DNA from: Pseudomonas phage EL
Sequence record: AJ697969.1
Strand: one strand, 5' to 3'
DNA: 64,000 bases
In this document: positions 1 to 64,000 of the stretch, piece by piece
How the letters are laid out: each line of letters begins with the position of its first letter
How positions within the stretch are numbered: position 1 is the first letter of the stretch
Position numbers and translations under genes: made by a program
The notes under the pieces: generated by a model
What the model saw: only the letters and a program-made list of their open reading frames with translations
Database searches by the model: none
What the model was told of the DNA's origin: nothing

Positions 1-294
1 ATGGGTGTCGCTCCAGGGTTCCCGGATTATGATGTCGAAGCACTGATCGGGGTTATTAACGGACTGCGTAAGGAAGAAGACGACGTCATCGATGACTATG
101 TCTTCCACCGGAATGAGTCGGCTAATTACCGGAATCTGGATGAAGAACTTCAACCGTTTATTAAGCCCGCTGTACGGTTCAATGAGAATAACAAAATCGA
201 AATCAAGTTACTGGGCGGTTGGAAACCTTTTAACCCCGCTGTGTCGGGTTCTGTACGGAGAAAAATGAATGAAGACAAACACTTCACCGCCTGA
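1..294 (+). CDS. hypothetical protein (5' partial, runs off window start)
   Basis: Open frame from window edge; stops at 292-294. No recognisable motif. Confidence 0.3.
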   Translation: MGVAPGFPDYDVEALIGVINGLRKEEDDVIDDYVFHRNESANYRNLDEELQPFIKPAVRFNENNKIEIKLLGGWKPFNPAVSGSVRRKMNEDKHFTA

Positions 295-817
295 GTACAT
301 CATCAGTGAGAACGGTGACTGGTTCCATTTCAGTGGGTATTGGGGGGTGTTCTCCCGGTGCTTGTGTCGGATGGGTGGGAAGTTCCATGAGGCTATCGAT
401 GTCTCGTTAACCCCGATTAATGTCTGGCAGTGGGAAAACCTGAAACAGGTTCGTATTCGTAAACACCGCACCGCTGAGACCAATCCCTTTGCCTTTGCCC
501 ATTCGTTCCCCAAAGTGCGTTATGACCACCTGGTAGAAAAAGTGGGGGAGACGGTTGCGCACCTGCTGGTTCACGAGGATCTCTTGGCTGAAATAGACAT
601 GTCGCTGTTTCGCCACATGGATCGTGTGTGGGGATGGGGTGGTGGTGTCCCCTTTATCCTGGTGTGTAAAGAGCGAGACCGTTACCCTGAGCTCCTGGAA
701 CATTGGTTCACTGTATTGGATAACGAATCCGCGTACTTGAAAAGCATGGATGAGGACATGATGCAACGTTATCTCATCCATACTGAAAGCTGTCGGGCTA
801 AAGCCCACTCTCACTAA
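269..817 (+). CDS. hypothetical protein
   Basis: 182-aa ORF; GGAG 8 nt upstream of ATG. Overlaps previous ORF by 26 nt in another frame. Confidence 0.35.
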   Translation: MKTNTSPPEYIISENGDWFHFSGYWGVFSRCLCRMGGKFHEAIDVSLTPINVWQWENLKQVRIRKHRTAETNPFAFAHSFPKVRYDHLVEKVGETVAHLLVHEDLLAEIDMSLFRHMDRVWGWGGGVPFILVCKERDRYPELLEHWFTVLDNESAYLKSMDEDMMQRYLIHTESCRAKAHSH

Positions 818-888
818 TTCCGAACACCCGCTCCTATTCTTTACCTCGGAATGACAACTCAATCGTTAATGACCTATAAGGAACCTGA

Positions 889-1149
889 ATGACTACCATC
901 AAAGTCCAACAAAAACTGGGTCTGGCTGCTTTTGCTATCCTGTCGGACCAACTGAAAGCAGAAGGTATTCACGTGATTAACCCGGTAGAGGGCGAGGTGG
1001 TTACCGCTGACGATGTGGTTGGTAAAGTCCTGGCTGCCTTCAACCTGGGCAACAAGATTGAAGTGAACGCGGACGTCCCCGCTAGCAATAAAGGGGTGAA
1101 TTACCGGTTCGAACGGATTGGGGGAGCGTACTACCTGGTCCGGAAGTAG
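889..1149 (+). CDS. hypothetical small protein
   Basis: 86-aa ORF with AAGGAA SD upstream of ATG. A hairpin (ccctcctgcc..ggcaggaggg, about 1161-1185) follows. Confidence 0.5.
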   Translation: MTTIKVQQKLGLAAFAILSDQLKAEGIHVINPVEGEVVTADDVVGKVLAAFNLGNKIEVNADVPASNKGVNYRFERIGGAYYLVRK

Positions 1150-1188
1150 CTAACGACTCGCCCTCCTGCCTTATTGGCAGGAGGGTGT

Positions 1189-1878
1189 ATGTCCTTTATT
1201 TGTTATGAGGTGGTTATGTCAAGACAATCGTTGTTGGAATATGGAAGAGGGTGGTTATGCGACCAGGGTGGTGAGGGTAAAGAGGAATGGACCGGGGGTG
1301 ACGCGGTGTTCTACTCCATGAGTGTCAGTCCTTTAGCTTATCCCACCACCACCTTTTGGACGGGTCGTTTCAATATCCACATGGAGAACATCACTGTTCG
1401 GTTACATTCGCACGATAATGATCCTGAATTGGTGTTGTTCTTCAATAAGCTCAATCTACTGGAGCAGGGCGTACGGGAGTATTGCAAGGCGTTCAGAAAG
1501 GTCCTCAATAACCCGAAGAAACCCCTAAAGGAACCCGTCTATAAGCGACAGTGGCTCAACCCTGAGAACATTGAAGCGCCCTTTACGGGGTATTATTTCT
1601 ATTGCATCGATCAGGATAAGGCAGGCCGGTTCTGCGTTGGGGATTGCCACCGGACCATTGTGATGTGGATGGACATTCACCACAATGACGGGAGGGTCTT
1701 TAACAAAGCGTTGTTAGAAGTTCAACTCAGCGCTCTCCAATGCCTGGTGACCTATTTGAAGGAGGCTCAGGTTAAGATCAAGAGTCTTCGTAAGCAATAC
1801 AAGGTCTTAGGTTGGGATAAACCTCAGGAGCTCCAGAGTGACACGTCCTCTGAGGACGTTCTTCCCGATCCCCAGTAG
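1189..1878 (+). CDS. hypothetical protein; contains IHHNDGRVFN (weak HNH-like signature)
   Basis: Frame is open from 1174 (TTG). ATG at 1189 sits just after the upstream hairpin. An alternative ATG at 1216 follows GAGG. The HHxDG..N motif resembles a degenerate HNH core. Confidence 0.4.
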   Translation: MSFICYEVVMSRQSLLEYGRGWLCDQGGEGKEEWTGGDAVFYSMSVSPLAYPTTTFWTGRFNIHMENITVRLHSHDNDPELVLFFNKLNLLEQGVREYCKAFRKVLNNPKKPLKEPVYKRQWLNPENIEAPFTGYYFYCIDQDKAGRFCVGDCHRTIVMWMDIHHNDGRVFNKALLEVQLSALQCLVTYLKEAQVKIKSLRKQYKVLGWDKPQELQSDTSSEDVLPDPQ

Positions 1879-1888
1879 AAATTAATAA

Positions 1889-1906
1889 ACCTATATTACT
1901 CAGGTG
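1889..1906 (+). promoter_or_regulatory. phiKZ-type early promoter-like motif (aCCTATATTACTcaGGTG)
   Basis: TATATTAC core at 1892-1899, 37 nt upstream of the chaperonin ATG. Same core and flanking GGTG as the copies at 17336, 18625 and 59316. Confidence 0.55.
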
Positions 1907-1942
1907 TAATGCAATTAGGTATGGTTTAACAGGAGTACGAAG

Positions 1943-3619
1943 ATGTCTCAAACGCTACTGGTACATGGTAAAGATGCCCAAGGAATCATTAAACAGGTCT
2001 TGAGTGAGGTGTATGACGCCGTCACTTCGACCATGGGTCCGAATGGTCAGTTGGTGATGATCAAGAATGGGGTCTCCACCAAGACCACCAAGGATGGGGT
2101 GACGGTAGCCCGTTCCATTCGCTTTGCAGATGAAGCCCATGAATTGGTGAACCGGGTAATTACCGAGCCGGCTACGAAGACCGATGAGGAATGCGGGGAT
2201 GGCACTACCACCACCATCATGCTGACCCATGCGCTCTATCACCTGTTCAAGGACTTCCCAGGTTTCCAACACCACCGGAACATTGAAGACTTGGTAGAGC
2301 GGGTTATCCAACGTTTGGAATCCATGGCGATTCGGGTGGAAGTGGATGACCCTCGGTTGTATCAAGTGGCCCTGACCTCGTCTAACCAGGATGAAAAGCT
2401 CGCCCGACTGGTTAGTGAGCTCTATGCGAATAACAAAGGGAGTTATCCGGATATTGAACTCAAGGAAGGGGTCAACTTCGAAGACCAGATCGAACAAACT
2501 ACAGGGCGCACTATCCGTATGTTCTACGCGAATCCCTGGTTTGCGAAAGGCCACCAAGGGGGTGTGACAGAATTGACGGGGTTTACGGCGTTCGTTATCG
2601 ATCGTCGGATTGACAAGGAAGACACCCAGAAGTTGATTGATGGGGTGAATCACCTTGTGAAAACTCACAAACAACACCTGGCCCTTCCCATCCTGCTGAT
2701 TGCACGAAGTTTCGAAGAAGCCGCTAACTCGACCCTGATGCAATTGAATGCGGCGCACCCAACCCTGGTAGAAGACGGACGTCCTTGGTTAATCCCGTTG
2801 AGTACGCCGGTAGGTGGTGCAATTGGGACCTCTGAACTGCAAGACATCGCGGTCATGCTGAACGCCCCTATGCTCAGTGACGTAGCGGACCTGACCAAGT
2901 TGGATACCCATTCGATCAATGGCCAACACGGCCAACTGGAACTGGGGGGCAATCGGTCTATCCTGAAGAGTACCACACCTAAGGATGAAGACCGGATCGA
3001 ACAACATGCTCGGGGTATTGAGGAACTGTTGGAGGGGTTTAGCCTCAGCGATAAGTTCTCTGTACGCGCCCGGTACAACGAACGGCGTATTCGGACCCTA
3101 CGGGGTAAGTTGATCACCATTTCCGTAGGCGGCGAAACCTATTCTGAAGTCAAGGAACGGGTAGACCGGTACGAGGATGTGGTGAAAGCCATTCGTTCCG
3201 CCTTGGAGAACGGCATCCTTCCTGGCGGTGGCGTATCCCTGGTTAAGGCGGTCTTCGGTACGATCAAGGAAGGCCTCGAAGATAAAGACCAGAGCGCTGA
3301 GTTTGCTAAGCGGTATATCAACTCAGGCATTGCCAATGAGTTGATGCGACTGTCCACTATTCAGCATAAGCTGTTGTTCAAGGACACGGCGCTGTATAAG
3401 GAAAATGGGAGTTTCCATTTTAATGATGATTGGCTCAATACACCGACCGTCATGAATCTGGCAACTGGTGAGATTGGTACCCCGGAGGGATTGGGTATTT
3501 ATGACACCGCGTATGCCTCTATCACTGCGCTGAAAGGCGGACTCCAAACCGCTAAGATCTTGGCCACTACGAAGACACTGATCCTAGGGGAGAAGTTGTC
3601 GGCGGTTAAGGTGCGGTAA
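1943..3619 (+). CDS. GroEL-like (Cpn60) chaperonin, phage-encoded
   Basis: 558 aa. N-terminal region aligns with GroEL (TMGPNGQLVMI.., ..TKDGVTVARSI..). Canonical ATP-site motif GDGTTT (GDGTTTTIMLTHAL). GGAG SD. No GroES-like ORF adjacent. Confidence 0.85.
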   Translation: MSQTLLVHGKDAQGIIKQVLSEVYDAVTSTMGPNGQLVMIKNGVSTKTTKDGVTVARSIRFADEAHELVNRVITEPATKTDEECGDGTTTTIMLTHALYHLFKDFPGFQHHRNIEDLVERVIQRLESMAIRVEVDDPRLYQVALTSSNQDEKLARLVSELYANNKGSYPDIELKEGVNFEDQIEQTTGRTIRMFYANPWFAKGHQGGVTELTGFTAFVIDRRIDKEDTQKLIDGVNHLVKTHKQHLALPILLIARSFEEAANSTLMQLNAAHPTLVEDGRPWLIPLSTPVGGAIGTSELQDIAVMLNAPMLSDVADLTKLDTHSINGQHGQLELGGNRSILKSTTPKDEDRIEQHARGIEELLEGFSLSDKFSVRARYNERRIRTLRGKLITISVGGETYSEVKERVDRYEDVVKAIRSALENGILPGGGVSLVKAVFGTIKEGLEDKDQSAEFAKRYINSGIANELMRLSTIQHKLLFKDTALYKENGSFHFNDDWLNTPTVMNLATGEIGTPEGLGIYDTAYASITALKGGLQTAKILATTKTLILGEKLSAVKVR

Positions 3620-3630
3620 GGGGTTTGTAA

Positions 3631-3670
3631 AGGAGTAGGGGGAAGACCCCTACTCCTTTATTTTTTTTTT
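3631..3670 (+). terminator. rho-independent terminator
   Basis: Stem aggagtaggggg/ccctactcct followed by T10 run. Confidence 0.7.
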
Positions 3671-3781
3671 AAGGAAATCGATGGATGACGAAGCATTTGA
3701 AGGAGGTAGACATCCTATGCAGTGAGTCTTGTAACTTCTTTTGACTTACTCCCATTGGACCACCTTTAAGAGGATAAAGCA

Positions 3782-4411
3782 ATGGCTTCAAACCTTCCAA
3801 TCCAAACGATCTTCCTCGACAAATTCGTCGAGTTCAACAAAGACCGCTACAAAGACCAGGCGGAAATGCTCGCCCTCTTTGACGGCCTGACCCTCGCGGA
3901 CATCACGATCTCCGACATCACCGCCGACGGCGCCAACCCCGAGCTGCAAAGCGCCACGGTCACCTCTGTGAGCCGCAACTTCAAAGGTGTCGAACAAAAA
4001 TGGCTCCCGGCGAACATCAACACTCCGTTCGCCTTCGTGGTGGTGAACAAAGGCGCTCCCCTGACCGGCGAAGACCAACTGGCCGAGCAGACCACCCCGG
4101 GTGCCTACGTTTACCTGGTCGGTGAAGGCGAAGAAGCGGTTCAACGCGTGGGCCTGGTGCTGGCTTCCACCACCACCACTGAAACCCAAGCCGCCGACGC
4201 CCTGGCGCTGTTCAAGGCCAACTTCGAATACGTCCTGGACGACGCCGATGTCGATACTGCCACCGCCAAGGTGCTCAAGGTAACCACCAACCCGTTCACC
4301 CGCGGCGAGCTCGTGTACGAAATTGGTAAGGCTCCGATCATCGAGATTCCGGAAACTGACTACGGTCGTCTGGAATTCAAAGAAATCGTTCAACCCGAAC
4401 CCCAACCGTAA
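3782..4411 (+). CDS. hypothetical protein, GC3-rich; paralogue of the 16098-16691 product
   Basis: 209 aa. N-terminus IFLDKFVEFNKDRYKD..LTLADITISD matches LFLERFIAFNKERYSD..LTLDNTTLSD of the minus-strand ORF 16098-16691. Codons are strongly G/C-ending, unlike its neighbours. AGAGGATAAAGCAATG SD-like. Confidence 0.7.
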   Translation: MASNLPIQTIFLDKFVEFNKDRYKDQAEMLALFDGLTLADITISDITADGANPELQSATVTSVSRNFKGVEQKWLPANINTPFAFVVVNKGAPLTGEDQLAEQTTPGAYVYLVGEGEEAVQRVGLVLASTTTTETQAADALALFKANFEYVLDDADVDTATAKVLKVTTNPFTRGELVYEIGKAPIIEIPETDYGRLEFKEIVQPEPQP

Positions 4412-4420
4412 GCTAGATAA

Positions 4421-4448
4421 CTACCAAGTGGGCTAGCCCACTTGGTAG
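4421..4448 (+). terminator. hairpin terminator (stem only)
   Basis: ctaccaagtgggc tagc cccacttggtag perfect inverted repeat directly after the stop. Confidence 0.5.
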
Positions 4449-4566
4449 TTTACCTCTCTTCGTACCTCATTTCAATTCCAGTGAATTTCAAATCTACATC
4501 ATCAGTGTGAGCCAGGGGCAATAAAAGTTCACGGATGAATGAATTCTCTTGCAACTGGTGCTTTAA

Positions 4567-5148
4567 ATGTCATTAGGAATATTCACCATGAGTATGAGTA
4601 CTGCTAAAAGGGGTAACTTTTCTACGTCCCCCGGCAAGGAAGACGATGATCTTCCTCTGCACGAGATCCGGGATGCCTTTAATCCCGCGTTTGTGAAAAC
4701 GTTTGACAAACTGGGCCTCGACCCACAATTGATCAAAGAGTTTATTTACGCGCTTGATCTGCTCGACAACATCGTTAAGACCCCCAACTTCGTATCGGGC
4801 AGAATTCTGAATAACCGAGATATCGAAGCGTACGGCGAAGAAGCGGTCTTCGCGTTCAACCGGAATAACAATATCCCGTACTACTACGTGCGGTTGGGTA
4901 TTACCGTGTCGGAAACGGTGTACAAATTGCAGGACGAGTTTCTGGAACGTGATTATCCCAAAACGATCCTGAGTATTCTCCGCCCCATGCGCACGCCCGG
5001 TATTGACGTGACCGTAGACGGCCATCCTTACAACGTAGGGATTACCTTCAAAACGCCTCATCCTTTGTTCGGTTTGGTGAATTACCAAGATCTCCGGACT
5101 GGGATGAACACTTCAGTCCCCTTCCTACTCACTCGGGTGGGACTTTGA
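4567..5148 (+). CDS. hypothetical protein
   Basis: 193-aa ORF. An internal ATG at 4588 with AGGAA SD may be the true start. Confidence 0.5.
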   Translation: MSLGIFTMSMSTAKRGNFSTSPGKEDDDLPLHEIRDAFNPAFVKTFDKLGLDPQLIKEFIYALDLLDNIVKTPNFVSGRILNNRDIEAYGEEAVFAFNRNNNIPYYYVRLGITVSETVYKLQDEFLERDYPKTILSILRPMRTPGIDVTVDGHPYNVGITFKTPHPLFGLVNYQDLRTGMNTSVPFLLTRVGL

Positions 5149-5248
5149 TCCTCTACCTGCTCCACTGGGCTTAACGCTCCGGTGGAGCGGGGTAGGGGTT
5201 ATTACCGCTTTAAATTTTTCAATACACCAACCCAAAAAGGTAATAACC

Positions 5249-6133
5249 ATGCCGAAGAATGAGAACAATCCTGATAAACAAGGTCTTACGTCTATCTCTG
5301 ATGAAGACTTGGATAAGGCACTCAACGAACTGGACAACGCAGGGGAAGACGTAACTCCGGTGTCCGAAGAGACCACTACGCGGCATCCGGGTACGTCGGA
5401 TATCCTCAACCGCTATTCACATCCCGCCCTTCAGCCGAAGAAGGGAACCCCTGAATACATCGAGTGGAAAGCCGCTCTCAAACAGAAGGAGGACCGATTA
5501 GTGGAATCCTTGAAGACTTCGGTGACCCAGGAACATGAAGAGAATGTCCTGAAAGGGAATACCCTGGGTACTAAACCGAAGACCAAGCAGGTAGAAGGCC
5601 TGTTGGAGATGGTGGTTCGTAAGAAGGCTGAACTCACCCAAGAAGACACCGTAGACGCCGCAGAACGCGCATTGGCAGCGCTGAAGCGGGTGCGGGAATA
5701 TAACCGTAAGAAACGTATTCGACTGTGGTGTATTGTTGTCGGGCTCTTGGTGGTTGTGGGAAGTGGTCTCTATGGGGGGTGGATGTTCGTCCAGAAACAA
5801 ATGCTCACCGGTCATTACACCGTGGTCGCGGAGTGCAAAGTCCCTTACGGGGATTTTGAAATTACCGGTAAGCGGTACTACCGCTACGCGTATCAATCGA
5901 TTCTGGGTTACCACCTCGTGGATGAGGGTACGGTCGAAGAAGTCACCGAAGTCAAACTCCCTGGGGATAAAATCATTATCCTGGGATTCGATGCGAGTAA
6001 AGGGAACTGGTGGCGGATGAACTATGACCGGGGAGAATTCGGTACCGTTAAACTCAAACCTACAGATAAGTACTGGTTCGTCGGCGAGAAAGACCGTACC
6101 ACCCTGGTACCTTATCACTCGTTCTGCCATTAA
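5249..6133 (+). CDS. hypothetical membrane-anchored protein
   Basis: 294 aa. Acidic N-terminal half, then one predicted TM helix (IRLWCIVVGLLVVVGSGLYGGWMFV). SD AAAAAGG. Confidence 0.6.
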   Translation: MPKNENNPDKQGLTSISDEDLDKALNELDNAGEDVTPVSEETTTRHPGTSDILNRYSHPALQPKKGTPEYIEWKAALKQKEDRLVESLKTSVTQEHEENVLKGNTLGTKPKTKQVEGLLEMVVRKKAELTQEDTVDAAERALAALKRVREYNRKKRIRLWCIVVGLLVVVGSGLYGGWMFVQKQMLTGHYTVVAECKVPYGDFEITGKRYYRYAYQSILGYHLVDEGTVEEVTEVKLPGDKIIILGFDASKGNWWRMNYDRGEFGTVKLKPTDKYWFVGEKDRTTLVPYHSFCH

Positions 6134-6162
6134 ACGGTAACCTTACCGAGGGAGTCAATCCC

Positions 6163-6741
6163 ATGCTGAATACTTCAGACCAACCTGTGGGTCTCTTGTC
6201 CAGTCGATTGTACATCGATCCCAACGATGGTTCTTTCTTTACCGGTCATTTGGAAAAGTCCCACAAGAAACGGTGTCACTTAGTACGCCACAAGCTCCAA
6301 TACGCGATCCGGTATTATTCATCCGTTAAACTGCCCGAGGGGTGGTTGGTGGGGATCAGTGACCGGGAGGCAAGCCGGTATTACTTCTTCCCTACCCAGG
6401 GAAAACGGAGGAGTATTCTGGTTCCTTTACCCAGTACAGCGTACCGAGAGATCTGGTTTAACCTGTTTAAAGGGATCTGGATGACTGGTACCCGGGAGGC
6501 TATCTACCTGCACAGTGTGGCGTATCCCCATCTCATGGAGCTCTTGAACGAATCCTTAGTCCCCAGAGTGATTTCTGTTGAAGGTGAATGGAAAGGGGAA
6601 GGGTATATTGCGTCTCTGGAATGGAAGCCTGAAAAACCCGGTCGGTTGATCGTAACAACGACCTTGGATAATGCTAAAGACCACAGTGTTCCGATCCAAT
6701 GGCATCCCATCGATGCGGTGGTTCGTCTCATCCGAAAGTAA
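6163..6741 (+). CDS. hypothetical protein
   Basis: 192-aa ORF, GAGGGAG SD. Tightly packed with its neighbours. Confidence 0.55.
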   Translation: MLNTSDQPVGLLSSRLYIDPNDGSFFTGHLEKSHKKRCHLVRHKLQYAIRYYSSVKLPEGWLVGISDREASRYYFFPTQGKRRSILVPLPSTAYREIWFNLFKGIWMTGTREAIYLHSVAYPHLMELLNESLVPRVISVEGEWKGEGYIASLEWKPEKPGRLIVTTTLDNAKDHSVPIQWHPIDAVVRLIRK

Positions 6742-6753
6742 GAGGATTACATC

Positions 6754-7617
6754 ATGAAAGAAGAAAACCAGAAGAAGACCAACAGTTTCCAAGGTGGCGA
6801 TGTTCGGGTAGTGTCTTCTAAGACGCATCCCGGTAAATCGAAATTCCTCCCGGTAAACCTCATGGGACCGGATACGATCGAGAACCCTGACCAACTGGTC
6901 CTCCAAGTTCATCACCGTCTGACCGAAGGCCAGAAAGCGTTCTACCACACCCTGGAAACCTACGGGCTGTGTAAGGCCTACAGTTCGTCACCCGATCCCC
7001 GTACGTTGGTGATCAACATCGCTACCGGTCTTCCCCACACCAAGGAAGAGAAAGACGCTCCTCGCCGCAGCATCGAGCTGGACGCCGGCATTATCCTCTA
7101 TGCGGTTATCAGCGAACGGGAGGGTGGGGCCTTCAAAATCGTCATCGTGGGAACCGCTACCCATACGTCTTATTTGGTGATCCGTGAGGACGTTGCCTTC
7201 TCGTTTATCATCGATAAGGTGTCTTTGTCGGTTCAGGATGCGGTAGTCGCCCTGTACGCCAGCAACCTCAGCAAAGGTCGAGGGCTCTTCGAGAACACCG
7301 CTAAACACCTTCCGGACTTCTTCTACAAGCTGTTTAAAGCGGTCTTCCCGGAAATGGTTCGTCTGGAATTCACGATCACTCACATTCATGAAGACAGTGT
7401 TCGCGTTGCGCTGTACTGGGATCCTAGGGGACCTAACAAGAATCTCATTGCCTGCAATGGGTTTGTCTTCCCGTTGGACATTTCCCAGTTCCCGGGTAAA
7501 CAAATCTCCCGGGGGTATAACCTCCAGAAGAAAGAAACCCGTCATGTCGCTCACAAACAAAAGACATCTGACCTGTCAGTCAATACCCAGCGTCTGTTGG
7601 AAAAGTTCTCGAAATAG
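6754..7617 (+). CDS. hypothetical protein
   Basis: 287-aa ORF, AAGAGGA SD. A hairpin (gaggtggggggtaacacccctacctc) follows. Confidence 0.6.
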   Translation: MKEENQKKTNSFQGGDVRVVSSKTHPGKSKFLPVNLMGPDTIENPDQLVLQVHHRLTEGQKAFYHTLETYGLCKAYSSSPDPRTLVINIATGLPHTKEEKDAPRRSIELDAGIILYAVISEREGGAFKIVIVGTATHTSYLVIREDVAFSFIIDKVSLSVQDAVVALYASNLSKGRGLFENTAKHLPDFFYKLFKAVFPEMVRLEFTITHIHEDSVRVALYWDPRGPNKNLIACNGFVFPLDISQFPGKQISRGYNLQKKETRHVAHKQKTSDLSVNTQRLLEKFSK

Positions 7618-7700
7618 TCTGTGAGTACGAGGTGGGGGGTAACACCCCTACCTCTACCTATGCTGTAACGCGCTGTAACACCCTTTAAAGAGTTTTTAAC

Positions 7701-8201
7701 ATGAAAGGTACCCTACCCCATTACCAGATCAGAATTATCGCTAGAAGTGCCTTTACAGACGATTTAAAGGAGAGACTCAAACCACTGTATGAAAACCTCT
7801 TTCACCACGAACTCCATCTCGTCATTGGTACTAAAACAACCCGTAAGCTGTTTAAACCCTCCGCCCGTAAAAATCCCCACCCCTCCGTTATTGAGAAACG
7901 GTACGAAGACTTCTTCAAAGTAACCGACAAGATAGTACTCGTTACTCACTTGGGAGAAGCCGTGGGATATCTGGCGGTGGTTAAGAACAAGATCACCTCA
8001 CTCTTTGTTGAAGAAGACTTCCGGAAGCTAGGCTTAGGGCGGATCATGGTGTCCAAGTTACAACGGGGTGGACATCCTGTGAACCGGTTCCTCTACGTTC
8101 AATGCTTTACCCAGAATACAGCTGGTATCAACTTCTACCGGAAAGTTGGGTTTAAGGAAATTGACAGAGGAGAGATCTACACGGTTTTGTTAATGGAATA
8201 A
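7701..8201 (+). CDS. GNAT-family N-acetyltransferase
   Basis: 166 aa. GNAT motif A (FRKLGLGRIMVSKL, i.e. R-x-x-G-x-G) and motif B-like FYRKVGFKEI. Confidence 0.65.
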   Translation: MKGTLPHYQIRIIARSAFTDDLKERLKPLYENLFHHELHLVIGTKTTRKLFKPSARKNPHPSVIEKRYEDFFKVTDKIVLVTHLGEAVGYLAVVKNKITSLFVEEDFRKLGLGRIMVSKLQRGGHPVNRFLYVQCFTQNTAGINFYRKVGFKEIDRGEIYTVLLME

Positions 8202-8209
8202 ACACCGTA

Positions 8210-8258
8210 CTAGGAGTAGCCCATAAGGGCTACTCCTAGGGGTGTATTTTATTTTTGT
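8210..8258. terminator. bidirectional rho-independent terminator between convergent genes
   Basis: ctaggagtagccc ataa gggctactcctag followed by a T-rich run. Lies between the GNAT gene (+) and the Kelch gene (-). Confidence 0.65.
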
Positions 8259-8259
8259 T

Positions 8260-9186
8260 TCAAAAGAAGCGGTAGATATCACGGTAGCGTCCTGCTTGGT
8301 AGTAATCTCCTGATCCAATGGTGGAGGAATTAACACCCCCTACCAGGTAAATCCCACTGTCATCCGTGAGCATCTCAAAGGCATACCGTTTAGTTACCGT
8401 GGTCATTTGCTTGTACCAACGGTCTTTCAGTATGTCGTAAATATGGAACACGATGTAACCGTTTTCAACACCACAGAGAATCAGGAACTGTTTCCACGAA
8501 GTCCCCCCAGTCCAACTACTGGCAATAGGTGCTTCTGTTACCGTTCTCCAGGTGTTGGTAACGGGATCGTATTCCCTGACCAATCTTGACGTACCCGCGG
8601 GGTCGTTCCATCCCCCGAATACATAGATCTTTCCATTGAACTGTCCGATGTAATGCCCATTGAGCGCCATCGGCATATCCGCTTTACGGGTCCAGACGTT
8701 GGTGGTGGTGTCATACTGGTGGTTGAGGGCTGTGGGTTTATTGGTACTCCCCATGTAACCCCCCATGCAGAAGATCGTCTTATCATCCAGGGTAATACAC
8801 CGACCTTGTCCTCGGGCTCCATCCGGGAGGTTATTCAAGTTCGTTGAAGACCCTGTTGAAGGATTCAATTTCCACACGTGACTCACATAGTTCCCATTAT
8901 TACCGGTAATACCCCAGAAGGAACTGTTGCAGTAACACCCGCCACTCCAGGCCCATACGGAGATATTCCCGGTAGTGGCCCACGTACGGGTGGTAAAGTC
9001 ATAACGGGTATACGTCTGTTGTTGACCCCCACCGGCAAACTGACCTCCGAAGATATGAATCTTCCCTCCACCGATACCCGCACTGAAGTTAGCAATACCG
9101 TTGAAAGGAACTTGAGTCACCCATTCCATTCGTCCCAGAATGTAGGGGTTATCATCAGAAAGGGTAAATAGTTGACTCTCTAACAT
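8260..9186 (-). CDS. Kelch-repeat beta-propeller protein (tail-fibre module)
   Basis: 308 aa. Repeated Kelch-like blades (IHIFGG, IYVFGGW, YDPVTNTW, IYLVGG) with Gly-Gly and Trp/Tyr spacing. Confidence 0.7.
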   Translation of the reverse strand: MLESQLFTLSDDNPYILGRMEWVTQVPFNGIANFSAGIGGGKIHIFGGQFAGGGQQQTYTRYDFTTRTWATTGNISVWAWSGGCYCNSSFWGITGNNGNYVSHVWKLNPSTGSSTNLNNLPDGARGQGRCITLDDKTIFCMGGYMGSTNKPTALNHQYDTTTNVWTRKADMPMALNGHYIGQFNGKIYVFGGWNDPAGTSRLVREYDPVTNTWRTVTEAPIASSWTGGTSWKQFLILCGVENGYIVFHIYDILKDRWYKQMTTVTKRYAFEMLTDDSGIYLVGGVNSSTIGSGDYYQAGRYRDIYRFF

Positions 9187-9200
9187 GAAGCCGCTCCTAA

Positions 9201-9223
9201 AGAGAGGGAGTTAATCCCTCTCT
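9201..9223 (-). terminator. intra-operon hairpin
   Basis: agagaggga gttaa tccctctct perfect inverted repeat between two minus-strand genes. Confidence 0.4.
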
Positions 9224-9231
9224 TACTGATT

Positions 9232-9915
9232 TCAGTTCAACACAAACAAAGGACCCGGAACGGAAGGGAGTTCCTCTGCGACGGTGGCTGCTTCGGCTCT
9301 ATCCATAAGGGACCATATCGTTTCCAGTCCTTCCTGGATACGAGAAGTCACTTCATTGGACAAGTCAATGGTTTCTTGAGCGGTCAGAGAAAGCGTTACA
9401 CCTTCCTTGGTACGAATAGAAGCGGAGAAGGGTTTCTCCTCACGCAATGCTTCTTTCGCCTGGATACTCAAGGCCGTCAAATGGATTCGGTGGGTGGATT
9501 CGATCAAGAGGGTGTGGGCCGTCTCCCCGAATCGCACTTCCATGCCTGTGTAGAACGCCGCTGCAATCACATTCTGGATTTCATTCTTACGAATGTCCTT
9601 AGCGGATCGGAGGCGTTCTGCGACTTCCTCAGGGGTAAAATCCCGAGTGGTCCACTGCTGGGTCCAATACCCATCAATCTGTTTAGGGGGAAGTTCAACC
9701 GGTACATCCCCGGCGGGTGGCTGGGTCAATTGAACGACAGCCATCAGGAAGGGTTCTCCTTCCAAGGCACTGGCTTGTAGCTTACTGGGAATGGGCCAGT
9801 CAGGGAACTTCTTCCGAACATCCTCAATGTAAAGAGGATATTCCCCCGTACGCGTGTCAATCAAGGCGGTGCTTTCATACACCACAGTTACCCTATCCAT
9901 ACTCATTCTCCTCAT
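9232..9915 (-). CDS. hypothetical protein in fibre operon (possible fibre assembly or adaptor protein)
   Basis: 227-aa ORF. Likely start at MSMDRV a few codons inside. Assignment is by operon position only. Confidence 0.5.
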   Translation of the reverse strand: MRRMSMDRVTVVYESTALIDTRTGEYPLYIEDVRKKFPDWPIPSKLQASALEGEPFLMAVVQLTQPPAGDVPVELPPKQIDGYWTQQWTTRDFTPEEVAERLRSAKDIRKNEIQNVIAAAFYTGMEVRFGETAHTLLIESTHRIHLTALSIQAKEALREEKPFSASIRTKEGVTLSLTAQETIDLSNEVTSRIQEGLETIWSLMDRAEAATVAEELPSVPGPLFVLN

Positions 9916-11417
9916 TACGTGATTTTAATCCGATACCCTTGGGAACCGCCAAAGAGGTAGAGGGCTTGGTTGTAGTTCACCCCCCACGCACTCGTAGCAA
10001 CACCCGAGCCCAAACTTCCCAATAGCACCCACTTGTTCAACCGAGGTTCAAAATACTGAATTGGTTGATCATTAACACTCCCCGCAATCGCGTAGAGTTC
10101 TCCATTGTTCCCCAGTACAAAGGCTGCACCAACTGGGATACCAGGAAGAGTCACCGTTGTCCAGGTGTTCGTAGCCGGGTTATACTGGTACATCCCAGGG
10201 TTGTTCGCCCCCGCCACTACCCCACCAATAACACTCACCTTCCCTTGGTAAACCATTACCGTAAAGTCAGAACAATCTCCACTCTCAGCGAAGGCCTTAA
10301 GGACAGTGTGGGTATTGGCAACAGGATCGTACGCGATCAAGAAGCCTTTATTCGTGGTGGGTGTTCCTGACTGTACCCCGCAGATGTACACCTTCCCATT
10401 GAGATAAACCGCTCCACCTGTCAGCGGAGTCAGGGGCATATTAGGTAAACGGGTAACGATGTTCGTAGTGGGATTATACCCGTACGCATCATTCGCAGCG
10501 CCTCCTAGGAAGTAAAGAACATCCTTACCATCAGAAACCAGGATGGAGTTCTTCCGGGGGGGATTGGTAGGCCCTGTTGGACTCAGGGTTTCAAGTACCC
10601 GGGTTTCAAAGTTAACCCGACGGAACTCTTTGGTAGCGGTCTCTACCCCACCGTAGTAGTAAATATGGTTTCCATGGACACATCCCCGTCCGGTATTGAA
10701 TAACAATGAACCCGGCCAGTTATCCATCGCCTCACTCTGACCTTCAATAAACGGGTACGTCCCCTTGGCATACAGAATAGGGCGCCATCCCTGGGTAGGG
10801 ACTTCAGAATCACTGGCAGAGTACGTGACATTCCTAATGGTGTACCACCCCCGATACGCTTGAGTGGTACCGGGTTCATTACCCGTAATGTCTTTACCCC
10901 AGTTGGTATTCCCGTCAGTATTCCCACCACTGGCCGCTTGATTCATCCCCAGTTCTGCATCCGTGAACCGAGTGGGCCAGTTGAATCCATTGGGATCCGA
11001 TACATGGACGTTATACAACAACCGGTCCCATTCAGACGTTGCTGTATTGCCATCACTCCCCATGGTCAAGAGACCTACGGTGTAAATAACCCCCCGGTAC
11101 CGTAGCTCATAGCTCCCTGTCCGTAGACCGGCTTGGGTCAACAGAATACGCCGAACATTATTCCGGATCGGCATTTGAGGAATGTAACAGGTTTCATTGT
11201 GGTTCGAAAACTTCAACCACGGTTTGCCTTCATTGATCACTTTACCAAAGGCAATCCCAGTGAGTTTCGCTAAATCCTCGTAACCAAACAATTCCGTTGC
11301 AGGAGTAATCCCGTACCATCCTTGGGCAGGACTACCTGCTTTCAGTTTAGAAGGCCCCGGATAAGGATCGTCCGGAAAGGCATTCGCGGTCGATGTAAAG
11401 AGTAACGCTTCTATCAT
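9915..11417 (-). CDS. fibre-associated protein with C-terminal Kelch-type beta-propeller
   Basis: 500 aa. C-terminal blades IYYYGG, LYFLGG, VYICG, YAIAGS, LYLFGG, YDPVANTHT. N-terminal ~250 aa unknown. Confidence 0.65.
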   Translation of the reverse strand: MIEALLFTSTANAFPDDPYPGPSKLKAGSPAQGWYGITPATELFGYEDLAKLTGIAFGKVINEGKPWLKFSNHNETCYIPQMPIRNNVRRILLTQAGLRTGSYELRYRGVIYTVGLLTMGSDGNTATSEWDRLLYNVHVSDPNGFNWPTRFTDAELGMNQAASGGNTDGNTNWGKDITGNEPGTTQAYRGWYTIRNVTYSASDSEVPTQGWRPILYAKGTYPFIEGQSEAMDNWPGSLLFNTGRGCVHGNHIYYYGGVETATKEFRRVNFETRVLETLSPTGPTNPPRKNSILVSDGKDVLYFLGGAANDAYGYNPTTNIVTRLPNMPLTPLTGGAVYLNGKVYICGVQSGTPTTNKGFLIAYDPVANTHTVLKAFAESGDCSDFTVMVYQGKVSVIGGVVAGANNPGMYQYNPATNTWTTVTLPGIPVGAAFVLGNNGELYAIAGSVNDQPIQYFEPRLNKWVLLGSLGSGVATSAWGVNYNQALYLFGGSQGYRIKIT

Positions 11418-11481
11418 GATGACTTATACCCCAAAAAGAATACCAGGGAGACCCCGTAGAGCCCCCCTGGTAGTCATACTG

Positions 11482-14400
11482 TTAAGGAACAACAGCCCCC
11501 AACGCACCAATCCATTTGGTTCCATTCCAGGTAAAGACGTAGACCAGTTCAGATCCACTGACGGATGGGGGAGTTCCGTTATGCCACACCAAGGGTGTTG
11601 CATCCTTACCAGCGAAGGTCACAACACCCGCTCCGCCGGTGACATTAACCGTCAGGACCATCCCACGTACCGGGGCTTTAGGTCCATCAGCAATCACCAT
11701 TTGCTTACCCCCCGCCGCGGTGTTATTGATCTGGATGTACTGATCCACCAACGGATTGATTTCCCCACTGGTCGTAAAGACCTTAATCGGCAAATCATAG
11801 CGGTCAAAGGTGAGATCCAACTCCTTCCATTCAGGAATATCCGTACCGGCACGGAAGACCCGAACGTACTGTTTACCATCCTTGGCTTGGAGGTCTTCAA
11901 TACCCTTCGGAAACTCAATAGCTTTCCATTCGGTACCGTCACCTTCTGCATTGACAGCCTGGGCGTAATACGACCCTGGAACCGCATTCGGTACGGGACC
12001 AATAGGGAGGGGGACCCAACGGTTACCCAACCGGACAACCCGGCCTTCAGACTCCATGGGGGAATTGACATCACCCGCCACCAAACGCCCCCACAGGACC
12101 CAACCCCGATCAACGGTCTTGTAGAACACATTGAAGGTCTCAGAGACTGCCCAGTCACCGACTCGACCACTGAAGGCATCCGAAGGTGCGTCTACACCCG
12201 GCGGCAACGTAAGCCACCGGCTGCCTTGCTCACCCTGAATACCGGGTTTCCCTTGAGGTCCGGGAGGACCGTCACCCCCGGTCTTACCGGTTTGACCGCG
12301 CCATTCACCGGTTTCACGCCAGGCGTTAGTCGACGTACTCCAGATGGCTAGGGTGTTGGACTCCGCCAGGTAATACGCATCCCCCGCAACCCCCGCAGGA
12401 ATAGCCGCTTGTAAAGCTGCCAGGTTCGCATAATCCCCTTTAATGGGTACCGTAGGACCTTCGGGGCCTTGTTCACCCCGTTCCCCGTTCTTACCCGGTT
12501 CACCCCGGAAATCAAACCCAGGACTCCACTCGCGCTCATCATTCACGAAATACGTTAAATGATTCTCCAGAACGAGGATAGCGTCACCTTGCTTATAACC
12601 ACCTGACGCAGGCAGTTCCGCCAAGGTGGGTACCACATCCACCATGTTCAACCCAGCACCGGGAGCGCCATCACTCCCTGGCATGGACACCGGACCCACG
12701 TTATCCCAACGAGTTCCGGTATTCACCCAGAGGTCTTTATTCAGGTCAACGTAGGCTTTACCTTGAGTTTCCTCGTTAATCGGAGGAGGATCGGCATCCG
12801 CAGGTGTCAGGACCTTAATGATGTCCAAGGACTTACCATTCAGGCCATCCTTACCGTCCTCACCATCCTTCCCTTTAAAGACACCCAGATTCGCCCATGC
12901 ATTCGAAATGAATCCATAGATCGCGTTTTCATCACGAACAGCATAGACCCATTGATCTTCAGGATTCGCAGGAAGATCCGCTACTGTGTCAACCACACCC
13001 CGAAGAACAATGTTGGTACCGTCACGACCATGGAGGCTGGCTAGGAACTCCTCTTCACTGCCGGTGTTCCCTTTGGAAATCCAGAGTTCGTACGTGGACT
13101 GGCCATTGATACCATCTTCCCCTTTAAAGGGACCCAGGTCCAACCAGGTCGAACTCGCTGCACTCCATACGTACAACCGAAGGGTGTCTCGTGTCACATA
13201 CCCATCTTGGTTAGCCGGAGGGTTGGGTAAGTTGTCCAGATCAACACGAGTCCCTACAGTCCCCAAGACATTCAGGTTCTCACCGGGTTCGCCTTTCATG
13301 GCCGCCCAGTAATCATCTTCCGTCTTACCTTGGTTCTCGGGTTTATTCAACCAGACCTGAACACTGTTCAGACCACCCGGTCCTGCATCACCCTTTTCCC
13401 CTTTAAACCCCCCCAGCTTCCGCCACGCGCTGTTCAGGTAGATGTACAGGGTATTCTCATCCTGAACCGAATAAACATCCTGTTCTACACCGGGGTTGGG
13501 GAGGTCATCTATGGTCGCTACGGTGTCTTTAACGATCAAATTACGACCGTCAACACCGTTTCTACCATCTTCTCCCTTGAATTGACCCAGAATTACCCAG
13601 TTATTCTCAATCCACATACGGACTGTATTGTCCGCACGAACCGACCAGGCATCCTGTTCAACCGCGTTACTCGGGAGTTCACTGGCCAGGTCTACCGCCC
13701 CTTTCACCACGATACTCTTACCGTCGGTACCGTCCTTACCGTCCTTGCCCTTATACTGACCGACATCAACCCAATCCGTACGGTCTGCAATGTAGATCCA
13801 CAGGTGGCCCGTATCCAACGTCACCCAGCCATGTTGATCAACCGGGTCTTTAGCATTCAGCGCATTACGGTCAGCCACCGTTCCCTGTACCTGAAGGTTA
13901 GCCCCGCGTTCACCCCGAATGGCTTCCTGCCACTCTGTAATGGTTTTGTTCTCGTTACCGGGAATCTTCTTCCAGGTTTCGAACGCATCATCTCCCTGAG
14001 CACCTTTATCTCCTCGTTGGGAAGCCAGGAATTCCTGAAGGGTCTTTTCTTCATTCCCAGGAATCTCTTTCCACAGCTCGAAGGTACTCTTGCCGTCAGG
14101 ACCTCGAATGTTCAAACTTTCCCAGACAAACTCACCCGCTGTTTTACCCGGAACCAGAACATGGATATCATTCCGCCACAGGTAGGCATCTCCGGGTTTA
14201 TTCCCTTCAGGCAGTGGGAGATCGAGGTTGTCAGGCCAAACGCCCAACAGGTTAATCCCCCGTTCCCCTTGCAAGGAACCCGAAGACGCCCATTCGTTAC
14301 CGTTCCATACCCGTAGGGCAAAGTTAACGAAGTACGCGGTACCGATCGGAAGCTCTTGGGTATCAATAGCTTCCAGTTCAGCTTCCGAATTGAGTTTACC

Positions 14401-14622
14401 TTTAAGAACAACCCCTTGAGTTGAGAGGGATTCTAGACTCTCCTTCAACCACCGGGTACGCGCATCCAACACCCGAGCTTGGAAGTTAGCCGCACCCTCG
14501 CCGTTGTCTCCCCCGCGAACTCGTACGTCAGTCACCAAAGCCGGGAGGTGTTCTTCCCATCGAGACTCCTCGACAATCGCTGGTAGTTCACCCGGTGTTA
14601 CTGTTTCATCGCCAATAGCCAT
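11482..14622 (-). CDS. tail fibre protein with collagen-like Gly-X-Y repeats
   Basis: 1046 aa. At least 8 repeats of ~55 aa: a Gly-X-Y run (e.g. KGKDGKDGTDGKS, KGEDGRNGVDGRN, GQTGKTGGDGPPGPQGKPGIQGEQG) followed by a ..V.T..DLP....EQD.Y.V.DENT.Y.Y...AW..LG.FKGE block. N-terminus has the QARVLDARTRWLKE motif shared with the next fibre. Confidence 0.75.
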   Translation of the reverse strand: MAIGDETVTPGELPAIVEESRWEEHLPALVTDVRVRGGDNGEGAANFQARVLDARTRWLKESLESLSTQGVVLKGKLNSEAELEAIDTQELPIGTAYFVNFALRVWNGNEWASSGSLQGERGINLLGVWPDNLDLPLPEGNKPGDAYLWRNDIHVLVPGKTAGEFVWESLNIRGPDGKSTFELWKEIPGNEEKTLQEFLASQRGDKGAQGDDAFETWKKIPGNENKTITEWQEAIRGERGANLQVQGTVADRNALNAKDPVDQHGWVTLDTGHLWIYIADRTDWVDVGQYKGKDGKDGTDGKSIVVKGAVDLASELPSNAVEQDAWSVRADNTVRMWIENNWVILGQFKGEDGRNGVDGRNLIVKDTVATIDDLPNPGVEQDVYSVQDENTLYIYLNSAWRKLGGFKGEKGDAGPGGLNSVQVWLNKPENQGKTEDDYWAAMKGEPGENLNVLGTVGTRVDLDNLPNPPANQDGYVTRDTLRLYVWSAASSTWLDLGPFKGEDGINGQSTYELWISKGNTGSEEEFLASLHGRDGTNIVLRGVVDTVADLPANPEDQWVYAVRDENAIYGFISNAWANLGVFKGKDGEDGKDGLNGKSLDIIKVLTPADADPPPINEETQGKAYVDLNKDLWVNTGTRWDNVGPVSMPGSDGAPGAGLNMVDVVPTLAELPASGGYKQGDAILVLENHLTYFVNDEREWSPGFDFRGEPGKNGERGEQGPEGPTVPIKGDYANLAALQAAIPAGVAGDAYYLAESNTLAIWSTSTNAWRETGEWRGQTGKTGGDGPPGPQGKPGIQGEQGSRWLTLPPGVDAPSDAFSGRVGDWAVSETFNVFYKTVDRGWVLWGRLVAGDVNSPMESEGRVVRLGNRWVPLPIGPVPNAVPGSYYAQAVNAEGDGTEWKAIEFPKGIEDLQAKDGKQYVRVFRAGTDIPEWKELDLTFDRYDLPIKVFTTSGEINPLVDQYIQINNTAAGGKQMVIADGPKAPVRGMVLTVNVTGGAGVVTFAGKDATPLVWHNGTPPSVSGSELVYVFTWNGTKWIGALGAVVP

Positions 14623-14639
14623 TTAAGAAATTCCTCTGA

Positions 14640-16082
14640 TTAAGGGGTAAAAACAAGATGGGTGTTCAATTGACCCACCCGCACGGTGGTCGTTTGAGCG
14701 ACCCCTTTCTTCAACACAATCACGACCCGGAGTTTCAAGGTCTTAGGTGCGCTGGCCAATTCAAGGATTTGGGTATCGAAGATTCCCGAGAGATCCCCTT
14801 GACGCAGAGGGTAATTCAGTTCAGTGTTCTGACCCGAGCGCACAGTTTGGACTTGATCGTTCTGGTAGGTTACTTCCAGTTCCAACCCTACTTGCAAGAC
14901 TGCTTCCGCATCGGTTTGAATCGCCCAACGACCCTGAGCTACCAATTTCATCCCTACGGTCAGGTTTGTAATAGGGAGATCCTGTTCCATTCCCAGGGTC
15001 GGTTGATCACCGGTAGGCGTGCCCGTAAAGGACATTACCTGGTATTCACCCCCCGAAGGGTTGGTTTCCTTGGTAATAGCGACGGTCAAACCGATCAGTC
15101 GATTACCCCCAATACCGGTATTCGAGGCGATCTCAACCGTGGTAATGGTAGCACCTCCCGAATCCCCAGCACTACCATCATTACCGATCAACAAAGGGTT
15201 GGGGTTAATGCTCCCGAAGAAGTGGGCGGTCTCCGGCGGTGTCGTGCTGAACGGGATGTAACTGGTTGGCAAGGTAATGGTATTCTTGAACAGCTTGCTC
15301 ACCGCAGTGGCGACATGGTTACCGATGATCTCGGCTCCTTTGGGGCTTGGGTGTACACCGTCCCCCAGCATGCCCGCCAGCGGCTTATTGACATTACCCG
15401 GCTCTACCATGTCATCCCAGGGGTTAACCACGATAACACCCCGTTTAGGCAGCTCAGAGAGCATCCACAGGTGCACTTGGTAATGAATAGCCAATTGTTC
15501 ATCACTGAGCCCAATAGCGGCTTGTTCTACCGGGGTTTCAGCGATCACAATGACGGTTTTGCCATTGGCCAGCAATGTGGCGTAAATCTCGGAGAGGTTA
15601 TTGATCGTTTCATTGAACGTCTGGTTACGCAGACGGTCATTCCCCGAACCCAAATGGATAATGACATCGAACTTATCCAAGGAAGCCAGGAGTTGGGGAA
15701 GACGTTGGGCTTGTTGGGAGGTAGTATTCCCATCGACACCGGCGTTCATGGCATCCGGGAAGGCTACGGCTCCCTCGGTCTTCGCACTGGTCCAGAAGGC
15801 CAGACCAACGTTACCTTTCACGCACTGGTAAGCCCGGCTATCACCGTATACCACGATATTGCGGTTAAACGGCAACCGGTCATTACTTACCGCATTGACT
15901 TTGGTGGTCAGGGTATTCACTTCTTCTTTCAAATAACGGGTACGAGCGTCCAGCACACGTGCTTGCTTGTTCGCATTGCCGGTGCCTTCTTCGGTGGCTT
16001 CAACCTTGTCATCCGGCATCAGAGCCAGCAAAGGTTCAACCCATCCCGGTTGTTCATTAATCACTACGGGATTGTCAGCCAT
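14640..16082 (-). CDS. tail fibre/spike protein with SGNH (GDSL) hydrolase domain
   Basis: 480 aa. N-terminal KQARVLDARTRYLKE anchor motif. SGNH blocks present: I (IVVYGDSRAY), III (HLGSGNDR) and V (DGVHPSPKG, DxxH). Confidence 0.7.
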   Translation of the reverse strand: MADNPVVINEQPGWVEPLLALMPDDKVEATEEGTGNANKQARVLDARTRYLKEEVNTLTTKVNAVSNDRLPFNRNIVVYGDSRAYQCVKGNVGLAFWTSAKTEGAVAFPDAMNAGVDGNTTSQQAQRLPQLLASLDKFDVIIHLGSGNDRLRNQTFNETINNLSEIYATLLANGKTVIVIAETPVEQAAIGLSDEQLAIHYQVHLWMLSELPKRGVIVVNPWDDMVEPGNVNKPLAGMLGDGVHPSPKGAEIIGNHVATAVSKLFKNTITLPTSYIPFSTTPPETAHFFGSINPNPLLIGNDGSAGDSGGATITTVEIASNTGIGGNRLIGLTVAITKETNPSGGEYQVMSFTGTPTGDQPTLGMEQDLPITNLTVGMKLVAQGRWAIQTDAEAVLQVGLELEVTYQNDQVQTVRSGQNTELNYPLRQGDLSGIFDTQILELASAPKTLKLRVVIVLKKGVAQTTTVRVGQLNTHLVFTP

Positions 16083-16097
16083 GAGAATAAGTCCTGT

Positions 16098-16691
16098 TTA
16101 ATACGTGAGGGTGCCGTCGTAACGGAATTGTCCGTTAAAACGAGGAATGGCGTCGTAATGGCTTTCTACGACAGCGAGAGTACCGGTAACGGTGTTGGAA
16201 TCAATGATAGCCTGAGTGAACTCCCCGTCGAGGGTAATTTCATCATCCGTCAAGTCGTAGTAGCATTTGGCTTTGATCAGGGCTTTAATGTGTTCAGGGT
16301 TACGACTCCCTTTGAACACCAATACCGCACCTTCAATGATATCTTCGTCTCGTTTGACTTGGTAAATACCTTCCACCCCCTGGGTTTGTAAAACGTCCCA
16401 ATCAACCGGATCAGGGGTTTCCAGCATGGAGACCTTATTCTTCACATAATCCGCTGGGAGGTACCGTTGGTTCTTACCGGTCAGTTTACCTTCGGAATCG
16501 ATGTTGACCACCCGAGCAAATTCACCACCTTCTACCTCAACTTTCCTGAGGTCAGAGAGGGTAGTATTGTCCAGGGTGAGTTGTTCTAATACACTAACAA
16601 TGTTCGGTTCATCGGAATAACGTTCTTTATTAAAAGCGATGAACCGTTCCAGAAACAGTAGATCGTTTGGAAAGGCCATGGGCGTGTCCAC
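16098..16691 (-). CDS. hypothetical protein, first gene of fibre operon; paralogue of 3782-4411 product
   Basis: 197 aa. Conserved N-terminal ~45 aa shared with ORF 3782. Codon usage is AT3-rich like the bulk genome, unlike its paralogue. Confidence 0.65.
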   Translation of the reverse strand: MDTPMAFPNDLLFLERFIAFNKERYSDEPNIVSVLEQLTLDNTTLSDLRKVEVEGGEFARVVNIDSEGKLTGKNQRYLPADYVKNKVSMLETPDPVDWDVLQTQGVEGIYQVKRDEDIIEGAVLVFKGSRNPEHIKALIKAKCYYDLTDDEITLDGEFTQAIIDSNTVTGTLAVVESHYDAIPRFNGQFRYDGTLTY

Positions 16692-16859
16692 AGAAGTAGA
16701 TAGAGGGTTCGGTCATTAGACCATAAAATTGGTAAATAAAATAGTACCCAAACCCATATTCTTCACTTACCTGGTTATTTAACTTGAGGTTCTTTTCAAA
16801 CCTACATAATCAGGGTGAAGCACAGACAGAGACCGTTTAACGGTCAAGGAGCCTTGTCA

Positions 16860-17036
16860 ATGAATACCCATCAGGCCAAACAGGGGTTAGCCCAGCGTGT
16901 TGAAACCCTGCGTCAAAAAGCTCGTCGTTATGCCCGTCAGGCGATGTGTTCCCTAGAACCGTCTTACCGGCAACATTACCGTCAACTGAGCTACGAAGCC
17001 AGCCGTATGGCAGATCGCCTTCAACGTCAACTGTGA
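16860..17036 (+). CDS. hypothetical small Arg/Gln-rich helical protein
   Basis: 58 aa from ATG 16860 with AAGGAG SD. Extends to 16815 in frame without SD. Confidence 0.35.
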   Translation: MNTHQAKQGLAQRVETLRQKARRYARQAMCSLEPSYRQHYRQLSYEASRMADRLQRQL

Positions 17037-17074
17037 TTGGTGTTTACCCCCCTTCCCCCACACACAGGTGTGAG

Positions 17075-17305
17075 ATGAGCAACGTTATCGATATGTTCAG
17101 CTGGCGGGACTCGAAGAATAAGCGTTCGAGTCAGTTCTCAGTGCTTCATCGTGAAATCGAAGCACTGTACGTCATTCAGAACCGCGCGCTTCAGGAGATC
17201 GCTTCAGCGGATACGGTCTTGGCGTATGAACAAGCTAAACTCTTCCTGATGGATGTCAGGATTGAAATCTACACCAAGACCATTGCGTTGAGTCAGTGTA
17301 TCTAA
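17075..17305 (+). CDS. hypothetical small protein
   Basis: 76 aa from ATG 17075 with GGTGTGAG SD. Confidence 0.35.
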   Translation: MSNVIDMFSWRDSKNKRSSQFSVLHREIEALYVIQNRALQEIASADTVLAYEQAKLFLMDVRIEIYTKTIALSQCI

Positions 17306-17328
17306 GGACATTTAACGTCCAGTGGTAA

Positions 17329-17350
17329 TCAAGTCTATATTACTTGGGTG
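17329..17350 (+). promoter_or_regulatory. phiKZ-type early promoter-like motif (TCAAGTCTATATTACTTGGGTG)
   Basis: 22 nt identical to 59307-59330. TATATTAC core at 17336-17343, 42 nt upstream of ATG 17392. Extended similarity (GTAATCArGTCTATATTAC) with 18617-18640. Confidence 0.6.
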
Positions 17351-17391
17351 ATTAGGTACACAACATTCATTCCTTTTTAGAGGTTTACACC

Positions 17392-17871
17392 ATGGCTAAA
17401 CAGTCGAACTTCACCATCGCTAACTACAACGCCGTCCTGGAAGCTGTTAAAGCCAACAACGGTTACGTGATCGACACCCACGGTGGTAGCCGTGGACCTT
17501 ATCGTGCTGCTGGTATCGCCGCACTGGTGAAGGACGAAAGGGTTACCCCGGTGCTGCTGTGCCATGGTTCCTACTTCTGCCTGAACTCGCTGCACAAGGA
17601 AGCCGATGGTTCGGTGACCCTCTCCAGCTGGTCGGTCGGTGTTACCATCTTCACCCACCAACACGGTGGGCTGGAAGAAGCGATCCAAGCCTACAACAAG
17701 GAGCAATCCGAGTGGGCGTTGTCGGGTGGTCAACTGATGCATGTACGCATCTTCGACTACACCGACGAAACCGCACCTGTGTTCGGCGAGCCAGTTGATC
17801 TGGCAGGCGAAGTCGTGGGTGCGCTGGCAGCACAAGAGCCGATCGCCAAGGTCGACATCCCTGCTCAATAA
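17392..17871 (+). CDS. hypothetical protein, GC3-rich (early gene)
   Basis: 159 aa. Strong G/C-ending codon bias. Directly downstream of the promoter motif, with SD AGAGG. Confidence 0.65.
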   Translation: MAKQSNFTIANYNAVLEAVKANNGYVIDTHGGSRGPYRAAGIAALVKDERVTPVLLCHGSYFCLNSLHKEADGSVTLSSWSVGVTIFTHQHGGLEEAIQAYNKEQSEWALSGGQLMHVRIFDYTDETAPVFGEPVDLAGEVVGALAAQEPIAKVDIPAQ

Positions 17872-17916
17872 CGAGCAGTTTTCTGTACGTAATCTGACTT
17901 CATTAGGAGCAATGCC

Positions 17917-18324
17917 ATGAGTAATGTAATGCACGTTAGCACCATCGCCGGTCGTACCGCCCTGACGGTGATCACACCCGACGACCTGCCGGTTACCAAC
18001 TGGATGGAAAATGTGCTTGCTGCACAGATCCAGAAAGTGGTTGACGAAGGTAAGGGTTGGCCCAACGACGCCGAGTTCAAGGTGGAGGTTACCTACCACA
18101 CTTGGCCACAGGGTTGGGACCGGGAAGTGTACACGCACTTCTTTACCAACCGCGCCGAGCTGGACTCCTACATCAAGGACCAGCACGAGTGGGCCCGTTG
18201 TGAGGACAACATGGTGAAGATCAAGATCTACAACTGGGACCTCGGTCCGAACTTCATGGAAACTCGTGAGTTCGGTGGTCCTGAGTTGTGGAACAGCCCT
18301 CTGAGCCGTCCTTACTTGACGTAA
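17917..18324 (+). CDS. hypothetical protein, GC3-rich (early gene)
   Basis: 135 aa. Same codon bias as the upstream gene, SD AGGAG. Followed by a terminator. Confidence 0.65.
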   Translation: MSNVMHVSTIAGRTALTVITPDDLPVTNWMENVLAAQIQKVVDEGKGWPNDAEFKVEVTYHTWPQGWDREVYTHFFTNRAELDSYIKDQHEWARCEDNMVKIKIYNWDLGPNFMETREFGGPELWNSPLSRPYLT

Positions 18325-18332
18325 GGCTAGCG

Positions 18333-18378
18333 CTACCTCCCTGCCAGTGGCAGGGAGGTAGTACTCCTTTTATTTTTT
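18333..18378 (+). terminator. rho-independent terminator
   Basis: ctacctccctgcc agtg gcagggaggtag followed by TTTTATTTTTT. Confidence 0.7.
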
Positions 18379-18616
18379 GCTTCATTTCCATTTTTATAGT
18401 TCACTCAACACAACGAGCAAAGTAATGCCTGACACTAACAACGGTCCTGTGGAAATAAAGATGGAACGTGTGCAGTTCAAAAGAATAAAAGTAAGGGGTC
18501 TTCGTAAATTCTGGTTACTCATCAAACGCTTACTGAGTAAGGACACCGATTATAAGAACACTTGACGAACGCATGGCTAAGTCAATGGAACTAAGGGTAA
18601 TTAACTTCTAGTTGTA

Positions 18617-18640
18617 ATCAGGTCTATATTACCTTTGTGT
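18617..18640 (+). promoter_or_regulatory. phiKZ-type early promoter-like motif (AATCAGGTCTATATTACCTTTGTG)
   Basis: TATATTAC core at 18625-18632, 52 nt upstream of ATG 18692. Confidence 0.55.
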
Positions 18641-18691
18641 ATATTAAGGCGTGGTTGCCTTCCTATTTTTAAGACCGAATAAACACAAAGG

Positions 18692-19048
18692 ATGTTATCT
18701 ATGAGTCAAGTCAAGAAAGCGATGAAAGGTGTTCTGAAAGGTAACAGTCGAACGGCCGATAAGTTTGTATTATGGATGCCAGTTGAGCTACGCGATAAGG
18801 TTAGCGAACGCGCAACGGCCAATGGGCGGAGTATGAATGCTGAATTTATCATGCTCATACAGGCTGCGATAGCCAGTGGGAACACAGGTGGAACCCAAAT
18901 AAGGACTATTCCATCGGTAGGTGACCCTGTTCGGGTTGAAGGGCTCCCAGGTGTGGTGACTGAATTGATACCGACACCGACTGGATTAAAGATCCGGGCA
19001 AAAACCTGTGAGGGAGAGGATATTTATTCGTTATGGGAGATTGTTTGA
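18692..19048 (+). CDS. Arc/MetJ-type ribbon-helix-helix DNA-binding protein with C-terminal extension
   Basis: 118 aa. FVLWMPVELRDKVSERATANGRSMNAEFIMLIQAAI aligns with the Arc repressor pattern (FNLRWPREVLDLVRKVAEENGRSVNSEIYQRVMESF). Confidence 0.6.
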   Translation: MLSMSQVKKAMKGVLKGNSRTADKFVLWMPVELRDKVSERATANGRSMNAEFIMLIQAAIASGNTGGTQIRTIPSVGDPVRVEGLPGVVTELIPTPTGLKIRAKTCEGEDIYSLWEIV

Positions 19049-19049
19049 T

Positions 19050-19250
19050 ATGACTCGTTTCGAGAACTCGGATAAGGAAAAGAAACCCAGTGTTCCTTTG
19101 CAGAACAAAATCGGGTTTGCGGGGATAGGGCCCGACGATGAGCCCATGTCGTGGACACTCACCCTCCCCGGTGAAAACTCGGTGGGTTACGCAGAACCCT
19201 TTCGACCTGAGAAAGAAGACCTGATCCCCCAACCGGTCTCTTTCGATTAA
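19050..19250 (+). CDS. hypothetical small acidic Pro-rich protein
   Basis: 66 aa from ATG 19050, 1 nt after the RHH gene stop (TGATATG). GGGAG SD. Same early transcription unit. Confidence 0.4.
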   Translation: MTRFENSDKEKKPSVPLQNKIGFAGIGPDDEPMSWTLTLPGENSVGYAEPFRPEKEDLIPQPVSFD

Positions 19251-19262
19251 AAGCGTTGTATA

Positions 19263-19311
19263 CCCCTACCCAGCCCTTTTCGGCTGGGTAGGGGTTAATC
19301 TCTTTATTTTT
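19263..19311. terminator. bidirectional rho-independent terminator
   Basis: cccctacccagcc cttttc ggctgggtagggg followed by a T-rich run. Lies between convergent genes. Confidence 0.7.
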
Positions 19312-19313
19312 GT

Positions 19314-20369
19314 TTACTTCACTTTGGTAACACACGACGATCTGACCAGTTCGGTGATGTCGATCATCGTAGCTGCCACCGTCACGGTGATCTTATCCAC
19401 CTCGACCACCCCACTCAGCAATCCTTTCAGCTCATCGAGTCGCTTATTGAGGGCTTCCTTATCGGTGTCGTTACTGTAGTGGTTAATTTGACCTTCCACC
19501 TTGGCAATCTTGCTCTCCAGTGCTTGGCGGGTCTCAAAGATGCTCACCCAACTGTTGGACATTGCTTCTTCACAACGACCGATTTTGCGGACAAATTCCT
19601 TAGCGGAATTGAGGTCTTTGATCGTTGTCACTTTAGGCAGGCCGATAAGTCCATTCACGTATTGCTGGATACCAATAACCATGCCGTCCGCTACGCCAGA
19701 ATCCTCACCTTCATCCGCCAGTTTCTGGTACTTCGCTTTACGCTCATTCAAACGACCCACCGCGGCTTCCAGTTTGGCGACCTGGCTGCGCATTAGACTG
19801 CTGTGAATGATTCTGGAATCAAAGACTTCCTTGATCACCTTTTTAACCTGTTCAGGTTGGTGTTCCACCGGGAGGGCTTTAATGTCGTCAAGTTTCTTAA
19901 CTACGGTCTCCTTAGCACTTTGGTCCTCGATCTTGTTGGCGATCTGAGTGGCTTCTTGGAGAACAGGACCCACGTTGGTCGTTGTCACCTTAGGACTCGC
20001 TACGGCGTCTATCGCCTTTTCAGCGGCCTTAGCGGATTCATCTACCTTATCCAGTTTGTCTTTAACGTTCTTCTTGAAGAGACCCCCGAAGATCGACTTG
20101 AACAGGTTCTTGATGTATTCCCAGGCTTTCTTAATCCCTTCGCCAATCGACGACAGGAACCCCTCATTCCCCGCCACTTCATTACGGGTCAGGTAACCCG
20201 CGGTATGGAGAACGGACTGAAGGTAACGCTGATTCGCAGTCAGGTCCATTCCTTCAGTTCCCATGACCGTATCCGAAAGACCATCGAGTACTTGCTCAAT
20301 ATGTTCCATTTCTGGAACACCGTCCATCAGTTCGTCTTCGTATTCAACCGTGTTGGCTTGCTGTTCCAT
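19314..20369 (-). CDS. hypothetical coiled-coil protein
   Basis: 351 aa, acidic N-terminus, long Lys/Glu/Ala-rich heptad-like segments. Confidence 0.6.
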   Translation of the reverse strand: MEQQANTVEYEDELMDGVPEMEHIEQVLDGLSDTVMGTEGMDLTANQRYLQSVLHTAGYLTRNEVAGNEGFLSSIGEGIKKAWEYIKNLFKSIFGGLFKKNVKDKLDKVDESAKAAEKAIDAVASPKVTTTNVGPVLQEATQIANKIEDQSAKETVVKKLDDIKALPVEHQPEQVKKVIKEVFDSRIIHSSLMRSQVAKLEAAVGRLNERKAKYQKLADEGEDSGVADGMVIGIQQYVNGLIGLPKVTTIKDLNSAKEFVRKIGRCEEAMSNSWVSIFETRQALESKIAKVEGQINHYSNDTDKEALNKRLDELKGLLSGVVEVDKITVTVAATMIDITELVRSSCVTKVK

Positions 20370-20386
20370 TATTTGCTCCTTAAGGG

Positions 20387-23209
20387 TTAAAAGAGTGAGA
20401 GAACACTCCGGGAGGTATACAAGGAATGGGTTTCAGGTTCATCCCCCATATCAAACATTTCTTGGCCGGTGATATTACCCAACAACTCATGGCCCTGTTC
20501 TTTACTCATAAGAATGTCCACTTGTTCCTTAGACCATTCCATGATGTTAATACTGCGGGTCATAATGTTGAGTTTATCCCCGGTGTCCATATCCAAGAGT
20601 TTAAAGTAACAGGGAGCATCCTGACCGGTACGCCAGGTACGGGCTTGGACCTGTTTCACTTCATACTCTCGGAAAGGGGCATTCAACAGAATGGTCAGGT
20701 TCGCCATAATCAAGGGATACCCTTCCTTCAGGGAATCAAAGATCGCAATCAACGCACGGAGAGTGGGGTCTTTCTCAAAGCGTTTGATATTGGTGTCTCG
20801 TTCGTTGCTGTTTTCACCGTATACTGTCACATTCGGATACCCGACCTTCGTGAGGTATTCCTCGCAGAGTTTAAGGGCATCCACGTAGGAGGTAAAGATC
20901 AGAGTCTTCTTCTCCACGTTATCGATGAGCTCAGGGAGTCCTGCGTGCGCAATGGTGTCTTTAATAGCGTTAATACGGGCTCGTCCTAAAACGTTCCCTA
21001 AGGCCTCTCCACGCAGTTTTAGACCCAAGTACTTAACCGCGGACTTAATGTTCCTGAAATCCTTCAGGGTGGTCCCTTTAAGGCCCTTCTCGATGTCTTC
21101 TTCCACCAGCTTACAGAACTGACTGTCTTGGTTATCCGTAAAACTGTTGTACCCCCGGGTTCTGAACCGGTGAACAATCTGTTTGTACTTCACCAGATTC
21201 TCAACCGCTTTAGCATTCCCCTGGATAGACAATTCATACGACGTCATAACATCGTTGTAGAATTCCAGGAAGCTCGGCATATGCTTCGTATAGAACGCAA
21301 TCCGTTCTCCAATGTAAATCTGCATTTGGAGGCGAATAGCATCCAAGGTGTATTGATCCGAATTCGGGATCTTCACCTTAACCAGTTCCATAGGAGGAGG
21401 ATCGCCCAATCCCACCAGTTCAGGAATGGTGAACTTCATACGTCCAATACGTCTACTCAGCAAATCCATTAACGAGGGACGGTTACGTCCATAGGACGCC
21501 ATAAAGAACTCCCGAGCCTTCTTATCGAAGTAGGGATCGATCATACAGGTCGTTGGGAAGATTTCACTCCCCTGAGCCTTTAGCGGCGTCCCTGACATCG
21601 GAAGGTGATGCCCGAACAGTTCCATGTCGCACCATTCGATCAACTTCCGTGTACGGGCTGCTTTAGGGTCATTGAAGTTCTGGGATTCATCCAGAATCAT
21701 CTTCAAAGCGCCTTTATGCTTCTTACTCAGCGCAATGAGGAAGTTCTCCAAGTATTTCCCCATACCACTGGTCATGTAATCGTAATGGACGATGTAGAAG
21801 TCATACCCTTCTTCTAAGACCTTACCGCTGATACTGGTCCAGATACGGGGTGGAACCTTAAAGTGCTGGAGGGGTTGTTCTACCCAGACTTTATCCACAA
21901 TGTTCATAGGGCAAAAGACAACCGTCGGAGCCGTATTGATCAATTGAGACCACGCCAAGGACGTAAAGGTATTGTGGGTCACGATGTAGTCATCCACCAC
22001 ATACAGCTTCTCGTCATTATCCAAGGCAATGCAGCAAGTCTCTTGATTCTCCACTTTCTCCCAGTACGCCAGCTTCAGTTGCAGGTCTTCATACTGGGAG
22101 AAGTTATACATTCCTTGAATACGGGGATTGTCTCCAATTAACCCAGTCATCATCTTGCCGACGTCTCGGTGCTTAAAGTCAACCTTATACAAACCGTTAA
22201 CCAACACTGGCTCCGTAGCTGTTCCTCCAATGGACCACATCAACCGACGGAAGTTCTCCATCCCAATCCGGTTCTCGTGATACGCGGATAAGACGGATTC
22301 ACTGATTAAACACCCCACGTGTTCAATCACCGATGTGACTATATTAAAGCGATCCCGATACGGGAGCTCCAATACGTTGTCCCCTATTACAACGTCGGTA
22401 TTGACCAGCTCCCTTGCAGCGACTTCAGAAGACGTATCGCAATGGGGGTTGCATCCATTGATCTCACCCACTAAGGGGAAGTACACATCCTCTTTACGGG
22501 CTTTATGGAGTACTTCCAACGTGGTTAAGATTTCATCGACCCCATTCACCGTGGTTTTCCACAAATGATACGGATGAGAGTCAGCCGTTCTACCGTCTTC
22601 GAAATAGAAGCGATAAACTTCCGTGATCCCCTGGGGGTAAATACTCTCCACACACGCGGTATCACCCCCGGGGGTCACTACGATATCCTTGACCTTTAGG
22701 TCACCCAAGGCTTTCCACCCATTTGGGACTTTAACCCGGGTTGAGAGAGGCATGGCTTTTCCTGAACCCGGTTTAGCATCCAACAACATCCCTTTCAAGT
22801 GATAACTGTTCACAATGATAGGGTATTGCTGAAGAAAGTCCAACTGCTGAGGAAAGGGAACTGTGTTGAACTGATTCAGTTTCTTAAGATCAAAAGGTTT
22901 ACCTCCCGGATTAACCGTATCTTTAATCCAGGTCTCGGTTTCAATGAGTTCCTTCAATTCACTCAACGCTCGTCTGCGGGTACGGAGGTTCCGTATTTTG
23001 AGGAGTTCCCCCACAATGTGGTGCAATTCTACCAGGAAGAAGTTATGCACCTTAATGGTGTCCCAGGATTCGCGTCGAATCTGATGTTTCGTTAAGAGAG
23101 AAGTGCTGTAGAACTTCTCAATGTCTTTGGCTAAATCGTAATAGGACACACCCGTAATGTGTACGTAGTCTCCCGTTTGTTTGATCTTAACTGAAAACAG
23201 TCCTAACAT
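20387..23209 (-). CDS. SNF2-family (SF2) helicase-like ATPase, intein-containing
   Basis: 940 aa. Motif I DAKPGSGK is split from its continuation TFTSLAWSQL by the intein. Motif II is MILDESQNF. Motif VI is QVQARTWRTGQDAPCYFKLL (SNF2 Q..R..R.GQ type). Confidence 0.75.
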   Translation of the reverse strand: MLGLFSVKIKQTGDYVHITGVSYYDLAKDIEKFYSTSLLTKHQIRRESWDTIKVHNFFLVELHHIVGELLKIRNLRTRRRALSELKELIETETWIKDTVNPGGKPFDLKKLNQFNTVPFPQQLDFLQQYPIIVNSYHLKGMLLDAKPGSGKAMPLSTRVKVPNGWKALGDLKVKDIVVTPGGDTACVESIYPQGITEVYRFYFEDGRTADSHPYHLWKTTVNGVDEILTTLEVLHKARKEDVYFPLVGEINGCNPHCDTSSEVAARELVNTDVVIGDNVLELPYRDRFNIVTSVIEHVGCLISESVLSAYHENRIGMENFRRLMWSIGGTATEPVLVNGLYKVDFKHRDVGKMMTGLIGDNPRIQGMYNFSQYEDLQLKLAYWEKVENQETCCIALDNDEKLYVVDDYIVTHNTFTSLAWSQLINTAPTVVFCPMNIVDKVWVEQPLQHFKVPPRIWTSISGKVLEEGYDFYIVHYDYMTSGMGKYLENFLIALSKKHKGALKMILDESQNFNDPKAARTRKLIEWCDMELFGHHLPMSGTPLKAQGSEIFPTTCMIDPYFDKKAREFFMASYGRNRPSLMDLLSRRIGRMKFTIPELVGLGDPPPMELVKVKIPNSDQYTLDAIRLQMQIYIGERIAFYTKHMPSFLEFYNDVMTSYELSIQGNAKAVENLVKYKQIVHRFRTRGYNSFTDNQDSQFCKLVEEDIEKGLKGTTLKDFRNIKSAVKYLGLKLRGEALGNVLGRARINAIKDTIAHAGLPELIDNVEKKTLIFTSYVDALKLCEEYLTKVGYPNVTVYGENSNERDTNIKRFEKDPTLRALIAIFDSLKEGYPLIMANLTILLNAPFREYEVKQVQARTWRTGQDAPCYFKLLDMDTGDKLNIMTRSINIMEWSKEQVDILMSKEQGHELLGNITGQEMFDMGDEPETHSLYTSRSVLSLF
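21971..22756 (-). mobile_element. intein (about 262 aa, Ala1, C-terminal HN, Thr+1) in helicase P-loop
   Basis: Hint block A AMPLSTRVKVPNGWKALGDLKVKDIVV aligns with the CLSGDTLVLTPDG pattern. Block B GRTADSHPYHLW is present. C-terminal block G is LYVVDDYIVTHN followed by Thr. Excising residues 152-413 restores GSGKTFTSL. Confidence 0.55.
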
Positions 23210-23238
23210 TGAAGTCGTCCTTAAAGAAGGGGTTTAAA

Positions 23239-24405
23239 ATGCGTCAAGTAGAAGTAGGATCCGCGGTCTATAACAACCTGGCTCGTCTATACGACCACCT
23301 GTGGGGTGGAGAATTGGTTGAGGTAGGCCAACGGGTAGAAGGGGAAACGGAATATCGAGATGTGCTGACCCTCGGAGATGTCGAGATCCATTACTTCTTT
23401 ACCCTCAATAAAGAAGGTAAAGAAGAAGCCTACGTGCGGTATACCCGTGACAACGGTACCCTCACGTTCCGACTGAACGAGAAGTGGACCCAATACCTCT
23501 TCAATGACGAAATCTTCACCATTCCAGAAGAGATCGTAGAGGGTATGGGGAGGGTCTCTATAGAGTTCCCCAGTAGTTGGTTACAGGTCGCGGCTAAACA
23601 CCCCGCTGATGATGTGCTTCAAGATGACCTGAAAACCACGGATAAACTGGTGATTAAGCTCTCCAATAAACTCCGTCATGCCGTGGATGTTATCACCAAG
23701 AAAAGCAACCATTTGGTTGAATGGGTGGGTAAACGTGACCACGACCTCTACCTCACGTTCAAAACCAAGAAAGACGACCTTTCTTACTTTACGGTTCGGT
23801 TTGATAAAGTCTACCCCGAAGTCCCTAAAGAAGGGATTACCCTCGGGGAAGGGGAAACGTTGGAGATTGATAACCCCGATAACCGTCAGGAAGTTAAGGA
23901 CCTTATTAAGACTATCGGTGAACTGGAACACCAAGTGAACCGACAGATTCAATATTACCGCAAGCATGCAGACCTGACTGACGCGGGTAAAGCACTCTTC
24001 GAGCAGGAAGTCCGTACCCTTCTATTTGCCGCCAGTCACTTCAGCAAACGCATTTATCCTTTCAACAGTGTGCATGGTAAGGAATGGTTGGATAAGGCGG
24101 CTAACGAGATCCTGGAGCGCCTGTACGCCTATAAAGCCACCACAGACGTTCCCTTCGGGTTGGATGTGAACAGTTGGTTCGTGTGGAGTTATCCACTGGA
24201 TGGAAGTGAGCCGGTTAAGGTCACGGATGAATCGGTTGACTTTATTGAGTGCGTACTTAATCGGTACACGGAGAGTTTTGTTGATATCCTGACGGGTTTC
24301 CTGATGGATTTGAACCACACGGAAGTCATCCGTCCGTATCACTACGTGGTGCCTGCTGACCTCAGTGACGGATACTCGATCGGCTCGATTCGTCGGGTAA
24401 AATAA
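23239..24405 (+). CDS. hypothetical protein
   Basis: ATG 23239 with AAGAAGGGG SD. Frame is open from TTG 23209. 389 aa. Divergent from the helicase gene with a ~29-nt gap. Confidence 0.55.
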   Translation: MRQVEVGSAVYNNLARLYDHLWGGELVEVGQRVEGETEYRDVLTLGDVEIHYFFTLNKEGKEEAYVRYTRDNGTLTFRLNEKWTQYLFNDEIFTIPEEIVEGMGRVSIEFPSSWLQVAAKHPADDVLQDDLKTTDKLVIKLSNKLRHAVDVITKKSNHLVEWVGKRDHDLYLTFKTKKDDLSYFTVRFDKVYPEVPKEGITLGEGETLEIDNPDNRQEVKDLIKTIGELEHQVNRQIQYYRKHADLTDAGKALFEQEVRTLLFAASHFSKRIYPFNSVHGKEWLDKAANEILERLYAYKATTDVPFGLDVNSWFVWSYPLDGSEPVKVTDESVDFIECVLNRYTESFVDILTGFLMDLNHTEVIRPYHYVVPADLSDGYSIGSIRRVK

Positions 24406-24419
24406 CGAAAACGACTATA

Positions 24420-24449
24420 CTCCAGGAGAGCCGTTGGGCTCTCCTGGAG
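24420..24449. terminator. bidirectional hairpin terminator
   Basis: ctccaggagagcc gttg ggctctcctggag between convergent genes. Confidence 0.5.
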
Positions 24450-24458
24450 TAGTCGGTA

Positions 24459-25091
24459 TTACGGTACACCCAATCGAGACTCTAGATCCTTAATGTATTC
24501 ATCCCTGGCCACTAAGGCCGCTTCCAGATCTCGAATACGAGACAAATCATTACTGTCATCCGTAATCGTGTTCTTGCGGGTGGTTTCAAACACATCATGC
24601 TCATTCTTCGAGACATACCCAATGACCGGTACAGTTCCCAAAGTGGATTTCCCTTCCACTCCGAAATGGGCTTTGATGTAGGTATCGAAATGTTGCATCG
24701 CCAAGACAAGGTTATCCTTCATCTCAGGGGGTAACGCACCACAGTCGGTGACAATACACATGCGTTCGTACGAATACCCATCTACCAACGGGAAACTCTT
24801 CAGGTAGGTAGTCAGCACATAGACCGGAGGACCACTCCGCGGTATTAACGACACCACCACGGCGTTTTCACTGATCGCCTTTTCCAGTACCGCAGGGTAA
24901 TCTGCTTCGCTGAGTCCAATGGGTTTAAAGACCCGCTCGTAGATCTTAATCTTCAATCCCTGCATTTCAGGGATCGTTCGAGTGGCCTCTACGGTGTAGA
25001 ACGTATTGGGATTCACCACGGTTGAGAAGGGTGCGATAGCTTCAAACCGTCCGGCTGCACCAATGGCTGGAATGATGTTTTGCTCAGCCAT
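24459..25091 (-). CDS. hypothetical protein
   Basis: 210-aa ORF. Stop is 3 nt from the start of the next minus-strand gene. Confidence 0.55.
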   Translation of the reverse strand: MAEQNIIPAIGAAGRFEAIAPFSTVVNPNTFYTVEATRTIPEMQGLKIKIYERVFKPIGLSEADYPAVLEKAISENAVVVSLIPRSGPPVYVLTTYLKSFPLVDGYSYERMCIVTDCGALPPEMKDNLVLAMQHFDTYIKAHFGVEGKSTLGTVPVIGYVSKNEHDVFETTRKNTITDDSNDLSRIRDLEAALVARDEYIKDLESRLGVP

Positions 25092-25094
25092 TCA

Positions 25095-26441
25095 TTAATC
25101 CTCCTCTACAATCCCGTCTTGAATCATTTGCCACCGGGTGAACATCACGTATTTCACTTTACCAATACGCTTGGCCACACAGACCTTATCCAAGCGAGTC
25201 AGACGGCTGACCCCGGGAGGCAGCAAAGAGAACGGCGTAACCACTTCAGCGGCTGCTACCAGGTCCTCCATTCCACGGATAAACGCCATAGTAGCCTCAC
25301 CCATGGATCCAAAATCAGGATCCAGGGAGGGGATCAATTGGTACTGGGGAACAATTGAACGAATCTTCTGCATCCCTTGACGGTTGTTCTTTTTAGCTAC
25401 AAACCCAATCTGAACCGATTTATACAGCATGGGTAGGGTTTGGAAGGATTTTATGATGAAGTCTTCTGGTATTGTTGGGACCAAGTACTGCTTGGCAATA
25501 TCGATTTCAGTCTCACGATCGACAATGGGGGAGAACGAGCTAGCACCGGTGGTGCGGTCTACAATCCCAATCATGTCGAAACGGGGGATGGCATAGAACT
25601 CCAGCGGGTTGAAGAGATCGGGGATCTTTTCTTCCCAATCTTCACGAGGATACTTCGAATCTTTCAAGATTTCATCTTGAATCTGTTCGTAGAGCTGATC
25701 TTCCGCCTCGGTACCATTACCCCAGGACAGGATAGACCAGTACCCCATGTTGAACTTGCCGGTGTTAATCAGGTCAAGTATCTGGAATTCTTCGACGTTG
25801 CGCTCTGTATAGGGCCAGCCTGCATTCCGAGTCGCTTCATGTTCACGTTGCGCGATGACCGTCGGGGTTTCCCGTGCGAACCGCTCAGCAATCTGCTGAT
25901 AGTTCATGGTCATCAGGTTGTCCATCTCGTTTAACGGGATGGGGTGGATAATCGTAAACTGAACACGGGGATATTGGATCAGGAAGTACGCGTCAGCCAT
26001 CCACAAGTAGAACGGCTGCTTATCACCACCCACGACATGATAGCCACGAACAAAGCTCGGTAGCCAGATCGTGTTATTGGTGACCATTTCACCAACGTCT
26101 TCAATCACAACATTGGTGGTGAATTGGGCTTTGAGTAGCGCAAGGGTGTTAGGACGACTGTCAGTGATTTTCCCGCTTAGAGCTTGTTCATACAACCAGT
26201 TGGACACACCGATTTGAGCTTCAGCAATCGCTTGCGGCATAACAATCTCTGTTCCATCGGTTTCGGAATAGAAATTGACCAATACGGTTGCACTGGGAAT
26301 GTTCGCAGCCAGGGTAAACTTACCCGGGTCTTTGGCGTAACTGTTGGACTTGTTCGACAGCTCGCCAATAGGGGAGGTTGTGAGTAGACTGTTGTCGTGA
26401 AGCTTTGCTATACTTGCGAAAGAAAGGAACGTGGTACTCAT
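25095..26441 (-). CDS. hypothetical protein (possibly virion structural)
   Basis: 448-aa ORF with no recognisable motif. Confidence 0.55.
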   Translation of the reverse strand: MSTTFLSFASIAKLHDNSLLTTSPIGELSNKSNSYAKDPGKFTLAANIPSATVLVNFYSETDGTEIVMPQAIAEAQIGVSNWLYEQALSGKITDSRPNTLALLKAQFTTNVVIEDVGEMVTNNTIWLPSFVRGYHVVGGDKQPFYLWMADAYFLIQYPRVQFTIIHPIPLNEMDNLMTMNYQQIAERFARETPTVIAQREHEATRNAGWPYTERNVEEFQILDLINTGKFNMGYWSILSWGNGTEAEDQLYEQIQDEILKDSKYPREDWEEKIPDLFNPLEFYAIPRFDMIGIVDRTTGASSFSPIVDRETEIDIAKQYLVPTIPEDFIIKSFQTLPMLYKSVQIGFVAKKNNRQGMQKIRSIVPQYQLIPSLDPDFGSMGEATMAFIRGMEDLVAAAEVVTPFSLLPPGVSRLTRLDKVCVAKRIGKVKYVMFTRWQMIQDGIVEED

Positions 26442-26474
26442 GATTGGCTCACCGTTGATGTAAGGAATACGCCC

Positions 26475-26930
26475 ATGGTTTTAGGTATTGCAAAGGAGAT
26501 GGCGGATAGATTCATAGAATTCGTTCTTAAATTCTTCAAAGGGGAGTCTGCTGAAGACCAACTGAGCAAAGCCCTTAAAGTTTCAGTACTTACTATTGCC
26601 CTGCTACTGTTTGGTTTGTTTGCATTGTTGAGTAACAACCTCAACCTGCGCATGGATCTGGCGGATGCTGAAATTGGTCTGGCTAAGATTAATATGCTCT
26701 TCGACCCTACTGTGGGGGAAGGGGGACCTTTAAAAGAGTTCGTTCGTATCAATGATGCGTTGAGTCGACAACTAGACAGTGTTAAGAATCAAAATATCAT
26801 CTTGTCGAAACGAACCATTACTGCAACGGCTGAAAACAAGGTACTTAAGGAACACCTACTTAAGGTCCTTGAAGAGAACAAGATTCTACAAAATAATAAC
26901 CAAATGCTGTTGAGAAAATGTACACAATAG
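26475..26930 (+). CDS. hypothetical single-pass membrane protein with C-terminal coiled coil
   Basis: ATG 26475 with AAGGAA SD. TM helix VSVLTIALLLFGLFALL, then heptad-rich Leu/Lys/Asn tail. Confidence 0.45.
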   Translation: MVLGIAKEMADRFIEFVLKFFKGESAEDQLSKALKVSVLTIALLLFGLFALLSNNLNLRMDLADAEIGLAKINMLFDPTVGEGGPLKEFVRINDALSRQLDSVKNQNIILSKRTITATAENKVLKEHLLKVLEENKILQNNNQMLLRKCTQ

Positions 26931-26996
26931 GGACCGGTTAAATTCCACAAGGATGTGTATCCCATGTACACGCACCTACTAGAATGAGTTAACGTA

Positions 26997-28508
26997 ATGG
27001 AAGCCATCACACCGTCTGTCAACTGGGTTATGTACCTCCTGGTAGGACATAACAGCAAGTTAAAGAAAAACGGCTACTTCCTGGGTGGTCATGGGTATTC
27101 TTACGATATCCAACAAGAAGGTAAGCGTAAGCTAACCAAGGATGTCCCGACGTCGGCGGGGTATTATACCGGTAATCCTCAGAAGACCAATACGGCTGTA
27201 ACGATTCGGGATATTGTGTCGTTGACCGTAGTGAATGCGGAGAGTGAGCTGGAAGCCCTCTTGAAGGGATATTGGGAAGTCCTGAATGCCCTTACCACCG
27301 ATCCCATCCTGAAGAACCTGTGTGTCATTACCGAACACAAAGTCTTGGAAGCCTTGAGTAAGGTGGACAAGAAGAAAGTCGAAGACGCTGAAGAGTTCAA
27401 ACTCGGAAGACTGGTTTTAAGCGCAACGGAGCGAGCGGTGTTGTTAGACATCCTCACCTGCTTGGAAATAGCCAGTCAAACAGACCGTCGGGTGGTCTTC
27501 GATTTCCCAGGTGTTGCAGAAGGGGGTCAAGGGAATAAGGAAGCTGCCAAACAAAGGGACCTTGCTGAAACGATCAGTCTGTTTGGGTTTAAGAAGGAAA
27601 CCAACCTGGAAGTGGTTTCCCGTAAGGAGTATGAAAACCCAGAGGTGGAATTCAACAAGATCGTCAGTGCCTCTCGGTGGTATTTCAATACCTTGGATCC
27701 TGAAGCGTTCTATAAAGAACAACACGGGTATCGAGTGTACGGGTTTGGTAAAGTCGAACGGGATAAAACGTACTACGGTAAGCTCACCCCGGATGTGACC
27801 TACTCCAAACTCTACACCAAACGACCCCTTCGTTTACTGGATAAGTTGTTTGACTTTACGGTACAACGGATTGCCAATCCCGAGGGGTATTTGTCAGCAG
27901 GGGATCTGAACCACATTGTTACCAAGGATGTGGCGCGGTTAGTGGATCATTTCCCAGGGGTTCCTAAGGAAAAGGAACTGATCTCCCCTTTCACCAAACA
28001 GAACACGAAACCGGTTCTGATTGAGCTTATATCCCCGGTCTTGATGTCGTATCGGATCAGGGATTTCTTAATTGGGATGGATATTCTGTTTGAAGGGTTT
28101 ATGAACAAGGATACCGAGAACAGGTATGGGTATCTGACGTTCTACATTATCACGGATTTGATTTACCAGAAGGAAGTCAATGGAAAAGGGGTGGAGAAGC
28201 TTAAGCTGGATCCAGCCTTTACCCAGACTCGGGAAACGATCAGTTTAAAGGTCACTCATCCCAGCGCAATTAAACCGGTAACCATCAAGCTGTCCATTGG
28301 GTACGACACTCCGGATCGGAACGCTTTTAATTCGATTACGGACCCTAAGGTTAAGGTCTGGTGTGTGACAGACACCCGGAACAAGGAAGGTTTGCGGTAC
28401 GCGACGATTGTGGAGACGGATGAGTTTATCTATATCCATACGTCGGCGATTGCTAACCTTCGGGTGTTAACCTTGGCGGAGTTAGGACGAAGTACTGATA
28501 AAGCGTGA
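26997..28508 (+). CDS. hypothetical protein
   Basis: 503-aa ORF. Confidence 0.6.
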   Translation: MEAITPSVNWVMYLLVGHNSKLKKNGYFLGGHGYSYDIQQEGKRKLTKDVPTSAGYYTGNPQKTNTAVTIRDIVSLTVVNAESELEALLKGYWEVLNALTTDPILKNLCVITEHKVLEALSKVDKKKVEDAEEFKLGRLVLSATERAVLLDILTCLEIASQTDRRVVFDFPGVAEGGQGNKEAAKQRDLAETISLFGFKKETNLEVVSRKEYENPEVEFNKIVSASRWYFNTLDPEAFYKEQHGYRVYGFGKVERDKTYYGKLTPDVTYSKLYTKRPLRLLDKLFDFTVQRIANPEGYLSAGDLNHIVTKDVARLVDHFPGVPKEKELISPFTKQNTKPVLIELISPVLMSYRIRDFLIGMDILFEGFMNKDTENRYGYLTFYIITDLIYQKEVNGKGVEKLKLDPAFTQTRETISLKVTHPSAIKPVTIKLSIGYDTPDRNAFNSITDPKVKVWCVTDTRNKEGLRYATIVETDEFIYIHTSAIANLRVLTLAELGRSTDKA

Positions 28509-28516
28509 ACATTATA

Positions 28517-28546
28517 CCTACTGGGAGGTGTGAACCTCCCAGTAGG
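28517..28546. terminator. bidirectional hairpin terminator
   Basis: cctactgggaggt gtgaa cctcccagtagg. Confidence 0.5.
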
Positions 28547-28559
28547 TATACGTATGTTA

Positions 28560-29402
28560 CTATTTTGCTTTGGTTACAATCGTCTCGGTCTGATCACGGA
28601 AGACGGCCGCCAGTTCGTTCAGGAGGGTCATCATCGCTCCGCAGATGTCCGTAAACTCCACAAAACGATTAACCACCAACTCCACTTCGGTCAGAATCTT
28701 CTCATCCACGACGAGATCATTGGTTTTGATCTTCTCAACCAGGAGTTGTCCCAGTTCATAGACCCGAGACAATTCCCGACTGGCCATTTCAACATCCCGA
28801 GCGCCCAGTAGCTTGGCCGACACGTTGTAGGTTTCCAGTACGTTGTACAGTTCTTCGAAATTGACGTAAACTTCACCCAGGGTACACGTCTTGCGGTGGG
28901 GGTTGGATGGGAGACCTTTAAGGAACTGTTCGGAACGGTCCAGTACCGTATCGAAGTTGGTAATGGTCCAACGGAAACGGGTTTCAGGACGACCGGTCTT
29001 AATCAGTTGTTTAAGCCAATCGTATAGTCGAATTGCTTCAGTTTTCATACTACTGACCAGATAGACCCCATCCGTGGCTACGAATTGGGTATAAGCCATC
29101 ATATTACCGAGGCCGGGTGTGTAGGTCTCCGGGACAATGACTGGCAACCCAGCGTTCTTAACAAAGAGAATCTCTTTCCGCTGGATCGTTTTACGGAACT
29201 TTTCAACGTCCAGAGTGATAACCGACTTTTCGAAGGCGGCCAGACGGCGGTCTATAGAGGCACCGAACTCAGAGAAGAAAAGACCCACACTTTCCCCTAC
29301 ACTGAGTTTTTCAGCCCCCAGGACTGAGAGAAGCTGGGGATTCTTGATCCGTTCGATGAAGTCTTTCGATGTAAAGGAATGTTCCATAACTGAAAATCTC
29401 AT
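28560..29402 (-). CDS. hypothetical protein
   Basis: 280-aa ORF. Confidence 0.55.
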   Translation of the reverse strand: MRFSVMEHSFTSKDFIERIKNPQLLSVLGAEKLSVGESVGLFFSEFGASIDRRLAAFEKSVITLDVEKFRKTIQRKEILFVKNAGLPVIVPETYTPGLGNMMAYTQFVATDGVYLVSSMKTEAIRLYDWLKQLIKTGRPETRFRWTITNFDTVLDRSEQFLKGLPSNPHRKTCTLGEVYVNFEELYNVLETYNVSAKLLGARDVEMASRELSRVYELGQLLVEKIKTNDLVVDEKILTEVELVVNRFVEFTDICGAMMTLLNELAAVFRDQTETIVTKAK

Positions 29403-29499
29403 GAGTATAGTTTGGGGAATGGGTTTTTACGCAGACCCATCTAAAGCAGGGCGTTGCCCTTTCAGCTAAAGTTCATAAAATACGAGGAATAAGAGGAAC

Positions 29500-30969
29500 A
29501 TGAGTACGCCTCTTCTGTTTACCCAAGAGTTGGAATCGTCGGATACGTTGATTGTAAATCTTCCGTTTTCCCCTATTTTCGATATGTTAAACACCGAGAT
29601 CTTGATGAGTGCATCAGGGGTGGCGTATAACAACGGGGGTCTTTGTCGTAACAATGCGATCGTCGGTGGGAACAACACCCAGAAGACCGGGATGACCGTA
29701 CTGGGTATGGCACGGGTCTTGATTCGGTTTAAAGGGTCTGTTGTCTTCTTCTTTGATATTGAGGCCACCTTCTCCGTAGACCGTCTGGCGGAAATGATAG
29801 ACCGAGAGATCGGTATTCACGGGTACTTCAACGAACAGATACTCGGCAAGCGCTTCTTCTACTTCTCTCGGAATGATTTGGTAAATCCCTGTGATGGCAC
29901 CTTTGTTCATGATAAGTTCAAATGGTTGAAGGGGAAGATCGCTGAACAGATTAAGGCCAAAGCCGATATCTTCATGAAGACCCCGTTTACGGACAGCAAA
30001 GGCAACCCCGTTAAAATCATTACCCCTATTCTGTGCGTGGTCGACTCTATCTCTGAAATGCCCTTCCATCGGGTATCGGAACATTTCCAAGAAGGGGATG
30101 TTGATCAAGGCGGAGAGAAGAAGACGCGCGATCTGGTGATTGGGAACCTCCGTCGTATCGTCTATGAAGACGCCGATATCTTGGGTGGGGTATCGGGTTG
30201 TTACCAGATTTGGGTTGCTCAGGTTGTTGATAAGATCAACATGACTGGGCGTCCTGAGGAGAAGGAATCTATTTTCATCCGTCCGGGTAAGAAGCTGAAA
30301 GGTCCTAAGGCCATGATGCGTATTCCGCAGATCGGTCACGAGATCCTTAAAGGTTCAGTGCTTAAAGGCGGAAGTAATGGTCAAGAGTGGTTGTACCCGA
30401 ATCCCTTTGGTAAAGATGTTATTGTGACTCCTGATGCCAAAGAAATGCCTGACTTGATGATTTATAATAATCAACCCTATCGGAATAAGGCGGGGATGTC
30501 AGGTATTAACGCGTTCTTCATTGGTTCCCAGTCCATGGGAATTCAAGAAGGTCTGACCATGTACCATGTACTGAAGACAGCTAAGTACTTCGGCCTGGAA
30601 GGGAGTGACCGCAGTCATCACTGCATTCTGTACCCTGATCTGAAGGTGGGACGTACCACTGTATGGGAAAATACCATTGAAGACCGTAAATTCCTGCGAG
30701 CACTGACCATCATTTACCACTTGTGGTTCATGCAAACCTTCTGGCTGACACTTCCCCACAAATACCGTCTGACTCCTCAGGCATTGTACGACGGTATTAT
30801 TGCTCAAGGACTGGACTGGAACGATATTCTGGAGAACACAGTAGACTACTGGTACACGAATCCAGATATTGACAAGTACACTGTTACAACGTATGAACTC
30901 ATTCGCATTGCACTGGGTGAACGTAAACCTTACTGGAAAGAGAAAGGTGCACCTAAGGCTATTATTTAA
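29500..30969 (+). CDS. RecA-fold ATPase-like protein with degenerate Walker A (UvsX/RecA-like?)
   Basis: IVGGNNTQKTGMTVLGMARV...VVFFFDIEATFSVDRL aligns with RecA IYGPESSGKTTLTLQ...CAFIDAEHALDP. Walker B-like ILCVVDSISEM aligns with IVVDSVAAL. The Gly before the Lys is replaced by Gln. Confidence 0.45.
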   Translation: MSTPLLFTQELESSDTLIVNLPFSPIFDMLNTEILMSASGVAYNNGGLCRNNAIVGGNNTQKTGMTVLGMARVLIRFKGSVVFFFDIEATFSVDRLAEMIDREIGIHGYFNEQILGKRFFYFSRNDLVNPCDGTFVHDKFKWLKGKIAEQIKAKADIFMKTPFTDSKGNPVKIITPILCVVDSISEMPFHRVSEHFQEGDVDQGGEKKTRDLVIGNLRRIVYEDADILGGVSGCYQIWVAQVVDKINMTGRPEEKESIFIRPGKKLKGPKAMMRIPQIGHEILKGSVLKGGSNGQEWLYPNPFGKDVIVTPDAKEMPDLMIYNNQPYRNKAGMSGINAFFIGSQSMGIQEGLTMYHVLKTAKYFGLEGSDRSHHCILYPDLKVGRTTVWENTIEDRKFLRALTIIYHLWFMQTFWLTLPHKYRLTPQALYDGIIAQGLDWNDILENTVDYWYTNPDIDKYTVTTYELIRIALGERKPYWKEKGAPKAII

Positions 30970-30974
30970 ATAAA

Positions 30975-31005
30975 GGGTGGGAGGGTAGCCTGAGTCCTCC
31001 CACCC
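30975..31005 (+). terminator. hairpin terminator
   Basis: gggtgggagg gtagcctgagt cctcccaccc. Confidence 0.45.
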
Positions 31006-31027
31006 CGACTTTGTAAAGGACCCCCTC

Positions 31028-31402
31028 ATGGAAACAGCACCGTGCCCTACCACCATTCTCATTATGGCGGACAGTAACTTTATTAATCTTTGCCTGGATC
31101 CGTTCGACTACATCAGGCGGTTGAAAGAACGGGTGTCTGCCGTGCGGGAGGATAACCCGTTGTTGTATACCGTCAGTGGTCGCTATGGTGTGAGCGCGAT
31201 TGACAGTGAAATCCCGGTGATTGAAGTGAATGACCGGAATAAGACCCTCTTCAGTCAAACCTTGGAGAACTGCTCCATGTTGTTTGACGAACTCCTGGCG
31301 ATCAGTACGGTCGAAAGTGATCCCTTTATTAACTCCGCCAAAGAAGTGATTACATTGGCCAACAAGACGTTTACACATTACAAATACCCGAGGAAAGTGT
31401 AA
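31028..31402 (+). CDS. hypothetical protein
   Basis: 124-aa ORF. Stop overlaps next start (ATG at 31402). Confidence 0.5.
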   Translation: METAPCPTTILIMADSNFINLCLDPFDYIRRLKERVSAVREDNPLLYTVSGRYGVSAIDSEIPVIEVNDRNKTLFSQTLENCSMLFDELLAISTVESDPFINSAKEVITLANKTFTHYKYPRKV

Positions 31403-32079
31403 TGGCTGGCAACCGGAAGGCATTTGAAGAACATGTGTATAAAGCCTTTGGTCCTCTGACCAAAGGGGGTGGCAATAAGAAGATTTATGAGAAACTCTTT
31501 GCCACCATGGACGATGACGCTTTTGAAGACTTCGTCCAGTGGTTGGAAAAAGGGAATCCGTTAGCGATTTGGGCCAGTAACTTTGTTCCTGAAGAGAAAC
31601 TGAATTTCGATAACCTGATGAGACTCTGTAAACAGTTCGGTATTGAAGTTGAACACCAACTGGTTATTTACGACGAAGACACCGGGATCAAGTCACTGAC
31701 CGCTTATAAGGCGATTGTAGGACGTGCTGAAGTCCGTAAACAACGTCAGATGTTGTCCAAGAAGTTCAGTGCGGCTAAGAACGACTACGAAATCGATGAC
31801 CTCACCGGTCAACCCATGGGGGACAGCCGGAGTGCGGGGATCAGCGGTCCTGAGGTTACCGTACTGCGTAACCTGGGTTTGAACATCATGGCGAATGAAC
31901 TGTACAACGTTAAAGGCGGCGACCAAGAGGCCTTTAAGGCGTACAAGAACGATTTGTTGACCACCGGTAAGACCACCACCAATGGGAGCCTGCGTAAAGG
32001 CTCAGGTACCAAGGTGTTGAGCACGGTCCACCACCTCATGCGTGGTCGTCATATCGACACTAACTTTAACCAGAAGTGA
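31402..32079 (+). CDS. hypothetical protein
   Basis: 225-aa ORF. Confidence 0.55.
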   Translation: MAGNRKAFEEHVYKAFGPLTKGGGNKKIYEKLFATMDDDAFEDFVQWLEKGNPLAIWASNFVPEEKLNFDNLMRLCKQFGIEVEHQLVIYDEDTGIKSLTAYKAIVGRAEVRKQRQMLSKKFSAAKNDYEIDDLTGQPMGDSRSAGISGPEVTVLRNLGLNIMANELYNVKGGDQEAFKAYKNDLLTTGKTTTNGSLRKGSGTKVLSTVHHLMRGRHIDTNFNQK

Positions 32080-32088
32080 TCTCTCCCC

Positions 32089-32502
32089 ATGGATAAACTC
32101 ATTCATTTGTCGAATACCATTCAAGAAGTATGGTTGGACCTGTCAACCGGAGAAGCTCCTCCTCCCATTCTTCAGAACTTCTCGTCGCTTATCAACCGTC
32201 CTTTGATCTGTTTTAATGAAGCCTATTCAGTCTTCATGAACCAAGTGGGAAGTAGTAGTGATCTCTTCGACAGTTGGGTCAGTATTCAAATGATGGTTAT
32301 CACCCGCTTGGGCGAGCATCAGGTGGCGTTCAGTCAGTTCAGTCAAATGTTCAAGGAAGTCTTTAAGACCATTGAAGGGGGTAATGGACTGGATATTTCC
32401 GACGAGAATGAATATAAACGCTGGAGTTTCTTGATTGCTTTAGCGTTTAGGGTGTATACCACTCATTTCATTGTACCCCCACCTAAAGGACGTAAGGCAT
32501 GA
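32089..32502 (+). CDS. hypothetical protein
   Basis: 137-aa ORF, overlaps the next by 4 nt. Confidence 0.5.
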   Translation: MDKLIHLSNTIQEVWLDLSTGEAPPPILQNFSSLINRPLICFNEAYSVFMNQVGSSSDLFDSWVSIQMMVITRLGEHQVAFSQFSQMFKEVFKTIEGGNGLDISDENEYKRWSFLIALAFRVYTTHFIVPPPKGRKA

Positions 32503-33281
32503 ATCGGGTATTAACCGCCTACGCGGATGTGGACAGTCTCTTCGATTATCGGAGGGGATTGATTCAGAAGTGGTTAACACGAGACATGGCTGTTAGTGAT
32601 GAAAACAGCTTGAGTGATGAAGCCTTTGCAGCGTATCAAGAGAAACGCCGGCTTCAAGGGGACACCCTGTGGGAACTTCATATTGAGAAGAACTACAGGG
32701 AGAGAAGGATGGATACGTTTAACTATCCGTTCTTTGGGTTCACCCGACAGATATTCAGGGAACTCTATCAGAAACGGAGTTTACGGGATTGGGGGTACGG
32801 GTATTACCCCACAGGGTTCCTGTCTAATTTCGTCAAGGTGATTATCGAGCATGAACAACTGACCGATAAACCTATCGAGATCAAAGGGGTGACCCTCACG
32901 ATCAACTGTTTCCCTTATGTCATGGATACAGCCCTTAAGGAGGAGTTGATCGAGCACGTTAAGACTCGGTTAGGCTACCGGGTAGAGGTGAAGACCGTTG
33001 ATGACGACATTATCAATGCGACACCCTCCTACTATCGACAGTTCGATTATGTCTTCAAATACGACTTCCTGTTGAATGAAGACTATAAGTCCTTCTTTGA
33101 GAACGTCGGTAAACCGCCTATTCCTGATACGGCGTTTTTGGTTCCAGATCTCCTGGTTCAAGAAACCGAGTATTTGGAAGGGAGTATTTACGACCGTATC
33201 TTCGCCCAATCCATTGCGCTGGCTCCTGTATTGAAATTGATTCCGATCAACAAAGGTTTCTATGATTACTTGACGGAATAA
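32499..33281 (+). CDS. hypothetical protein
   Basis: 260-aa ORF. Confidence 0.55.
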   Translation: MNRVLTAYADVDSLFDYRRGLIQKWLTRDMAVSDENSLSDEAFAAYQEKRRLQGDTLWELHIEKNYRERRMDTFNYPFFGFTRQIFRELYQKRSLRDWGYGYYPTGFLSNFVKVIIEHEQLTDKPIEIKGVTLTINCFPYVMDTALKEELIEHVKTRLGYRVEVKTVDDDIINATPSYYRQFDYVFKYDFLLNEDYKSFFENVGKPPIPDTAFLVPDLLVQETEYLEGSIYDRIFAQSIALAPVLKLIPINKGFYDYLTE

Positions 33282-33291
33282 CCCCTTTATT

Positions 33292-33319
33292 AACTGGGTG
33301 GGGATCTCCCCACCCAGTT
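33292..33319. terminator. bidirectional hairpin terminator
   Basis: aactgggtgggga tct ccccacccagtt. Confidence 0.5.
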
Positions 33320-33331
33320 ATGTTCGCTTGG

Positions 33332-33844
33332 TTAAATTTCCTCACCATCGATATCCACCAGCTGATTCCCCTGCACCAGCTCTTCTTCCGTAATGGGACT
33401 CAAGGTAGGATCCAGAGGCAGGGGTTTAGAGGGATCCAGTACGAACTGCGAGAACTCAAAGGTGGGGAGTTTAATCCCTCCACTTTGAATACGCTCCATA
33501 GCCTCCAGCATTTGGTTAAAGGCCAGTCGGTTGCCTTCATTCTCTTTCTTCTTAGCCCGCTCTTTACGGTCATCCCGTACGGTCTTCTCAATCTGCGCAA
33601 TAATCTGGGTGACCCCTTCCAGCAGATGCGCGTTCTTCGGATTATCCAAATACGCAGACATAGCGTATTCCAGAATGAAAGCCCGGTTACGTTGTACTAC
33701 CTTAACCAGTTCTTCCTGTTCGATATCCTCCAGATTACCAGTCATTGCCTTACGGAGTTCTTCCAGAACCGTTTGCATTTTATCCGTATCCAAAGGACTG
33801 GCTTTCTTCTTTTCCTTTTCGGGTGTGTCGTCAGGCGTTTCCAT
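33332..33844 (-). CDS. hypothetical acidic/basic helical protein
   Basis: 170-aa ORF, Lys/Glu-rich. Confidence 0.55.
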   Translation of the reverse strand: METPDDTPEKEKKKASPLDTDKMQTVLEELRKAMTGNLEDIEQEELVKVVQRNRAFILEYAMSAYLDNPKNAHLLEGVTQIIAQIEKTVRDDRKERAKKKENEGNRLAFNQMLEAMERIQSGGIKLPTFEFSQFVLDPSKPLPLDPTLSPITEEELVQGNQLVDIDGEEI

Positions 33845-33893
33845 GATTTTTCAGACCTACATTATTCGTTTGAGTGGTTAGGAGTATGTGTAA

Positions 33894-34472
33894 ATGGCAC
33901 TAACTAAACGGGCTCTATTCAGGTGGTTAAGCTGGATACCTGGTATAGGTAACCTGTTTAACCGAAAACTGGATTCCCTCACGATCGAGCGGCTGACTGA
34001 GATTAATCAACGGTTCTCTAAGGCTTCAGTACGGTTCGCAGCTCAGATCCAGGATCTATACGATTGCTTAAAGCCCCTAAATACGTCCTTTGACATCGAT
34101 CCGAGGGTCTACCTACCCTTACCTATTGAACTGTCAACAAAGTCCTCTAAGGACGCTCACAGGCTGGTAGAGAGGGTACTGTCAGGTTACTCGTGGAACC
34201 CTGACGAACACTTCGTGAGTAACATGATCGAACACTACCCCAGTTTCCTAGACTGGTACAGTAACGGTTACAGTCTCGACGGGTATTACCAGGGAATGGT
34301 GAAACTCATGGAACTGTATTGTGCCTTATTCCCCGTTATACCGAATGAGGACGATCCTGTTGAATGTCATCCTGTCGTAGAGAACTTCTTAACCAGCCGG
34401 TGGTTTAGGCTGATGGTTATTGACCTGATCAAAATACTGACTCTGGTACTTATCCAACGTCGGGGAGGTTAA
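33894..34472 (+). CDS. hypothetical protein
   Basis: 192-aa ORF. Stop abuts the next start. Confidence 0.5.
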   Translation: MALTKRALFRWLSWIPGIGNLFNRKLDSLTIERLTEINQRFSKASVRFAAQIQDLYDCLKPLNTSFDIDPRVYLPLPIELSTKSSKDAHRLVERVLSGYSWNPDEHFVSNMIEHYPSFLDWYSNGYSLDGYYQGMVKLMELYCALFPVIPNEDDPVECHPVVENFLTSRWFRLMVIDLIKILTLVLIQRRGG

Positions 34473-34907
34473 ATGGAAGAAAACAGAAAGAGACCCAAAG
34501 CCAGCCGGTTGGAGAGTATCTCCCACAAGTTTGTACGGGATGAAGAACTCAGAGATCCCCCCGCCCGGTTATTCCGGGCAATTCTGAACAAAGTGGTTCC
34601 TACCCCTCACAAGTGGAAGAACTACTTACGGGATTATCTGGAGTATGTGGTGACCACCCGAGATCCCCAACGGGCTAAGACCGAACGCATTACCCGGCAA
34701 GGTAACATTAAGGCAACCTATTTCCAAAGCTATACGTTAACCTTCCAGAAACTCTTGGAAGGGTTGTCTATCCTACGGATGAAATCTTGCAGAATCATCA
34801 TCGAGGTTGTTGATGAACACGGTGAAATACTCACAGTGGAAGAAACTATTCGCATCGTAGAGAAGAAGCGTTTGGAGAAACCCATTGTGGATGAACCGGA
34901 AGAGTGA
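34473..34907 (+). CDS. hypothetical protein
   Basis: 144-aa ORF. Confidence 0.5.
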   Translation: MEENRKRPKASRLESISHKFVRDEELRDPPARLFRAILNKVVPTPHKWKNYLRDYLEYVVTTRDPQRAKTERITRQGNIKATYFQSYTLTFQKLLEGLSILRMKSCRIIIEVVDEHGEILTVEETIRIVEKKRLEKPIVDEPEE

Positions 34908-34912
34908 ATGCA

Positions 34913-34970
34913 GGAGTAGGTGCGCTAACGCACCTACTCCCCTTCCCCCTTTATTCTTTATTTTTTGGAG
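34913..34970 (+). terminator. rho-independent terminator
   Basis: ggagtaggtgcgc taa cgcacctactcc followed by T-rich CTTTATTCTTTATTTTTT. Confidence 0.65.
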
Positions 34971-34977
34971 TGCCGCT

Positions 34978-36087
34978 ATGGGTATCCTTGACGGGTTCAA
35001 TCTGTCTTCGGGTATTAATGCCTTTAAGAAAGAAACCGAAACCGCAATGCGGGGGGTTAAAAGTGAAACCCTAACCCCTATTGATGTCACCGCCAGTCGC
35101 CTTAAAGAAGGGGTGGCTCTTACTAACCCGAATGACACCACACTCAAGTCAACCATCACCGCGTACCGGAGTTCGGTTGTAGAAGCCCTAGACGGTGTTA
35201 TTGGAGCCCTGTCAGGCGGTTTACTCAATACGAAGGACATTACCCGAGCCATTCGTATTGATAGCAATGGGGTCAGTTTCAGTGATGATGACTTGATTAC
35301 CGCGGCAGGGAGTCAAATGGGCGTTAACGTCTGGGGTAAGAACGGCGTTAAGCAACTCATCGCAGACACTCTCACCGCAGAATTCAATCGGCTCACTGGA
35401 TTGAATGTGGGTCAAATTATCCAGGTCGGTTATGGTGACAAAGGTTCACCCTTCCGTATCAATGACAGTTGGAGAACTCAGCTCGGTAGTGCCACCCTCG
35501 ATATGCTCAGGGATTATACCGGTATTGATGAGTTTGTAGACGTCAGTGTTCAATCGGCGTTTTACAACGCCATCCTGTACAACTCAGCGATGTACGGGAT
35601 GAGTGACAGTTATAAAACCCAATGGGATAACTACCCGTATCTCTCTCTGAGACAAGATGCCTTTATTGAAGCCATTCAGTACATGATTACGAATGGGGAT
35701 GTTGAGAGTATCAGTAAGGTCTTTGAACTCATTAATACCGAAGGGAAGAATACCTTACTGAGTAAATACCCGGATTTCATTGAAACCCTCTTTACGAAGT
35801 TCTCTTTCGACAGTCAAGTCCACAGTGAAGAGCACCCCGCCATTCGTACGAAACTCTTAAACGTTTTAGAAACGGTAGCGGGTAAAGAGTGGTATTACCG
35901 GGAGACCCAATTCGGTAAAGCGTACAACCTGGGGTTGGTATCGAACATCAGTGACGACATGGTAACCCTGTTAACGCCTGTTGAAGAGTTGATTCCCCTC
36001 TTAACCACTCGGGGGATCTTTCAGACTGAACGGGCAACGGATGTATTGAATCAATCCTTCCCGAATGCCCCTATTCGCATTAAATAA
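34978..36087 (+). CDS. hypothetical protein
   Basis: ATG 34978 (MGILDGF) after the terminator. The 34885 upstream extension overlaps the terminator and is unlikely to be coding. Confidence 0.55.
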   Translation: MGILDGFNLSSGINAFKKETETAMRGVKSETLTPIDVTASRLKEGVALTNPNDTTLKSTITAYRSSVVEALDGVIGALSGGLLNTKDITRAIRIDSNGVSFSDDDLITAAGSQMGVNVWGKNGVKQLIADTLTAEFNRLTGLNVGQIIQVGYGDKGSPFRINDSWRTQLGSATLDMLRDYTGIDEFVDVSVQSAFYNAILYNSAMYGMSDSYKTQWDNYPYLSLRQDAFIEAIQYMITNGDVESISKVFELINTEGKNTLLSKYPDFIETLFTKFSFDSQVHSEEHPAIRTKLLNVLETVAGKEWYYRETQFGKAYNLGLVSNISDDMVTLLTPVEELIPLLTTRGIFQTERATDVLNQSFPNAPIRIK

Positions 36088-36099
36088 CCCTAACGAAGA

Positions 36100-36129
36100 C
36101 TCCCCTACCCCAATTAAGGGGTAGGGGAG
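36100..36129 (+). terminator. hairpin terminator
   Basis: ctcccctacccc aattaa ggggtaggggag. Confidence 0.5.
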
Positions 36130-36225
36130 TTATTACTGAATAAGTTCTTTTTGTATTGATTAATAGAGGGTGTGATTTCCGCTTAGTAGACTCGGGGGCG
36201 TGAAACCCCCGAGTTTACTGGCTTT

Positions 36226-38418
36226 CTATCTTGCAAGAGGGCGTGTTGCCAAGCGAAGCAGATCTGCCGCTATCGAGTCATTTATCTTAGCCGCGATGTT
36301 GTCAGAACGAATACTGGTCTTAATATCCGTGACCACACCCGTCAGTTGACGGTTCAAACGCGACCACCGCAGAATGGTATCCAGGTAGTCCATCCCTGTG
36401 ATACGACTGGCAAAGTTGTTGAACGCACTGTCATCCGACAGAATACGACTGACCACCGCATTCGGATTAGTAAGATCCAGGATACTAATGGACCGATCAA
36501 TGGGAAGGGTGACCAGGGGTTCCAGATCGGTAATCTGTAAACTGGCCGTCATATTCAACGGTTTACGATCACGAGTCCACCCCGCATCTCCTTCCCCCAG
36601 GGTCAGATCCAATTGAGTCACCAGACCGGTACGGATGATTCCACGAGACTTACAGAAAGCTTTCACGTAGAAGGGGGAGGTATGGGTTCCACCGCCTGAG
36701 GTATTACCGGCCACTAAGGGCAGTAGGAGGGAAATCAATACCCAGATCTTAACAATCTGCTCATACGGGTGTGCGTAGTTACACACTGACTTAATGGTGT
36801 AGGTCTCCGTATGGAGATTGCAGGTGGATTCAGTCCAGTGGTCAGGGATCTTGACGTAACTGTTATTGGCAACAGCCAGGGGGATATTTCCAATAACAGA
36901 CCCTGAAAGGGCTCCCATAGCCGCGTCTTTAACAATGTTAATCAGTCCATCGACAATGGCTAAGCCAGTTTGACCTTTAGCCACATCGAAGGTGAAGTCA
37001 TTGGTAGTGCGAACAATGGAATTGAACTTTTCCGCCATAGGCGATTGCCCAGTGCTATTAGAGAAGGAATCCCGAGTAGCTCCCCCGTTCCCCTCTACGC
37101 GGAAGGTGATCCCATCCATACCACCGGCTACAGCGGTTTTAACGAGGTCGTAAATATCTCCCATCCAGGTACGATCGTTAGGGTTGTCTTCGTAGTAGAA
37201 CTGATCCCCATTGTTAATAGCGGGATTAGCGGTTACTGAGGGGGTAGCGGGAGAGGGGCGTTGAGGCCGTTCGTTGGGGTTTACAGGAGGAGCTGAAGTA
37301 CCATAAGACTCACCCGTTCCCATAGGCTGCATGGTGGAGGTGGGTTGTCCGTCAGGTCCGGTTGGGGGTTGTTCCAGTTCAAGGTTGGCAATTCCATATT
37401 GCTTATTACGTGCAGGGTCGATGTCTTGATAAGCGCCTCGGTTGAGGTAGGCACTGTCTTCTTCAACGTAGTTGGGTTCGTTATCACCCCGGTATTTACC
37501 GACTGTGCTCATTTCCTTTTCAATATACTCTTGAGAAGGTCTGCCAGCGGTTACTGAACGATCGAAGGTGACTTCTTGAAGGATTTGTTTGGCTCGTTCC
37601 AATTTCTGTTGGGGGGAGTTAATTGAAGTGTCGTTGTCCATAGAGGCCAGACGCTCCAACATTACCCGGTGTTTACGCACCCCTTTATTGACCAACCGCA
37701 TGAGGTCAATAGTCCCATCCTGGTTGACGCAATCAGGAAAGAGGGTAGACAAACTGGAAACGACTTTACTGTTGTCGTAATCGGGTTTAAGACCGTACAG
37801 GGGATCGGTCTGTTGCTGGTTCATCTTAGGTAGGATGGGATCGATGTACCCCAGTTTCACCATGAAGTCATTCAGTACACCGGTAGCCACCATGGTGTAC
37901 GCCCCAACCGCAGGCTTAACAGTCCAGAACTGATGCTTGGGGGAATCTGCTAAGAATGCCAGGAATTGGGTGCTGATACTCAACAGCTGCATAGGCCAAA
38001 AGGCAATAGAACCGATGGCTTGTCCCATGTAGAACGACAGACTGGGCGCCCGCCCTTTGTTCGCAATGATAGCCGCTGCGGGAGAGAACATGTTTGTAAT
38101 GAATGACAACAGACCAGCGAACTGAGCCACGCCTGGGGTAATGGTTAAGAGGGTGGCGTTGTTGTCGTAGATCTCTTTATACATGGAGCCGAATCCCCCT
38201 TCTGGGGTGACCATTAACCGTCCGTAACGAGGATCGGTCGCAGGGCTCCATTGAGGCACAGGGTTCACAAAGCGGTTATCCCCTGTTGCACTACTGAAAA
38301 CGTTGAAATATTTGTCCCAATCGAGGATGTCTAATACTTCACTCGGTGGGATACCGCGGGTTAACAGACGGAACGATTTCGTGATAATGTCCCGGTCGCG
38401 TGTCGTCACCTGAGCCAT
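36226..38418 (-). CDS. hypothetical virion-associated protein
   Basis: Likely start MAQVTT (ATG at 38416-38418). The longer frame to 38490 would overlap the upstream gene. About 730 aa, Pro/Gly-rich central linker. Confidence 0.55.
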   Translation of the reverse strand: MAQVTTRDRDIITKSFRLLTRGIPPSEVLDILDWDKYFNVFSSATGDNRFVNPVPQWSPATDPRYGRLMVTPEGGFGSMYKEIYDNNATLLTITPGVAQFAGLLSFITNMFSPAAAIIANKGRAPSLSFYMGQAIGSIAFWPMQLLSISTQFLAFLADSPKHQFWTVKPAVGAYTMVATGVLNDFMVKLGYIDPILPKMNQQQTDPLYGLKPDYDNSKVVSSLSTLFPDCVNQDGTIDLMRLVNKGVRKHRVMLERLASMDNDTSINSPQQKLERAKQILQEVTFDRSVTAGRPSQEYIEKEMSTVGKYRGDNEPNYVEEDSAYLNRGAYQDIDPARNKQYGIANLELEQPPTGPDGQPTSTMQPMGTGESYGTSAPPVNPNERPQRPSPATPSVTANPAINNGDQFYYEDNPNDRTWMGDIYDLVKTAVAGGMDGITFRVEGNGGATRDSFSNSTGQSPMAEKFNSIVRTTNDFTFDVAKGQTGLAIVDGLINIVKDAAMGALSGSVIGNIPLAVANNSYVKIPDHWTESTCNLHTETYTIKSVCNYAHPYEQIVKIWVLISLLLPLVAGNTSGGGTHTSPFYVKAFCKSRGIIRTGLVTQLDLTLGEGDAGWTRDRKPLNMTASLQITDLEPLVTLPIDRSISILDLTNPNAVVSRILSDDSAFNNFASRITGMDYLDTILRWSRLNRQLTGVVTDIKTSIRSDNIAAKINDSIAADLLRLATRPLAR

Positions 38419-38486
38419 CGTGAATAAATTCCTAAGGTTAACTAAAAGAGGCGGGGAGTACATCAGTACTCCCCTATTAAGATGGA

Positions 38487-41400
38487 TCAATTCAAACGGA
38501 CGGTTTTATCGGTTCCCTGATTCACCTGTTTGTCTTGCATCTCCGCCATCCGACCCAGTACCTTGTAGATCTCAGCCAGAATACTGTTCGTATCCGAACT
38601 GTTATCACCCAGTTTACCCAACGAGGCCTTAAGCTCAGCCACCAACGCAGAGTCATCACTACGGGTGGTCGTAAGTGCCTCGGTACCCCGAGGGGACTGA
38701 GGAACAGGTTCAGACGGCGCAGGCGGAACCGGTTGAGGTGCAGAGGGAGGTGGAGAACCCTCATTAGACCTCGGAGTCGAGATCGGAACATCCGTAGCCG
38801 GGTTACCAAAGGTGGGAGTAGGCGTAGGTGGAACGTTCCGTTGCATCGGTCCTACCACACCACCGCCCAGTCCGGTGGTATCCTGTCCATTCACGGACTG
38901 CCCGCCTTGCACAGCGTTAAGGAACTTGTTCGCTGCTTCAGGGGACTTAAAGGCCGCGTGGATATGCCCGCCCGTACCGAGTGCCGTTCGACTGCGGTAT
39001 TCATTGATGACTTGGAATTCCTGAGGGCTTAACCCTGCCCGACGAAGAATATCCGTTACAATGGCAACCGCTTGGTCACTTCCTTGTGCACCATTCACCA
39101 GGGTGAAGTCTAACGCCAGGCCTTTAGGATGAGCGCCTTTAGACCCCTTATTGACGTGGTAGGCGTCATTCAGTGCAGAGAAGTACCGGAAACCCGGAAC
39201 TGTCTGTTGAATGATTTTACCCAGTTCTTCCACAGCAGGGTGGTGTTCACCCCCCGCAATGGCTTCAGGGGATTTCAGGCGCAATCCACTGCTACCCGGT
39301 GTATTGGTGTTAACGATCATCCCACCGTTATCACCTGACCCGTATTGTCCCCCTCCGCCTCCCATGGTTCCATTCAGGGACGGCAGACTACCACCCACAA
39401 CGCCCGGAGCCGGTCTACTGACTTGAGGACGCTGGGGTTCGCTGGGGGCTTCTTGACCGTACAGGTCGGACCCGGTTTGGCTCCCTAACCCACTCCCAGC
39501 CGTTTTATCAGCTGTGGTCAGTTCACCACTTTGTAGTTTCTTCAGGTAATTCAGATAGAGCGCATAGCGCTGAGGCATTTCAGGTAACGGATTACCTCCA
39601 TTCAACCCTGTTGCCGCTCTACCGAAGTCACCGGTTTGGCTAATACTTCTCAAGAGCTTAGAGTTCCTGAAGAAGTTCACCGCAATGGCTGCCATGACGT
39701 TCGGATCGTTACTGGCCAGCTCTGGTCTGTTCTCCAGATCAATACCCAGCTCTTGGCCAACCCTCCGGTAATTAGCGCGACCCGTCAGCTGAATAAACCC
39801 ACGCCCTCGGTAACGGTACCCATCACCGGCTTCCCTGTTCCCTAAGGAAGCACCTTTACCCCCACCGTACACGGTATTGGCGATGGCCACTTCACCGGCT
39901 TGTACGAGCGCTCTCGCTTGTTCCATGCTCTTCACTTCCCTGAAGAGTTGAACCAAGCGTTCCGGACTGCTGTACTTCATGTTCTCAGTGGTCCGGGAAT
40001 AGCCTGAAGACTCGTAGTTGGTAAGGGCGAGCATTTCAGCGATTTCACGAGGGTCCGTAAAGCCTTGTTTCAGCATCTCACGGATGATCAACTGCTCCGC
40101 CAACGGCTTAGGAACACTCACCCCTCGATCCGTTCCTTGGTTCGTACGTACACCGGTCATATCCAAATGACTGGTGTCCGAATCACCCGTAATAGGCGTG
40201 AAACCAAAGGCATTCTCAGGGGTTCTGAACCGACCGTCGCTGCTGTACGTATTCCCAGCGTCTCCGCCAAAGGTACCGTACATCCCTCCTAGAGCAGAAT
40301 CTCTCCGAGACCGGAATTGTTCCGGGGTAGAAACATTCGCTTGTTGGTCGGTGAACCCACCCCCTACCCGGTGAGGACTGATCTTCTCAGCCCAGGTTTG
40401 GGCGTTGGTCTTACCCGCTTCCAATTCAGGGTCTTTGAGTTTAGCTTCTACCGACGCTTCCCCCAAGAGGTTCAACATCCTGTCAACTTTATCCGACCGT
40501 CCGGGAGAGGTTTCCCAGGCGAAGGGTGCTGCTCTCACATTCCACACCGAGATGGTAAAGCCAAAGACGCCATTGACTTGGGTTTGAGTCAGTTCCTTGG
40601 CGATCTCATACCGTGCGGTAGCGGAAAGGGTTCTCCAAACCACACCCGGTAGCCCCCGACGGTATTTCCTCATCAGGGTCATGTAGTTGGTCAGCACCGG
40701 CAGGAACCGATCCCTGAACCACTTGCACCAGGCATCCGCGTACCGATCATCCACCCGGAAGGCGTCCTTGAACCGAGCGAAGAGTTCACCTATGTTGCCC
40801 TTGAACACCATGTCATCCCCTTTCGCCATAAACAGGGATTCACAATGACGTTCCAACTTGAGGACGGCTTCGACTCGCCAGGGGACATCCTTATCGTTCC
40901 CGTAGGTAGCCACCCGGATAGCGGTAAGCATATCCAAGGCTTTACCATCTGGCATCAGGTCTTGGATATAGATCTGGCCGACAACCGCATTGGCGGTATA
41001 CGCTTTCCCTAACCGATCGATTTCACCTTTAACCTCCTTCAGGCGATCGGTGGCCTCCATCTTCTCCCCGAAGTCTTTCCACTGGGTACTCCGGTCTTCC
41101 AGCTTCCGTTCCAGTTGAACCCGTTCCTTCTGAAGGGACTCCAGACTTTGGCCTTTAACCGTAGAGACGGCAAAGGGATCAATGGTGGGATCTTTAGCCC
41201 CGACATACTTCTTAAGGGCATCCAAGAGGTTACCCACCCGGATGATCGTCATTTGTTGATCAAGGAGAGGAGTCTCTTTGTCAATCTTAGCTACGATCTG
41301 GTACGGGGAAGGCACCAACCCACTGAGGGCACTGTGGGCTTGTTTGGCCACTTTGTACACGATTAAGTCAGACGAATCGTCATAGTCCTTCAACGATCGC

Positions 41401-44400
41401 AGTTTAACCGCATCCAAACAGGCCAGGTAGGTCAAGTAAACGGGTTTGAACCGTCCATTGAACCAGGTAAAGACTTCACCAATTTCATTACGGTCTTGAG
41501 GATTGCCTACGAAGAGACGAAGGACTTCCTCAATAGGCGCTTGCTTAGACAGCGACGCGCGCCCATTCCCAATCACCACATGGTCTTTTAGCAGGTTCTC
41601 AACGTTGAGGATTTTAGCCGCCAGGGGACCGTGAGGATCTGAGAGACCGTACTGAACCATCCGTAGTTCAATTTGCTTCCCTTTACCTGAACCAAACAGG
41701 GAATCCCATCCCCATTTAGAAGTCCCCAACATCACCCCAAAGGGACTGTACATCGAAGACCCCAGGGCATCCGTAGTAGGACTCTTTCCTTTGACCTTTT
41801 CCAAAATCCATTTCGCAATGGTCTGTCCACCCAGTAAGCCCGCGGTGGCACCCACTTGTTGGTAAAGACTATTACCGGCTTTACCCACTTTAAGGATTTG
41901 GTCGGTGGTACCGAGTTTCTTCGTTTCTTCGTCAGTAGCGACCTGGTACATTTCGTACGCAGACAATGCACCTGCGCCAATCAAACCGGCGCGTCCTGCA
42001 CCCAGTTTACCCAAGTGTCCGAGTCCACCCAGACCATTCAATAACCCACCGAGTCCACCAGCGACGCCCTTAGCGATAATCGTCAACAGTTTAAGTCCCA
42101 TACGACCGAACTTAAACAATGCACTGAACCCGCTCCAGAGGACCTCAGAACCCAGGAAGCTGGTCAGCCACTCGAAGCCTTTCTTAACACCCCCTACCAA
42201 ACTGCTCAGGAGACCGAAGATACCGAACTTCTTCTTCTTACCGAGTTCTTTCTCATCCTTCATACCGAAACCGAAGTTTTCAGCAATCGAGATGATGGCG
42301 TTCTTAACGGTGTTGTCTTTCTCTTCCTGGAGTTTTTGCGCACGGTCGGCCAGGGAGTTAGCTCGGGTGGCATCATTGGACGACGCTGACCGACGGAACC
42401 GATCGGTGTTGTCCCCTTCCCCCGCTTTTCCTTTAGCGGCTCTAAAGCTCTCCAGGGCGTCTTTAAGCGCTGGATTCTTTTCCATAAGGGCTTCGGTAAG
42501 GGTAAGATCGTTTCGATCTCCTAGGGACCCTGGAGGGCCTTCTGGGCCATCTTGGGAACCTGGTGCCGGGGGAGTGAAGGGATTGGGGCTACCATCCGGT
42601 GAGTTATACCCCCAATGTTTCAAGAGGAGGTAATAGATCCGATCCACGGAATTGACCACTGGAGAGTGATCCGTACTGAACGGATTCTTAACCCGACCCC
42701 CCATGCCTTTCGCATACCCACCTGCGCGGTCTTTCAATTTACCGAAGAGGTCCAACCCGAACTGTCCGGCTTGTCTAAGGCCCGCGCCCAGCTTGTTGAT
42801 ACTGGTCCCCATGGAGGTTTTAAGTCCACGGTCGTATTCTTCAGCCGTGATCAGGGTATTCCCTTCCTTGTCATACACCGGGCCATCGATCTCATCCCAT
42901 CCCTGGAGTTCAACGAACCCGTCTCCACTCCGTTTGAAGTATTGACCTTTACCAAAGCGACTCCCCAGCAAAACCGGTTCGTCTTCACCTTCAATGTAAA
43001 TATCCATCCGGTACAGACGGGTACGAGCTTTATCCCAAAACCCTTTAATGCGGTTAACAGGATCCAGCCAGTTAAAGGCTTTCATAAAGAGATCCCGAAC
43101 CTTATTCAGGCCTTTAAGGAATACTTCCTTGTTGTCTTCGGTAAAGAGTTTACCCGCTAAGCGGCTAGCGCCAATAACGGCTCCATTGGCCAGGTCTTTA
43201 ATACTCCCAGTAATCTGATCCCACCCCTGAATGATCTTCCCGGTGAGCATATCCAGATACTCACCCTTAAAGAGTTTAAAGGATTCAAGGATCGGGGTAT
43301 CAGACCCTTCTTCGTACAGGTCTTCCGTGTTCTCGGCTCGATGAGCAGCCGCTCGGGCACGCAACTTGTTATATGCCATCCCTAGCGCCAAGCCACCTCC
43401 TACCAATGCAGCACCTTTCGGGTTGTAGATCGCCATACCCGCCAATCCACCCAGTAAGCCACCCAGTACCAACGGTTGGTTATCCAGGAGTTTGTCTATT
43501 CCCTTATTAAACAGATCCCCAAACGACGTACTCTTAATCCGTTCCAGAATACTCCGTTTTTGTTGCTGGAGGGTTTCTTCAGCTTCAGGAGTGGGTTTCT
43601 CGTAGGGTTGACGTTCCAAGATCTTGGTGAGGATATCGTTCCGGTTCCCTCCCAGTTCTACCAGTTTACCCAGCAGGCTGTTCCCTTGAGTCACCTGGTC
43701 GTTCAGAGCGGTGAACATCGAAGACGGATCCGTAAGACCCGAACGACTTACACCTCCCTGTTCAATATGTGCCCCGAGTTTATCCAAAGTTTCCCGTACA
43801 CCCTGAAGGGTTTCATTCAACTGAGCGTTCTCAGCTGCAATCATACCTCCGGAGTCTCGACGCCCTCTTCCCCGTCTGCCAAAGGAACGGGTCTTACGCA
43901 CCGCTTCTTCCAGAGGGTTGTCATACACCATAGCACGGTCAGGGTTATCAATGAAGGACTGGAGGACGTTCCGGAAGGTGTCCATATTGACTTCATCGTG
44001 GCCATTTTCAGACTTGATGATGCCAGCTTCTTTCATGACGTTGTAATACCCAGACGAACGCAGCATATCGACGCGCTCGGCAATGTCCGGCATAAACCGA
44101 CCCAGGAGGTTGGATTGTTCCGTTAACTTGGCGGCGCGTTCTCGGGCTTGTTCTGTAGGAAGACGAGCAATAGCGCTCGCCCGGTCCAGGGTACTGCCCT
44201 CCTTAAAGGCCGTAAAGGCTTCCGGGGTAATATCAAAATTCCGTTGGAACAATTCCCGGATTTCATCCGCTACCTGACGGTTTACCCCTTTGGTCTCCAA
44301 GTTCATGTACAGGTACGGACTGAACCCTTTCCGTTTATCCGCATTCTGAACCAGTTGCATCGCCAATACACGGCGGGCTTCGTTGGACAATTCCTTATTG

Positions 44401-46118
44401 GGGTCAATGGAATCCACCAATCGAAGGGACGTATCCGCTTGGGACTTGAATTGGTCTTTATCCATTACCCGGTTAAAGGTATCCGCTACCTTTTGGTTAT
44501 GGCTGACCAACTTACCCCGTACGTAGTCATAACTCGACGCTTTAAGGGTATCATCCCCCGTACGGATCTTTTCAATCGACAAGTGAATGTGGCTGAGCAG
44601 TTCGGGGATCACTTCATTCAGGGTACGGGAGGACTGTTTGTTCCAGATCTCCGGTTCGTGGGCATCCATTAACCCCCGACGTTTTAGGCTGTAACGACTC
44701 CCGGTGGGTTGGTACAACTCATCCAACAACCCCGCCATGCCTTTATTCGCCCCTTTCTTCAGGGTATTAATAACCGTCCATTCCACTTTACCCAAGGGCT
44801 TTTGACCTGAACGGAGCGTACTGAGGTATTGTTCGTAGTCCCCGTCCTCGTCAAACGAGGATCCCCAGTTGTGGTATTCCGAAAGGGTATTGACCATTCC
44901 TTCCGCATTACTGAGGTTATACGACGCTATGTTACCCAAATCCGTGAGTTGCGCGTACGCGTTATCCGCCCATTTCCCCAGTTCCGGGAATTGTTTCTTG
45001 AACTTAGCAACGTATTCCTTTCCCTTACGGGAATTGATCATCCGGGGGAGGTTGCTAATGAACATTTGGGCCGCAACGTTACCCACCATGGTCCCTACGT
45101 TGAGCGGCATGCCTTCCGACATCTCCGCCGCCATGCGCATGGCGCCAATCAGGTCACCTGCACCTCGGATTCCGTCCCCTCGCGCATCCTTACCGAACCG
45201 CTCGTTAATAAACTCACGTATTCCTCCAAAGGAGCCTTTAACCGTATTGAAGACCGATTCCCGAATGCTATTACGCATCGCTTGACTGTGGGTGGTCTTT
45301 TCGTAATCACTCTTAGCGGAGTTCAGGGCAATGGTCTTCAGTTCAGCAATCATCCGGTGATTACTGGCTTCCATGAACTTGTAGAACTTCGCGCTGGTCA
45401 AATAGGAACGGGCCAACAGGTTCACCTTGAGGGTATCATTCCTCAATTGAACTTTACGTTGGTAATTCACCATTTGTTCCAGCAGTTGGTTACTCCGCCC
45501 AATACTCAGGTTCAGGGTATTCAACCCCCCAATGGTGCGGCCACCTACTTCGGTCATCATGGCGGTAATACTTTCACCCACCCCAATGACCGTTTCCCGC
45601 TCTAACAGGGAGTTAGCGTCTTCACTCCCCAGTAGGTCTTTCACATCATTTTCGCCCACATTTTCCATGGACGGGGTGTCACTCGCCGACGACGTATATG
45701 GCTTCCAACTGCTGAAGTCATTTTGACTGAACCGAGTCAGCCCACTGGCTACACCCCCGGTGATCTTATTAGGAGCTATTTTACCTAACTTATCACCACC
45801 CCGTTTAGCCAAGTATTGGAGGTCCACGACTGCATCGTAGCTTTCACGTTTAAGTTCGTCTACGATCTCCCTCCGACGACGGTTAATGTCCGACGCCGTA
45901 GTAAAGGCAGTCCCCCAGGTCTTAGGGAGGACCATCTTCAGGGTGTTCAACCGAGCATCGGTGTCCCCTACTGTCTGATTCACTACACCTGACAAAAACC
46001 CGGTTGCTACCGAACGAATGAACCCCGGTTTCTTCCCATCGAAATCGGTATCGAAATCAATATCCCCAGTAAAGGGATCCTCTCCCCAATCGAAATCATC
46101 GAATGTATTATCCGCCAT
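38487..46118 (-). CDS. giant virion protein (tape-measure-like) with GH19-like glycosidase and M15 peptidase domains
   Basis: 2543 aa. Gly-rich TM-like segments (GLLGGLAGMAIY.., FGIFGLLSSLVGG.., GGLGGLLNGLGGLGHLGKLGAGRAGLIGAGALSAY). GH19 signature YRGRGFIQLTGRANY (nt ~39660-40082). M15 zinc motifs SKGAHPKGLALDF...GGHIHAAF (nt ~38940-39185). Pro-rich tail. Confidence 0.8.
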   Translation of the reverse strand: MADNTFDDFDWGEDPFTGDIDFDTDFDGKKPGFIRSVATGFLSGVVNQTVGDTDARLNTLKMVLPKTWGTAFTTASDINRRRREIVDELKRESYDAVVDLQYLAKRGGDKLGKIAPNKITGGVASGLTRFSQNDFSSWKPYTSSASDTPSMENVGENDVKDLLGSEDANSLLERETVIGVGESITAMMTEVGGRTIGGLNTLNLSIGRSNQLLEQMVNYQRKVQLRNDTLKVNLLARSYLTSAKFYKFMEASNHRMIAELKTIALNSAKSDYEKTTHSQAMRNSIRESVFNTVKGSFGGIREFINERFGKDARGDGIRGAGDLIGAMRMAAEMSEGMPLNVGTMVGNVAAQMFISNLPRMINSRKGKEYVAKFKKQFPELGKWADNAYAQLTDLGNIASYNLSNAEGMVNTLSEYHNWGSSFDEDGDYEQYLSTLRSGQKPLGKVEWTVINTLKKGANKGMAGLLDELYQPTGSRYSLKRRGLMDAHEPEIWNKQSSRTLNEVIPELLSHIHLSIEKIRTGDDTLKASSYDYVRGKLVSHNQKVADTFNRVMDKDQFKSQADTSLRLVDSIDPNKELSNEARRVLAMQLVQNADKRKGFSPYLYMNLETKGVNRQVADEIRELFQRNFDITPEAFTAFKEGSTLDRASAIARLPTEQARERAAKLTEQSNLLGRFMPDIAERVDMLRSSGYYNVMKEAGIIKSENGHDEVNMDTFRNVLQSFIDNPDRAMVYDNPLEEAVRKTRSFGRRGRGRRDSGGMIAAENAQLNETLQGVRETLDKLGAHIEQGGVSRSGLTDPSSMFTALNDQVTQGNSLLGKLVELGGNRNDILTKILERQPYEKPTPEAEETLQQQKRSILERIKSTSFGDLFNKGIDKLLDNQPLVLGGLLGGLAGMAIYNPKGAALVGGGLALGMAYNKLRARAAAHRAENTEDLYEEGSDTPILESFKLFKGEYLDMLTGKIIQGWDQITGSIKDLANGAVIGASRLAGKLFTEDNKEVFLKGLNKVRDLFMKAFNWLDPVNRIKGFWDKARTRLYRMDIYIEGEDEPVLLGSRFGKGQYFKRSGDGFVELQGWDEIDGPVYDKEGNTLITAEEYDRGLKTSMGTSINKLGAGLRQAGQFGLDLFGKLKDRAGGYAKGMGGRVKNPFSTDHSPVVNSVDRIYYLLLKHWGYNSPDGSPNPFTPPAPGSQDGPEGPPGSLGDRNDLTLTEALMEKNPALKDALESFRAAKGKAGEGDNTDRFRRSASSNDATRANSLADRAQKLQEEKDNTVKNAIISIAENFGFGMKDEKELGKKKKFGIFGLLSSLVGGVKKGFEWLTSFLGSEVLWSGFSALFKFGRMGLKLLTIIAKGVAGGLGGLLNGLGGLGHLGKLGAGRAGLIGAGALSAYEMYQVATDEETKKLGTTDQILKVGKAGNSLYQQVGATAGLLGGQTIAKWILEKVKGKSPTTDALGSSMYSPFGVMLGTSKWGWDSLFGSGKGKQIELRMVQYGLSDPHGPLAAKILNVENLLKDHVVIGNGRASLSKQAPIEEVLRLFVGNPQDRNEIGEVFTWFNGRFKPVYLTYLACLDAVKLRSLKDYDDSSDLIVYKVAKQAHSALSGLVPSPYQIVAKIDKETPLLDQQMTIIRVGNLLDALKKYVGAKDPTIDPFAVSTVKGQSLESLQKERVQLERKLEDRSTQWKDFGEKMEATDRLKEVKGEIDRLGKAYTANAVVGQIYIQDLMPDGKALDMLTAIRVATYGNDKDVPWRVEAVLKLERHCESLFMAKGDDMVFKGNIGELFARFKDAFRVDDRYADAWCKWFRDRFLPVLTNYMTLMRKYRRGLPGVVWRTLSATARYEIAKELTQTQVNGVFGFTISVWNVRAAPFAWETSPGRSDKVDRMLNLLGEASVEAKLKDPELEAGKTNAQTWAEKISPHRVGGGFTDQQANVSTPEQFRSRRDSALGGMYGTFGGDAGNTYSSDGRFRTPENAFGFTPITGDSDTSHLDMTGVRTNQGTDRGVSVPKPLAEQLIIREMLKQGFTDPREIAEMLALTNYESSGYSRTTENMKYSSPERLVQLFREVKSMEQARALVQAGEVAIANTVYGGGKGASLGNREAGDGYRYRGRGFIQLTGRANYRRVGQELGIDLENRPELASNDPNVMAAIAVNFFRNSKLLRSISQTGDFGRAATGLNGGNPLPEMPQRYALYLNYLKKLQSGELTTADKTAGSGLGSQTGSDLYGQEAPSEPQRPQVSRPAPGVVGGSLPSLNGTMGGGGGQYGSGDNGGMIVNTNTPGSSGLRLKSPEAIAGGEHHPAVEELGKIIQQTVPGFRYFSALNDAYHVNKGSKGAHPKGLALDFTLVNGAQGSDQAVAIVTDILRRAGLSPQEFQVINEYRSRTALGTGGHIHAAFKSPEAANKFLNAVQGGQSVNGQDTTGLGGGVVGPMQRNVPPTPTPTFGNPATDVPISTPRSNEGSPPPSAPQPVPPAPSEPVPQSPRGTEALTTTRSDDSALVAELKASLGKLGDNSSDTNSILAEIYKVLGRMAEMQDKQVNQGTDKTVRLN

Positions 46119-46148
46119 TGTTAATGCACTCCCGCATAAGGAAACCGT

Positions 46149-47594
46149 ATGAAACCGACTAACATTACCCTCTTAGACCCCCGGACGATTGTTCCGGGTG
46201 TCTTTAAACCTATTACGTCTACAGACTCATTTGAAGGGATGACCCAGAACCTCAATGATGACGGTCTCTTCTCCCTTGACATCTTCGGTAAACTGGGTAG
46301 TAAACAACGTGATAACACGGAAGCGTATATCGACGTTAAACTTCCCATCTTCAATCCCACTTACCTAAAAGCCCTTATACAGATCAAAAGTCTGTATCAT
46401 TCAATTTTGAAAGGGTCGGAATACGCGGTATGGGATCCCGAACTGAAGGATTTCATAAAATCGAACATCCTGGAAGGGGAAAAGGGTTTCGCCTTCTTCC
46501 TGAAACACTTCGATGAAACCGTCTTCTCCCTGACCCCCTCTCATAAACGCAAACAACGGGTAGAACTGGCGAACCAATTCCGTAACACGGCGTTAACGGA
46601 TAAGGTCCTGGTCATCCCCGCGGGTCTCAGGGATATCCAATTCAATCCAGATGGTTCCCACACCGAACCTGAAATCACTGAATTCTACCGCGCCTTAATG
46701 TTCCGGGTGAGAGTGATCCTCGGGAATAAGGAAGATGCCCTGAACCCCCTTTACGATACCGTTCGGTGGGGGGTACAGAATGCTTTCTTGGAATTGGATA
46801 ATTACCTCTTTGGTTTACTCCAGGGGAAAGGGGGTGTTCTCCAGCGTCGTATGTCCACCCGAGGGGTTCACAACAGCACCCGGAACGTCATTACCGCCCG
46901 TAAAGTCTCCAGGACACGTTTAGACTTCGACGACGGTGTAGGTCCTAACTCTGCGGACATGGGACTCTACCAAGCCCTGCTGAACTTCCCTTATGTCTGC
47001 ATCAATGCGTTAACCAACGGCTACCTTTCCAACATCTTCACCCCCAGCTCTCAAACCGCTAAGCTGGTGAATACCAAGACCCTGGAATACGAATACGCTG
47101 AAGTCTCCCCTGAGGTGGTAGAGAAATGGACCACCGCCACCGGGTTAATGAAACTCTTCAACGGGTTTGCCGATCCCTCCTTACGGAGTAAACCCATTGT
47201 CATTGAGTGGAAATACTTAGCCCTCATTTATGATGATGGGACTGATGTGTGTGTTCTCCATGACATCAACGATCTCCCTCAAGGGAAAGACCGTAAATGG
47301 GTGAAACCTATCACCTACATGGAACTCTTCTACTTGAGTTGCCACAGTGTCATCGAAGAACAGATTACAGGACAAACCCGGTATCCCATTACGGGGATTG
47401 GCTCTATCTTCCCGGCTAAGGTTAACCTACGTACCACCACCAATGCGAGCCAGCGGGTCATTCGTAATCCGATTGATTGGAGTGTGCGGGAAACCTGTAA
47501 ACGGTTCCCTAAACGTGAAGCCCACCCCGATTACTTCGATGCCATGTCCGTAGACCCCTCTAGAGAAGCTTTGCTCGACAGTGACCATGATTAG
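46149..47594 (+). CDS. multisubunit RNA polymerase beta-prime-like subunit, N-terminal fragment (exon 1)
   Basis: [25 protein letters not shown] aligns with E. coli beta-prime [39 protein letters not shown] occupies the place of the NADFDGDQMAVH catalytic loop. The stop TAG 47592-47594 coincides with the start of the group I intron. Confidence 0.7.
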   Translation: [481 protein letters not shown]

Positions 47595-49354
47595 ATAGTG
47601 ATGCATGATATAAACTCACTATACAACTCCTATTGTATGCGGAAGTGTTCGCATTCGACCATAAGGAGTTGTAAAGATGCTAACGTGTTTTGGAAAGAAA
47701 TACGTGTTGTCTACAACCAACACGGTTTACAATGTCACCGATAAGACAGATGTTCCAGTCCATCGGATGACAGACGGGAATACGTTCTTCATCGCACGGG
47801 GCGATGAAAACGAACTGGTTAAGATCAAACTGGGGTTAATGATCCTCCATGGAGAAGGAAAGTTCCATCTTCCTCTCTCTGAATGGGAACAGGTGAAAGT
47901 AGGTTTTCTGGATGACGATACAGGAAACTTTGCAGCGGATAACCTTTACTTGGTCTATCCTGAAGAGGGCATCCCTTACCCTGAACTCTCTGGGTACTAC
48001 TACATCCCTGGGTTTGAACTCAACGCAATCAACCGAGACGGTGTGGTATACCGAACAGTTAGAAAGAATCTTTACCCACCGTATCTGGGTGGTAACACCG
48101 TTCCTAACAGTTTCTACCCCTTTGTTCGACTGGATGTGGTCAGTGGGGATGAACGCAAGTATGTCCACCGGCTACTGGCGGAGACCTTCGGTAAGCCGCC
48201 TAAGGGCTACCCCAAGCTACTGGTCGACCATAATGACGGTAACAAGATGAACTTCAAGCTCTTTAACTTGATTTGGGTTACCGCTAAGGACAACTCCTTC
48301 AAAGCGTACAACAATCAAGAAGCGAGAGCGGACAATAATCCCTTGGAGGTTTTTGACAGGGAATTAGGTCAAGTCTTTAAGTACGTCAGTCAAAATGAGT
48401 TTGCGAGAACCATGGAGGTGGATTCTTGGTGCATTAGTCTGGTACTCAAACGTCCTCGTTCAGTGTACAAGAACAGGTACGTTCTTCGTCGGAAGGGAGA
48501 TACACGTGACTTCCAAGAGATCTGGGACTATAAGCCCCCTGTGGGTAAGAAGATCCTTGCCCGGAATGTCTTCACCGGTGAAATCACGGTGTATAATTCA
48601 TTGGCGGAGGCCTCTAGAGCAACACAGGTAGGGACAACAGGCATCCTGACGTCCCTGAGTAACACCAACCCGAGATCCGCCTTTAAAGACCTTCAATTCA
48701 AGCGGGAGTCTGACGAGACCCCTTGGCCTGATTTGAATGAATACGAACTGGAATGCATCCGGCGCAAGATGCACCCTGCTACAGCTGTGTATGAAATGTT
48801 TGATTCGGTAACCCAGGAGACGTCGATTGTGTATGGCGTTGATGCAGTTACCCGAATCACCGGAGCCAATCCCCGTACCGTTATCGTTTGCGCACGAGAA
48901 GGTAAGTTGCTCCATTCCCGTTATCGTTTCAAGAAACTTACACGTTAACGAGTTTATATCCATCACTTAGTCCGGCTAGGCACGAAAGTCCTAGACCGTA
49001 TTCCTCTGAATTGCTGGGAGTTCACAAAAGTCTGTTGGCTACAACGTAACTGGAAACAGTAAGCGTGAATGCGACCGAAAGGTAGAAAGAACAACAGACC
49101 TGACCTACGCTAACCAATAACGCTAAGGGTCGTAAACAAGGGACAATCAGCCGCTAAGACGCTACCGGGTATTAAACCCTATGCGTAAAGTTCAACGACT
49201 AAGGGAGTTATGACCCTGTACACCTACCAAGGAAGGGGGTGGAAGTGGAGGAGACCTAAGGGGGAATAGACCTATTCCCTACGGTCAAGATATAGTCTGG
49301 CCCTGTTTAATAAACAGGCAGGCACCTGAGTGTGCCGGGTCCTAGTACGGACTG
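47592..49354 (+). mobile_element. group I intron (about 1.76 kb) carrying an HNH homing endonuclease ORF
   Basis: Core elements downstream of the ORF: P-like CTGAATTGCTGGGAG (~49016), Q-like AATCAGCCGC (~49158), R GTTCAACGACTAAGG (49188-49202), S CAAGATATAGTCTGG (~49289-49303). These match the Tetrahymena intron R GUUCACAGACUAAA and S AAGAUAUAGUCGG. Then P9-type hairpins cctgtttaataaacagg, ggcacctgagtgtgcc, gtcctagtacggac. Boundaries are approximate and chosen to keep the frame. Confidence 0.6.
47677..48948 (+). CDS. HNH homing endonuclease (intron-encoded)
   Basis: 423 aa, AAGGAG SD. HNH core LLVDHNDGNKMNFKLFNLIWVT (H-x-DGNK-N....NL.WVT). Confidence 0.8.
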   Translation: MLTCFGKKYVLSTTNTVYNVTDKTDVPVHRMTDGNTFFIARGDENELVKIKLGLMILHGEGKFHLPLSEWEQVKVGFLDDDTGNFAADNLYLVYPEEGIPYPELSGYYYIPGFELNAINRDGVVYRTVRKNLYPPYLGGNTVPNSFYPFVRLDVVSGDERKYVHRLLAETFGKPPKGYPKLLVDHNDGNKMNFKLFNLIWVTAKDNSFKAYNNQEARADNNPLEVFDRELGQVFKYVSQNEFARTMEVDSWCISLVLKRPRSVYKNRYVLRRKGDTRDFQEIWDYKPPVGKKILARNVFTGEITVYNSLAEASRATQVGTTGILTSLSNTNPRSAFKDLQFKRESDETPWPDLNEYELECIRRKMHPATAVYEMFDSVTQETSIVYGVDAVTRITGANPRTVIVCAREGKLLHSRYRFKKLTR

Positions 49355-49546
49355 ACCACCGCGGGCGATCAATTGTCGAGCCATTCTGTTGTAGCGGAAG
49401 ACAGCAAACAACAGGCCTACGAACTCTTTGGGAAACGGGAGTATTACATCAGTGGTACGGGTCGGTTTTTGTACGATCCGATCAATGAACCGATTCTCTT
49501 TATGTTTAAAGCAGCGACGAGCGGCTTAGAGGATATTGAGGTATGA
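49355..49546 (+). CDS. putative exon 2 of the beta-prime-like gene (C-terminal ~63 codons)
   Basis: Frame-2 open stretch from 49346 (..TTAGDQLSSHSVVAEDSKQQAYELFGKREYYISGTGRFLYDPINEPILFMFKAATSGLEDIEV) ends in TGA overlapping ATG 49543 (ATGA). It has no start codon or SD of its own, consistent with an exon. Confidence 0.35.
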   Translation, partial: TTAGDQLSSHSVVAEDSKQQAYELFGKREYYISGTGRFLYDPINEPILFMFKAATSGLEDIEV

Positions 49547-52500
49547 GCAATCCAATTACGTATTCCGAGTTCTTTAAGCACTTTGTGCTGCGTAAGAAAC
49601 AAGACGTTGTAAACCCTAAAGTCCTGGGTATTGGTGAAGTGATCCTTCCTAAGGGGAGTTTACTGCACTTCGTACCGAAGACGATTAACGAAAAGGGACC
49701 GGGTAGTAGTGAAGCGTTTATCAGTAACTTCCCTAAAGAGGTCTTTATTGAGTTTGTAAGGGACGGGTATAAGCCGGTGATGGGGCATGGGCGGACAGTC
49801 GCCTATGACTACCCTAAGGCGGTTAAGGCGTACCGGGCGAGTCACTACATGTACAGCTGGGTGCGAGAGATCAGCACGGTGTACAACAAAGAGAACGTGT
49901 TGGTCGTTAAGAACTACGGGATGATTCCTCAGGGGTTCGTTTACCGTCCGAGTATTTTCGTGAATTATGAAAAATACTACAACATGATGCACCTGCTCAT
50001 TGAGAACATCAATGCAGAAGCCGAGAAAGGGGTGCGTCGGCAGTATATGCGGATTGACCTGCCGTTGAACCTGCCGTCCCTGGTTGAGCTTGAGAAAGAC
50101 TACGGACGGTTTATTGATGGGTTTAATGATGGGCATCCTGTCCTGATGCGCAATATGTTGGAGAGTACGAAGGCTGAGAACTGCTATTGGCTGTTGGACC
50201 TACTGGGGTTCCTGTTTGGCCAGTATTCGTTCAGTTTGTTCGGTAAACTCACCGACCAGGCGTATAAGGATTTGCATATCCTCTTTACGTCACAAAGTAA
50301 AGTCATTGTAGTACAACTGGGGCTGTTGAAGGGTTGGTTAGATGAAACAAATCCTAAAGACGAGAAAACCTACCCCTCTGCTCGGAAAGAGTTTGAAAGT
50401 CTGAAGACATTGACCCGCCATAATGCGGTTAAACGTTTCTATTTGGCTTTGATGAATCTTTCTCGTGGAGGCGTTCCTGAGAATGTACTCATTAAAGAGG
50501 AAACGAAAAATGTCATCCCAATTGCCGGAGAGAAAGGTACCGTTGACCAAGTGGCTGCGGGAACGTCACGAGAAGAAGAAGAAGAAACATCCAATCTTCC
50601 AGAAACCCGAGACCATACTGGCTCGGGCACGGTTCCCCGTGCTGATCGTCCTGCTGGTTCTATCCTTGATGTTTTCAGCCGAAGTGAAGGACCTGGCGAG
50701 GCACATGACGAAGAGCAAGACACAGCGGGAGAACGAGGTGCTGATTCAAATCTTGAAGAGTGGACATCGCCGGTAGATGATGAACTGCTGGAGGTGGAGA
50801 AAGTCCAAACCGAGATCAATACCAACAAGAATGTGTTTAAGACGCCTGAGAGTGGTGTAAAGCGGGCGTTGGAGGAGCGGGCTAAGGAAGGTACGCTGAC
50901 GGTGGCTGAACATGATTTCTTCATGCGTAAAGCGACCCGTTATCAGCACATTGAGATGGAGAACGGTCAAACGTTCGAAGAGTTCATTCAGATCAAACCC
51001 GAAGAGGTTAAAGACCTGGGTGGAGAGATTGAAGGTGAGTTTCTCCCCGTACTGGATGAGAGCATGTTGCGGAGTCGTGCCAAATCCCTCAAGATCGAAT
51101 ATCCTCAGAAGTTTTTACACCGGGATATTGGTCGAATGGTGTTGGGTCTTCAGAACGCTGGCTTTGCGATGAACGACTACCGGCGTGAGAAGGTCGTCAG
51201 CGTAGAAGGCAGTTACGAGGTCCACAGCATTCAGTTACACGAAGTCAATGGTGATCAGGTCACTGTACATACTCGGTTGCCTACGGTGCTGAAAGACGGC
51301 ACCTACGTCATTGATGGTGTTAAGCAACACATGCAACTGCAACGTCGGGAGAAACCTTTCCGGAAGATCAGTCCTCGGGAAGTGGTGCTGTCGAGCTATT
51401 ACGACCGTAAGCTCATGGTGAGTCGTAGTCCGAAGATGGTGGATAACCTCTCTACGTTCATGGTGAAGCAAATCTCCCTCCAGAGTAAGCGGAAAGGGTA
51501 TACGGTCACTAAAGGCAGTACGTGGGATCGCTCCCTTAAAGCCCCCCGGATTTACAGCATTCTGGCTCGTCAGTACAAGTACATTACTGTCGACGGGTTG
51601 GTATTGGACTTCCGGTTGAAGGATCTCCTGGAACTCCACCCTGAGTTCAAAGCCTATACCCGCCCTGATCGGTTCTTGATTGGGGTAAAAGACGGATTAC
51701 CTTTGATCATTGATGATTACGGTAACCTGTACAAAGGGGAAGAGGAACTCGGTACTGTTGAAGACTTGCTCGGTATTGATGTTCGTAAAGCGCCTTTGGA
51801 ACACGTGGTGATTAACATCAGCGGGTATTCGTTTCCGTTGGGAGTGGTCCTGTGCTTCTACTTCGGTATTGATGAACTGTTGCGGGTGATTAAAGCCACG
51901 ACGCGTTCGGTACCCGTAGGGACTCGCCCTAAATTGACGGAGGATGAATACGCGATTCAGTTCAATGACGAATACTTGATCTTTAACCGTCGGGAGAAGC
52001 TCACCACGTTGATCTTCGGTGGAATGCCGAAGTTGAACAACATCAGTAACTTCAGTCGGAGTGATTTGAATAATAACAGTATTTGGAGTGCGTTAATGGG
52101 AGACCCTCGGGTTCGCCCATCTCAGTTCCAGGAAATGAAGAACCTCTTCGATCTCTTTATCGATCCCATTACGAAAGACCTCTTGAAAGAGATGAAGCTG
52201 TCTGAAGACTTCCATTACTTGCTGATTGATGCGGCTAAGGCATTGGAAACGGATTACAGTCGACACGAGGTGGAGATTGAAGAGCAACGCATTGTAGGGT
52301 ATGAACGCTTCGCGGGTCATCTCTACACGGAATTTGTAAAGTCCATTCGTCAATACCGGAATAAGGGGAAAGGACGTAAACACAAACTGGACTTTAATCC
52401 GGACGCGGTTATTATTGCCATTGGTACTGACCGGTCTACGAACTTGGTGGAGGAAGTGAATCCAGTTCACCAAGTGAAGGACCAAGAGGAAGTGACGTTT

Positions 52501-52746
52501 GGGGGTACGGGTGGTCGTAGTGAAATCACCATGGTCAAACGCGCACGGACTCAGCTGGAGAGTTACAAAGGGGTCATCAGTGAAGCCAACAAGGACAGTG
52601 GTAAAGTGGGGTATGTGACCTACACCACCTCTGATCCGGGTATCGCTGATTTCCGAGGCAATGTTGATCCCAAGAACAAACGTACTCCTACCGGTGACGG
52701 TTCGGTAACTATGAACCTGATGTACGGTGGAACGCATGACGATTGA
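49543..52746 (+). CDS. multisubunit RNA polymerase beta-like subunit, N-terminal fragment (exon 1) with long phage-specific N-terminal extension
   Basis: 1067 aa. GTYVIDGVKQHMQLQ aligns with beta GTFIINGAERVVVSQL. NPVHQVKDQEEVTFGGTGGR aligns with beta Rif-region [20 protein letters not shown]. Acidic low-complexity segment (SREEEEETS..). GAGGA SD. Stop TGA 52744-46 at intron start. Confidence 0.7.
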   Translation: MSNPITYSEFFKHFVLRKKQDVVNPKVLGIGEVILPKGSLLHFVPKTINEKGPGSSEAFISNFPKEVFIEFVRDGYKPVMGHGRTVAYDYPKAVKAYRASHYMYSWVREISTVYNKENVLVVKNYGMIPQGFVYRPSIFVNYEKYYNMMHLLIENINAEAEKGVRRQYMRIDLPLNLPSLVELEKDYGRFIDGFNDGHPVLMRNMLESTKAENCYWLLDLLGFLFGQYSFSLFGKLTDQAYKDLHILFTSQSKVIVVQLGLLKGWLDETNPKDEKTYPSARKEFESLKTLTRHNAVKRFYLALMNLSRGGVPENVLIKEETKNVIPIAGEKGTVDQVAAGTSREEEEETSNLPETRDHTGSGTVPRADRPAGSILDVFSRSEGPGEAHDEEQDTAGERGADSNLEEWTSPVDDELLEVEKVQTEINTNKNVFKTPESGVKRALEERAKEGTLTVAEHDFFMRKATRYQHIEMENGQTFEEFIQIKPEEVKDLGGEIEGEFLPVLDESMLRSRAKSLKIEYPQKFLHRDIGRMVLGLQNAGFAMNDYRREKVVSVEGSYEVHSIQLHEVNGDQVTVHTRLPTVLKDGTYVIDGVKQHMQLQRREKPFRKISPREVVLSSYYDRKLMVSRSPKMVDNLSTFMVKQISLQSKRKGYTVTKGSTWDRSLKAPRIYSILARQYKYITVDGLVLDFRLKDLLELHPEFKAYTRPDRFLIGVKDGLPLIIDDYGNLYKGEEELGTVEDLLGIDVRKAPLEHVVINISGYSFPLGVVLCFYFGIDELLRVIKATTRSVPVGTRPKLTEDEYAIQFNDEYLIFNRREKLTTLIFGGMPKLNNISNFSRSDLNNNSIWSALMGDPRVRPSQFQEMKNLFDLFIDPITKDLLKEMKLSEDFHYLLIDAAKALETDYSRHEVEIEEQRIVGYERFAGHLYTEFVKSIRQYRNKGKGRKHKLDFNPDAVIIAIGTDRSTNLVEEVNPVHQVKDQEEVTFGGTGGRSEITMVKRARTQLESYKGVISEANKDSGKVGYVTYTTSDPGIADFRGNVDPKNKRTPTGDGSVTMNLMYGGTHDD

Positions 52747-53158
52747 GCTGTTGTGAAAACAATAGATCACTCAGTCCAACCAGGGAGTAATCCCTTGTTG
52801 CCATTACCTTTAATTGCGGGAACCTACTGAGAGCCTTATCTACCAAACCCGAGCAGGAAACCAACGGGTGGCCAACCATAACGGGTTGGGGACGGTAATA
52901 ACGATAAGGATTGGGGAACCCTACGCAGCGAAGCACCTACGTATTGTCGAGAGGACAAGATAGGGTGAACGTTCAACGACTACGGATGAAATTTCCGGTA
53001 GAGGTGTCAGGATGATACTTCCAAAAGTAAGGTTGCCCTGTATGCTTGAGGTGTGAATAACACTGAGTACAGGGATGAAATATAGTCTCGTCATCTAAGG
53101 GAAAACCTTAGAGCGTGGTGCTACGCGCACCGGCGGATAGGATATCCGTGAAGAAACG
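52744..53158 (+). ncRNA. group I intron (ORF-less, about 415 nt)
   Basis: P TTAATTGCGGGAACC (~52817; matches Tetrahymena AAAUUGCGGGAAA). Q-like CGCAGCG (~52945). R GTTCAACGACTACGG (52968-52982). S GATGAAATATAGTCTCG (~53073). Hairpins ctaaggGAAAAccttag, ggtgcTACGcgcacc, cggataGgatatccg. Boundaries are approximate. Confidence 0.55.
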
Positions 53159-53200
53159 GTCAAACGAGCAGTATTCACATCGACTCAGGCCTCTCAAGCA

Positions 53201-54277
53201 GTGATGGCTAAGAACTACGAGATCGTTACCCTGAGAACGGGTTACGAGAATGTACTGGCTCACCGGACCTCTGACCTCTACAGCAAAGTAGCCGCTGAAG
53301 ATGGTAAGGTCACTAAAGTGGAGAACGATCGCTTACTCGTCGAATACAAGGACGGAACAACGGACTCGTATCCCTTGGGGTTGGTGATTGGGGAAGCCAG
53401 TGGGGAATATCATCCCCACAGCCGTACCACAGATCTGAAGGTCGGAGATACCTTCCGTAAGGGAGATGTCATCGGTTGGGATGAAAACTGGTTCGGTCGA
53501 GATCCCTTCTGCCCAGGGCAAGTCGGGGTTAAGATGGGTAAAATGTGCCAGATCGTTATGGTGGAAGATCAGGATGTGTACGAGGACTCTATTGCAATTT
53601 CGAAAGAATTGGCGATGGAAGCACGTACCCCATTCATTAAACCCAGTCGGTTTGCCGAGGACGTGTCAAACAACCTGGTAATGCGGGTTAAGGTAGGAGA
53701 TTACGTCGAACAGGACACGATTTTATGTGATATCGAAGAGCCTCACTTGGTGGAGGGCGAGGAGCTTCCTGAGCTCGAAGCAGACATCAACAAACTCGGT
53801 ATCAAACAGATCCGTTCGAAGCATCATGGAAAGATCGTACACATCGATGTTCGGTACAACTCTCCCTTAGACAAGATGTCTGACTCGTTCCGTTCGTTCA
53901 TTGTTCAGAAGGATAAGGAAACGAAACGGAAAGGGTTGGTGGAAGGAACCGGTGTCGAGAACAATGCCATTTCCACGATGTTCAATCTTAATCGTCCCAT
54001 GTTAGGTCCAGGTAAGGCGTTCATTACGTTCTACATCGAGTCGTTAGACCCGAGTACCAATGCGGATAAGTATGTCATTGGGAACCAGATGAAAGCCACT
54101 GTGGGTCGTATCATGGAAAGACCGCTTAAGACCGCCAGTGGGATTGTCATTGATGTGAAGTCGAGCTTTAAAGGGATGTTTAACCGAATGGTGCTCAGTT
54201 TGAGGAACAAGCTGGTTGCTAACGAGTATGGTTACCAAATCACTCGCCAGGCCATTAAACTCTACAGAGGTAAATAA
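53201..54277 (+). CDS. RNA polymerase beta-like subunit, middle fragment (probable exon 2; open frame extends upstream to 53141)
   Basis: [23 protein letters not shown] aligns with beta [37 protein letters not shown] aligns with beta VSGTVIDVQVF. The annotated start is GTG/ATG 53201-53206 without a clear SD. Confidence 0.55.
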   Translation: [358 protein letters not shown]

Positions 54278-54279
54278 CG

Positions 54280-55158
54280 ATGAACTTCCGGACGAAGAAC
54301 GGTTACCGAGACCTGCAAGCGTTGGTTAAGGAACTGGGTCTTTATACCGGGCAGATTGACGGTGTGTGGGGGAAGGGAACTTCCTCCTCCACTGAAACCC
54401 TGCTCCGGGGGTATGCCGAGGTGGTGGGTAAGAATACCGGAGGTATCGGTCTCCCCACCACCTCGGATGCCAGTGGTTATAACGTCATTACAGCGCTCCA
54501 GCGTAATCTGGCCTTCTTGGGTCTCTATTCCCTGACTGTGGATGGTATTTGGGGGAATGGGACCTTGAGTGGCTTGGATAAGGCATTCGAGGTGTACAAG
54601 GAGCGTTACCGCACGCCGACCTACGACATTGCGTGGAGCGGTAAAGTCAGTCCTGCCTTTACGGCGAAAGTGAAGGATTGGTGCGGCGTTCATGTGCCGA
54701 ATCACCGAGCTCCTCATTGGCTGATGGCCTGTATGGCTTTTGAGACCGGCCAGACATTCAGCCCGTCTATTAAGAATGCGGCGGGTTCTGAAGCGTATGG
54801 GTTGATTCAATTCATGAGCCCAGCCGCCAATGATTTGAATGTTCCGTTGAGTGTGATTCGATCTATGGATCAGCTGACTCAATTGGACCTGGTCTTTAAG
54901 TACTTCGAAATGTGGATGAAACGGGGTAAGCGTTATACCCAGCTGGAAGATTTCTATTTGACGATCTTCCATCCGGCCTCAGTAGGTAAGAAGGCTGATG
55001 AAGTCCTCTTCCTTCAGGGGAGTAAAGCGTATCTCCAGAACAAGGGGTTCGATGTAGATAAGGATGGTAAGATCACCCTGGGTGAAATTTCTTCTACATT
55101 GTACACCACGTATTACAAAGGTCTGTTGCCTGAAAATCGTCACGTTATTTCGTATTGA
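54280..55158 (+). CDS. endolysin: two N-terminal peptidoglycan-binding repeats plus C-terminal SLT-type lytic transglycosylase
   Basis: PG_binding-like repeats DLQALVKELGLYTGQIDGVWGKGT and ALQRNLAFLGLYSLTVDGIWGNGT. SLT motif MAFETGQTFSP...AYGLIQFMSPAA (E-S/T...GLxQ). Confidence 0.75.
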   Translation: MNFRTKNGYRDLQALVKELGLYTGQIDGVWGKGTSSSTETLLRGYAEVVGKNTGGIGLPTTSDASGYNVITALQRNLAFLGLYSLTVDGIWGNGTLSGLDKAFEVYKERYRTPTYDIAWSGKVSPAFTAKVKDWCGVHVPNHRAPHWLMACMAFETGQTFSPSIKNAAGSEAYGLIQFMSPAANDLNVPLSVIRSMDQLTQLDLVFKYFEMWMKRGKRYTQLEDFYLTIFHPASVGKKADEVLFLQGSKAYLQNKGFDVDKDGKITLGEISSTLYTTYYKGLLPENRHVISY

Positions 55159-55189
55159 TTCACCTTCTTTTCCGTAGGAGAGTTTCCCT

Positions 55190-55366
55190 GTGAAAGCAGA
55201 ACTAATCAACAATGTCATTGCACTGGCGAATACCGCGGAGTTCGTTAAACAGACGATCCGTAAGGTAGGGCTGGAGTACATTGCGCCGCTGGATCCCAGT
55301 ATTCAGGCTGAGAAGATCAGCAAGGCCCTCACGAAGCGTGTTGTTAAACAAGGAGCGAACCAATGA
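55190..55366 (+). CDS. small hypothetical protein (not in the ORF track)
   Basis: GTG start with AGGAGA SD 9 nt upstream. 58 codons. Stop TGA overlaps ATG of next gene (ATGA). Confidence 0.35.
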   Translation: MKAELINNVIALANTAEFVKQTIRKVGLEYIAPLDPSIQAEKISKALTKRVVKQGANQ

Positions 55367-56913
55367 TCAGTAAGGACAGCCTGGCGTTGGCAGAGAACAT
55401 CGCCGTCGCGCTCCCTGAAGGCACTGTAGTCCCATCCACCCCGATCCTTCAGGGGTTGAATACCCTGAGTTATGGGGCGTTCCCGTACGAGGAGGACTTC
55501 CGGGATAAGGTGGTTGAAGTGACTTCCGAGATCACGGAGCATTCGGCAGCGATTGAGGCGGGGAGTGACAAAGCCGCTGAGACCATCCGCGGTGCGTTCG
55601 AGATGGTGAAGTCCTACGGCGTCCCGATGGCGGACGCCATCCAGGAGAAAGTGGGTCTGCTGTACAGCCGAGGTGATCTGAACTGGGCGTCGTTGCGTCA
55701 TTTCAATATCACGTACATCAATGTCTCGGATCCGTTCTTTGACTCGGCTATTTATCCTACTGAAGTCAAGAACAAGGCGTTGTCGTTTGACAGTGTGGGT
55801 CTGGATGTCCTGAAACGGTTGGAGTTTGAATTCGCAACGGAACAGGAGATCCGGGATTACGTGGCAACGTCTCACCCAGAGATTAATGCCATCCTGGATT
55901 CCAAACTCGAAGACATCGTGTACGCGTTCTACGCGATTACGATGCTGGCCGATCTCAAATCCCTTTTCCACTACAAGGGTGAGGCGACCTTTGACTTCAC
56001 GCGTGTGAAATCGGTACGCCTTAACCTGCTGCTGAAGACCTACGTGATCTTGACGAAGATGTACAGTCAGGAAGACCCGGCGTTCCTGGTTAAGGGGTCG
56101 TTGGAGGATTACCGGGAGTATATCAACCTGCTGTGGAATGGGATGACCCATTACCTCATTGCGTTGAAGAACACGGTTCAACTTTACCGTAACCGTAAAG
56201 CGGCTATCTACGAGGCTGAAGCCTCTAAGTTGGTGGACTTTAAACCAGTTGATGCCCTGGACGTTACCGTTAAGGGATTGAGTGGTAATGTCGTCGTGTA
56301 TTACAGTGATGAGGTCCTCAAGACAGTAACCGGTAATGGGGGGAGTTTGAACGACTGTGTGATCGCCTCGATCTATGGGCGTCTCACCGGTCGTCCGAAT
56401 GGCTTCCTGGACCTCATCAATAACCCTGACCTGGTTAAAGACTTGACGGCTAACTACTTCGAGGGTATTCACCGTCCACTGAACCAAGATGCCCGTAAAC
56501 ATTTCATTAACAACAGTGTTGGGGCTATTGTTCAGTTCCTGAATGAACGGGAAGAAGCTCGGGCGGCGTTGTATGAGCATTTGGATGCAGAAGGGTCTTC
56601 GGTCCGTACCCTCATTGAAGAGAACCTGAGCGGTGACCTGGACGTTCTCTACACCCTCTACGAGAACGACGTCCGCAAGAGCAGTGGCGTTGAACCTGTG
56701 AGCATGGAGATTGAGGCTCAACGGGCGAAAGAGGTCATCTTCCAAACCAAACTCGTCCCTAACTTCTTGAAGTTGTTGGGGTGTGAACTGGCTGCGGAGA
56801 TCATTGAGCTGACCTTTGTTAAGCTCGGTGAGGAAGACAACCTCAACAGCAAGCGTGAACGCCTCCATGGGGCGTTGATTGAACTGCTGGTGGGTGAACT
56901 GCTGGGAGTTTAA
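55363..56913 (+). CDS. hypothetical protein
   Basis: 516-aa ORF, AAGGAG SD. Confidence 0.6.
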   Translation: MISKDSLALAENIAVALPEGTVVPSTPILQGLNTLSYGAFPYEEDFRDKVVEVTSEITEHSAAIEAGSDKAAETIRGAFEMVKSYGVPMADAIQEKVGLLYSRGDLNWASLRHFNITYINVSDPFFDSAIYPTEVKNKALSFDSVGLDVLKRLEFEFATEQEIRDYVATSHPEINAILDSKLEDIVYAFYAITMLADLKSLFHYKGEATFDFTRVKSVRLNLLLKTYVILTKMYSQEDPAFLVKGSLEDYREYINLLWNGMTHYLIALKNTVQLYRNRKAAIYEAEASKLVDFKPVDALDVTVKGLSGNVVVYYSDEVLKTVTGNGGSLNDCVIASIYGRLTGRPNGFLDLINNPDLVKDLTANYFEGIHRPLNQDARKHFINNSVGAIVQFLNEREEARAALYEHLDAEGSSVRTLIEENLSGDLDVLYTLYENDVRKSSGVEPVSMEIEAQRAKEVIFQTKLVPNFLKLLGCELAAEIIELTFVKLGEEDNLNSKRERLHGALIELLVGELLGV

Positions 56914-56916
56914 TGA

Positions 56917-57645
56917 ATGGACGTTACTTCTCTCGTACGAGACCGAAGTAAGATCCGTAAGGCGTACACCCTCCACGACGATCACAGTGTCACTGCAAAT
57001 CGTCCTCTGGAAGTTCATATTCCCAAACGTTTTACTGAACATGGGTTAGCGTTTATTGGGGATAAGGTGACCACTACGTTAGTGGCGGGTGTTGTCATCC
57101 CGGGGGAGTGTTACTCCCCTTGGGTGGCGTTGACGGATGTCACGATGGTCCCTATGAACGTTCGGGAGACGGGTATTGACGGCGTTCAGTACCTTATCCT
57201 GGAGTTTGAAGAAGGGGATACCCTTATTGAGAACCTTCGGTATATCCAAGACCCCAATAAGCCCTACTTCTATTTCACTGAGTTTGACCTCTACGCGAAG
57301 ATTCCTTGGTACTTATCAGACAATGATGTCACCTCCTTGTTTGATAACGCTAAGATACAATCAGGCAGTGAAGTTGGTGATACGCCGCAACACATGCGGA
57401 TCTTTAATTCCGTTATGATGCGGGATCCGGATAACTTGGACAATCCGTATCGCAACAGTCAAGCCATGCTAGACGGTCGCCCTCCGGTATGGGTAGGGTT
57501 GAATAACAGCTCAATGCTGATTGACGGCACCTACTTGAAACTCACCGGAGGTTTCCTCCAAGACAACACGGTGGCTGCTATTATCAAGCAAGACACCAAA
57601 GTAACCGATCTGGAAATGATCGTTAAAGGGGTCCCAGATGAGTAA
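56917..57645 (+). CDS. hypothetical protein
   Basis: 242-aa ORF, 3-nt gap to previous gene. Confidence 0.55.
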   Translation: MDVTSLVRDRSKIRKAYTLHDDHSVTANRPLEVHIPKRFTEHGLAFIGDKVTTTLVAGVVIPGECYSPWVALTDVTMVPMNVRETGIDGVQYLILEFEEGDTLIENLRYIQDPNKPYFYFTEFDLYAKIPWYLSDNDVTSLFDNAKIQSGSEVGDTPQHMRIFNSVMMRDPDNLDNPYRNSQAMLDGRPPVWVGLNNSSMLIDGTYLKLTGGFLQDNTVAAIIKQDTKVTDLEMIVKGVPDE

Positions 57646-58501
57646 TACTTTAACCTTTGAGAATACCCTGCTGGCAAACAGTGGTAAACGGGGTATTCTC
57701 AAACCCATGGACAGTTCGGGGTACTACCGGATCAATGCGGGAGGGTTCAATATCCCTAACCGTTCCGGTATTACCTACCGGGTGAATGACTACATTCGTG
57801 AGTGTGCTCGTCCAGGCAGTGATTTTGACCGTCGGGTGAACGAAGGCCAGATGTATTGTGAAATCGGCCACCCACCTCAGTATTACAAGATCTTGGTCAA
57901 TGGCGAAGTGGTTCGCAAGCAGATCACGGATCTCTTCGAATGGATTAACCGCCTTCGGACCATTGACTTTGATAATGTCTGTGGTCATATTCGTAAAGTC
58001 CATTGGATCTTTACGGGTGGACCGAACGATCCGGTTTACAATGACATTGAAGTGATTCCGTGGGCGAAGAACCCACATCATAAGCAACTGCTGCAAGAAA
58101 GTCTGGATAATCCGGATATCAATACGGCGTTTAGTATCCGTACGGTAACCAAGCCTCAGAACTTTGGCGATAAAACGCGCGAGGTGGACTACTGGAGCAC
58201 GTATGACGCTGTCATAGAGCAGGGTATACTCCGTGCGTGTAAACACCTCACAGCGGGCTTGGAGAGCCTTCTGGACGACTATTCCGCTGAGGGTGGTGAA
58301 ATGGAGTTCACCACGACCATGGAAGAGCTCTTCTTTATCTGCGATCAGAAGATGCGTTCACCTGAAGTGGCGGAACGTTATGCGGGTACGGAAAGCTTTG
58401 TTCGAGTACAGGAAATGCTGGATGATCTCCGTAGACGAACACCTGCTCAATCCAAACCTGCGCGGTTGATTGTGTCCAGTTCGTTGGATGTGTTCCGGTA
58501 A
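57638..58501 (+). CDS. hypothetical protein
   Basis: 287-aa ORF overlapping the previous by 8 nt. Confidence 0.55.
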   Translation: MSNTLTFENTLLANSGKRGILKPMDSSGYYRINAGGFNIPNRSGITYRVNDYIRECARPGSDFDRRVNEGQMYCEIGHPPQYYKILVNGEVVRKQITDLFEWINRLRTIDFDNVCGHIRKVHWIFTGGPNDPVYNDIEVIPWAKNPHHKQLLQESLDNPDINTAFSIRTVTKPQNFGDKTREVDYWSTYDAVIEQGILRACKHLTAGLESLLDDYSAEGGEMEFTTTMEELFFICDQKMRSPEVAERYAGTESFVRVQEMLDDLRRRTPAQSKPARLIVSSSLDVFR

Positions 58502-58516
58502 GCCTGAGCCAGCATG

Positions 58517-58546
58517 CCTAGCCTTGGGGTAGACCCCAAGGCTAGG
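58517..58546 (+). terminator. hairpin terminator
   Basis: cctagccttgggg taga ccccaaggctagg followed by TTATTAATTTT. Confidence 0.55.
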
Positions 58547-58619
58547 TTATTAATTTTAGCTGTTTGTTTATTCTTATAGTCCGTTGCGGCTAACCATTTA
58601 AACCAGAAGGAATTTCCTT

Positions 58620-59288
58620 ATGTTGATTGAAAAGCTTAATTTCCAAACCCTGGTGCTTCATCTGCGTGAGGTGAAGGGAGGGTTTAATGTTCTCCAGGTA
58701 TTGTGGGAAACCGCCCAGAAGGAATGGGAACGTTCCAAGAATGCTGATACAGACATCCATTTCATCAAAGGCGTGTTTACTTCCACTCAGAAAACCGATG
58801 CGGTCCGGATCTATGTGGCGAAGCTGGCTAAGCTGTACATGAACACCGTGGGGGTACTGCCGGGGATGTGGTCCAAACATACTCTGACCCATGAGCATAT
58901 CCTGACCAAAGCCACTGTGGACAAGATTTGCACCATGGAAGTGAACAGTTCCGAACAGTTGTTCGAATTGGTTGCCACCCGTGTATTGGGAGTTGATAAA
59001 ACCCTGGTGGAGTATATCCTGACCGATGAAGACAAACCCCGGGATCGCGCCCGTATCCTGATTAACTACCTGGGGTACCGTGTGGATGAACCGGGTGTCC
59101 CGGAAGAGGACTACCCTGACCTCATCAGTAGCCTGAGTGAGTTGATCGGTAACAATGGGTTTACAGATGAGTTCTTTGAGAACCTGTTGAAGGAAGCAGA
59201 AACCTACTTCGATAGCGGATCGGTTGACTTCCAACAAACCCCGTTGGATGTGTTGGAGAACTTCCTGCACCAACCCTGCAAGCAATAA
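58620..59288 (+). CDS. hypothetical protein
   Basis: 222-aa ORF, AAGGAA SD. Confidence 0.55.
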   Translation: MLIEKLNFQTLVLHLREVKGGFNVLQVLWETAQKEWERSKNADTDIHFIKGVFTSTQKTDAVRIYVAKLAKLYMNTVGVLPGMWSKHTLTHEHILTKATVDKICTMEVNSSEQLFELVATRVLGVDKTLVEYILTDEDKPRDRARILINYLGYRVDEPGVPEEDYPDLISSLSELIGNNGFTDEFFENLLKEAETYFDSGSVDFQQTPLDVLENFLHQPCKQ

Positions 59289-59306
59289 GGGGTTTTGCCC
59301 AAAAGA

Positions 59307-59330
59307 TTTCAAGTCTATATTACTTGGGTG
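59307..59330 (+). promoter_or_regulatory. phiKZ-type early promoter-like motif (TTTCAAGTCTATATTACTTGGGTG)
   Basis: Identical over 22 nt to 17329-17350. TATATTAC core at 59316-59323. Next ATG at 59428. Confidence 0.6.
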
Positions 59331-59427
59331 AGCGACATCAGGACCTACCTGACGAGGGCAGTACACCACTTCCCTTGCTTTGTCTTGGTGTCGTCACACC
59401 ACCACTTTTGGACAGTAAGAGGTTGTT

Positions 59428-59868
59428 ATGTCGATCAATAAAGAATACGGCGAATGGATGGAAAAGGGTGTTAAGGGTCTGGTAGACTCGCACGACTACA
59501 ACAAGGCCACCAACCACATCACGTTCGATTCGGAGAAGGTGGAACTGCCTAAGGGTGTTACCCAAGACAGTATTCTCCAGCACGTCAATTTCTTCAACGA
59601 TATCAGCGCGCAGGTTGAAACAGCCACCTCCCAGATCGCCCGGAGTCAATTCGAAGACAACAAGGAACTGACCACCGTCGACGGCACCCTGAACCTCGGG
59701 GGGTTGAACATCAATTCCCAGCATCACCTGAAACAGAAGGTGGGTGAAGATTATTTGTGGGGGCAAAGCACCACCGCAGTCGATTACACGCATACCGAAG
59801 AACAAGCCGTTTGGTTGGATACCCAACGTACGGCCAGCCAGGAACAGGCCGCCAAGCTGTTCGAGTAA
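59428..59868 (+). CDS. hypothetical protein
   Basis: 146-aa ORF, SD AAGAGG. Confidence 0.55.
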   Translation: MSINKEYGEWMEKGVKGLVDSHDYNKATNHITFDSEKVELPKGVTQDSILQHVNFFNDISAQVETATSQIARSQFEDNKELTTVDGTLNLGGLNINSQHHLKQKVGEDYLWGQSTTAVDYTHTEEQAVWLDTQRTASQEQAAKLFE

Positions 59869-59881
59869 GCATTCCTTCAAT

Positions 59882-59930
59882 AAAGCTAGTGACCGTTAGT
59901 GTCACTAGCTTTATAGGGACTATTTTTTGA
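59882..59930 (+). terminator. rho-independent terminator
   Basis: aaagctagtgac cgttag tgtcactagcttt then TATTTTTTGATTT. Confidence 0.6.
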
Positions 59931-60228
59931 TTTAGGGAACGGACCCCTGTTGACCGTTACCTTCCTAAGACCTCAATGGAGACAGAGAATGAAGTGGTTA
60001 AAAGCGTTGCTTGACCTTCTCTTTGGGAGTGGGGAAGGTCAGCGTGAGACGAGGGACGTGACGTTGGAGAACCTCCACGAAACCTTGTTACCTCGGGTTA
60101 GATTCCCTTTGGAAAGTCACCACGAAGACAATTATAAACCCCTCTTACTCCCAGAGTCTTCTAAAGTGATTGGAGAGAAGGAGCAGAAACGGAATGAAGG
60201 ATAACTTCACGTCGGTAGGTAAACGAAT

Positions 60229-60618
60229 ATGAGTCATGAACGGTGGAACACGGCTCGTTTTGAAGCCATCAATTGGGAGGACAATCAACGCGGTATCCCT
60301 ATTGGTATTAAGAACAACCTGTATTTCCGGTTTGATTATACCCGTAAGGGTGAAGGCTGGGAGGTTACCCTCTGGAATACAGAAGGGACGATTGCCCGGA
60401 TTGAAGATAGCCCGACCGGGTTCTCATTCTCCAGTTACCGAGTGGATCTCGTAGATGCCGAGTTGTTGGCTGAGATCCATACCCAATTGAAAGATCAGAT
60501 CAATAAGGTTAAACCCACTGAACTGATCGAGGTAGGGGGGTTAAAGCATCTGAATCACATCGTCTTTACGGAACCAGATGCGGAAGAAGGGTCTCTCGCG
60601 CCTTATGATCCAGCCTAA
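60229..60618 (+). CDS. hypothetical protein
   Basis: 129-aa ORF. Confidence 0.5.
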   Translation: MSHERWNTARFEAINWEDNQRGIPIGIKNNLYFRFDYTRKGEGWEVTLWNTEGTIARIEDSPTGFSFSSYRVDLVDAELLAEIHTQLKDQINKVKPTELIEVGGLKHLNHIVFTEPDAEEGSLAPYDPA

Positions 60619-60645
60619 CCGATTTCAAGACCACGAGGGGTACCT

Positions 60646-60951
60646 ATGCTAAGTAATCACATCATTACGTTCGAGATGGCACTGGAAGCTGAACCTTCGG
60701 TGATTCGGACATTTGAATATAAACCCTTGAGGGTTATGATGGGACAGCTTGAAACCTTCATTGTCATTGAACAGGGGAAGGAGGATGTGGTGTATGCCAC
60801 GATCGAAATCCCCAGTGACGGTGATATTAGTGTGAATATTGAAGGGAGTCCGTTTAGCCGTAAAGACACTGAAAAAGCCCTCTCGCTGATCTTTGAACAG
60901 ATCTCAGAGAAACTCAAAGCTACAACACCCCCATCTTCCACTCTCAACTAA
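60646..60951 (+). CDS. hypothetical protein
   Basis: 101-aa ORF. Confidence 0.5.
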   Translation: MLSNHIITFEMALEAEPSVIRTFEYKPLRVMMGQLETFIVIEQGKEDVVYATIEIPSDGDISVNIEGSPFSRKDTEKALSLIFEQISEKLKATTPPSSTLN

Positions 60952-60963
60952 GAGGTTTATTCC

Positions 60964-61782
60964 ATGATCATCCCTAAACAAGTGGCTAAAGAACCGCACG
61001 AATTCAAGAAGTACGGCGAATTCACCTACGGGGTTCATTCTCCCAGTGTTGAAGCCTTGATGCCTGTTAACGAGGCCACGATCTTGGGCCAAGAAGCCAC
61101 CCTCAAGATCCTGAACGAACTGGATAGTGCAGTCATGGGTTCTGTTCGTTCCCTGAACAACCAGTATGAACTCTTCCGTCAAGGGATTGCCTACGGTCTC
61201 CCGTACCGTATCAGTACCGACGGGAATATCGAGTTCGCAGTGTACCAACGTACCAAGAAAGCTGGGGATCAACGCCTGAGTAGCTGCTTGTCCCTGGCCC
61301 CCGGGGGTCATATCGAGAAGGAAGACATTTCCTACTACCCGGAAGCTGATAAGTTCTACGGGGAAACTTCGGTGATCGATTGGGCTTATACCGTGGAGGC
61401 TAACCTCCGGCGTGAATTCCTGGAGGAGATCGCCTTCTACTCATTTAACTGGGGTGATATCACCGAAGAAGTTACTCAGAAGGCGTTTCCTATTGGGTTC
61501 GTGATGGATAAGGGTGAACCCGGGTACGTTGGGAATATTCACGTCGGTGTCATCTGTCTAGTTCCAGTGGTGGAACACAACGCCACGTTCGATATGTCCA
61601 ACGAAGTGAACAACAAAGAAATTGGGTGGTTTACGGTCAAAGAGTTGGTCGCCCAACATACCGGCGAAGACGCCCACATCAAGTCGGATGACGGTGAACT
61701 CGTTCGCTTCGAACCCTGGTCAGGTTTGATCATCAACCGGATTGACCAGATTGTGGATATCATCAAGGGGCAGGGTCAGTGA
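60964..61782 (+). CDS. Nudix-like hydrolase (expanded Nudix box)
   Basis: PGGHIEKED ... LRREFLEEIAF. G-x5-E and RE-x2-EE parts of the Nudix box are present, but separated by about 30 aa rather than 7. Confidence 0.4.
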   Translation: MIIPKQVAKEPHEFKKYGEFTYGVHSPSVEALMPVNEATILGQEATLKILNELDSAVMGSVRSLNNQYELFRQGIAYGLPYRISTDGNIEFAVYQRTKKAGDQRLSSCLSLAPGGHIEKEDISYYPEADKFYGETSVIDWAYTVEANLRREFLEEIAFYSFNWGDITEEVTQKAFPIGFVMDKGEPGYVGNIHVGVICLVPVVEHNATFDMSNEVNNKEIGWFTVKELVAQHTGEDAHIKSDDGELVRFEPWSGLIINRIDQIVDIIKGQGQ

Positions 61783-62114
61783 GAGGGGATTCCTTCTGTA
61801 CCAAAGCAACCAGTAAGACACTTTTGGACACGTTCTTCCAACTGTTGGAGGTTCTTAAAGAACAGGGGAAGGATCAAGCGACCACAGTATACCAGACCGA
61901 AAGTCGTAACGGGTTGACCGCTGTTATCAGTCCGAATGGGGTTTGGTTCTACCATTTCCCATCCCGGGAAACACCGGTGGCTAAACTGACCTCTACGGGT
62001 GAGTATGTCTCTTTGGGGATTATCAGTCTGTCCACGCGAGAACGGATCGCTTTCCACGAGGAAGATCTCACCGTGGTACTTAAAGAGATCATTGCTCACT
62101 ATCAACCGCAATAA
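61779..62114 (+). CDS. hypothetical protein
   Basis: 111-aa ORF overlapping the previous by 4 nt. Confidence 0.5.
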   Translation: MRGDSFCTKATSKTLLDTFFQLLEVLKEQGKDQATTVYQTESRNGLTAVISPNGVWFYHFPSRETPVAKLTSTGEYVSLGIISLSTRERIAFHEEDLTVVLKEIIAHYQPQ

Positions 62115-62123
62115 CCAGACGCT

Positions 62124-62168
62124 CAGTAGGTAGGGGTATCCCCTACCTACTGGTTTCTTTATTTATTT
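62124..62168 (+). terminator. rho-independent terminator
   Basis: cagtaggtagggg tat cccctacctactg then GTTTCTTTATTTATTT. Confidence 0.65.
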
Positions 62169-62180
62169 GGAGGAAAGAGA

Positions 62181-63098
62181 ATGGCTGTTATTAATTTGGC
62201 TTGGAGTGGTGGGGTGGAATCTGTGGCGATGTATCATAAAGCCATGAAAGCCGGCCATACGGTGAATCCTTGCTTGGTGAATGCCACGGGCAGTGCATGC
62301 GTGACCTTGGTGGAATTAATGGCACTCGCTAAAGTGGAAGATTATTTCAGAGATCACACGAATGACTATCCAGGGTCCATTGGAAAGACCTTCGTGATGA
62401 TGGACACGAGTATGGCCGTTCCTTCCATTTACACCATTGATAGCAACAGACAGAGTCCATTCGTTCATATTGCTAATCAATCCCTGAATGTGGTATTGGG
62501 GATGATGCAAGCGTCTCGGAGTAACATTCACCTATTCCCCAGTACGTGGGTAGGGTTCATACAAGAAGATAGCTCAGAACACACATTAAATATCAATGAA
62601 TGGAGCGAAGCAGATTACCAGGTGCTGCTGAATCTTCCCGCCACACTCGGTAAATTGGCGGGCACGGACATAGGTTGTCGGCCATTCATAGCCCCATTGT
62701 GGGATGTTCCTAAGCGAATCCTTTATAACGATCTTCCCGGGGAATTGAAAGAGCTAGTACTCCCCAATCTCATTTCACATTGGTATACTCTAAAAGAGAA
62801 TGATGAAGTGGTCCTTACGGTCTCTAAGGAGAAGGAAGTAGAGTGGGAAAGGGCGGGTATCCCTCTACCGACTCAACGCTTTGTCTTTCGTTTGAAAGAC
62901 TCCACCCCTGCGATGAGGTTATTGGTAGGGTTGCCCACCCCTAAAGACCTAGAGATAGAAGATGATCTTGGTGGAACACTGCATGAGATCACCCAGGGTA
63001 TCATCAGGAGGAAATCCGGTTACTGGATGAACGATTATGAAGAAGTTAAGGGGGTTTATCTGGATGTGATTAATGATATCTTACGGAGTAGAGAATAG
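62181..63098 (+). CDS. PP-loop (N-type ATP pyrophosphatase)-like protein
   Basis: N-terminal INLAWSGGVES resembles the SGGxDS PP-loop (Glu for Asp). Rest unassigned; no QueC-type CxxC cluster. Confidence 0.45.
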   Translation: MAVINLAWSGGVESVAMYHKAMKAGHTVNPCLVNATGSACVTLVELMALAKVEDYFRDHTNDYPGSIGKTFVMMDTSMAVPSIYTIDSNRQSPFVHIANQSLNVVLGMMQASRSNIHLFPSTWVGFIQEDSSEHTLNINEWSEADYQVLLNLPATLGKLAGTDIGCRPFIAPLWDVPKRILYNDLPGELKELVLPNLISHWYTLKENDEVVLTVSKEKEVEWERAGIPLPTQRFVFRLKDSTPAMRLLVGLPTPKDLEIEDDLGGTLHEITQGIIRRKSGYWMNDYEEVKGVYLDVINDILRSRE

Positions 63099-63121
63099 CC
63101 TTTAACACTGGAGTATTCGTT

Positions 63122-63301
63122 ATGGCTAACAACGATGTTAAAATCGACCGTAAACTACTGGAATCCCTCGGTAAGGTTTACGATCATATTCCTGAAGAAC
63201 GCCGTCCGTACGACCCCAGCAGACCTGAAGGGGATGCGGGTATCCTCAAGACGTATGAGAAACCCAAGCGATTCAACTTTGAAATAAAAATCGGGAAATG
63301 A
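63122..63301 (+). CDS. small hypothetical protein (not in the ORF track)
   Basis: ATG 63122 with GGAG SD. 59 codons (MANNDVKIDRKLLESLGKVYDHIPEERRPYDPSRPEGDAGILKTYEKPKRFNFEIKIGK). Stop TGA overlaps tmk ATG (ATGA). Confidence 0.4.
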   Translation: MANNDVKIDRKLLESLGKVYDHIPEERRPYDPSRPEGDAGILKTYEKPKRFNFEIKIGK

Positions 63302-63951
63302 CTATGAATTTCGCTAGTCTCTACTCCGGAATGTTTTGTGTGGTGGAGGGGTTGGATGGAACGGGTAAGACCACTGTTGTTAATCGCATAACGGACTGGT
63401 TAGTAGAACGTGGTGTGGATGTGGTTAAGACCCGAGAACCGGGTGGGACCCCGTACTGTAACCGTATCAGGGATTTGCTCCTGTCGCTGGATGAGGGTGG
63501 AGAAGGTCCTTGCCAAATGACGGAACTCCTGTTGTTCAATGCCGCTCGGGTACAACACCTTGAAACCTTGGTTAAACCCAGCTTGCAAGCCGGGAAGTTT
63601 GTACTCTGTGATCGGTATGTGCATACGACCATAGCGTACCAAGGGGAAGCCCGGGGATTGGGGGTAGGGAAGATCCTGGAGTTACACCGCTTGCTGACCC
63701 AAGACTTTTGGCCTCACTTTACGTTCATTCTGGATGCACCGGTTGAGGTGGTGTTGGACCGAGTCCATCAACGGGGTGGTATGAACCGTCTGGATTCTCA
63801 AACGGTTGAATTCTATGAAAAGGCCCGTACAGCGTATCGTCGTATGGGGCAGACAGGCCGTGATTGCGCACTCATTGACGCCACTGTGAGTGAAGACGAG
63901 GTGTTCAATCAAATGACCACCTATCTGGAACGCCTGTGTAATAAATATTAG
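63298..63951 (+). CDS. tmk: thymidylate kinase
   Basis: P-loop VVEGLDGTGKTT, TREPGGT motif, overall dTMP kinase length (217 aa). Confidence 0.85.
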   Translation: MTMNFASLYSGMFCVVEGLDGTGKTTVVNRITDWLVERGVDVVKTREPGGTPYCNRIRDLLLSLDEGGEGPCQMTELLLFNAARVQHLETLVKPSLQAGKFVLCDRYVHTTIAYQGEARGLGVGKILELHRLLTQDFWPHFTFILDAPVEVVLDRVHQRGGMNRLDSQTVEFYEKARTAYRRMGQTGRDCALIDATVSEDEVFNQMTTYLERLCNKY

Positions 63952-63960
63952 AACACATCG

Positions 63961-63992
63961 CTACTGCCTAGCCGTAATGGGCTAGGCAGTAG
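63961..63992 (+). terminator. hairpin terminator
   Basis: ctactgcctagcc gtaatg ggctaggcagtag directly after tmk. Confidence 0.5.
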
Positions 63993-64000
63993 GTTGTCGT

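Follow-up and report, generated by a model that had tools for sequence, protein, structure and literature searches.

The 64,000-nucleotide stretch of the Pseudomonas phage EL genome analysed here (the window) carries seven promoter-like elements that form one sequence family, are restricted to the plus strand and to non-coding DNA, and share a register with the early promoters of phage phiKZ; upstream of two genes, the position of the family's elements is conserved across phage genera. By analogy with phiKZ and AR9, these elements are very probably early promoters read by a multisubunit RNA polymerase (RNAP) packaged in the virion, with transcription starting at or next to a conserved TG. Phage-specific early promoters of this phiKZ-like type had been proposed by a first-pass annotation of the DNA, and the identity of the phage, its RNAP genes, the published motifs and the phiKZ register all agree with that proposal. 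Early signals of this type have already been described for the phage group; the finding is correct but ordinary, and leaves knowledge of the group unchanged.

Sequence family and distribution

The first-pass annotation had listed four copies of a long element upstream of plus-strand genes, at 1889-1906 (aCCTATATTACTCAGGTG), 17329-17350 (TCAAGTCTATATTACTTGGGTG), 18617-18640 (ATCAGGTCTATATTACCTTTGTGT) and 59307-59330 (TTTCAAGTCTATATTACTTGGGTG), and all four stretches read as described. As it also observed, GTAATCArGTCTATATTAC is common to the second and third copies, and the identity that it reported over 22 nt between two copies extends to 23 nt (17329-17351 and 59309-59331, the second and fourth). 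Its consensus, TCTATATTACTyGGTG, is one base short of the actual string (TCTATATTACTTGGGTG), and because of the missing base the printed 16-mer matches the second and fourth copies only, with two mismatches. All four copies fit TATATTAC-N4-GTG.

After the 16-mer had failed, the pattern TAYATTAY-N4-GTG and then a position weight matrix were used for the search. The matrix scan returned exactly seven sites in the window (Table 1), all at 29.5 bits or more and on the plus strand, with none between 5 and 29 bits. In the related phage MIZ-Pa99, the whole genome contains 19 sites of at least 25.7 bits and one of 18.9 bits, the next best scoring 13.1; all 20 lie on the plus strand, upstream of plus-strand genes. 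The motif search that the annotation had suggested as a check thus gave 7 and 19-20 sites. The regulon that it proposed for the four copies is larger, with seven sites in the window and some 20 in each genome.

Table 1 Predicted early promoters (P1-P7), the genes that follow them, and RNAP genes in the window
Feature	Position	Strand	Core position	Score (bits)	Predicted start	Sequence or match	Remarks
P1	1882..1908	+	1892	31.4	~1906/1907	ttaataaaccTATATTACtcaggtgta	copy 1 of the earlier list; before chaperonin gene
P2	4485..4511	+	4495	34.4	~4509/4510	atttcaaatcTACATCATcagtgtgag	absent from earlier list; non-coding
P3	16793..16819	+	16803	36.9	~16817/16818	ttttcaaaccTACATAATcagggtgaa	absent from earlier list
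P4	17326..17352	+	17336	29.6	~17350/17351	taatcaagtcTATATTACttgggtgat	copy 2 of the earlier list
P5	18615..18641	+	18625	29.5	~18639/18640	taatcaggtcTATATTACctttgtgta	copy 3 of the earlier list
P6	33848..33874	+	33858	33.1	~33872/33873	ttttcagaccTACATTATtcgtttgag	absent from earlier list
P7	59306..59332	+	59316	32.3	~59330/59331	atttcaagtcTATATTACttgggtgag	copy 4 of the earlier list
Chaperonin, GroEL-like, 558 aa, after P1	1943..3619	+				Pfam Cpn60_TCP1, E = 8e-27	groEL in relatives' annotation
193-aa protein after P2	4567..5148	+				no Pfam or PHROG match	58 nt from conserved G
Small ORF after P3	16860..17036	+					likely true start ATG 16860, AAGGAG 8 nt upstream
Two ORFs, 159 aa and 135 aa (GC3-rich pair), after P4	17392..18324	+				no Pfam or PHROG match	
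Arc-like ribbon-helix-helix protein, 118 aa, after P5	18692..19048	+				Pfam PF03869 Arc, E = 5.9e-14	
192-aa protein after P6	33894..34472	+				phrog_15064, unknown function	22 nt from conserved G
146-aa protein after P7	59428..59868	+				phrog_13587, unknown function	98-nt leader, structured when folded
RNAP beta/beta'-like ORF cluster	46149..54277	+					subunit ORFs 46149-47594, 49543-52746, 53201-54277
HNH endonuclease ORF inside RNAP cluster	47677-48948	+					

The family consensus is AG-N4-wTTTCAAAyC-TAyATtAy-N5-TG-a. It comprises three blocks over about 30 nt, with AG some 29 nt upstream of the predicted start, then wTTTCAAAyC, then the core TAyATtAy followed after 5 nt by an invariant TG; counted from the TG, the core, middle and AG blocks are centred on the -10, -20 and -30 regions, respectively. 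Relative to the core, TTTCAA occupies -9..-4, the same columns as TTTAAA in phiKZ, and AG occupies -15/-14. Core positions 2, 4, 5 and 7 are invariant among 19 sites. Four window sites have exactly TATATTAC as their core and the other three (P2, P3 and P6) TACATnAT.

Counts of the core exceed expectation: exact TATATTAC occurs four times in the window against 1.27 expected, a number reached in 4 of 100 shuffles, and CTAYATTAY six times against 1.16 expected, which no shuffle reached. All four exact copies lie on the plus strand and, given the Arc-like plus-strand ORF, in non-coding DNA, and since non-coding DNA makes up 5.4% of the window-equivalent, the chance of the latter is 0.054^4, about 8e-6. 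For the seven cores together, six or seven of which lie in that 5.4%, P = 1e-7 to 1e-9. One relative's annotation places the third copy within a minus-strand ORF. An equal frequency of the motif inside coding regions, named beforehand as evidence against a promoter role, was not seen, as no strong sites occur inside long coding regions of either the window or the whole related genome.

Downstream genes and leaders

The distance from the motif end to the next ATG is 37, 42, 53 and 98 nt for the four copies first listed, within the 37-100 nt claimed for them. Predicted leaders of the seven window sites are 22-98 nt long (median 43); phiKZ leaders are typically 31-40 nt (PMC8244752). The site closest to the published EL consensus, P3, sits in a divergent intergenic region, and for the small ORF that follows it the annotation of relatives uses an earlier GTG start. 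The pair of ORFs after P4 has GC3 values of 0.66 and 0.73, against 0.54-0.66 in the large genes of the window.

The copies had also been described as often preceded by a terminator, which a consensus scan combined with structure prediction for the 80 nt before each site did not bear out: the 60 nt before each of the four contain no terminator-like site. The hairpin before the first copy lies inside the upstream ORF, at its 3' end, and relatives do not conserve it, and the strong terminator closest to the third copy lies about 260 nt upstream. We rejected terminator association as a general feature of the elements, a convincing hairpin (4419-4450) being found only before the additional site at 4495.

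Conservation across genomes

Seven EL-like (Elvirus) Pseudomonas jumbo phages share 97-98% identity with the window. The sequences of P1, P5, P6 and P7 are unchanged in three EL-like relatives, and P4 carries an A to G change at an otherwise invariant core position in HHBS47_1. Across EL-like genomes, 7 of 189 motif columns vary versus 92 of 1337 flank columns, so that the motif is only modestly more conserved than its surroundings; this and the HHBS47_1 change count against the favoured reading.

Position is conserved over greater distances. Like P1 in EL, copies of the motif precede the chaperonin gene of Erwinia phage RisingSun (chaperonin identity 40% at the protein level) and that of Klebsiella phage Miami. 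MIZ-Pa99 and phiKZ each have a copy upstream of the nuclear-shell gene; an early promoter has been reported for PHIKZ054 (PMC8244752). In N1M2 the chaperonin gene follows a short gap that lacks the motif. A search of 100 kb of RisingSun and 50 kb of phiKZ returned no orthologues of the downstream genes other than the chaperonin, and positional conservation can therefore be assessed for the chaperonin and nuclear-shell genes only. The scanned 100 kb of RisingSun contain about 12 sites, all on the plus strand. The TG was left out of a query against IMG/VR, yet 18 of 25 matches on contigs of at least 200 kb have it, compared with 8 of 55 on shorter contigs.

RNA polymerase genes and a proposed model of early transcription

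Genes for multisubunit RNAP beta/beta'-like subunits are encoded both in the window and genome-wide, and the annotation of the whole MIZ-Pa99 genome lists about 10 RNAP beta-like coding sequences in addition to nuclear-shell and PhuZ genes. Four window ORFs match RNAP beta-subunit families of PHROGs, with E values between 1e-117 and 0 in the cluster at 46149..54277, although Pfam does not recognise the subunit ORFs. The ORFs beginning at 46149 and 49543, and a separate one at 31402, have no match to the solved chains of the phiKZ non-virion RNAP, and a gp55-like control subunit from outside the window matches phiKZ PHIKZ055 (PDB entry 7OGP). The RNAP cluster in the window probably contributes subunits to the virion RNAP by which these promoters would be read. 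The promoter-like element is absent upstream of all ORFs of the cluster, 46149..54277.

Under the proposed mechanism, a multisubunit RNAP packaged in the virion would enter the cell together with the DNA and recognise the element with neither a host sigma factor nor new protein synthesis. Transcription would start at or beside the G of the TG, giving the leader lengths above, and would cover short plus-strand early operons that encode the chaperonin, the Arc-like DNA-binding protein and a number of small proteins without known function; outside the window, the gene for the nuclear-shell protein would also be transcribed from such an element. We infer the polymerase by analogy with phiKZ and AR9 and the exact start site from spacing, and the timing is likewise an inference; a literature search found no data on start sites, timing or rifampicin response in EL or close relatives, and no in vitro recognition of early promoters by purified virion RNAP.

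For EL-like phages, our analysis sets out predicted early transcription units that can be tested, seven of them in the window, with starts predicted to within 1-2 bases. It places the chaperonin and the Arc-like DNA-binding protein in the predicted early set. One register is kept across Elvirus, Risingsunvirus, Phikzvirus and many uncultured jumbo phages, and could be used to annotate early genes and to choose templates for studying how virion RNAP, which has no sigma-factor homologue, finds its promoters.

Core forms and alternative readings

The core occurs in two coupled forms, T3 with C8 (TATATTAC, the phiKZ form) and C3 with T8 (TACATTAT, the EL form). MIZ-Pa99 has seven sites of the first form, nine of the second and one mixed site (Fisher p = 4e-4), and both forms coexist in RisingSun. 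It is conceivable, though we consider it unlikely, that the two differ in how strongly or when they are read and make up, for instance, an immediate-early and a delayed-early sub-class, in which case the four copies first listed would represent one sub-class. This presupposes that the coupling reflects a recognition constraint and not the shared descent of copied promoters; the window copies of TATATTAC share long flanks, which suggests recent copying and counts against sub-classes. Furthermore, the chaperonin promoter has TATATTAC in EL, TACATTAT in RisingSun and TATATCAC in Miami, and OBP-like and uncultured jumbo phages mostly use TATATTAT.

The elements might instead belong to the middle class of promoters. 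The chaperonin protein has been reported only from 15 min after infection (PMC7185714), which fits middle as well as early expression; some expected early genes of 201phi2-1 have no early motifs, and its classes overlap (PMC11512511); and PHIKZ054 carries both an early and a middle promoter (PMC8244752). However, neither the phiKZ middle motif, a weak AT-rich/TACT element centred 22-24 nt before the start, nor the late motif, TATG at the start, matches the three-block element (PMC7598289, PMC8244752). Core and register coincide exactly with the phiKZ early class, and we regard a middle-class assignment as quite improbable.

Bacterial sigma-70 promoters consist of TTGACA, a spacer of 16-18 nt and TATAAT, with a conserved A at -11 and T at -7. 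The elements could be read as such promoters, serving host-dependent early transcription, if TATATT or TACATT were the -10 hexamer, with a weak TTAAC-type -35 at 18 nt upstream of it. Two sites, 17312-17341 and 18601-18630, do pass a loose sigma-70 scan (TTAACG or TTAACT, 18-nt spacer, TATATT; 9 of 12 matches), the family is weakly TTAA in columns -24 to -21, and some phiKZ-related Ralstonia phages need host RNAP (PMC7598289). However, these are the only two of the seven sites to pass, at the lowest threshold and with the 18-nt spacer, and sigma-70-like sites are depleted in the window (8 versus 17.3 expected, 14 versus 20). Moreover, the same motif serves phiKZ in rifampicin-resistant infections (PMC7598289, PMC13282480). 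The invariant features of the family (the C before the core, the A at core position 7, the TG 5 nt downstream and the TTTCAA abutting the core) are not those of sigma-70 promoters, whose key T at -7 varies here (13 T, 3 A, 3 C). Because of this conservation pattern we reject host sigma-70 promoters as a very improbable reading.

Operators of the ribbon-helix-helix (Arc/MetJ) type are two-fold symmetric inverted repeats, with an orientation independent of the gene. That the elements are operators of a repressed regulon, bound by a phage DNA-binding protein such as the Arc-like one (18692-19048), and not promoters themselves is scarcely credible: an Arc-family gene does lie directly downstream of one copy, and the element ends, read from the consensus, form an imperfect inverted repeat (TTCAA ... 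GTGAA), but the core is not palindromic, the motif is common to phiKZ and RisingSun with no Arc-like gene beside the sites examined there, and strict co-orientation with the downstream gene (20 of 20 in MIZ-Pa99, all of about 12 in the 100 kb of RisingSun, and the phiKZ sites too) fits a directional promoter and not a symmetric operator.

Comparison with known early promoters

Early promoters read by virion RNAP agree with what has been described in related phages. AT-rich motifs of about 10 nt near -10 form the early-promoter consensus and must be recognised by the virion RNAP (PMC7598289), and the -10/-20/-30 block layout has been reported for phiKZ and 201phi2-1 (PMC11512511). Published motifs are WTTTYAAACCTACATTATY for EL, credited to the EL genome paper (Hertveldt et al. 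2005), TATATTAC for phiKZ and ...BTATATTACDWHDGTG for 201phi2-1 (PMC7058600 Table 2). The EL consensus comes from the same lineage and describes the same element: three of the window sites fit it but for 1-2 mismatches, and all seven align in one register. The four copies first listed differ from it at several positions (the second at 6 of 19) and are missed by a search that allows up to three mismatches.

In phiKZ, 28-32 early promoters have been located by primer extension, RNA-seq and dRNA-seq and attributed to the virion RNAP. Within its first 50 kb, TATATTAC occurs seven times, always on the plus strand and in intergenic DNA, and the register is that of EL-like phages, with TTTAAA at -9..-4 and TG at +13/+14 from the first core base. 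The four copies first listed have the 8-nt core of the phiKZ promoters and resemble them in use of one strand, intergenic location and leaders of tens of nucleotides. Unlike phiKZ, EL-like sites have TTTCAA (C for A), a fixed C before the core and, frequently, the alternative core TACATTAT; their number, about 20 predicted per 210 kb, compares with the 28-32 mapped per 280 kb in phiKZ. The TTTCAR block, TATATTAY core and equally spaced downstream GTG recur in the mapped or predicted early promoters of 201phi2-1 (…TTTRARR-BTATATTACDWHDGTG) and in OBP and N1M2 (…TTTCARRYAKATATTATYWAAGTG), although the A/T-rich upstream parts of all three are longer than in EL-like sites, and OBP-type phages use TATATTAT, which is rare in EL-like genomes. 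The early sites of 201phi2-1 have been confirmed by ONT-cappable-seq and lie about 10 bp upstream of the start (PMC7058600, PMC11512511).

A probable early-promoter family in the phage EL window

The promoter-like elements of the Pseudomonas phage EL window are most probably early promoters read by the virion-packaged multisubunit RNA polymerase (RNAP), the best-supported reading. All four copies noted in the first-pass annotation (sites 1-4) are present as described: site 2 matches site 4 without a difference for 23 nt, GTAATCArGTCTATATTAC is common to sites 2 and 3, and the gaps to the next ATG (37, 42, 53 and 98 nt) agree with the claimed spacing of 37-100 nt. The 16-mer printed as their consensus lacks one base, and TATATTAC-N4-GTG fits all four. 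The exact phiKZ form of the 8-nt AT-rich core, TATATTAC, occurs four times in the window versus 1.27 expected, a count reached in 4 of 100 shuffles; every copy lies on the plus strand and, if the plus-strand Arc-like ORF downstream of site 3 is accepted, in non-coding DNA, which makes up only 5.4% of the sequence. One relative's annotation places site 3 within a minus-strand ORF.

Relaxing the search to the core CTAYATTAY, or running it with the published EL promoter consensus, added three plus-strand sites with a TACATnAT core, and all seven sites (P1-P7) align in one register. A matrix built from the sites was used to scan the window and the complete genome of the EL-like relative MIZ-Pa99. 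It returned exactly seven sites in the window, all scoring at least 29.5 bits, with no further site down to 5 bits; of the seven cores, either six or all fall in non-coding DNA according to the annotation chosen (P = 1e-7 to 1e-9). In MIZ-Pa99, 19 sites scored at least 25.7 bits and one 18.9 bits, the next best match being 13.1. All 20 are on the plus strand and precede a plus-strand gene, being either intergenic or overlapping a very small, questionable ORF; among the genes so preceded are those for the nuclear-shell protein, an HslV-like peptidase, the chaperonin and PhuZ, whose site is the weakest. The family consensus is AG-N4-wTTTCAAAyC-TAyATtAy-N5-TG-a, with the A of TTTCAA, the C before the core, core positions 2, 4, 5 and 7 and the downstream G invariant. 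Sites 1-4 are the window's copies with the phiKZ-form core, and the regulon of four proposed earlier is part of this larger family. One MIZ-Pa99 member outside the window (attttaaaccTAGATTATtgatgcgtt at 102330, 26.7 bits) is followed by about 566 nt without an annotated gene, the next CDS starting at 102910, and an unannotated small gene or non-coding RNA may lie there under an early promoter.

Promoter-family sites and neighbouring features in the window
Feature	Position	Strand	Detail
P1 (site 1)	1889-1906	+	core 1892
Terminator hairpins	3627-3661, 8210-8239, 19262-19295, 62123-62153	+	several of the strongest; related stems, GGAGTAGGGG / CCCCTACTCC type
Hairpin	4419-4450	+	14 bp; 8 nt past stop of ORF 3782-4411, 45 nt upstream of P2 core
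P2	4495	+	core
P3	16803	+	core
P4 (site 2)	17329-17350	+	core 17336
Annotated hypothetical gene	18602-18886	-	MIZ-Pa99 annotation
P5 (site 3)	18617-18640	+	core 18625
Terminator-like hairpin	18646-18661	+	AAGGCGTGGTTGCCTT, then CCTATTTTTA; T-run to ~18671
Arc-like ORF	18692-19048	+	Pfam Arc, E = 5.9e-14
P6	33858	+	core
2543-aa ORF	38487-46118	-	single ORF
RNAP beta-like ORF	46149-47594		PHROG profile
HNH endonuclease ORF	47677-48948	+	Pfam HNH_3
Group I intron match	48945-49317	+	Rfam, 51.1 bits vs gathering 50, E = 4.6e-10
RNAP beta-like ORF	49543-52746		PHROG profile; phrog_3148 positions 2-1050
Second group I intron candidate	52709-53113	+	40.5 bits, below gathering 50; E = 7.5e-9, 701-nt search
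RNAP beta-like ORF	53201-54277		PHROG profile; phrog_3148 positions 1065-1423
P7 (site 4)	59307-59330	+	core 59316
Leader hairpin	59328-59397	+	opens 98-nt leader of site 4, at predicted start

Conservation and the two core forms

The window's first 6 kb are 97-98% identical to seven Pseudomonas aeruginosa jumbo phages of the EL group (Elvirus), and the final 64 kb of the MIZ-Pa99 record is the counterpart of the window. The relatives' annotation includes a GroEL-like chaperonin, a nuclear-shell protein, a PhuZ tubulin and about ten "RNA polymerase beta subunit" genes; EL is a relative of phiKZ that encodes multisubunit RNA polymerases of its own. Across the 27-nt elements of four EL-like genomes, 7 of 189 columns vary versus 92 of 1337 in the flanks, a weak test at such divergence. 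Apart from an A to G substitution in the 17336 site of the relative HHBS47_1, which alters core position 2 and gives TGTATTAC, all the changes are at degenerate columns. Comparing the motif's position between genera is more informative. In Erwinia phage RisingSun (chaperonin identity 40%), ttttcacaccTACATTATctatatgta stands 50 nt upstream of the chaperonin gene, and the 100 kb searched hold about 12 sites, all on the plus strand; Klebsiella phage Miami has ttttggatcTATATCACcgtcttgatg in the same place; the motif was not found in the short gap before the chaperonin gene of N1M2. A scan of IMG/VR for TTTCAAAYCTAYATTAYY, a query that excludes the TG, gave many matches; among the first 80 listed, 25 were on contigs of at least 200 kb, and the TG was present in 18 of these versus 8 of the 55 on shorter contigs.

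Core positions 3 and 8 covary. MIZ-Pa99 has seven TATATTAC cores, nine of the EL form TACATTAT and one mixed site (mixed forms being TATATTAT and TACATTAC; Fisher p = 4e-4), and RisingSun carries both TATATTAC and TACATTAT. It is doubtful that the two forms are sub-classes differing in strength or timing. A common origin of copied promoters would account for the covariation more simply, because orthologous chaperonin promoters switch form between genera, OBP-like and uncultured phages have mostly TATATTAT, and the window's TATATTAC copies have long flanks in common.

Terminators and leaders

The first-pass statement that the copies are often preceded by a terminator was not borne out: in the 60 nt ahead of each of the four, the scan found nothing resembling a terminator. 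The hairpin before site 1 belongs to the end of the upstream ORF, and relatives do not conserve it. The hairpin upstream of P2 is likely a terminator, overlooked by the simple scan on account of its T-poor tail; in MIZ-Pa99 two changes (A to C paired with T to G) compensate each other and preserve the stem. Within the leader of the Arc-like gene, the AAGGCGTGGTTGCCTT hairpin lies only 7 nt past the start predicted for site 3; it is identical in three relatives and might, by analogy, be an attenuator; early terminators in 5' leaders have been reported for phiKZ, a possible parallel. The leader of site 4, nearly identical in three relatives, folds over 103 nt (59328-59430) with a minimum free energy of -37.2 kcal/mol (z = -2.8; 5 of 200 shuffles as stable), and could be a regulatory leader or small RNA. 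The related stems of several of the strongest terminators recall the conserved terminator motifs of phiKZ and 201phi2-1 (PMC11512511).

Polymerase genes and annotation conflicts

PHROG profiles identify four RNAP beta-like ORFs, at 31402, 46149, 49543 and 53201. Compared with the solved phiKZ non-virion RNAP chains, none of ORFs 31402, 46149 and 49543 matched any chain, whereas a gp55-like control encoded outside the window did, so the window probably encodes part of the virion enzyme. The element is absent upstream of all the window's RNAP genes, as expected if these are late genes.

ORFs 46149 and 49543 flank the HNH endonuclease gene and the group I intron match, which begins at the HNH stop codon; the frame of ORF 49543 is closed directly upstream. 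The second intron candidate lies in the 454-nt gap between ORFs 49543 and 53201, which match consecutive positions of one RNAP subunit profile, and this RNAP gene (49543-54277) may be split by an intron without its own ORF. HHBS47_1 names the Arc-like ORF 'partition protein ATPase', probably wrongly, and the overlapping minus-strand call of MIZ-Pa99 is probably also wrong, since the plus-strand ORF has an Arc ribbon-helix-helix domain and an upstream promoter-like site. The region of the 2543-aa ORF is one tail-fibre gene in HHBS47_1 and two in MIZ-Pa99 (38469-41933, 41978-46096); either the gene is genuinely disrupted there or the discrepancy stems from sequencing or annotation.

Alternative readings and comparison with known promoters

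It is unlikely that the elements are middle-class promoters or are read by the non-virion RNAP, as they bear little resemblance to the middle and late motifs published for phiKZ (PMC7598289, PMC8244752). Host sigma-70 promoters are less likely again: two sites pass a loose scan (9 of 12 matches, 18-nt spacer), giving slight support, but the invariant positions are not sigma-70 features and the base equivalent to T -7 varies. Sigma-70-like sites are also depleted (8 versus 17.3, sd 3.4, in shuffled sequence for window 1-20000; 14 versus 20.0, sd 3.7, for 44001-64000), which fits a phage independent of host RNA polymerase. An operator for the Arc-like protein is the least credible proposal, because the core is asymmetric and all sites point the same way as their genes.

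An early promoter of phiKZ type, as the first-pass annotation suggested, is supported by the match of the family to the predicted EL promoter, WTTTYAAACCTACATTATY, in the table of PMC7058600, which also gives TATATTAC for phiKZ, ...TTTRARR-BTATATTACDWHDGTG for 201phi2-1 and ...TTTCARRYAKATATTATYWAAGTG for OBP and N1M2; the window family is this EL motif. Every RNAP-encoding jumbo phage has a conserved motif upstream of presumed early operons, which is the early-promoter consensus wherever transcripts were profiled; it is AT-rich, about 10 nt long and centred near -10, and must be recognised by the virion RNAP (PMC7598289). In phiKZ, whose infection is insensitive to rifampicin (PMC7598289, PMC13282480), 28-32 such promoters start early transcription. 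The EL chaperonin protein is detected from 15 min after infection (PMC7185714). The element class was already known, from the predicted EL consensus and the phiKZ early promoters; our analysis adds the complete site list, corrected details and cross-genus support.

The first 50 kb of phiKZ contain seven copies of TATATTAC, all intergenic and on the plus strand, and one phiKZ copy lies upstream of the nuclear-shell gene PHIKZ054. In phiKZ, TTTAAA occupies columns -9 to -4 and TG columns 13-14, in the same register as in the EL-like sites. The virion RNAP would start at or beside the conserved TG; with the start set there, the three blocks are centred near -10, -20 and -30, as described for the early promoters of phiKZ and 201phi2-1 (PMC11512511), and leaders would measure 22-98 nt (median 43), which agrees with typical phiKZ leaders of 31-40 nt (PMC8244752).

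Follow-up and report, generated by a model that had tools for sequence, protein, structure and literature searches.

Introduction

The chaperonin gp146 of phage EL is the founding example of the phage-encoded chaperonins. Its annotation dates from 2005, its biochemistry was described in 2012 and its analysis by cryo-EM and crystallography followed between 2016 and 2020; a 2025 review names it as the key feature of the phage. The protein hydrolyses ATP and prevents aggregation in a nucleotide-dependent manner, and its tetradecamers give rise to single heptameric rings with ATP (PMC7185714). The structures deposited with that study (PDB 6TMT-6TMX) comprise crystal structures at 3.5-4.0 Å and cryo-EM at 3.45 Å, and contain open rings only, whether in the apo, ADP, ATP-gamma-S or ATP-BeFx state (PMC7185714). 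A low-resolution cryo-EM study from 2016, as summarised in two later papers, had described a closed, spherical, ADP-bound single ring together with refolding activity (Molugu et al., in PMC7185714, PMC5934643); this closed single-ring state was not reproduced by Bracher et al. (PMC7185714). Together with the chaperonins of phages AR9 and OBP, that of EL has been assigned to a 'prospective new group' (PMC9598537).

Here, we analyse a chaperonin gene in a 64-kb stretch of DNA (the window; G+C content about 0.49, in agreement with the 49.3% listed for EL), for which a preliminary description had suggested a chaperonin that is independent of a co-chaperonin and possibly single-ringed. We hold, with a probability of roughly 0.9, that the locus is gene 146 of the Pseudomonas aeruginosa jumbo phage EL (genus Elvirus), or of an isolate that cannot be told apart from EL here, and that it encodes a distant, ATP-driven GroEL homologue which operates without a GroES-type lid, appears to have a transcription unit of its own and most likely holds and releases its clients. 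The finding is correct and already known, and as such is a rediscovery of established knowledge. What is added here is a controlled negative result for Cpn10 genes, the monocistronic look of the chaperonin gene, and a lack of co-chaperonin-like traits in an 86-aa orphan nearby.

Results

The locus encodes the phage EL chaperonin

The gene extends from an ATG at position 1943 to position 3619 on the + strand and encodes 558 aa, all of which (558/558, full length) are identical to the protein in PDB entries 6TMT, 6TMU, 6TMV, 6TMW and 6TMX. By virtue of this identity, its subunit consists of equatorial, intermediate and apical domains and assembles into heptameric rings, as described for these structures (PMC7185714). 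Consistently, the product is matched by Pfam family PF00118 (Cpn60_TCP1; E 8e-27, 94.5 bits, curated cutoff 34.3) and, over aa 2-554, by PHROG 5725 'chaperonin groEL' (E 1.8e-170). Its GDGTTT motif (aa 85-90) is the counterpart of GroEL G86-T91 in the alignment. The full-length Cpn60 homologue with this motif, as claimed in the preliminary description, is thus confirmed.

Seven Elvirus-type genomes have the same gene order around the gene and are 97-98% identical to the window over the flanking 8 kb. The assignment to EL is based on the identity of the protein and on this close resemblance to relatives. Its neighbours had been portrayed as 86- to 234-aa proteins of no recognised kind, and this holds: the flanking ORFs of 86 aa (889-1149, + strand, about 9.5 kDa, two genes upstream), 234 aa (1174-1878; 229 aa in the annotation of relatives) and 209 aa (3782-4411) match no Pfam family, and none has a known function. 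The 86-aa orphan, which is intact in five EL-like relatives, is considered here as context rather than as a demonstrated part of the system.

The nucleotide-binding site is conserved

Identity between gp146 and GroEL amounts to 23-26%. Despite this distance, which is one of the points that might favour a decayed protein, pairwise and five-sequence alignments show that all nucleotide-binding and catalytic residues are conserved. T30, G32, P33, K50 and D51 of gp146 correspond to GroEL T30, G32, P33, K51 and D52; G85-D86-G87-T88-T89-T90, S146 and D412 correspond to GroEL 86-91, S151 and D398; and G428-G430, N505, I519 and D521 correspond to GroEL 414-416, N479, I493 and D495. The preliminary description had pointed to a loss of key ATPase residues as the mark of a pseudo-chaperonin; in the alignment to GroEL, all of them are intact.

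Compared with five other EL-like phages, the protein differs by 5-8 residues in each case, and none of these substitutions falls on a nucleotide-site residue. Synonymous codon differences exceed non-synonymous ones in every comparison (19:5, 32:8, 31:7, 42:7 and 35:5). The gene is thus under purifying selection, and together with the conserved ATP-site residues this shows that gp146 is not a pseudo-chaperonin.

A chaperonin that has decayed and lost its ATP-dependent function might nevertheless be suspected from what gp146 does not share with GroEL. The allosteric salt bridges D83-K327 and R197-E386 are not conserved, and the inter-ring contact residues R452, E461, S463, V464, K105, A109 and E434 are either not conserved or deleted. 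Likewise, the C-terminus reads ...LGEKLSAVKVR and has no GGM tail, whereas that of GroEL reads ...GGMGGMGGMGGMM. Against such decay stand the retention of every residue of the active site, an ORF that is intact and under purifying selection in six phages, and the measurement of both ATPase and chaperone activity (PMC7185714). Because of the published ATPase data and the conservation found here, we regard this explanation as already refuted and give it practically no credence.

The gene appears to be monocistronic

No sigma-70-like promoter was found on the + strand between positions 800 and 4700. This is consistent with the host-RNA-polymerase-independent transcription of phiKZ-like phages, and we therefore tested for a phage motif. 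In the early promoters used by the virion RNA polymerase, an AT-rich motif is centred near -10 (PMC7598289). A motif of the phage early-promoter type is located at 1882-1900 (+ strand); its core, TATATTAC (1892-1899), precedes the ATG by 44 nt, in line with the early promoter motif noted in the preliminary description. The 19-mer at this site, TTAATAAACCTATATTACT, agrees at 15 of 19 positions with WTTTYAAACCTACATTATY, a predicted EL promoter listed in the motif table of PMC7058600. The core occurs four times in the window, always on the + strand and in the common context TC-TATATTAC-T..GGTG. The looser pattern CTAYATTAY is found six times, again exclusively on the + strand, against an expectation of 1.16, and none of 100 shuffles reached this number. 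Among four aligned EL-like relatives, the motif upstream of gp146 is identical in three, and the fourth carries a single substitution just 3' of the core. Presumably, the motif functions as an early promoter of the phiKZ type and directs early expression of gp146.

A good Shine-Dalgarno sequence, AGGAG, was read at 1931-1935 (+ strand), 7 nt before the ATG. Downstream, an intrinsic terminator at 3627-3670 (+ strand) begins 8 nt past the stop codon and consists of a 15-bp stem with a 5-nt loop (3627-3661) and a T run that ends at 3670 (T10), which agrees with the strong terminator that had been placed behind the gene. It is kept in EL-like relatives, one of which differs by a substitution next to the loop and by a T run of reduced length. 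Because the promoter motif lies upstream and the terminator downstream, the gene looks monocistronic and appears to form its own transcription unit without a partner gene.

No recognisable co-chaperonin gene in an EL-type genome

The greedy ORF set assigned the wrong strand at some loci when compared with the annotation (e.g., 14658-16391 and 55303-57042), and for this reason all six-frame ORFs were scanned for GroES. Within the window, 108 such ORFs of 70-150 aa gave no Pfam match to Cpn10 (PF00166) at E<=0.05 and no co-chaperonin PHROG at E<=0.001. For MIZ-Pa99, a genome with 98% identity, the scan was extended to the other 146 kb, where 186 six-frame ORFs in the size range of co-chaperonins likewise had no PF00166 match, and no co-chaperonin is among the listed products of that record (240 features). 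A tblastn search with GroES gave no E value better than 0.79 for the window or 0.34 for the complete MIZ-Pa99 genome. As a positive control, the Cpn10 scan was applied to GroES itself and to a divergent phage cpn10, which it detected at 3.6e-30 and 1.6e-9, respectively. With respect to cofactors that can be recognised by sequence profile, to which the exclusion applies, no cpn10 gene is recognisable anywhere in an EL-type genome.

Two statements of the preliminary description bear on this result. The absence of a GroES homologue, which it had left to be checked elsewhere in the operon, extends to the window and to the remaining 146 kb of the related genome. Its remark that no GroES-like ORF of about 10 kDa is nearby also stands, with the refinement that an ORF of about this mass does exist two genes upstream, namely the 86-aa orphan, which is not GroES-like by the tests run. 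BLASTP against GroES gave E 0.65, the protein belongs to no Pfam or PHROG family, and it has no homologues beyond EL-like phages, as a database of 5.8 billion proteins contains just one cluster of it, at 99% identity. An AF2 single-sequence model of low confidence (pLDDT 55.5) has a mixed alpha/beta fold with two helices, as opposed to the all-beta GroES. In a MAFFT alignment, the segment GKVLAAFNLGN of the orphan was placed against GEVLAVGNG of GroES.

It might still be that gp146 needs a phage cofactor that escapes recognition, be it a GroES-like lid of very divergent sequence or a small protein of another kind, and possibly one of the flanking orphans. Such a need would explain why model substrates failed to refold in vitro, as is the case for rhodanese (PMC7185714), and Bracher et al. 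leave room for the EL genome to encode a remote GroES homologue or some cofactor unrelated to GroES (PMC7185714). The ORFs around gp146 are without known function, and the nearest non-EL chaperonins, those of Erwinia phage Joad and Klebsiella phage Miami, are each followed immediately by an ORF of about 86 aa. In Joad this ORF is gp193 (86 aa) and in Miami it is gp206 (85 aa); both directly adjoin the 3' end of the chaperonin gene and match no Pfam family. A conserved small partner gene does not emerge from them, however, as neither they nor the 86-aa ORF of EL have detectable similarity to each other or to GroES; the match in size is fortuitous or no more than an analogy of position. Moreover, the EL ORF is an orphan confined to EL-like phages and its low-confidence model is not a beta-barrel, the Cpn10 profile found nothing while its control was positive, and gp146 is bracketed by a promoter motif and a terminator of its own, which speaks against a co-transcribed partner. 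Finally, recombinant gp146 by itself has been reported to protect the endolysin gp188 (PMC7185714, PMC9598537). Taken together, we consider the requirement for such a cofactor improbable.

Candidate clients

The preliminary description had named the endolysin and a giant lysin in the window as candidate substrates. The former is encoded at 54280-55158 (+ strand) by an ORF of 292 aa and 32 kDa, which is the size of gp188 as described in PMC3821690. It matches PG_binding_1 of Pfam (E 1.4e-6) and has PHROG hits, and the lytic transglycosidase 9udh is matched by the C-terminal half of the protein (E 2.2e-28). We infer that this ORF is gp188, a reported and disputed substrate of gp146. On the one hand, co-purification of gp188 with gp146 and its protection from aggregation were reported by Kurochkina et al. 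in 2012, as relayed in PMC7185714, and gp146 is expressed from 15 min post infection and associated with gp188 (PMC7185714). On the other hand, Tafoya et al. (2013) found gp188 to fold and to be fully active without gp146 and saw no association on gel filtration, and thus disputed its status as a substrate (PMC3821690). The proposal of the endolysin as a substrate is hence backed by the former observations and contested by the latter; gp188 is the leading candidate for a native client.

The giant lysin corresponds to an ORF of 2543 aa at 38487-46118 (- strand) with a lysozyme-like (GH19-type) domain at aa 2098-2150. The annotation of MIZ-Pa99 has two 'tail fiber protein' CDS in the equivalent region, and the protein is most likely a peptidoglycan hydrolase associated with the virion or the tail. 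A literature search on this protein as a gp146 client found no evidence.

Discussion

How might gp146 act on its clients without a lid? According to the published mechanism, nucleotide-free gp146 is a double ring with in-register 1:1 contacts between the rings. Binding of ATP renders the seven apical domains equivalent and exposes the substrate-binding groove, and at physiological salt it splits the complex into single rings. Hydrolysis takes place at the fully conserved site in the equatorial domain, its staged progression releases the client, and non-native proteins are chaperoned without a GroES-type lid. The published observations of an absent GroES interaction and of double rings that become single with ATP (PMC7185714) agree with the initial proposal of a co-chaperonin-independent, possibly single-ring chaperonin. 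Because the best-resolved structures contain no closed chamber, we favour the notion that gp146 is most likely an ATP-gated holder and releaser which counteracts the aggregation of labile phage proteins, and not an encapsulating folding cage.

Alternatively, gp146 may be an encapsulating foldase whose single rings close in an iris-like manner through their own apical domains after ATP hydrolysis, so that an expanded and sealed chamber is formed and the ring serves as its own lid. Such a cage was put forward by Molugu et al. (2016), according to PMC5934643 and PMC7185714. In support of such an activity, a review credits gp146 with the folding of beta-galactosidase, which is too large for GroEL (PMC5934643), and the chaperonins of phages AR9 and OBP are reported to refold denatured endolysin without a co-chaperonin (PMC9598537). 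The closed state, however, rests on a low-resolution map according to these summaries, whereas the crystal and cryo-EM states of gp146 are all open and without a built-in lid element, and rhodanese, a substrate that depends on encapsulation, is not refolded (PMC7185714). A foldase of this kind is therefore conceivable but considerably less likely than a holder.

A lid might also be borrowed from the host. Many phages exploit the host GroEL/GroES system, and for some viral GroELs encoded without a GroES gene the use of the host co-chaperonin has been suggested (PMC5649160); in that case, gp146 would employ host GroES during infection and no phage gene would be needed. The alignment to GroEL, which the preliminary description had recommended for inspection of the apical domain, shows largely hydrophobic residues at the positions that correspond to the helix H/I groove of GroEL (Y195, W199, F200, V235, L238, L265 and M266), although the two sequences align poorly there. 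The groove itself, however, is narrower and shallower than that of GroEL (PMC7185714). The biochemical test that had been suggested is also available in published form: gp146 is an active ATPase and interacts neither functionally nor physically with E. coli GroES, which at an 8-fold excess did not affect the ATPase and was not protected by gp146 from proteinase K (PMC7185714). The recruitment of host GroES is thus largely refuted, and we deem it very unlikely.

With regard to the holder and releaser that we favour, it is doubtful that a phage cofactor other than GroES, such as a flanking orphan or another small EL protein, caps the ring or triggers release; as a separate matter, it is similarly doubtful that the obligate client is a protein different from the endolysin, such as the lysin-bearing tail protein of 2543 aa.

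Comparison with known chaperonins

The phage EL gp146 of the literature ('phi-EL' chaperonin; Kurochkina 2012, Molugu 2016, Bracher 2020) and the protein encoded here are the same, with no detectable difference and a matching Elvirus context. Next to it stands a divergent jumbo-phage branch of the Cpn60 family, with 33-41% identity to gp146, that includes the chaperonins of PDB 6HDD, Joad (40% identity) and Miami (35%). The first of these (515 aa, 7 chains) is the best non-self PDB match of gp146 (E 1.4e-51) and is what we take to be the cryo-EM structure of the single-ring viral chaperonin gp246 of Pseudomonas phage OBP. Like gp146, OBP gp246 is reported to work without a co-chaperonin, but it was purified solely as a single heptameric ring, whereas gp146 alternates between double and single rings (PMC5934643, PMC9598537). 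As for EL, no cpn10 gene adjoins those of the Joad and Miami chaperonins. More distantly, gp228 of Bacillus phage AR9 is likewise a GroEL-like protein of a jumbo phage which is reported to operate without a co-chaperonin and to act on the phage endolysin (PMC9598537); in contrast to gp146, to which it is about 20% identical, it occurs as a single ring only.

Among cellular chaperonins, group I is closest by sequence, with matches over nearly the full length at E 1e-36 to 1e-29. E. coli GroEL/GroES and mitochondrial Hsp60/Hsp10 share with gp146 the three-domain subunit, the seven-membered rings and identical ATP-site residues, and both Hsp60 and GroEL can pass through single-ring states (PMC7185714, PMC5934643). 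Unlike them, gp146 has no GroES partner gene and does not bind GroES, its rings contact each other in a 1:1 rather than the staggered 1:2 arrangement of GroEL, its apical domain carries insertions, no encapsulation has been seen and rhodanese is not refolded (PMC7185714). Group II chaperonins (archaeal thermosome, eukaryotic CCT/TRiC) match only aa 8-161, at E 2e-15 to 7e-6. They resemble gp146 in the absence of a separate co-chaperonin and in their in-register 1:1 contacts (PMC7185714, PMC5934643), yet gp146 is devoid of their built-in lid of helical protrusions and has seven instead of eight to nine subunits per ring. The protein is a lidless relative of GroEL that splits into single rings and may never encapsulate its client, and a likeness to an ancestral chaperonin mechanism has been proposed for it.

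Identity and conservation of the chaperonin

The open reading frame (ORF) at 1943-3619 on the plus strand starts with ATG and encodes 558 amino acids, exactly where the preliminary description had placed a full-length Cpn60 homologue. A profile search matched it to Pfam Cpn60_TCP1 with 94.5 bits (curated threshold 34.3, E = 8e-27), the PHROG 'chaperonin groEL' matched across almost its full length (E = 1.8e-170), and the expected GDGTTT motif occupies residues 85-90; chance is not a tenable explanation for this assignment. Among all PDB chain sequences, 6tmt, 6tmu, 6tmv, 6tmw and 6tmx, labelled 'Putative GroEL-like chaperonine protein', are identical to it at 558/558 residues. These entries represent gp146 of Pseudomonas aeruginosa phage EL as solved by crystallography and cryo-EM (Bracher et al., 2020, PMC7185714), and a 2025 review lists EL as AJ697969, 211,215 bp, 49.3% G+C, with 'GroEL chaperonin (gp146)' as key feature; G+C in the window is ~0.49. 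All that the preliminary description had observed at this gene was borne out. The chaperonin is thus already known, and indeed its class was founded on it.

Over its first 8 kb, the window shares 97-98% identity and gene order with seven EL-like Pseudomonas phage genomes. The chaperonin was compared in five of them: each carries 5-8 substitutions relative to the window protein, with ratios of synonymous to non-synonymous codon changes from 19:5 to 42:7 and none at the ATP site. Together with the full identity to gp146, this places the window in EL itself or in an isolate not distinguishable from it at this locus. Pairwise alignment to E. coli GroEL (MG1655), and a second alignment that added the chaperonins of Erwinia phage Joad and Klebsiella phage Miami and a GroES-paired viral GroEL, showed that gp146 keeps all nucleotide-site residues (GroEL T30, G32, P33, K51, D52 and G86-T91, and likewise S151, D398, G414-G416, N479, I493 and D495). 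Loss of key ATPase residues would have pointed to a pseudo-chaperonin; since none is lost and synonymous changes dominate, we reject that reading.

Public annotation is uneven: three records label the chaperonin of EL-like relatives 'hypothetical protein', inconsistencies occur in PV400809.1, OP599913.1 and PV472050.1, and the taxonomy line of MIZ-Pa99, a 98%-identical EL-type phage, reads Straboviridae, while near-identical genomes are placed in Elvirus/Chimalliviridae.

Predicted expression signals

An early promoter motif ahead of the gene and a strong terminator behind it had also been proposed, and both are present. The motif TATATTAC, which has been reported as the core of early promoters in phiKZ, lies at 1892-1899 (+), 44 nt upstream of the gp146 ATG, and the 19-mer around it agrees with the predicted EL promoter consensus (table in PMC7058600) at 15 of 19 positions. 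A ribosome-binding site, AGGAG, can be read at 1931-1935 (+), and a terminator with a 15-bp stem (3627-3661, +) and a following T run starts 8 nt past the stop codon. Given these three elements, the gene looks, from its sequence, like a monocistronic unit; EL-like relatives retain both the promoter motif and the terminator. An early promoter fits the expression of gp146 from 15 minutes after infection, as published work cited in PMC7185714 has it. The motif is consistent with phage transcription: in jumbo phages that carry RNA polymerase genes, early-promoter motifs are rich in A and T and centre on about -10 (PMC7598289), and a promoter scan found no sigma-70-like promoter on the plus strand near the gene.

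The window holds four copies of TATATTAC, all on the plus strand and in the common context TC-TATATTAC-T..GGTG. The looser CTAYATTAY is found six times where 1.16 are expected, and 0 of 100 shuffles reached that number; its further copies lie at 17336, 18625, 28142, 33857 and 59316 (+), three of them within AGTC-TATATTAC-TTGGGTG or a close variant, and could serve to map early transcription units. Directly downstream of the TATATTAC copy at 18625-18632 lies a 118-aa ORF (18692-19048, +) that carries an Arc-like ribbon-helix-helix DNA-binding domain (PF03869, E = 5.9e-14) and is a candidate early regulator of phage transcription.

Other genes in the window and its relatives

The plus-strand gene block holding the chaperonin ends with a 166-aa GNAT-family acetyltransferase (7701-8201, +; PF13508, E = 1.1e-8; PF00583, E = 2.3e-8); MIZ-Pa99 has a second annotated acetyltransferase ~4 kb before the point where the window begins. 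The 182-aa ORF at 269-817 (+) is called 'terminase large subunit' in two records, although it matched no Pfam family and only a PHROG of unknown function. MIZ-Pa99 also carries an annotated 'HslV family peptidase' (17658-18206, outside the window), which on that annotation would be a second protein-quality-control gene beside the chaperonin in the same phage.

A complete group I intron lies at 48945-49317 (+; Rfam RF00028, 51.1 bits, gathering score 50, E = 4.6e-10), directly 3' of an ORF of 423 aa whose product carries an HNH_3 endonuclease domain (E = 4.7e-11; joint span 47677-49317, +). The unit sits between ORFs 46149-47594 and 49543-52746, both RNA polymerase beta subunit pieces by the MIZ-Pa99 annotation, neither recognised by Pfam. 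The arrangement resembles a gene for a phage multisubunit RNA polymerase split by an intron plus homing endonuclease, and the 57-aa ORF at 49373-49546 may be its 3' exon.

Candidate clients

The endolysin and a giant lysin had been put forward as candidate substrates. The former corresponds to the 292-aa ORF at 54280-55158 (+), which combines a domain for peptidoglycan binding with a C-terminal half that resembles lytic transglycosylases; it agrees with the published description of gp188 (292 aa, 32 kDa; PMC3821690). Support for it as a client is divided: gp188 co-purified with gp146 and was shielded by it from thermal aggregation, according to work cited in PMC7185714 and PMC9598537, whereas Tafoya et al. 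(PMC3821690) found gp188 fully active without the chaperonin and saw no association between the two, which led them to reject it as a substrate. Bracher et al. (PMC7185714) speculate that gp146 might keep gp188 inactive until late infection. For the giant lysin, a 2543-aa ORF with a GH19-like domain (38487-46118, -), a literature search found no evidence either way. The ORF runs uninterrupted in the window, but its MIZ-Pa99 counterpart is annotated as two 'tail fiber protein' CDS (3465 and 4119 nt); the isolates may truly differ by a frameshift or stop codon, or the discrepancy may be an artefact of sequencing or annotation.

Search for a co-chaperonin

No GroES-like ORF had been noticed nearby, and wider searches agree. 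Within the window, the best tblastn match to E. coli GroES had an E of 0.79, and none of the 108 six-frame ORFs of 70-150 aa matched Cpn10 (Pfam, E <= 0.05) or a co-chaperonin PHROG (E <= 0.001). Because the window is only ~30% of the genome, we also scanned the remaining 146 kb of MIZ-Pa99: its listed products include no co-chaperonin, GroES and a phage cpn10 as tblastn queries scored at best E = 0.34, and none of 186 further ORFs of 78-135 aa matched the Cpn10 profile, which detected E. coli GroES (3.6e-30) and a divergent phage cpn10 (1.6e-9) as positive controls. In contrast, some other viral GroELs (e.g., MW202828.1) have an adjacent cpn10 gene, as do ~40% of chaperonin-bearing virioplankton contigs (PMC5649160).

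A conserved 10-kDa partner would be of interest, because Bracher et al. (PMC7185714) do not rule out a distant GroES homologue or unrelated cofactor in EL. An ORF of ~86 aa lies directly downstream of the chaperonin in Joad (gp193) and Miami (gp206), the nearest non-EL carriers, and in EL one of 86 aa (889-1149, +) lies upstream, two genes away. The three share no detectable similarity; the EL ORF is confined to EL-like phages in a search of 5.8 billion clusters, matches GroES only at E = 0.65 (BLASTP), and yields a low-confidence single-sequence AlphaFold2 model (pLDDT 55.5) of mixed alpha/beta structure, unlike the GroES beta-barrel. A cofactor role for it is thus unsupported. Joad (4926-7514) and Miami (4959-7492) share the order chaperonin, ~86-aa ORF, thymidylate or thymidine kinase; the window's counterpart of the MIZ-Pa99 'thymidylate kinase' lies at 63298-63951, ~60 kb from the chaperonin. 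Just upstream in Joad, a thymidylate synthase gene is split by a GIY-YIG homing endonuclease.

Mechanism and comparison with GroEL

How might gp146 act without GroES? The preliminary description suggested a single-ring or co-chaperonin-independent chaperonin, a reading that anticipates, and is supported by, existing experiments. Gp146 hydrolyses ATP, stops aggregation of denatured protein only with nucleotide present, and does not refold rhodanese, an encapsulation-dependent substrate; E. coli GroES, whose mobile-loop residues for GroEL binding are completely conserved in P. aeruginosa, neither binds it nor affects its ATPase (PMC7185714). It forms tetradecamers with 1:1 ring contacts, which ATP at physiological salt separates into single heptameric rings (PMC7185714). 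All states solved in that work are open and lack a built-in lid (PMC7185714). The main rival proposal, in conflict with this, is that a single ring closes around an enlarged chamber; it comes from an earlier low-resolution study, as cited in PMC7185714 and PMC5934643.

As for the apical GroES-binding residues, the positions aligned to the GroEL groove are mostly hydrophobic in gp146, in a region where the alignment is weak, and the published structure ascribes the lost binding to a narrower, remodelled groove (PMC7185714); residue inspection alone would not have predicted this loss. Elsewhere gp146 departs clearly from GroEL: the allosteric salt bridges D83-K327 and R197-E386 and the inter-ring contact residues are not conserved and the GGM tail is absent, in agreement with the structural paper (PMC7185714). 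The proteins of EL, OBP and AR9 are treated as a prospective new chaperonin group (PMC9598537).

Follow-up and report, generated by a model that had tools for sequence, protein, structure and literature searches.

The closest described systems are spread over several phages. Surface-polysaccharide deacetylation is an established adsorption step for gp63.1 of coliphage G7C, and esterase activity is established for two Klebsiella prophage SGNH fibres (PMC12625404, PMC13123978). In phiKZ, gp131, gp133, gp134 and gp135 share an N-terminal segment that docks these paralogues, in the form of a helical bundle, at the same sites on the baseplate, and a seven-bladed propeller of gp131 lies at the distal end (PMC13250141). 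phiKZ depends on gp298, a low-copy Kelch / NanM-like virion protein, to adsorb to some wild isolates; adsorption to PAO1 does not require it (PMC12676376). In Alteromonas phages V22 and A5, gp27 and gp9 are proteins of ~200 amino acids with a C-terminal DUF4376 domain; they are encoded downstream of the fibre and are experimentally shown chaperones needed for its maturation (PMC7289586, PMC10579305).

The gp153–gp158 block of the giant Pseudomonas phage EL is an ordinary but neatly modular host-attachment region. It was analysed within a 64,000-nucleotide stretch of record AJ697969.1, hereafter the window. All six co-directional minus-strand genes were found where a sequence-only reading had placed them (Table 1), and five of their products have exact counterparts in EL or EL-like records. 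GroEL is encoded upstream of the block, and EL-like genomes are 97–98% identical. Relatives start two of the ORFs slightly further in, gp158 at ATG 16679 and gp154 at ATG 9906; the gp158 ORF itself extends to GTG 16691. Compared with phage HHBS47_1, synonymous codon changes far exceed non-synonymous ones in all six genes (82 versus 19 in gp156), indicating that all six ORFs are real genes under purifying selection. The labels Kelch-like (gp153, gp155), tail fibre (gp156) and GDSL lipase (gp157) are already in the public EL annotation. New here are the portable anchor, the architecture of the gp157 core, the assignment of gp154 to the DUF4376 family, the core gene order in relatives, and the kinship of gp155 with phiKZ gp83.

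Table 1. Features of the gp153–gp158 block (window coordinates)
Feature	Position	Strand	Description
Divergent intergenic region	16692..16814		upstream of gp158; presumed promoter region
gp158	16098..16679	-	193 aa; small protein ahead of fibre gene
gp157	14640..16082	-	480 aa; N-anchor, SGNH esterase and CBM-like beta-sandwich
gp157 N-terminal anchor domain	15885..16082	-	aa 1-66
gp157 SGNH catalytic domain	15288..15863	-	aa 74-265; Ser82, Gly118, Asn148, Asp241, His244
gp157 C-terminal all-beta domain	14652..15221	-	aa 288-477; resembles carbohydrate-binding modules
gp156	11482..14622	-	1046 aa; long fibre
Intrinsic-terminator-like hairpin and UUCUUUUU	11432..11472	-	directly 3' of gp156, before gp155
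gp155	9915..11417	-	500 aa; N-domain and Kelch propeller; virion structural protein
gp154	9232..9906	-	224 aa; DUF4376-family protein
gp153	8260..9186	-	308 aa; stand-alone Kelch propeller
Bidirectional hairpin	8210..8239	both	between convergent gp153 and acetyltransferase genes

Two of these products, gp156 and gp157, share an N-terminus that is longer than the motif first quoted for it. The gp157 anchor aligns with gp156 residues 15–69 at 51% identity (28 of 55 residues; E = 1e-11), and the anchor is present in only these two ORFs of the window. Its conserved core, QARVLDARTRYLKE in gp157, falls within a long helix predicted at residues 35–66; the AF2 model of gp157 has low confidence over the anchor (residues 1–73). 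A profile search places the anchor at the N-terminus of some 50 other proteins. It starts at residue 1 in proteins with many different tail-fibre-type C-termini, including Gp10_C, gp37_trimer, Gp53-like_C, Phage_tail_C_2, CotH, F5/8-type-C and SASA esterase domains. In a P2-like prophage, the protein that follows baseplate gpJ and gpI, in the tail-fibre position of gpH, begins with the anchor. These comparisons back the proposed attachment role and support a shared N-terminus that appears to behave as a portable attachment module. The shared N-termini of phiKZ gp131, gp133, gp134 and gp135 at common docking sites are a precedent (PMC13250141); the EL anchor is a different module, of ~60 amino acids, and the EL and phiKZ proteins belong to different sequence families.

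gp157 is a copy of this gp156 anchor fused to an SGNH carbohydrate-esterase/CBM-like module. An SGNH fold is predicted, the esterase domain scores above the Pfam cutoff, and the catalytic set is complete: GDS at 80–82, GVDGN at 115–119 and DGVH at 241–244, with a block III that reads G-S-G-N-D (Asn148) and is not a strict GxND. The predicted C-terminal beta-sandwich is like those of carbohydrate-binding modules. Pseudomonas podophages and otagoviruses also have the core of esterase and CBM-like sandwich in their tail region. The core is 44% identical to 603-amino-acid podophage proteins that have a different N-terminus and are encoded in structural modules, between tail-tip and internal-virion-protein genes, and shares 32% identity with Otagovirus proteins whose annotation reads lipase or tail fibre. 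Like G7C gp63.1, the Klebsiella prophage SGNH fibres and the tail fibres of P. aeruginosa phages of the Migulavirinae, gp157 places a predicted SGNH esterase beside a putative carbohydrate-binding module. Like these receptor-binding proteins, it also has a swappable N-terminal attachment part. However, gp157 has no detectable sequence similarity to these SGNH proteins, and its domain order (anchor, SGNH domain, C-terminal beta-sandwich) differs from that of G7C-type proteins.

RefSeq names gp157 'lipase' and not 'virion structural protein', and PHROGs classes its family with moron/auxiliary genes. On another reading, gp157 is no virion fibre but a soluble lipase or acyl-esterase made during infection. 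Its targets, reached from within the cell or during lysis, would be host lipids, LPS or peptidoglycan O-acetyl groups; or it would alter the cell surface so that superinfection is blocked. Recombination would then have left behind the N-terminal likeness to gp156. This reading is quite improbable. The anchor has been kept at 51% identity under purifying selection, all other anchor-bearing proteins found are tail-fibre-type, the podophage homologues of the core are flanked by tail-tip and internal-virion-protein genes, and the C-terminal domain resembles polysaccharide-binding modules. Because both the anchor and the SGNH/CBM-like core recur in tail-fibre settings elsewhere, gp157 is read here as a probable fibre.

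gp156 (phrog_3904 'tail fiber', E = 5e-214) consists of an N-terminal anchor (residues 1–69), a repeat region (70–850) and a C-terminal domain (851–1046). At least eight tandem units had been proposed, and the count rises to 10–11 diverged beta-rich units, with short Gly-X-Y runs linking them. An iterated HMM finds 9–10 copies of a ~47-residue unit in residues 70–775, plus a weaker eleventh, with mutual identities of 10–49%; the nine Gly-X-Y runs have 3–9 triplets each. Four short 'S-x-Y/F-E-x-W...G' blocks, absent from the sequence-only reading, are also present. At the DNA level, TRF detects only 9–10-nt periods in the gene, and a 36-nt segment recurs five times at a spacing of 174–279 nt. 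Orthologues in uncultured jumbo phages are 33–48% identical. Residues 80–1045 are homologous to phiKZ gp146, which lacks the EL N-terminal anchor.

gp154, which had been passed over, is probably a fibre chaperone or cap, judging by its family and gene neighbourhood. Its own DUF4376 match is below the Pfam cutoff (E = 0.084), unlike V22 gp27 and A5 gp9; the domain is carried by its homologue D6 (33% identity; DUF4376 E = 1.3e-14) and by its orthologues in the relatives L017 and L018. In many phages, a homologue is encoded immediately after a gp156-like fibre. In EL, by contrast with the Alteromonas phages, gp155 and a terminator-like hairpin separate gp154 from the fibre gene.

That hairpin also bears on transcription. 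The block had been described as a single operon between two terminators, a description that holds at the gp153 end only. There, the bidirectional hairpin (-33 kcal/mol), with z-scores of -9 (minus strand) and -7.6 (plus strand), is conserved in L001; at the other end, no terminator-like structure was found at 16692–16815, in the intergenic region upstream of gp158. The hairpin after gp156 has a 14-bp stem (-29 kcal/mol, z = -4.3), and both it and its UUCUUUUU tract are identical in L001 and L002. L017 and L018 have a hairpin of other sequence with a T-run at the corresponding place after the fibre gene. Having a strong, conserved hairpin with a U-run in its interior, the block is not a single simple operon. 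The structure may lower transcription of the downstream genes or stabilise the fibre mRNA.

Both predicted Kelch proteins are borne out. gp153 is essentially all propeller (Kelch_1, E = 3e-22), while in gp155 the propeller is confined to residues ~228–500, with six blades in the AF2 model, a Foldseek TM of ~0.7 to Kelch domains, and Kelch Pfam matches; NCBI names the protein 'virion structural protein'. The gp155 N-domain (residues 1 to ~225), modelled at low confidence, belongs to a chimallivirus structural paralogue family and matches RisingSun gp197 and gp201; in a tblastn search of phiKZ, gp83 is its sole match. Over its full length, gp155 shares 43% identity with phiKZ gp83 (E = 1e-132). 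Contrary to the suggestion that Kelch folds are uncommon in phage adhesion modules, propellers, including Kelch, are no rarity among the jumbo phages of P. aeruginosa (phiKZ gp83, gp298 and gp131; PA5oct), although the propeller of gp131 has one blade more than that of gp155. Analogy supports Kelch proteins as virion components: gp153 is 38% identical to a PA5oct kelch-like protein detected in virions by ESI-MS/MS, and phiKZ gp298, like gp153 small and stand-alone, is its best functional precedent. Their similarity is marginal (E = 0.005), however, and the gp298 gene is not near fibre genes. A virion location for gp153 in EL is presumed on these grounds.

Where these propellers sit is the point at which a second reading enters. 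The Kelch proteins, especially gp155, could be head-associated or ejected virion proteins whose propellers make protein–protein contacts in the host or capsid, leaving gp156, with or without gp157, as the adhesin. RefSeq notes phiKZ gp83 as a 'structural head protein', its gene adjoins the head-protein genes gp84–86, peptides are the ligands of most solved Kelch domains, and on PAO1 gp83 behaves as nearly essential, which would not be expected of a dispensable accessory adhesin. The phiKZ cryo-EM tail atlas places no Kelch protein; gp83 and gp146 are named nowhere in it and neither is placed. Together with the 'head' notes, which gp146 shares, this makes a baseplate location only putative. The note is unreliable, however, since it also stands on phiKZ gp145 and gp146, whose names are tail sheath and tail fibre. 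The RisingSun gp196–204 family, of which the gp155 N-domain is a member, is found beside the core of fibre and chaperone genes in L017 and L018; gp298, a Kelch protein, is needed for adsorption; the PA5oct Kelch gene adjoins a 'putative adhesin'; and full-length gp155/gp83 relatives, at 43% identity, are confined to P. aeruginosa phages. A head or ejected role thus seems unlikely.

The relatives suggest how the block was assembled. A core order of gp158-like gene, long fibre gp156, DUF4376 protein gp154 and small Kelch gp153 is conserved, also in uncultured relatives, with the Kelch gene not in all. In L017 and L018, a gp158-like gene (34–48% identity) precedes the fibre with no esterase gene between them, and the DUF4376 gene follows the fibre directly; L018 has a 307-amino-acid Kelch gene in the corresponding module. 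Because relatives keep this core, gp157 and gp155 appear to be cassettes inserted in the EL lineage. gp158 is an exact match to 193-residue proteins in EL-like phages (only 109 residues are annotated in the EL record) and has a paralogue at window positions 3782–4411. In RisingSun gp197 and gp201, the gp158 domain forms one protein with a gp155-N-like domain. Invariably encoded ahead of the fibre gene, gp158 is possibly an adaptor and would reside in the virion.

Two observations on the need for the block are opposed. A clean 6,239-bp deletion (window 8318–14556) removes gp153–gp156 in at least nine assembled contigs of a 97%-identical phage, and another variant has lost gp157 and gp158 as well. 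In phiKZ, the orthologues gp146 and gp83, both virion proteins, tolerate 0–1 transposon insertions (one in 1515 bp for gp83); their genes are ~70 kb apart, unlike the neighbouring gp155 and gp156 of EL. The deletions would fit dispensable accessory cargo, with the essential adsorption apparatus elsewhere and gp153–gp156 widening host range or serving particular environments. The deletion contigs are short (6.7–9.7 kb), however, and may stem from defective sub-populations with wild-type helpers; the transposon data and the purifying selection on all six genes across isolates also argue against it, making this a doubtful account.

Beside the observed domain identities, homologies, gene order and hairpins stands the reading of the block as a host-adsorption (fibre) module assembled through cassette exchange, which, including the proposed working of its parts, is given a probability of roughly 60%. 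The long anchor helix, probably a coiled coil, would dock gp156 and gp157 oligomers in EL into like baseplate sockets or a common helical bundle, and gp154 would fold or cap the C-terminus of gp156, whose distal domain would bind the receptor. Virion-borne gp157 would grip surface polysaccharide through its CBM-like domain as Ser82 and His244 strip O-acyl, most likely O-acetyl, groups. The Kelch proteins may be accessory heads for binding, important on some hosts.

The six minus-strand open reading frames of the block, gp153 to gp158, are all present, and exact-sequence look-up identifies their products as proteins of Pseudomonas phage EL, a nucleus-forming jumbo phage. Seven EL-like jumbo phages of Pseudomonas aeruginosa, each of about 210 kb, share 96.8-98.3% nucleotide identity with the region. 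Codon changes relative to HHBS47_1 (13-82 synonymous and 1-21 non-synonymous per gene) indicate purifying selection on all six. The Kelch, GDSL and tail-fibre labels are already public, because the exact EL records carry these names (table). The 193-aa gp158 product matches EL-like phages exactly; the EL record gives it as 109 aa, while all EL-like phages and the frame found here have 193 aa from the ATG at 16679, and the shorter form probably reflects a truncated annotation in the record of 2005. A literature search on EL gp153-gp157 found nothing relevant, and a scan of the window found no tRNA. A gene for a GroEL-type chaperonin (558 aa), characteristic of EL, lies about 4.6 kb upstream of the block on the opposite strand.

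Features of the gp153-gp158 block and its surroundings (window positions)
Feature	Position	Strand	Accession	Public name or description
GroEL-type chaperonin gene	1943-3619	+		
gp158 paralogue	3782-4411	+		209-aa ORF
TnpB insertion site in deletion variants	~4496-4503			insertion absent from EL
GNAT-type acetyltransferase gene	7701-8201	+		166 aa
Downstream hairpin	8210-8239			bidirectional
gp153	8260-9186	-	CAG27247.1	Putative Kelch-like protein
6,239-bp deletion in variants	8318-14556			removes gp153-gp156
gp154	9232-9906	-		
gp155	9915-11417	-	YP_418188.1	virion structural protein / Putative Kelch-like ECH-associated protein
Internal hairpin	11441-11472			directly after gp156
gp156	11482-14622	-	YP_418189.1	tail fiber protein
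gp157	14640-16082	-	YP_418190.1	lipase / Putative GDSL lipase family protein
Additional deletion in one variant	14690-17649			removes gp157, gp158 and small divergent genes
gp158	16098-16679	-	YP_418191.1	
Upstream spacer	16692-16815			divergent

The N-terminal segment shared by gp156 and gp157, first noticed as a short motif, proves longer than that motif, with 28 of 55 residues identical (E = 1e-11). A profile built from these two copies of the anchor finds no third within the 64-kb window; against 1.84 billion representative proteins, it matches 54, nearly all from residue 1-4. The best matches are gp156 orthologues of 1000-1270 aa (33-48% identity, 7-11 beta-units), and the remaining proteins are shorter, with C-termini unrelated to one another. 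Among these shorter proteins, Pfam recognises Gp10_C, gp37_trimer, Gp53-like_C, Phage_tail_C_2, CotH, F5/8-type-C, BNR and a SASA carbohydrate esterase. A P2-like Klebsiella prophage has the anchor at the head of a 649-aa protein whose gene follows the baseplate genes immediately and occupies the tail-fibre slot. Because it stands at the start of proteins with unrelated C-termini and in this slot, the ~60-aa anchor behaves as a portable N-terminal module of fibre-type proteins, and the 54-protein result both supports and generalises the idea of a shared anchor. In the AF2 model of gp157, the anchor has low confidence, as does the long helix predicted for aa 35-66. A 124-aa ORF that ends a paralogue array in L018, an uncultured jumbo-phage relative (20191-20565), matches gp156 aa 44-123 at 37.5% identity and spans the second half of the anchor together with beta-unit 1 of the fibre. 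This ORF could be either a pseudogene or a piece of the anchor standing alone.

A joint reading is that the duplicated anchor mounts two heads on one class of baseplate socket, perhaps co-assembled, and that the block is a hot-swappable, dispensable host-range cartridge. We would give it a probability of roughly one in five. One head would be a long fibre for binding, the other an esterase acting on glycans. By analogy with the phiKZ gp131/133/134/135 hetero-hexamer, gp156 and gp157 might co-assemble in a mixed helical bundle; the result would be a branched fibre, one arm of which is enzymatic.

The tandem units proposed for gp156 are resolved by an iterated HMM into 9-10 copies of a ~47-aa beta-rich unit at aa 70-775, plus a weaker eleventh; mutual identity is 10-49%, with one invariant Trp. 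Gly-X-Y runs do link the units, at only 3-9 triplets each, and the Collagen profile (PF01391) scores 16.9 bits against a cutoff of 27.2, making "collagen-like linkers" a fairer description than the original "collagen-repeat fibre". The homologous fibres of D6 and CR9 pass this cutoff. At the DNA level, tandem-repeat analysis of the gene (TRF) returns only 9-10-nt periods, which come from the Gly-X-Y codons, and a 36-nt junction segment recurs in five copies at 174-279-nt spacing. The units are old and diverged, and the repeats have decayed at the DNA level. A PDB sequence search with gp156 gave no matches. The phiKZ protein gp145 (in locus L016, phiKZ 147276-152926) consists mostly of short 'SAYEIAVxNGFxGTExEW' blocks, and the same blocks occur four times in EL gp156.

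A different placement of the fibre is raised by the Vequintavirinae, such as Cronobacter phage CR9 (locus L011, 7051-11021), in which the genes for a gp156-like collagen fibre and its gp154-like partner immediately follow that for the major capsid protein. The CR9 fibre also has a weak Fibritin_C match (E = 3e-4). Because of this capsid-gene adjacency and this match, the gp156 family might, in some lineages, be a neck or head fibre and not a baseplate fibre.

The esterase assignment of gp157 holds at the level of both profile and fold. Its Pfam scores are 53.2 bits for Lipase_GDSL_2 (PF13472; cutoff 32.9) and 29.5 for Lipase_GDSL (PF00657; cutoff 23.6), and the predicted structure has the alpha/beta/alpha flavodoxin-like SGNH fold. 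The catalytic set comprises GDS at 80-82 (Ser82), GVDGN at 115-119 (the block II Gly), Asn148 in GSGND, so that block III departs from a strict GxND, and DGVH at 241-244 (Asp241/His244). These blocks align with those of esterase 7c2a and are invariant in 28 homologues. From aa 71 to its end, gp157 shares 44% identity with Pseudomonas proteins of 603 aa whose N-terminus of ~200 aa is different; in podophage-like elements of ~40 kb, their genes lie between those for the tail tip and those for internal virion proteins. Over the same stretch, gp157 has 32% identity to proteins annotated as lipase or tail fibre in Otagovirus phages of ~98 kb. The picture suggested by these comparisons is of a carbohydrate-esterase and CBM cassette, with predicted esterase activity, that would move between Pseudomonas phages and gain a lineage-specific anchor. 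Receptor-binding proteins of the SGNH type are already known, among them G7C gp63.1, Migulavirinae fibres and Klebsiella prophage fibres whose esterase activity has been measured (PMC12625404, PMC13123978), and gp157 is a putative fibre of this kind.

Both Kelch assignments stand on profile scores and PDB sequence matches. gp153 scores 78.2 bits with Kelch_1 (cutoff 20.1), gp155 scores 46.6 with Kelch_6 (cutoff 25.3) and 52.4 with Kelch_KLHDC2 (cutoff 50), and the PDB matches of both are KLHL and KEAP1 Kelch domains. For gp155 only, the AF2 model forms a closed six-bladed propeller, with 24 strands in six sets at aa 228-499 and Foldseek target-normalised TM values of 0.6-0.73 to six-bladed Kelch domains; its N-terminal 225 residues have pLDDT below 50. 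The modelling alignments are shallow because word-indexed homologue searches returned only narrow families. A NanM/YjhT mutarotase reading of gp153 and gp155 was rejected, since scores of 21.6-32.9 bits against TIGR03547/TIGR03548 cutoffs of 243-256 reflect generic Kelch similarity only.

gp155 is 43% identical over its full length to phiKZ gp83 (locus L005, 7001-8515; E = 1e-132), rising to 55% in the N-terminal 225 aa. The full-length figure is high for phages as distantly related as EL and phiKZ, and would suggest horizontal exchange or strong host-imposed constraint. Among the full-length relatives found, all are from P. aeruginosa jumbo phages. A PA5oct 'kelch-like protein' with 38% identity to gp153 is flagged as detected by ESI-MS/MS, and its gene adjoins that of a 'putative adhesin'. 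gp153 has only marginal similarity to phiKZ gp298, a low-copy virion protein without which phiKZ still adsorbs to PAO1 but no longer to two wild isolates (PMC12676376). The two Kelch proteins of EL have virion proteins as relatives in phiKZ and PA5oct, one of them distant and with an adsorption phenotype.

The view that propeller folds are rarely used for phage adhesion fails for this phage group: among phiKZ gp131-135, both propeller heads on baseplate fibres and paralogues that dock together through common N-termini are documented (PMC13250141). The resemblance of the EL proteins to the gp131 family is nevertheless functional only, as they show no gp131-like N-terminal domain. A tblastn search of phiKZ with the gp155 N-domain matched one place, gp83, and not gp131-135, and no gp131-135-type proteins are among the matches of the anchor profile. 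None of the six EL proteins has a Pfam match to DUF7941, the Goslar fibre-cloud family, whose model is perhaps absent from the Pfam copy used.

gp154 falls short of the DUF4376 cutoff (13.8 bits against 25; E = 0.084), and its D6 homologue, at 33% identity, scores 55 bits (E = 1.3e-14). Orthologues in L018 and a second uncultured relative, L017, have precomputed, unmarked DUF4376 matches. Homologues occur in 111 phage genomes and, wherever coordinates were compared, lie just downstream of a gp156-like fibre gene, an order seen in D6, CR9, CR8, SSE121, Ea35-70, RAY, PhiEaH1, PCH45, L017 and L018. EL differs, in that gp155 and a hairpin separate gp154 from the fibre gene. In the Alteromonas phages V22 and A5, experiments have established that DUF4376 proteins act as chaperones of the fibre (PMC7289586, PMC10579305). 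Because gp154 homologues carry this domain and follow fibre genes, we infer that gp154 is a putative fibre chaperone or cap.

In L017 (a 163-kb contig) and L018 (240 kb), a gp158-like gene (34-48% identity) is followed by an anchored fibre, a DUF4376 gene and an array of ~300-aa paralogues; in L018, a DUF1353 gene and a 307-aa Kelch gene lie between DUF4376 and the array. Both contigs go from the gp158-like gene to the fibre with no intervening esterase gene, and from fibre to chaperone with no gene of the gp155 type, so that gp157 and gp155 were apparently added in the EL lineage. The array corresponds to Erwinia phage RisingSun gp196-204, annotated as putative virion structural proteins, and a conserved segment of it matches gp155 aa 1-86. 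RisingSun gp197 and gp201 fuse a gp158-like domain to a gp155-N-like domain, a functional link between gp158 and gp155. As a module, the gp158-like domain occurs in several copies per genome: RisingSun has five, the two fused ones included, and in EL a paralogue (E = 1.7e-10) lies downstream of the GroEL gene.

For EL, the pointers to virion presence are indirect labels: the public name of gp155, and the ESI-MS/MS flag on the PA5oct homologue of gp153. In RefSeq, phiKZ gp83 bears the note 'structural head protein'. This counts against a tail location, but it is a weak locator because gp145, named tail sheath, and gp146, named tail fiber protein, carry the same note. The phiKZ cryo-EM atlas mentions neither gp83 nor gp146 (PMC13250141).

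If the joint reading is true, phages that have naturally lost gp153-gp156, or gp157-gp158, would be viable variants. In Logan assemblies of an EL-like phage with 97% identity, at least nine contigs (among them loci L012, L013 and L014; runs SRR27713903, SRR27710036, SRR27713803 and others) have gp153-gp156 cleanly deleted. The deletion fuses gp156 codon 22 to gp153 codon ~292, creating a 39-aa chimeric ORF (P0166), and one variant carries the additional deletion. These contigs conflict with the near-absence of transposon insertions in the phiKZ orthologues: published data give one insertion in the 1515 bp of gp83 and none in the fibre homologue gp146, with 21 in the Kelch protein gp298. These short contigs may stem from sub-populations that are defective or from viable deletion mutants; if the variants are viable, the block would be dispensable, unlike its phiKZ orthologues. 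The deletion-variant contigs also carry a ~1.29-kb insertion (L012 8303-9590) encoding a 380-aa IS605-type TnpB (OrfB_IS605 / Cas12f1-like_TNB), in the intergenic spacer that follows the gp158 paralogue.

The sequence-only reading placed the genes between two terminators. A strong hairpin is indeed present at the downstream end (-33 kcal/mol, z = -9), but the upstream spacer is without one, and another lies inside the block. This internal hairpin has a 14-bp stem (-29 kcal/mol, z = -4.3) followed by UUCUUUUU, is as convincing as the downstream one and is identical in EL-like phages. Read directly, the sequences of L017 and L018 have a T-run and a hairpin of different sequence at the matching site. 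With its GC-rich stem-loop, U-run and conserved position, the internal element is a predicted Rho-independent terminator. EL-like phages use their own RNA polymerases. Because the upstream terminator is absent and the conserved hairpin is internal, the block is best read as two units or one attenuated unit. The acetyltransferase gene converges on the block, shares the downstream hairpin and adjoins the putative deacetylating fibre.

The original observation is largely right, and its receptor-binding reading is reasonable and now better grounded. The components of the block were annotated previously and every element has a precedent. Understanding of phage receptor-binding modules is unchanged; only the anchor sharing with its cassette-insertion picture and the deletion variants are mildly new. 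To our knowledge, the adsorption apparatus of EL-like jumbo phages, which are candidates for therapy against P. aeruginosa, is essentially uncharacterised, and the analysis yields a testable parts list for EL adsorption. The anchor could serve to graft new heads onto EL, the likely chaperone gp154 would be needed for recombinant fibre production, and the substrate of the esterase-plus-CBM fibre gp157 would point to the receptor glycan.
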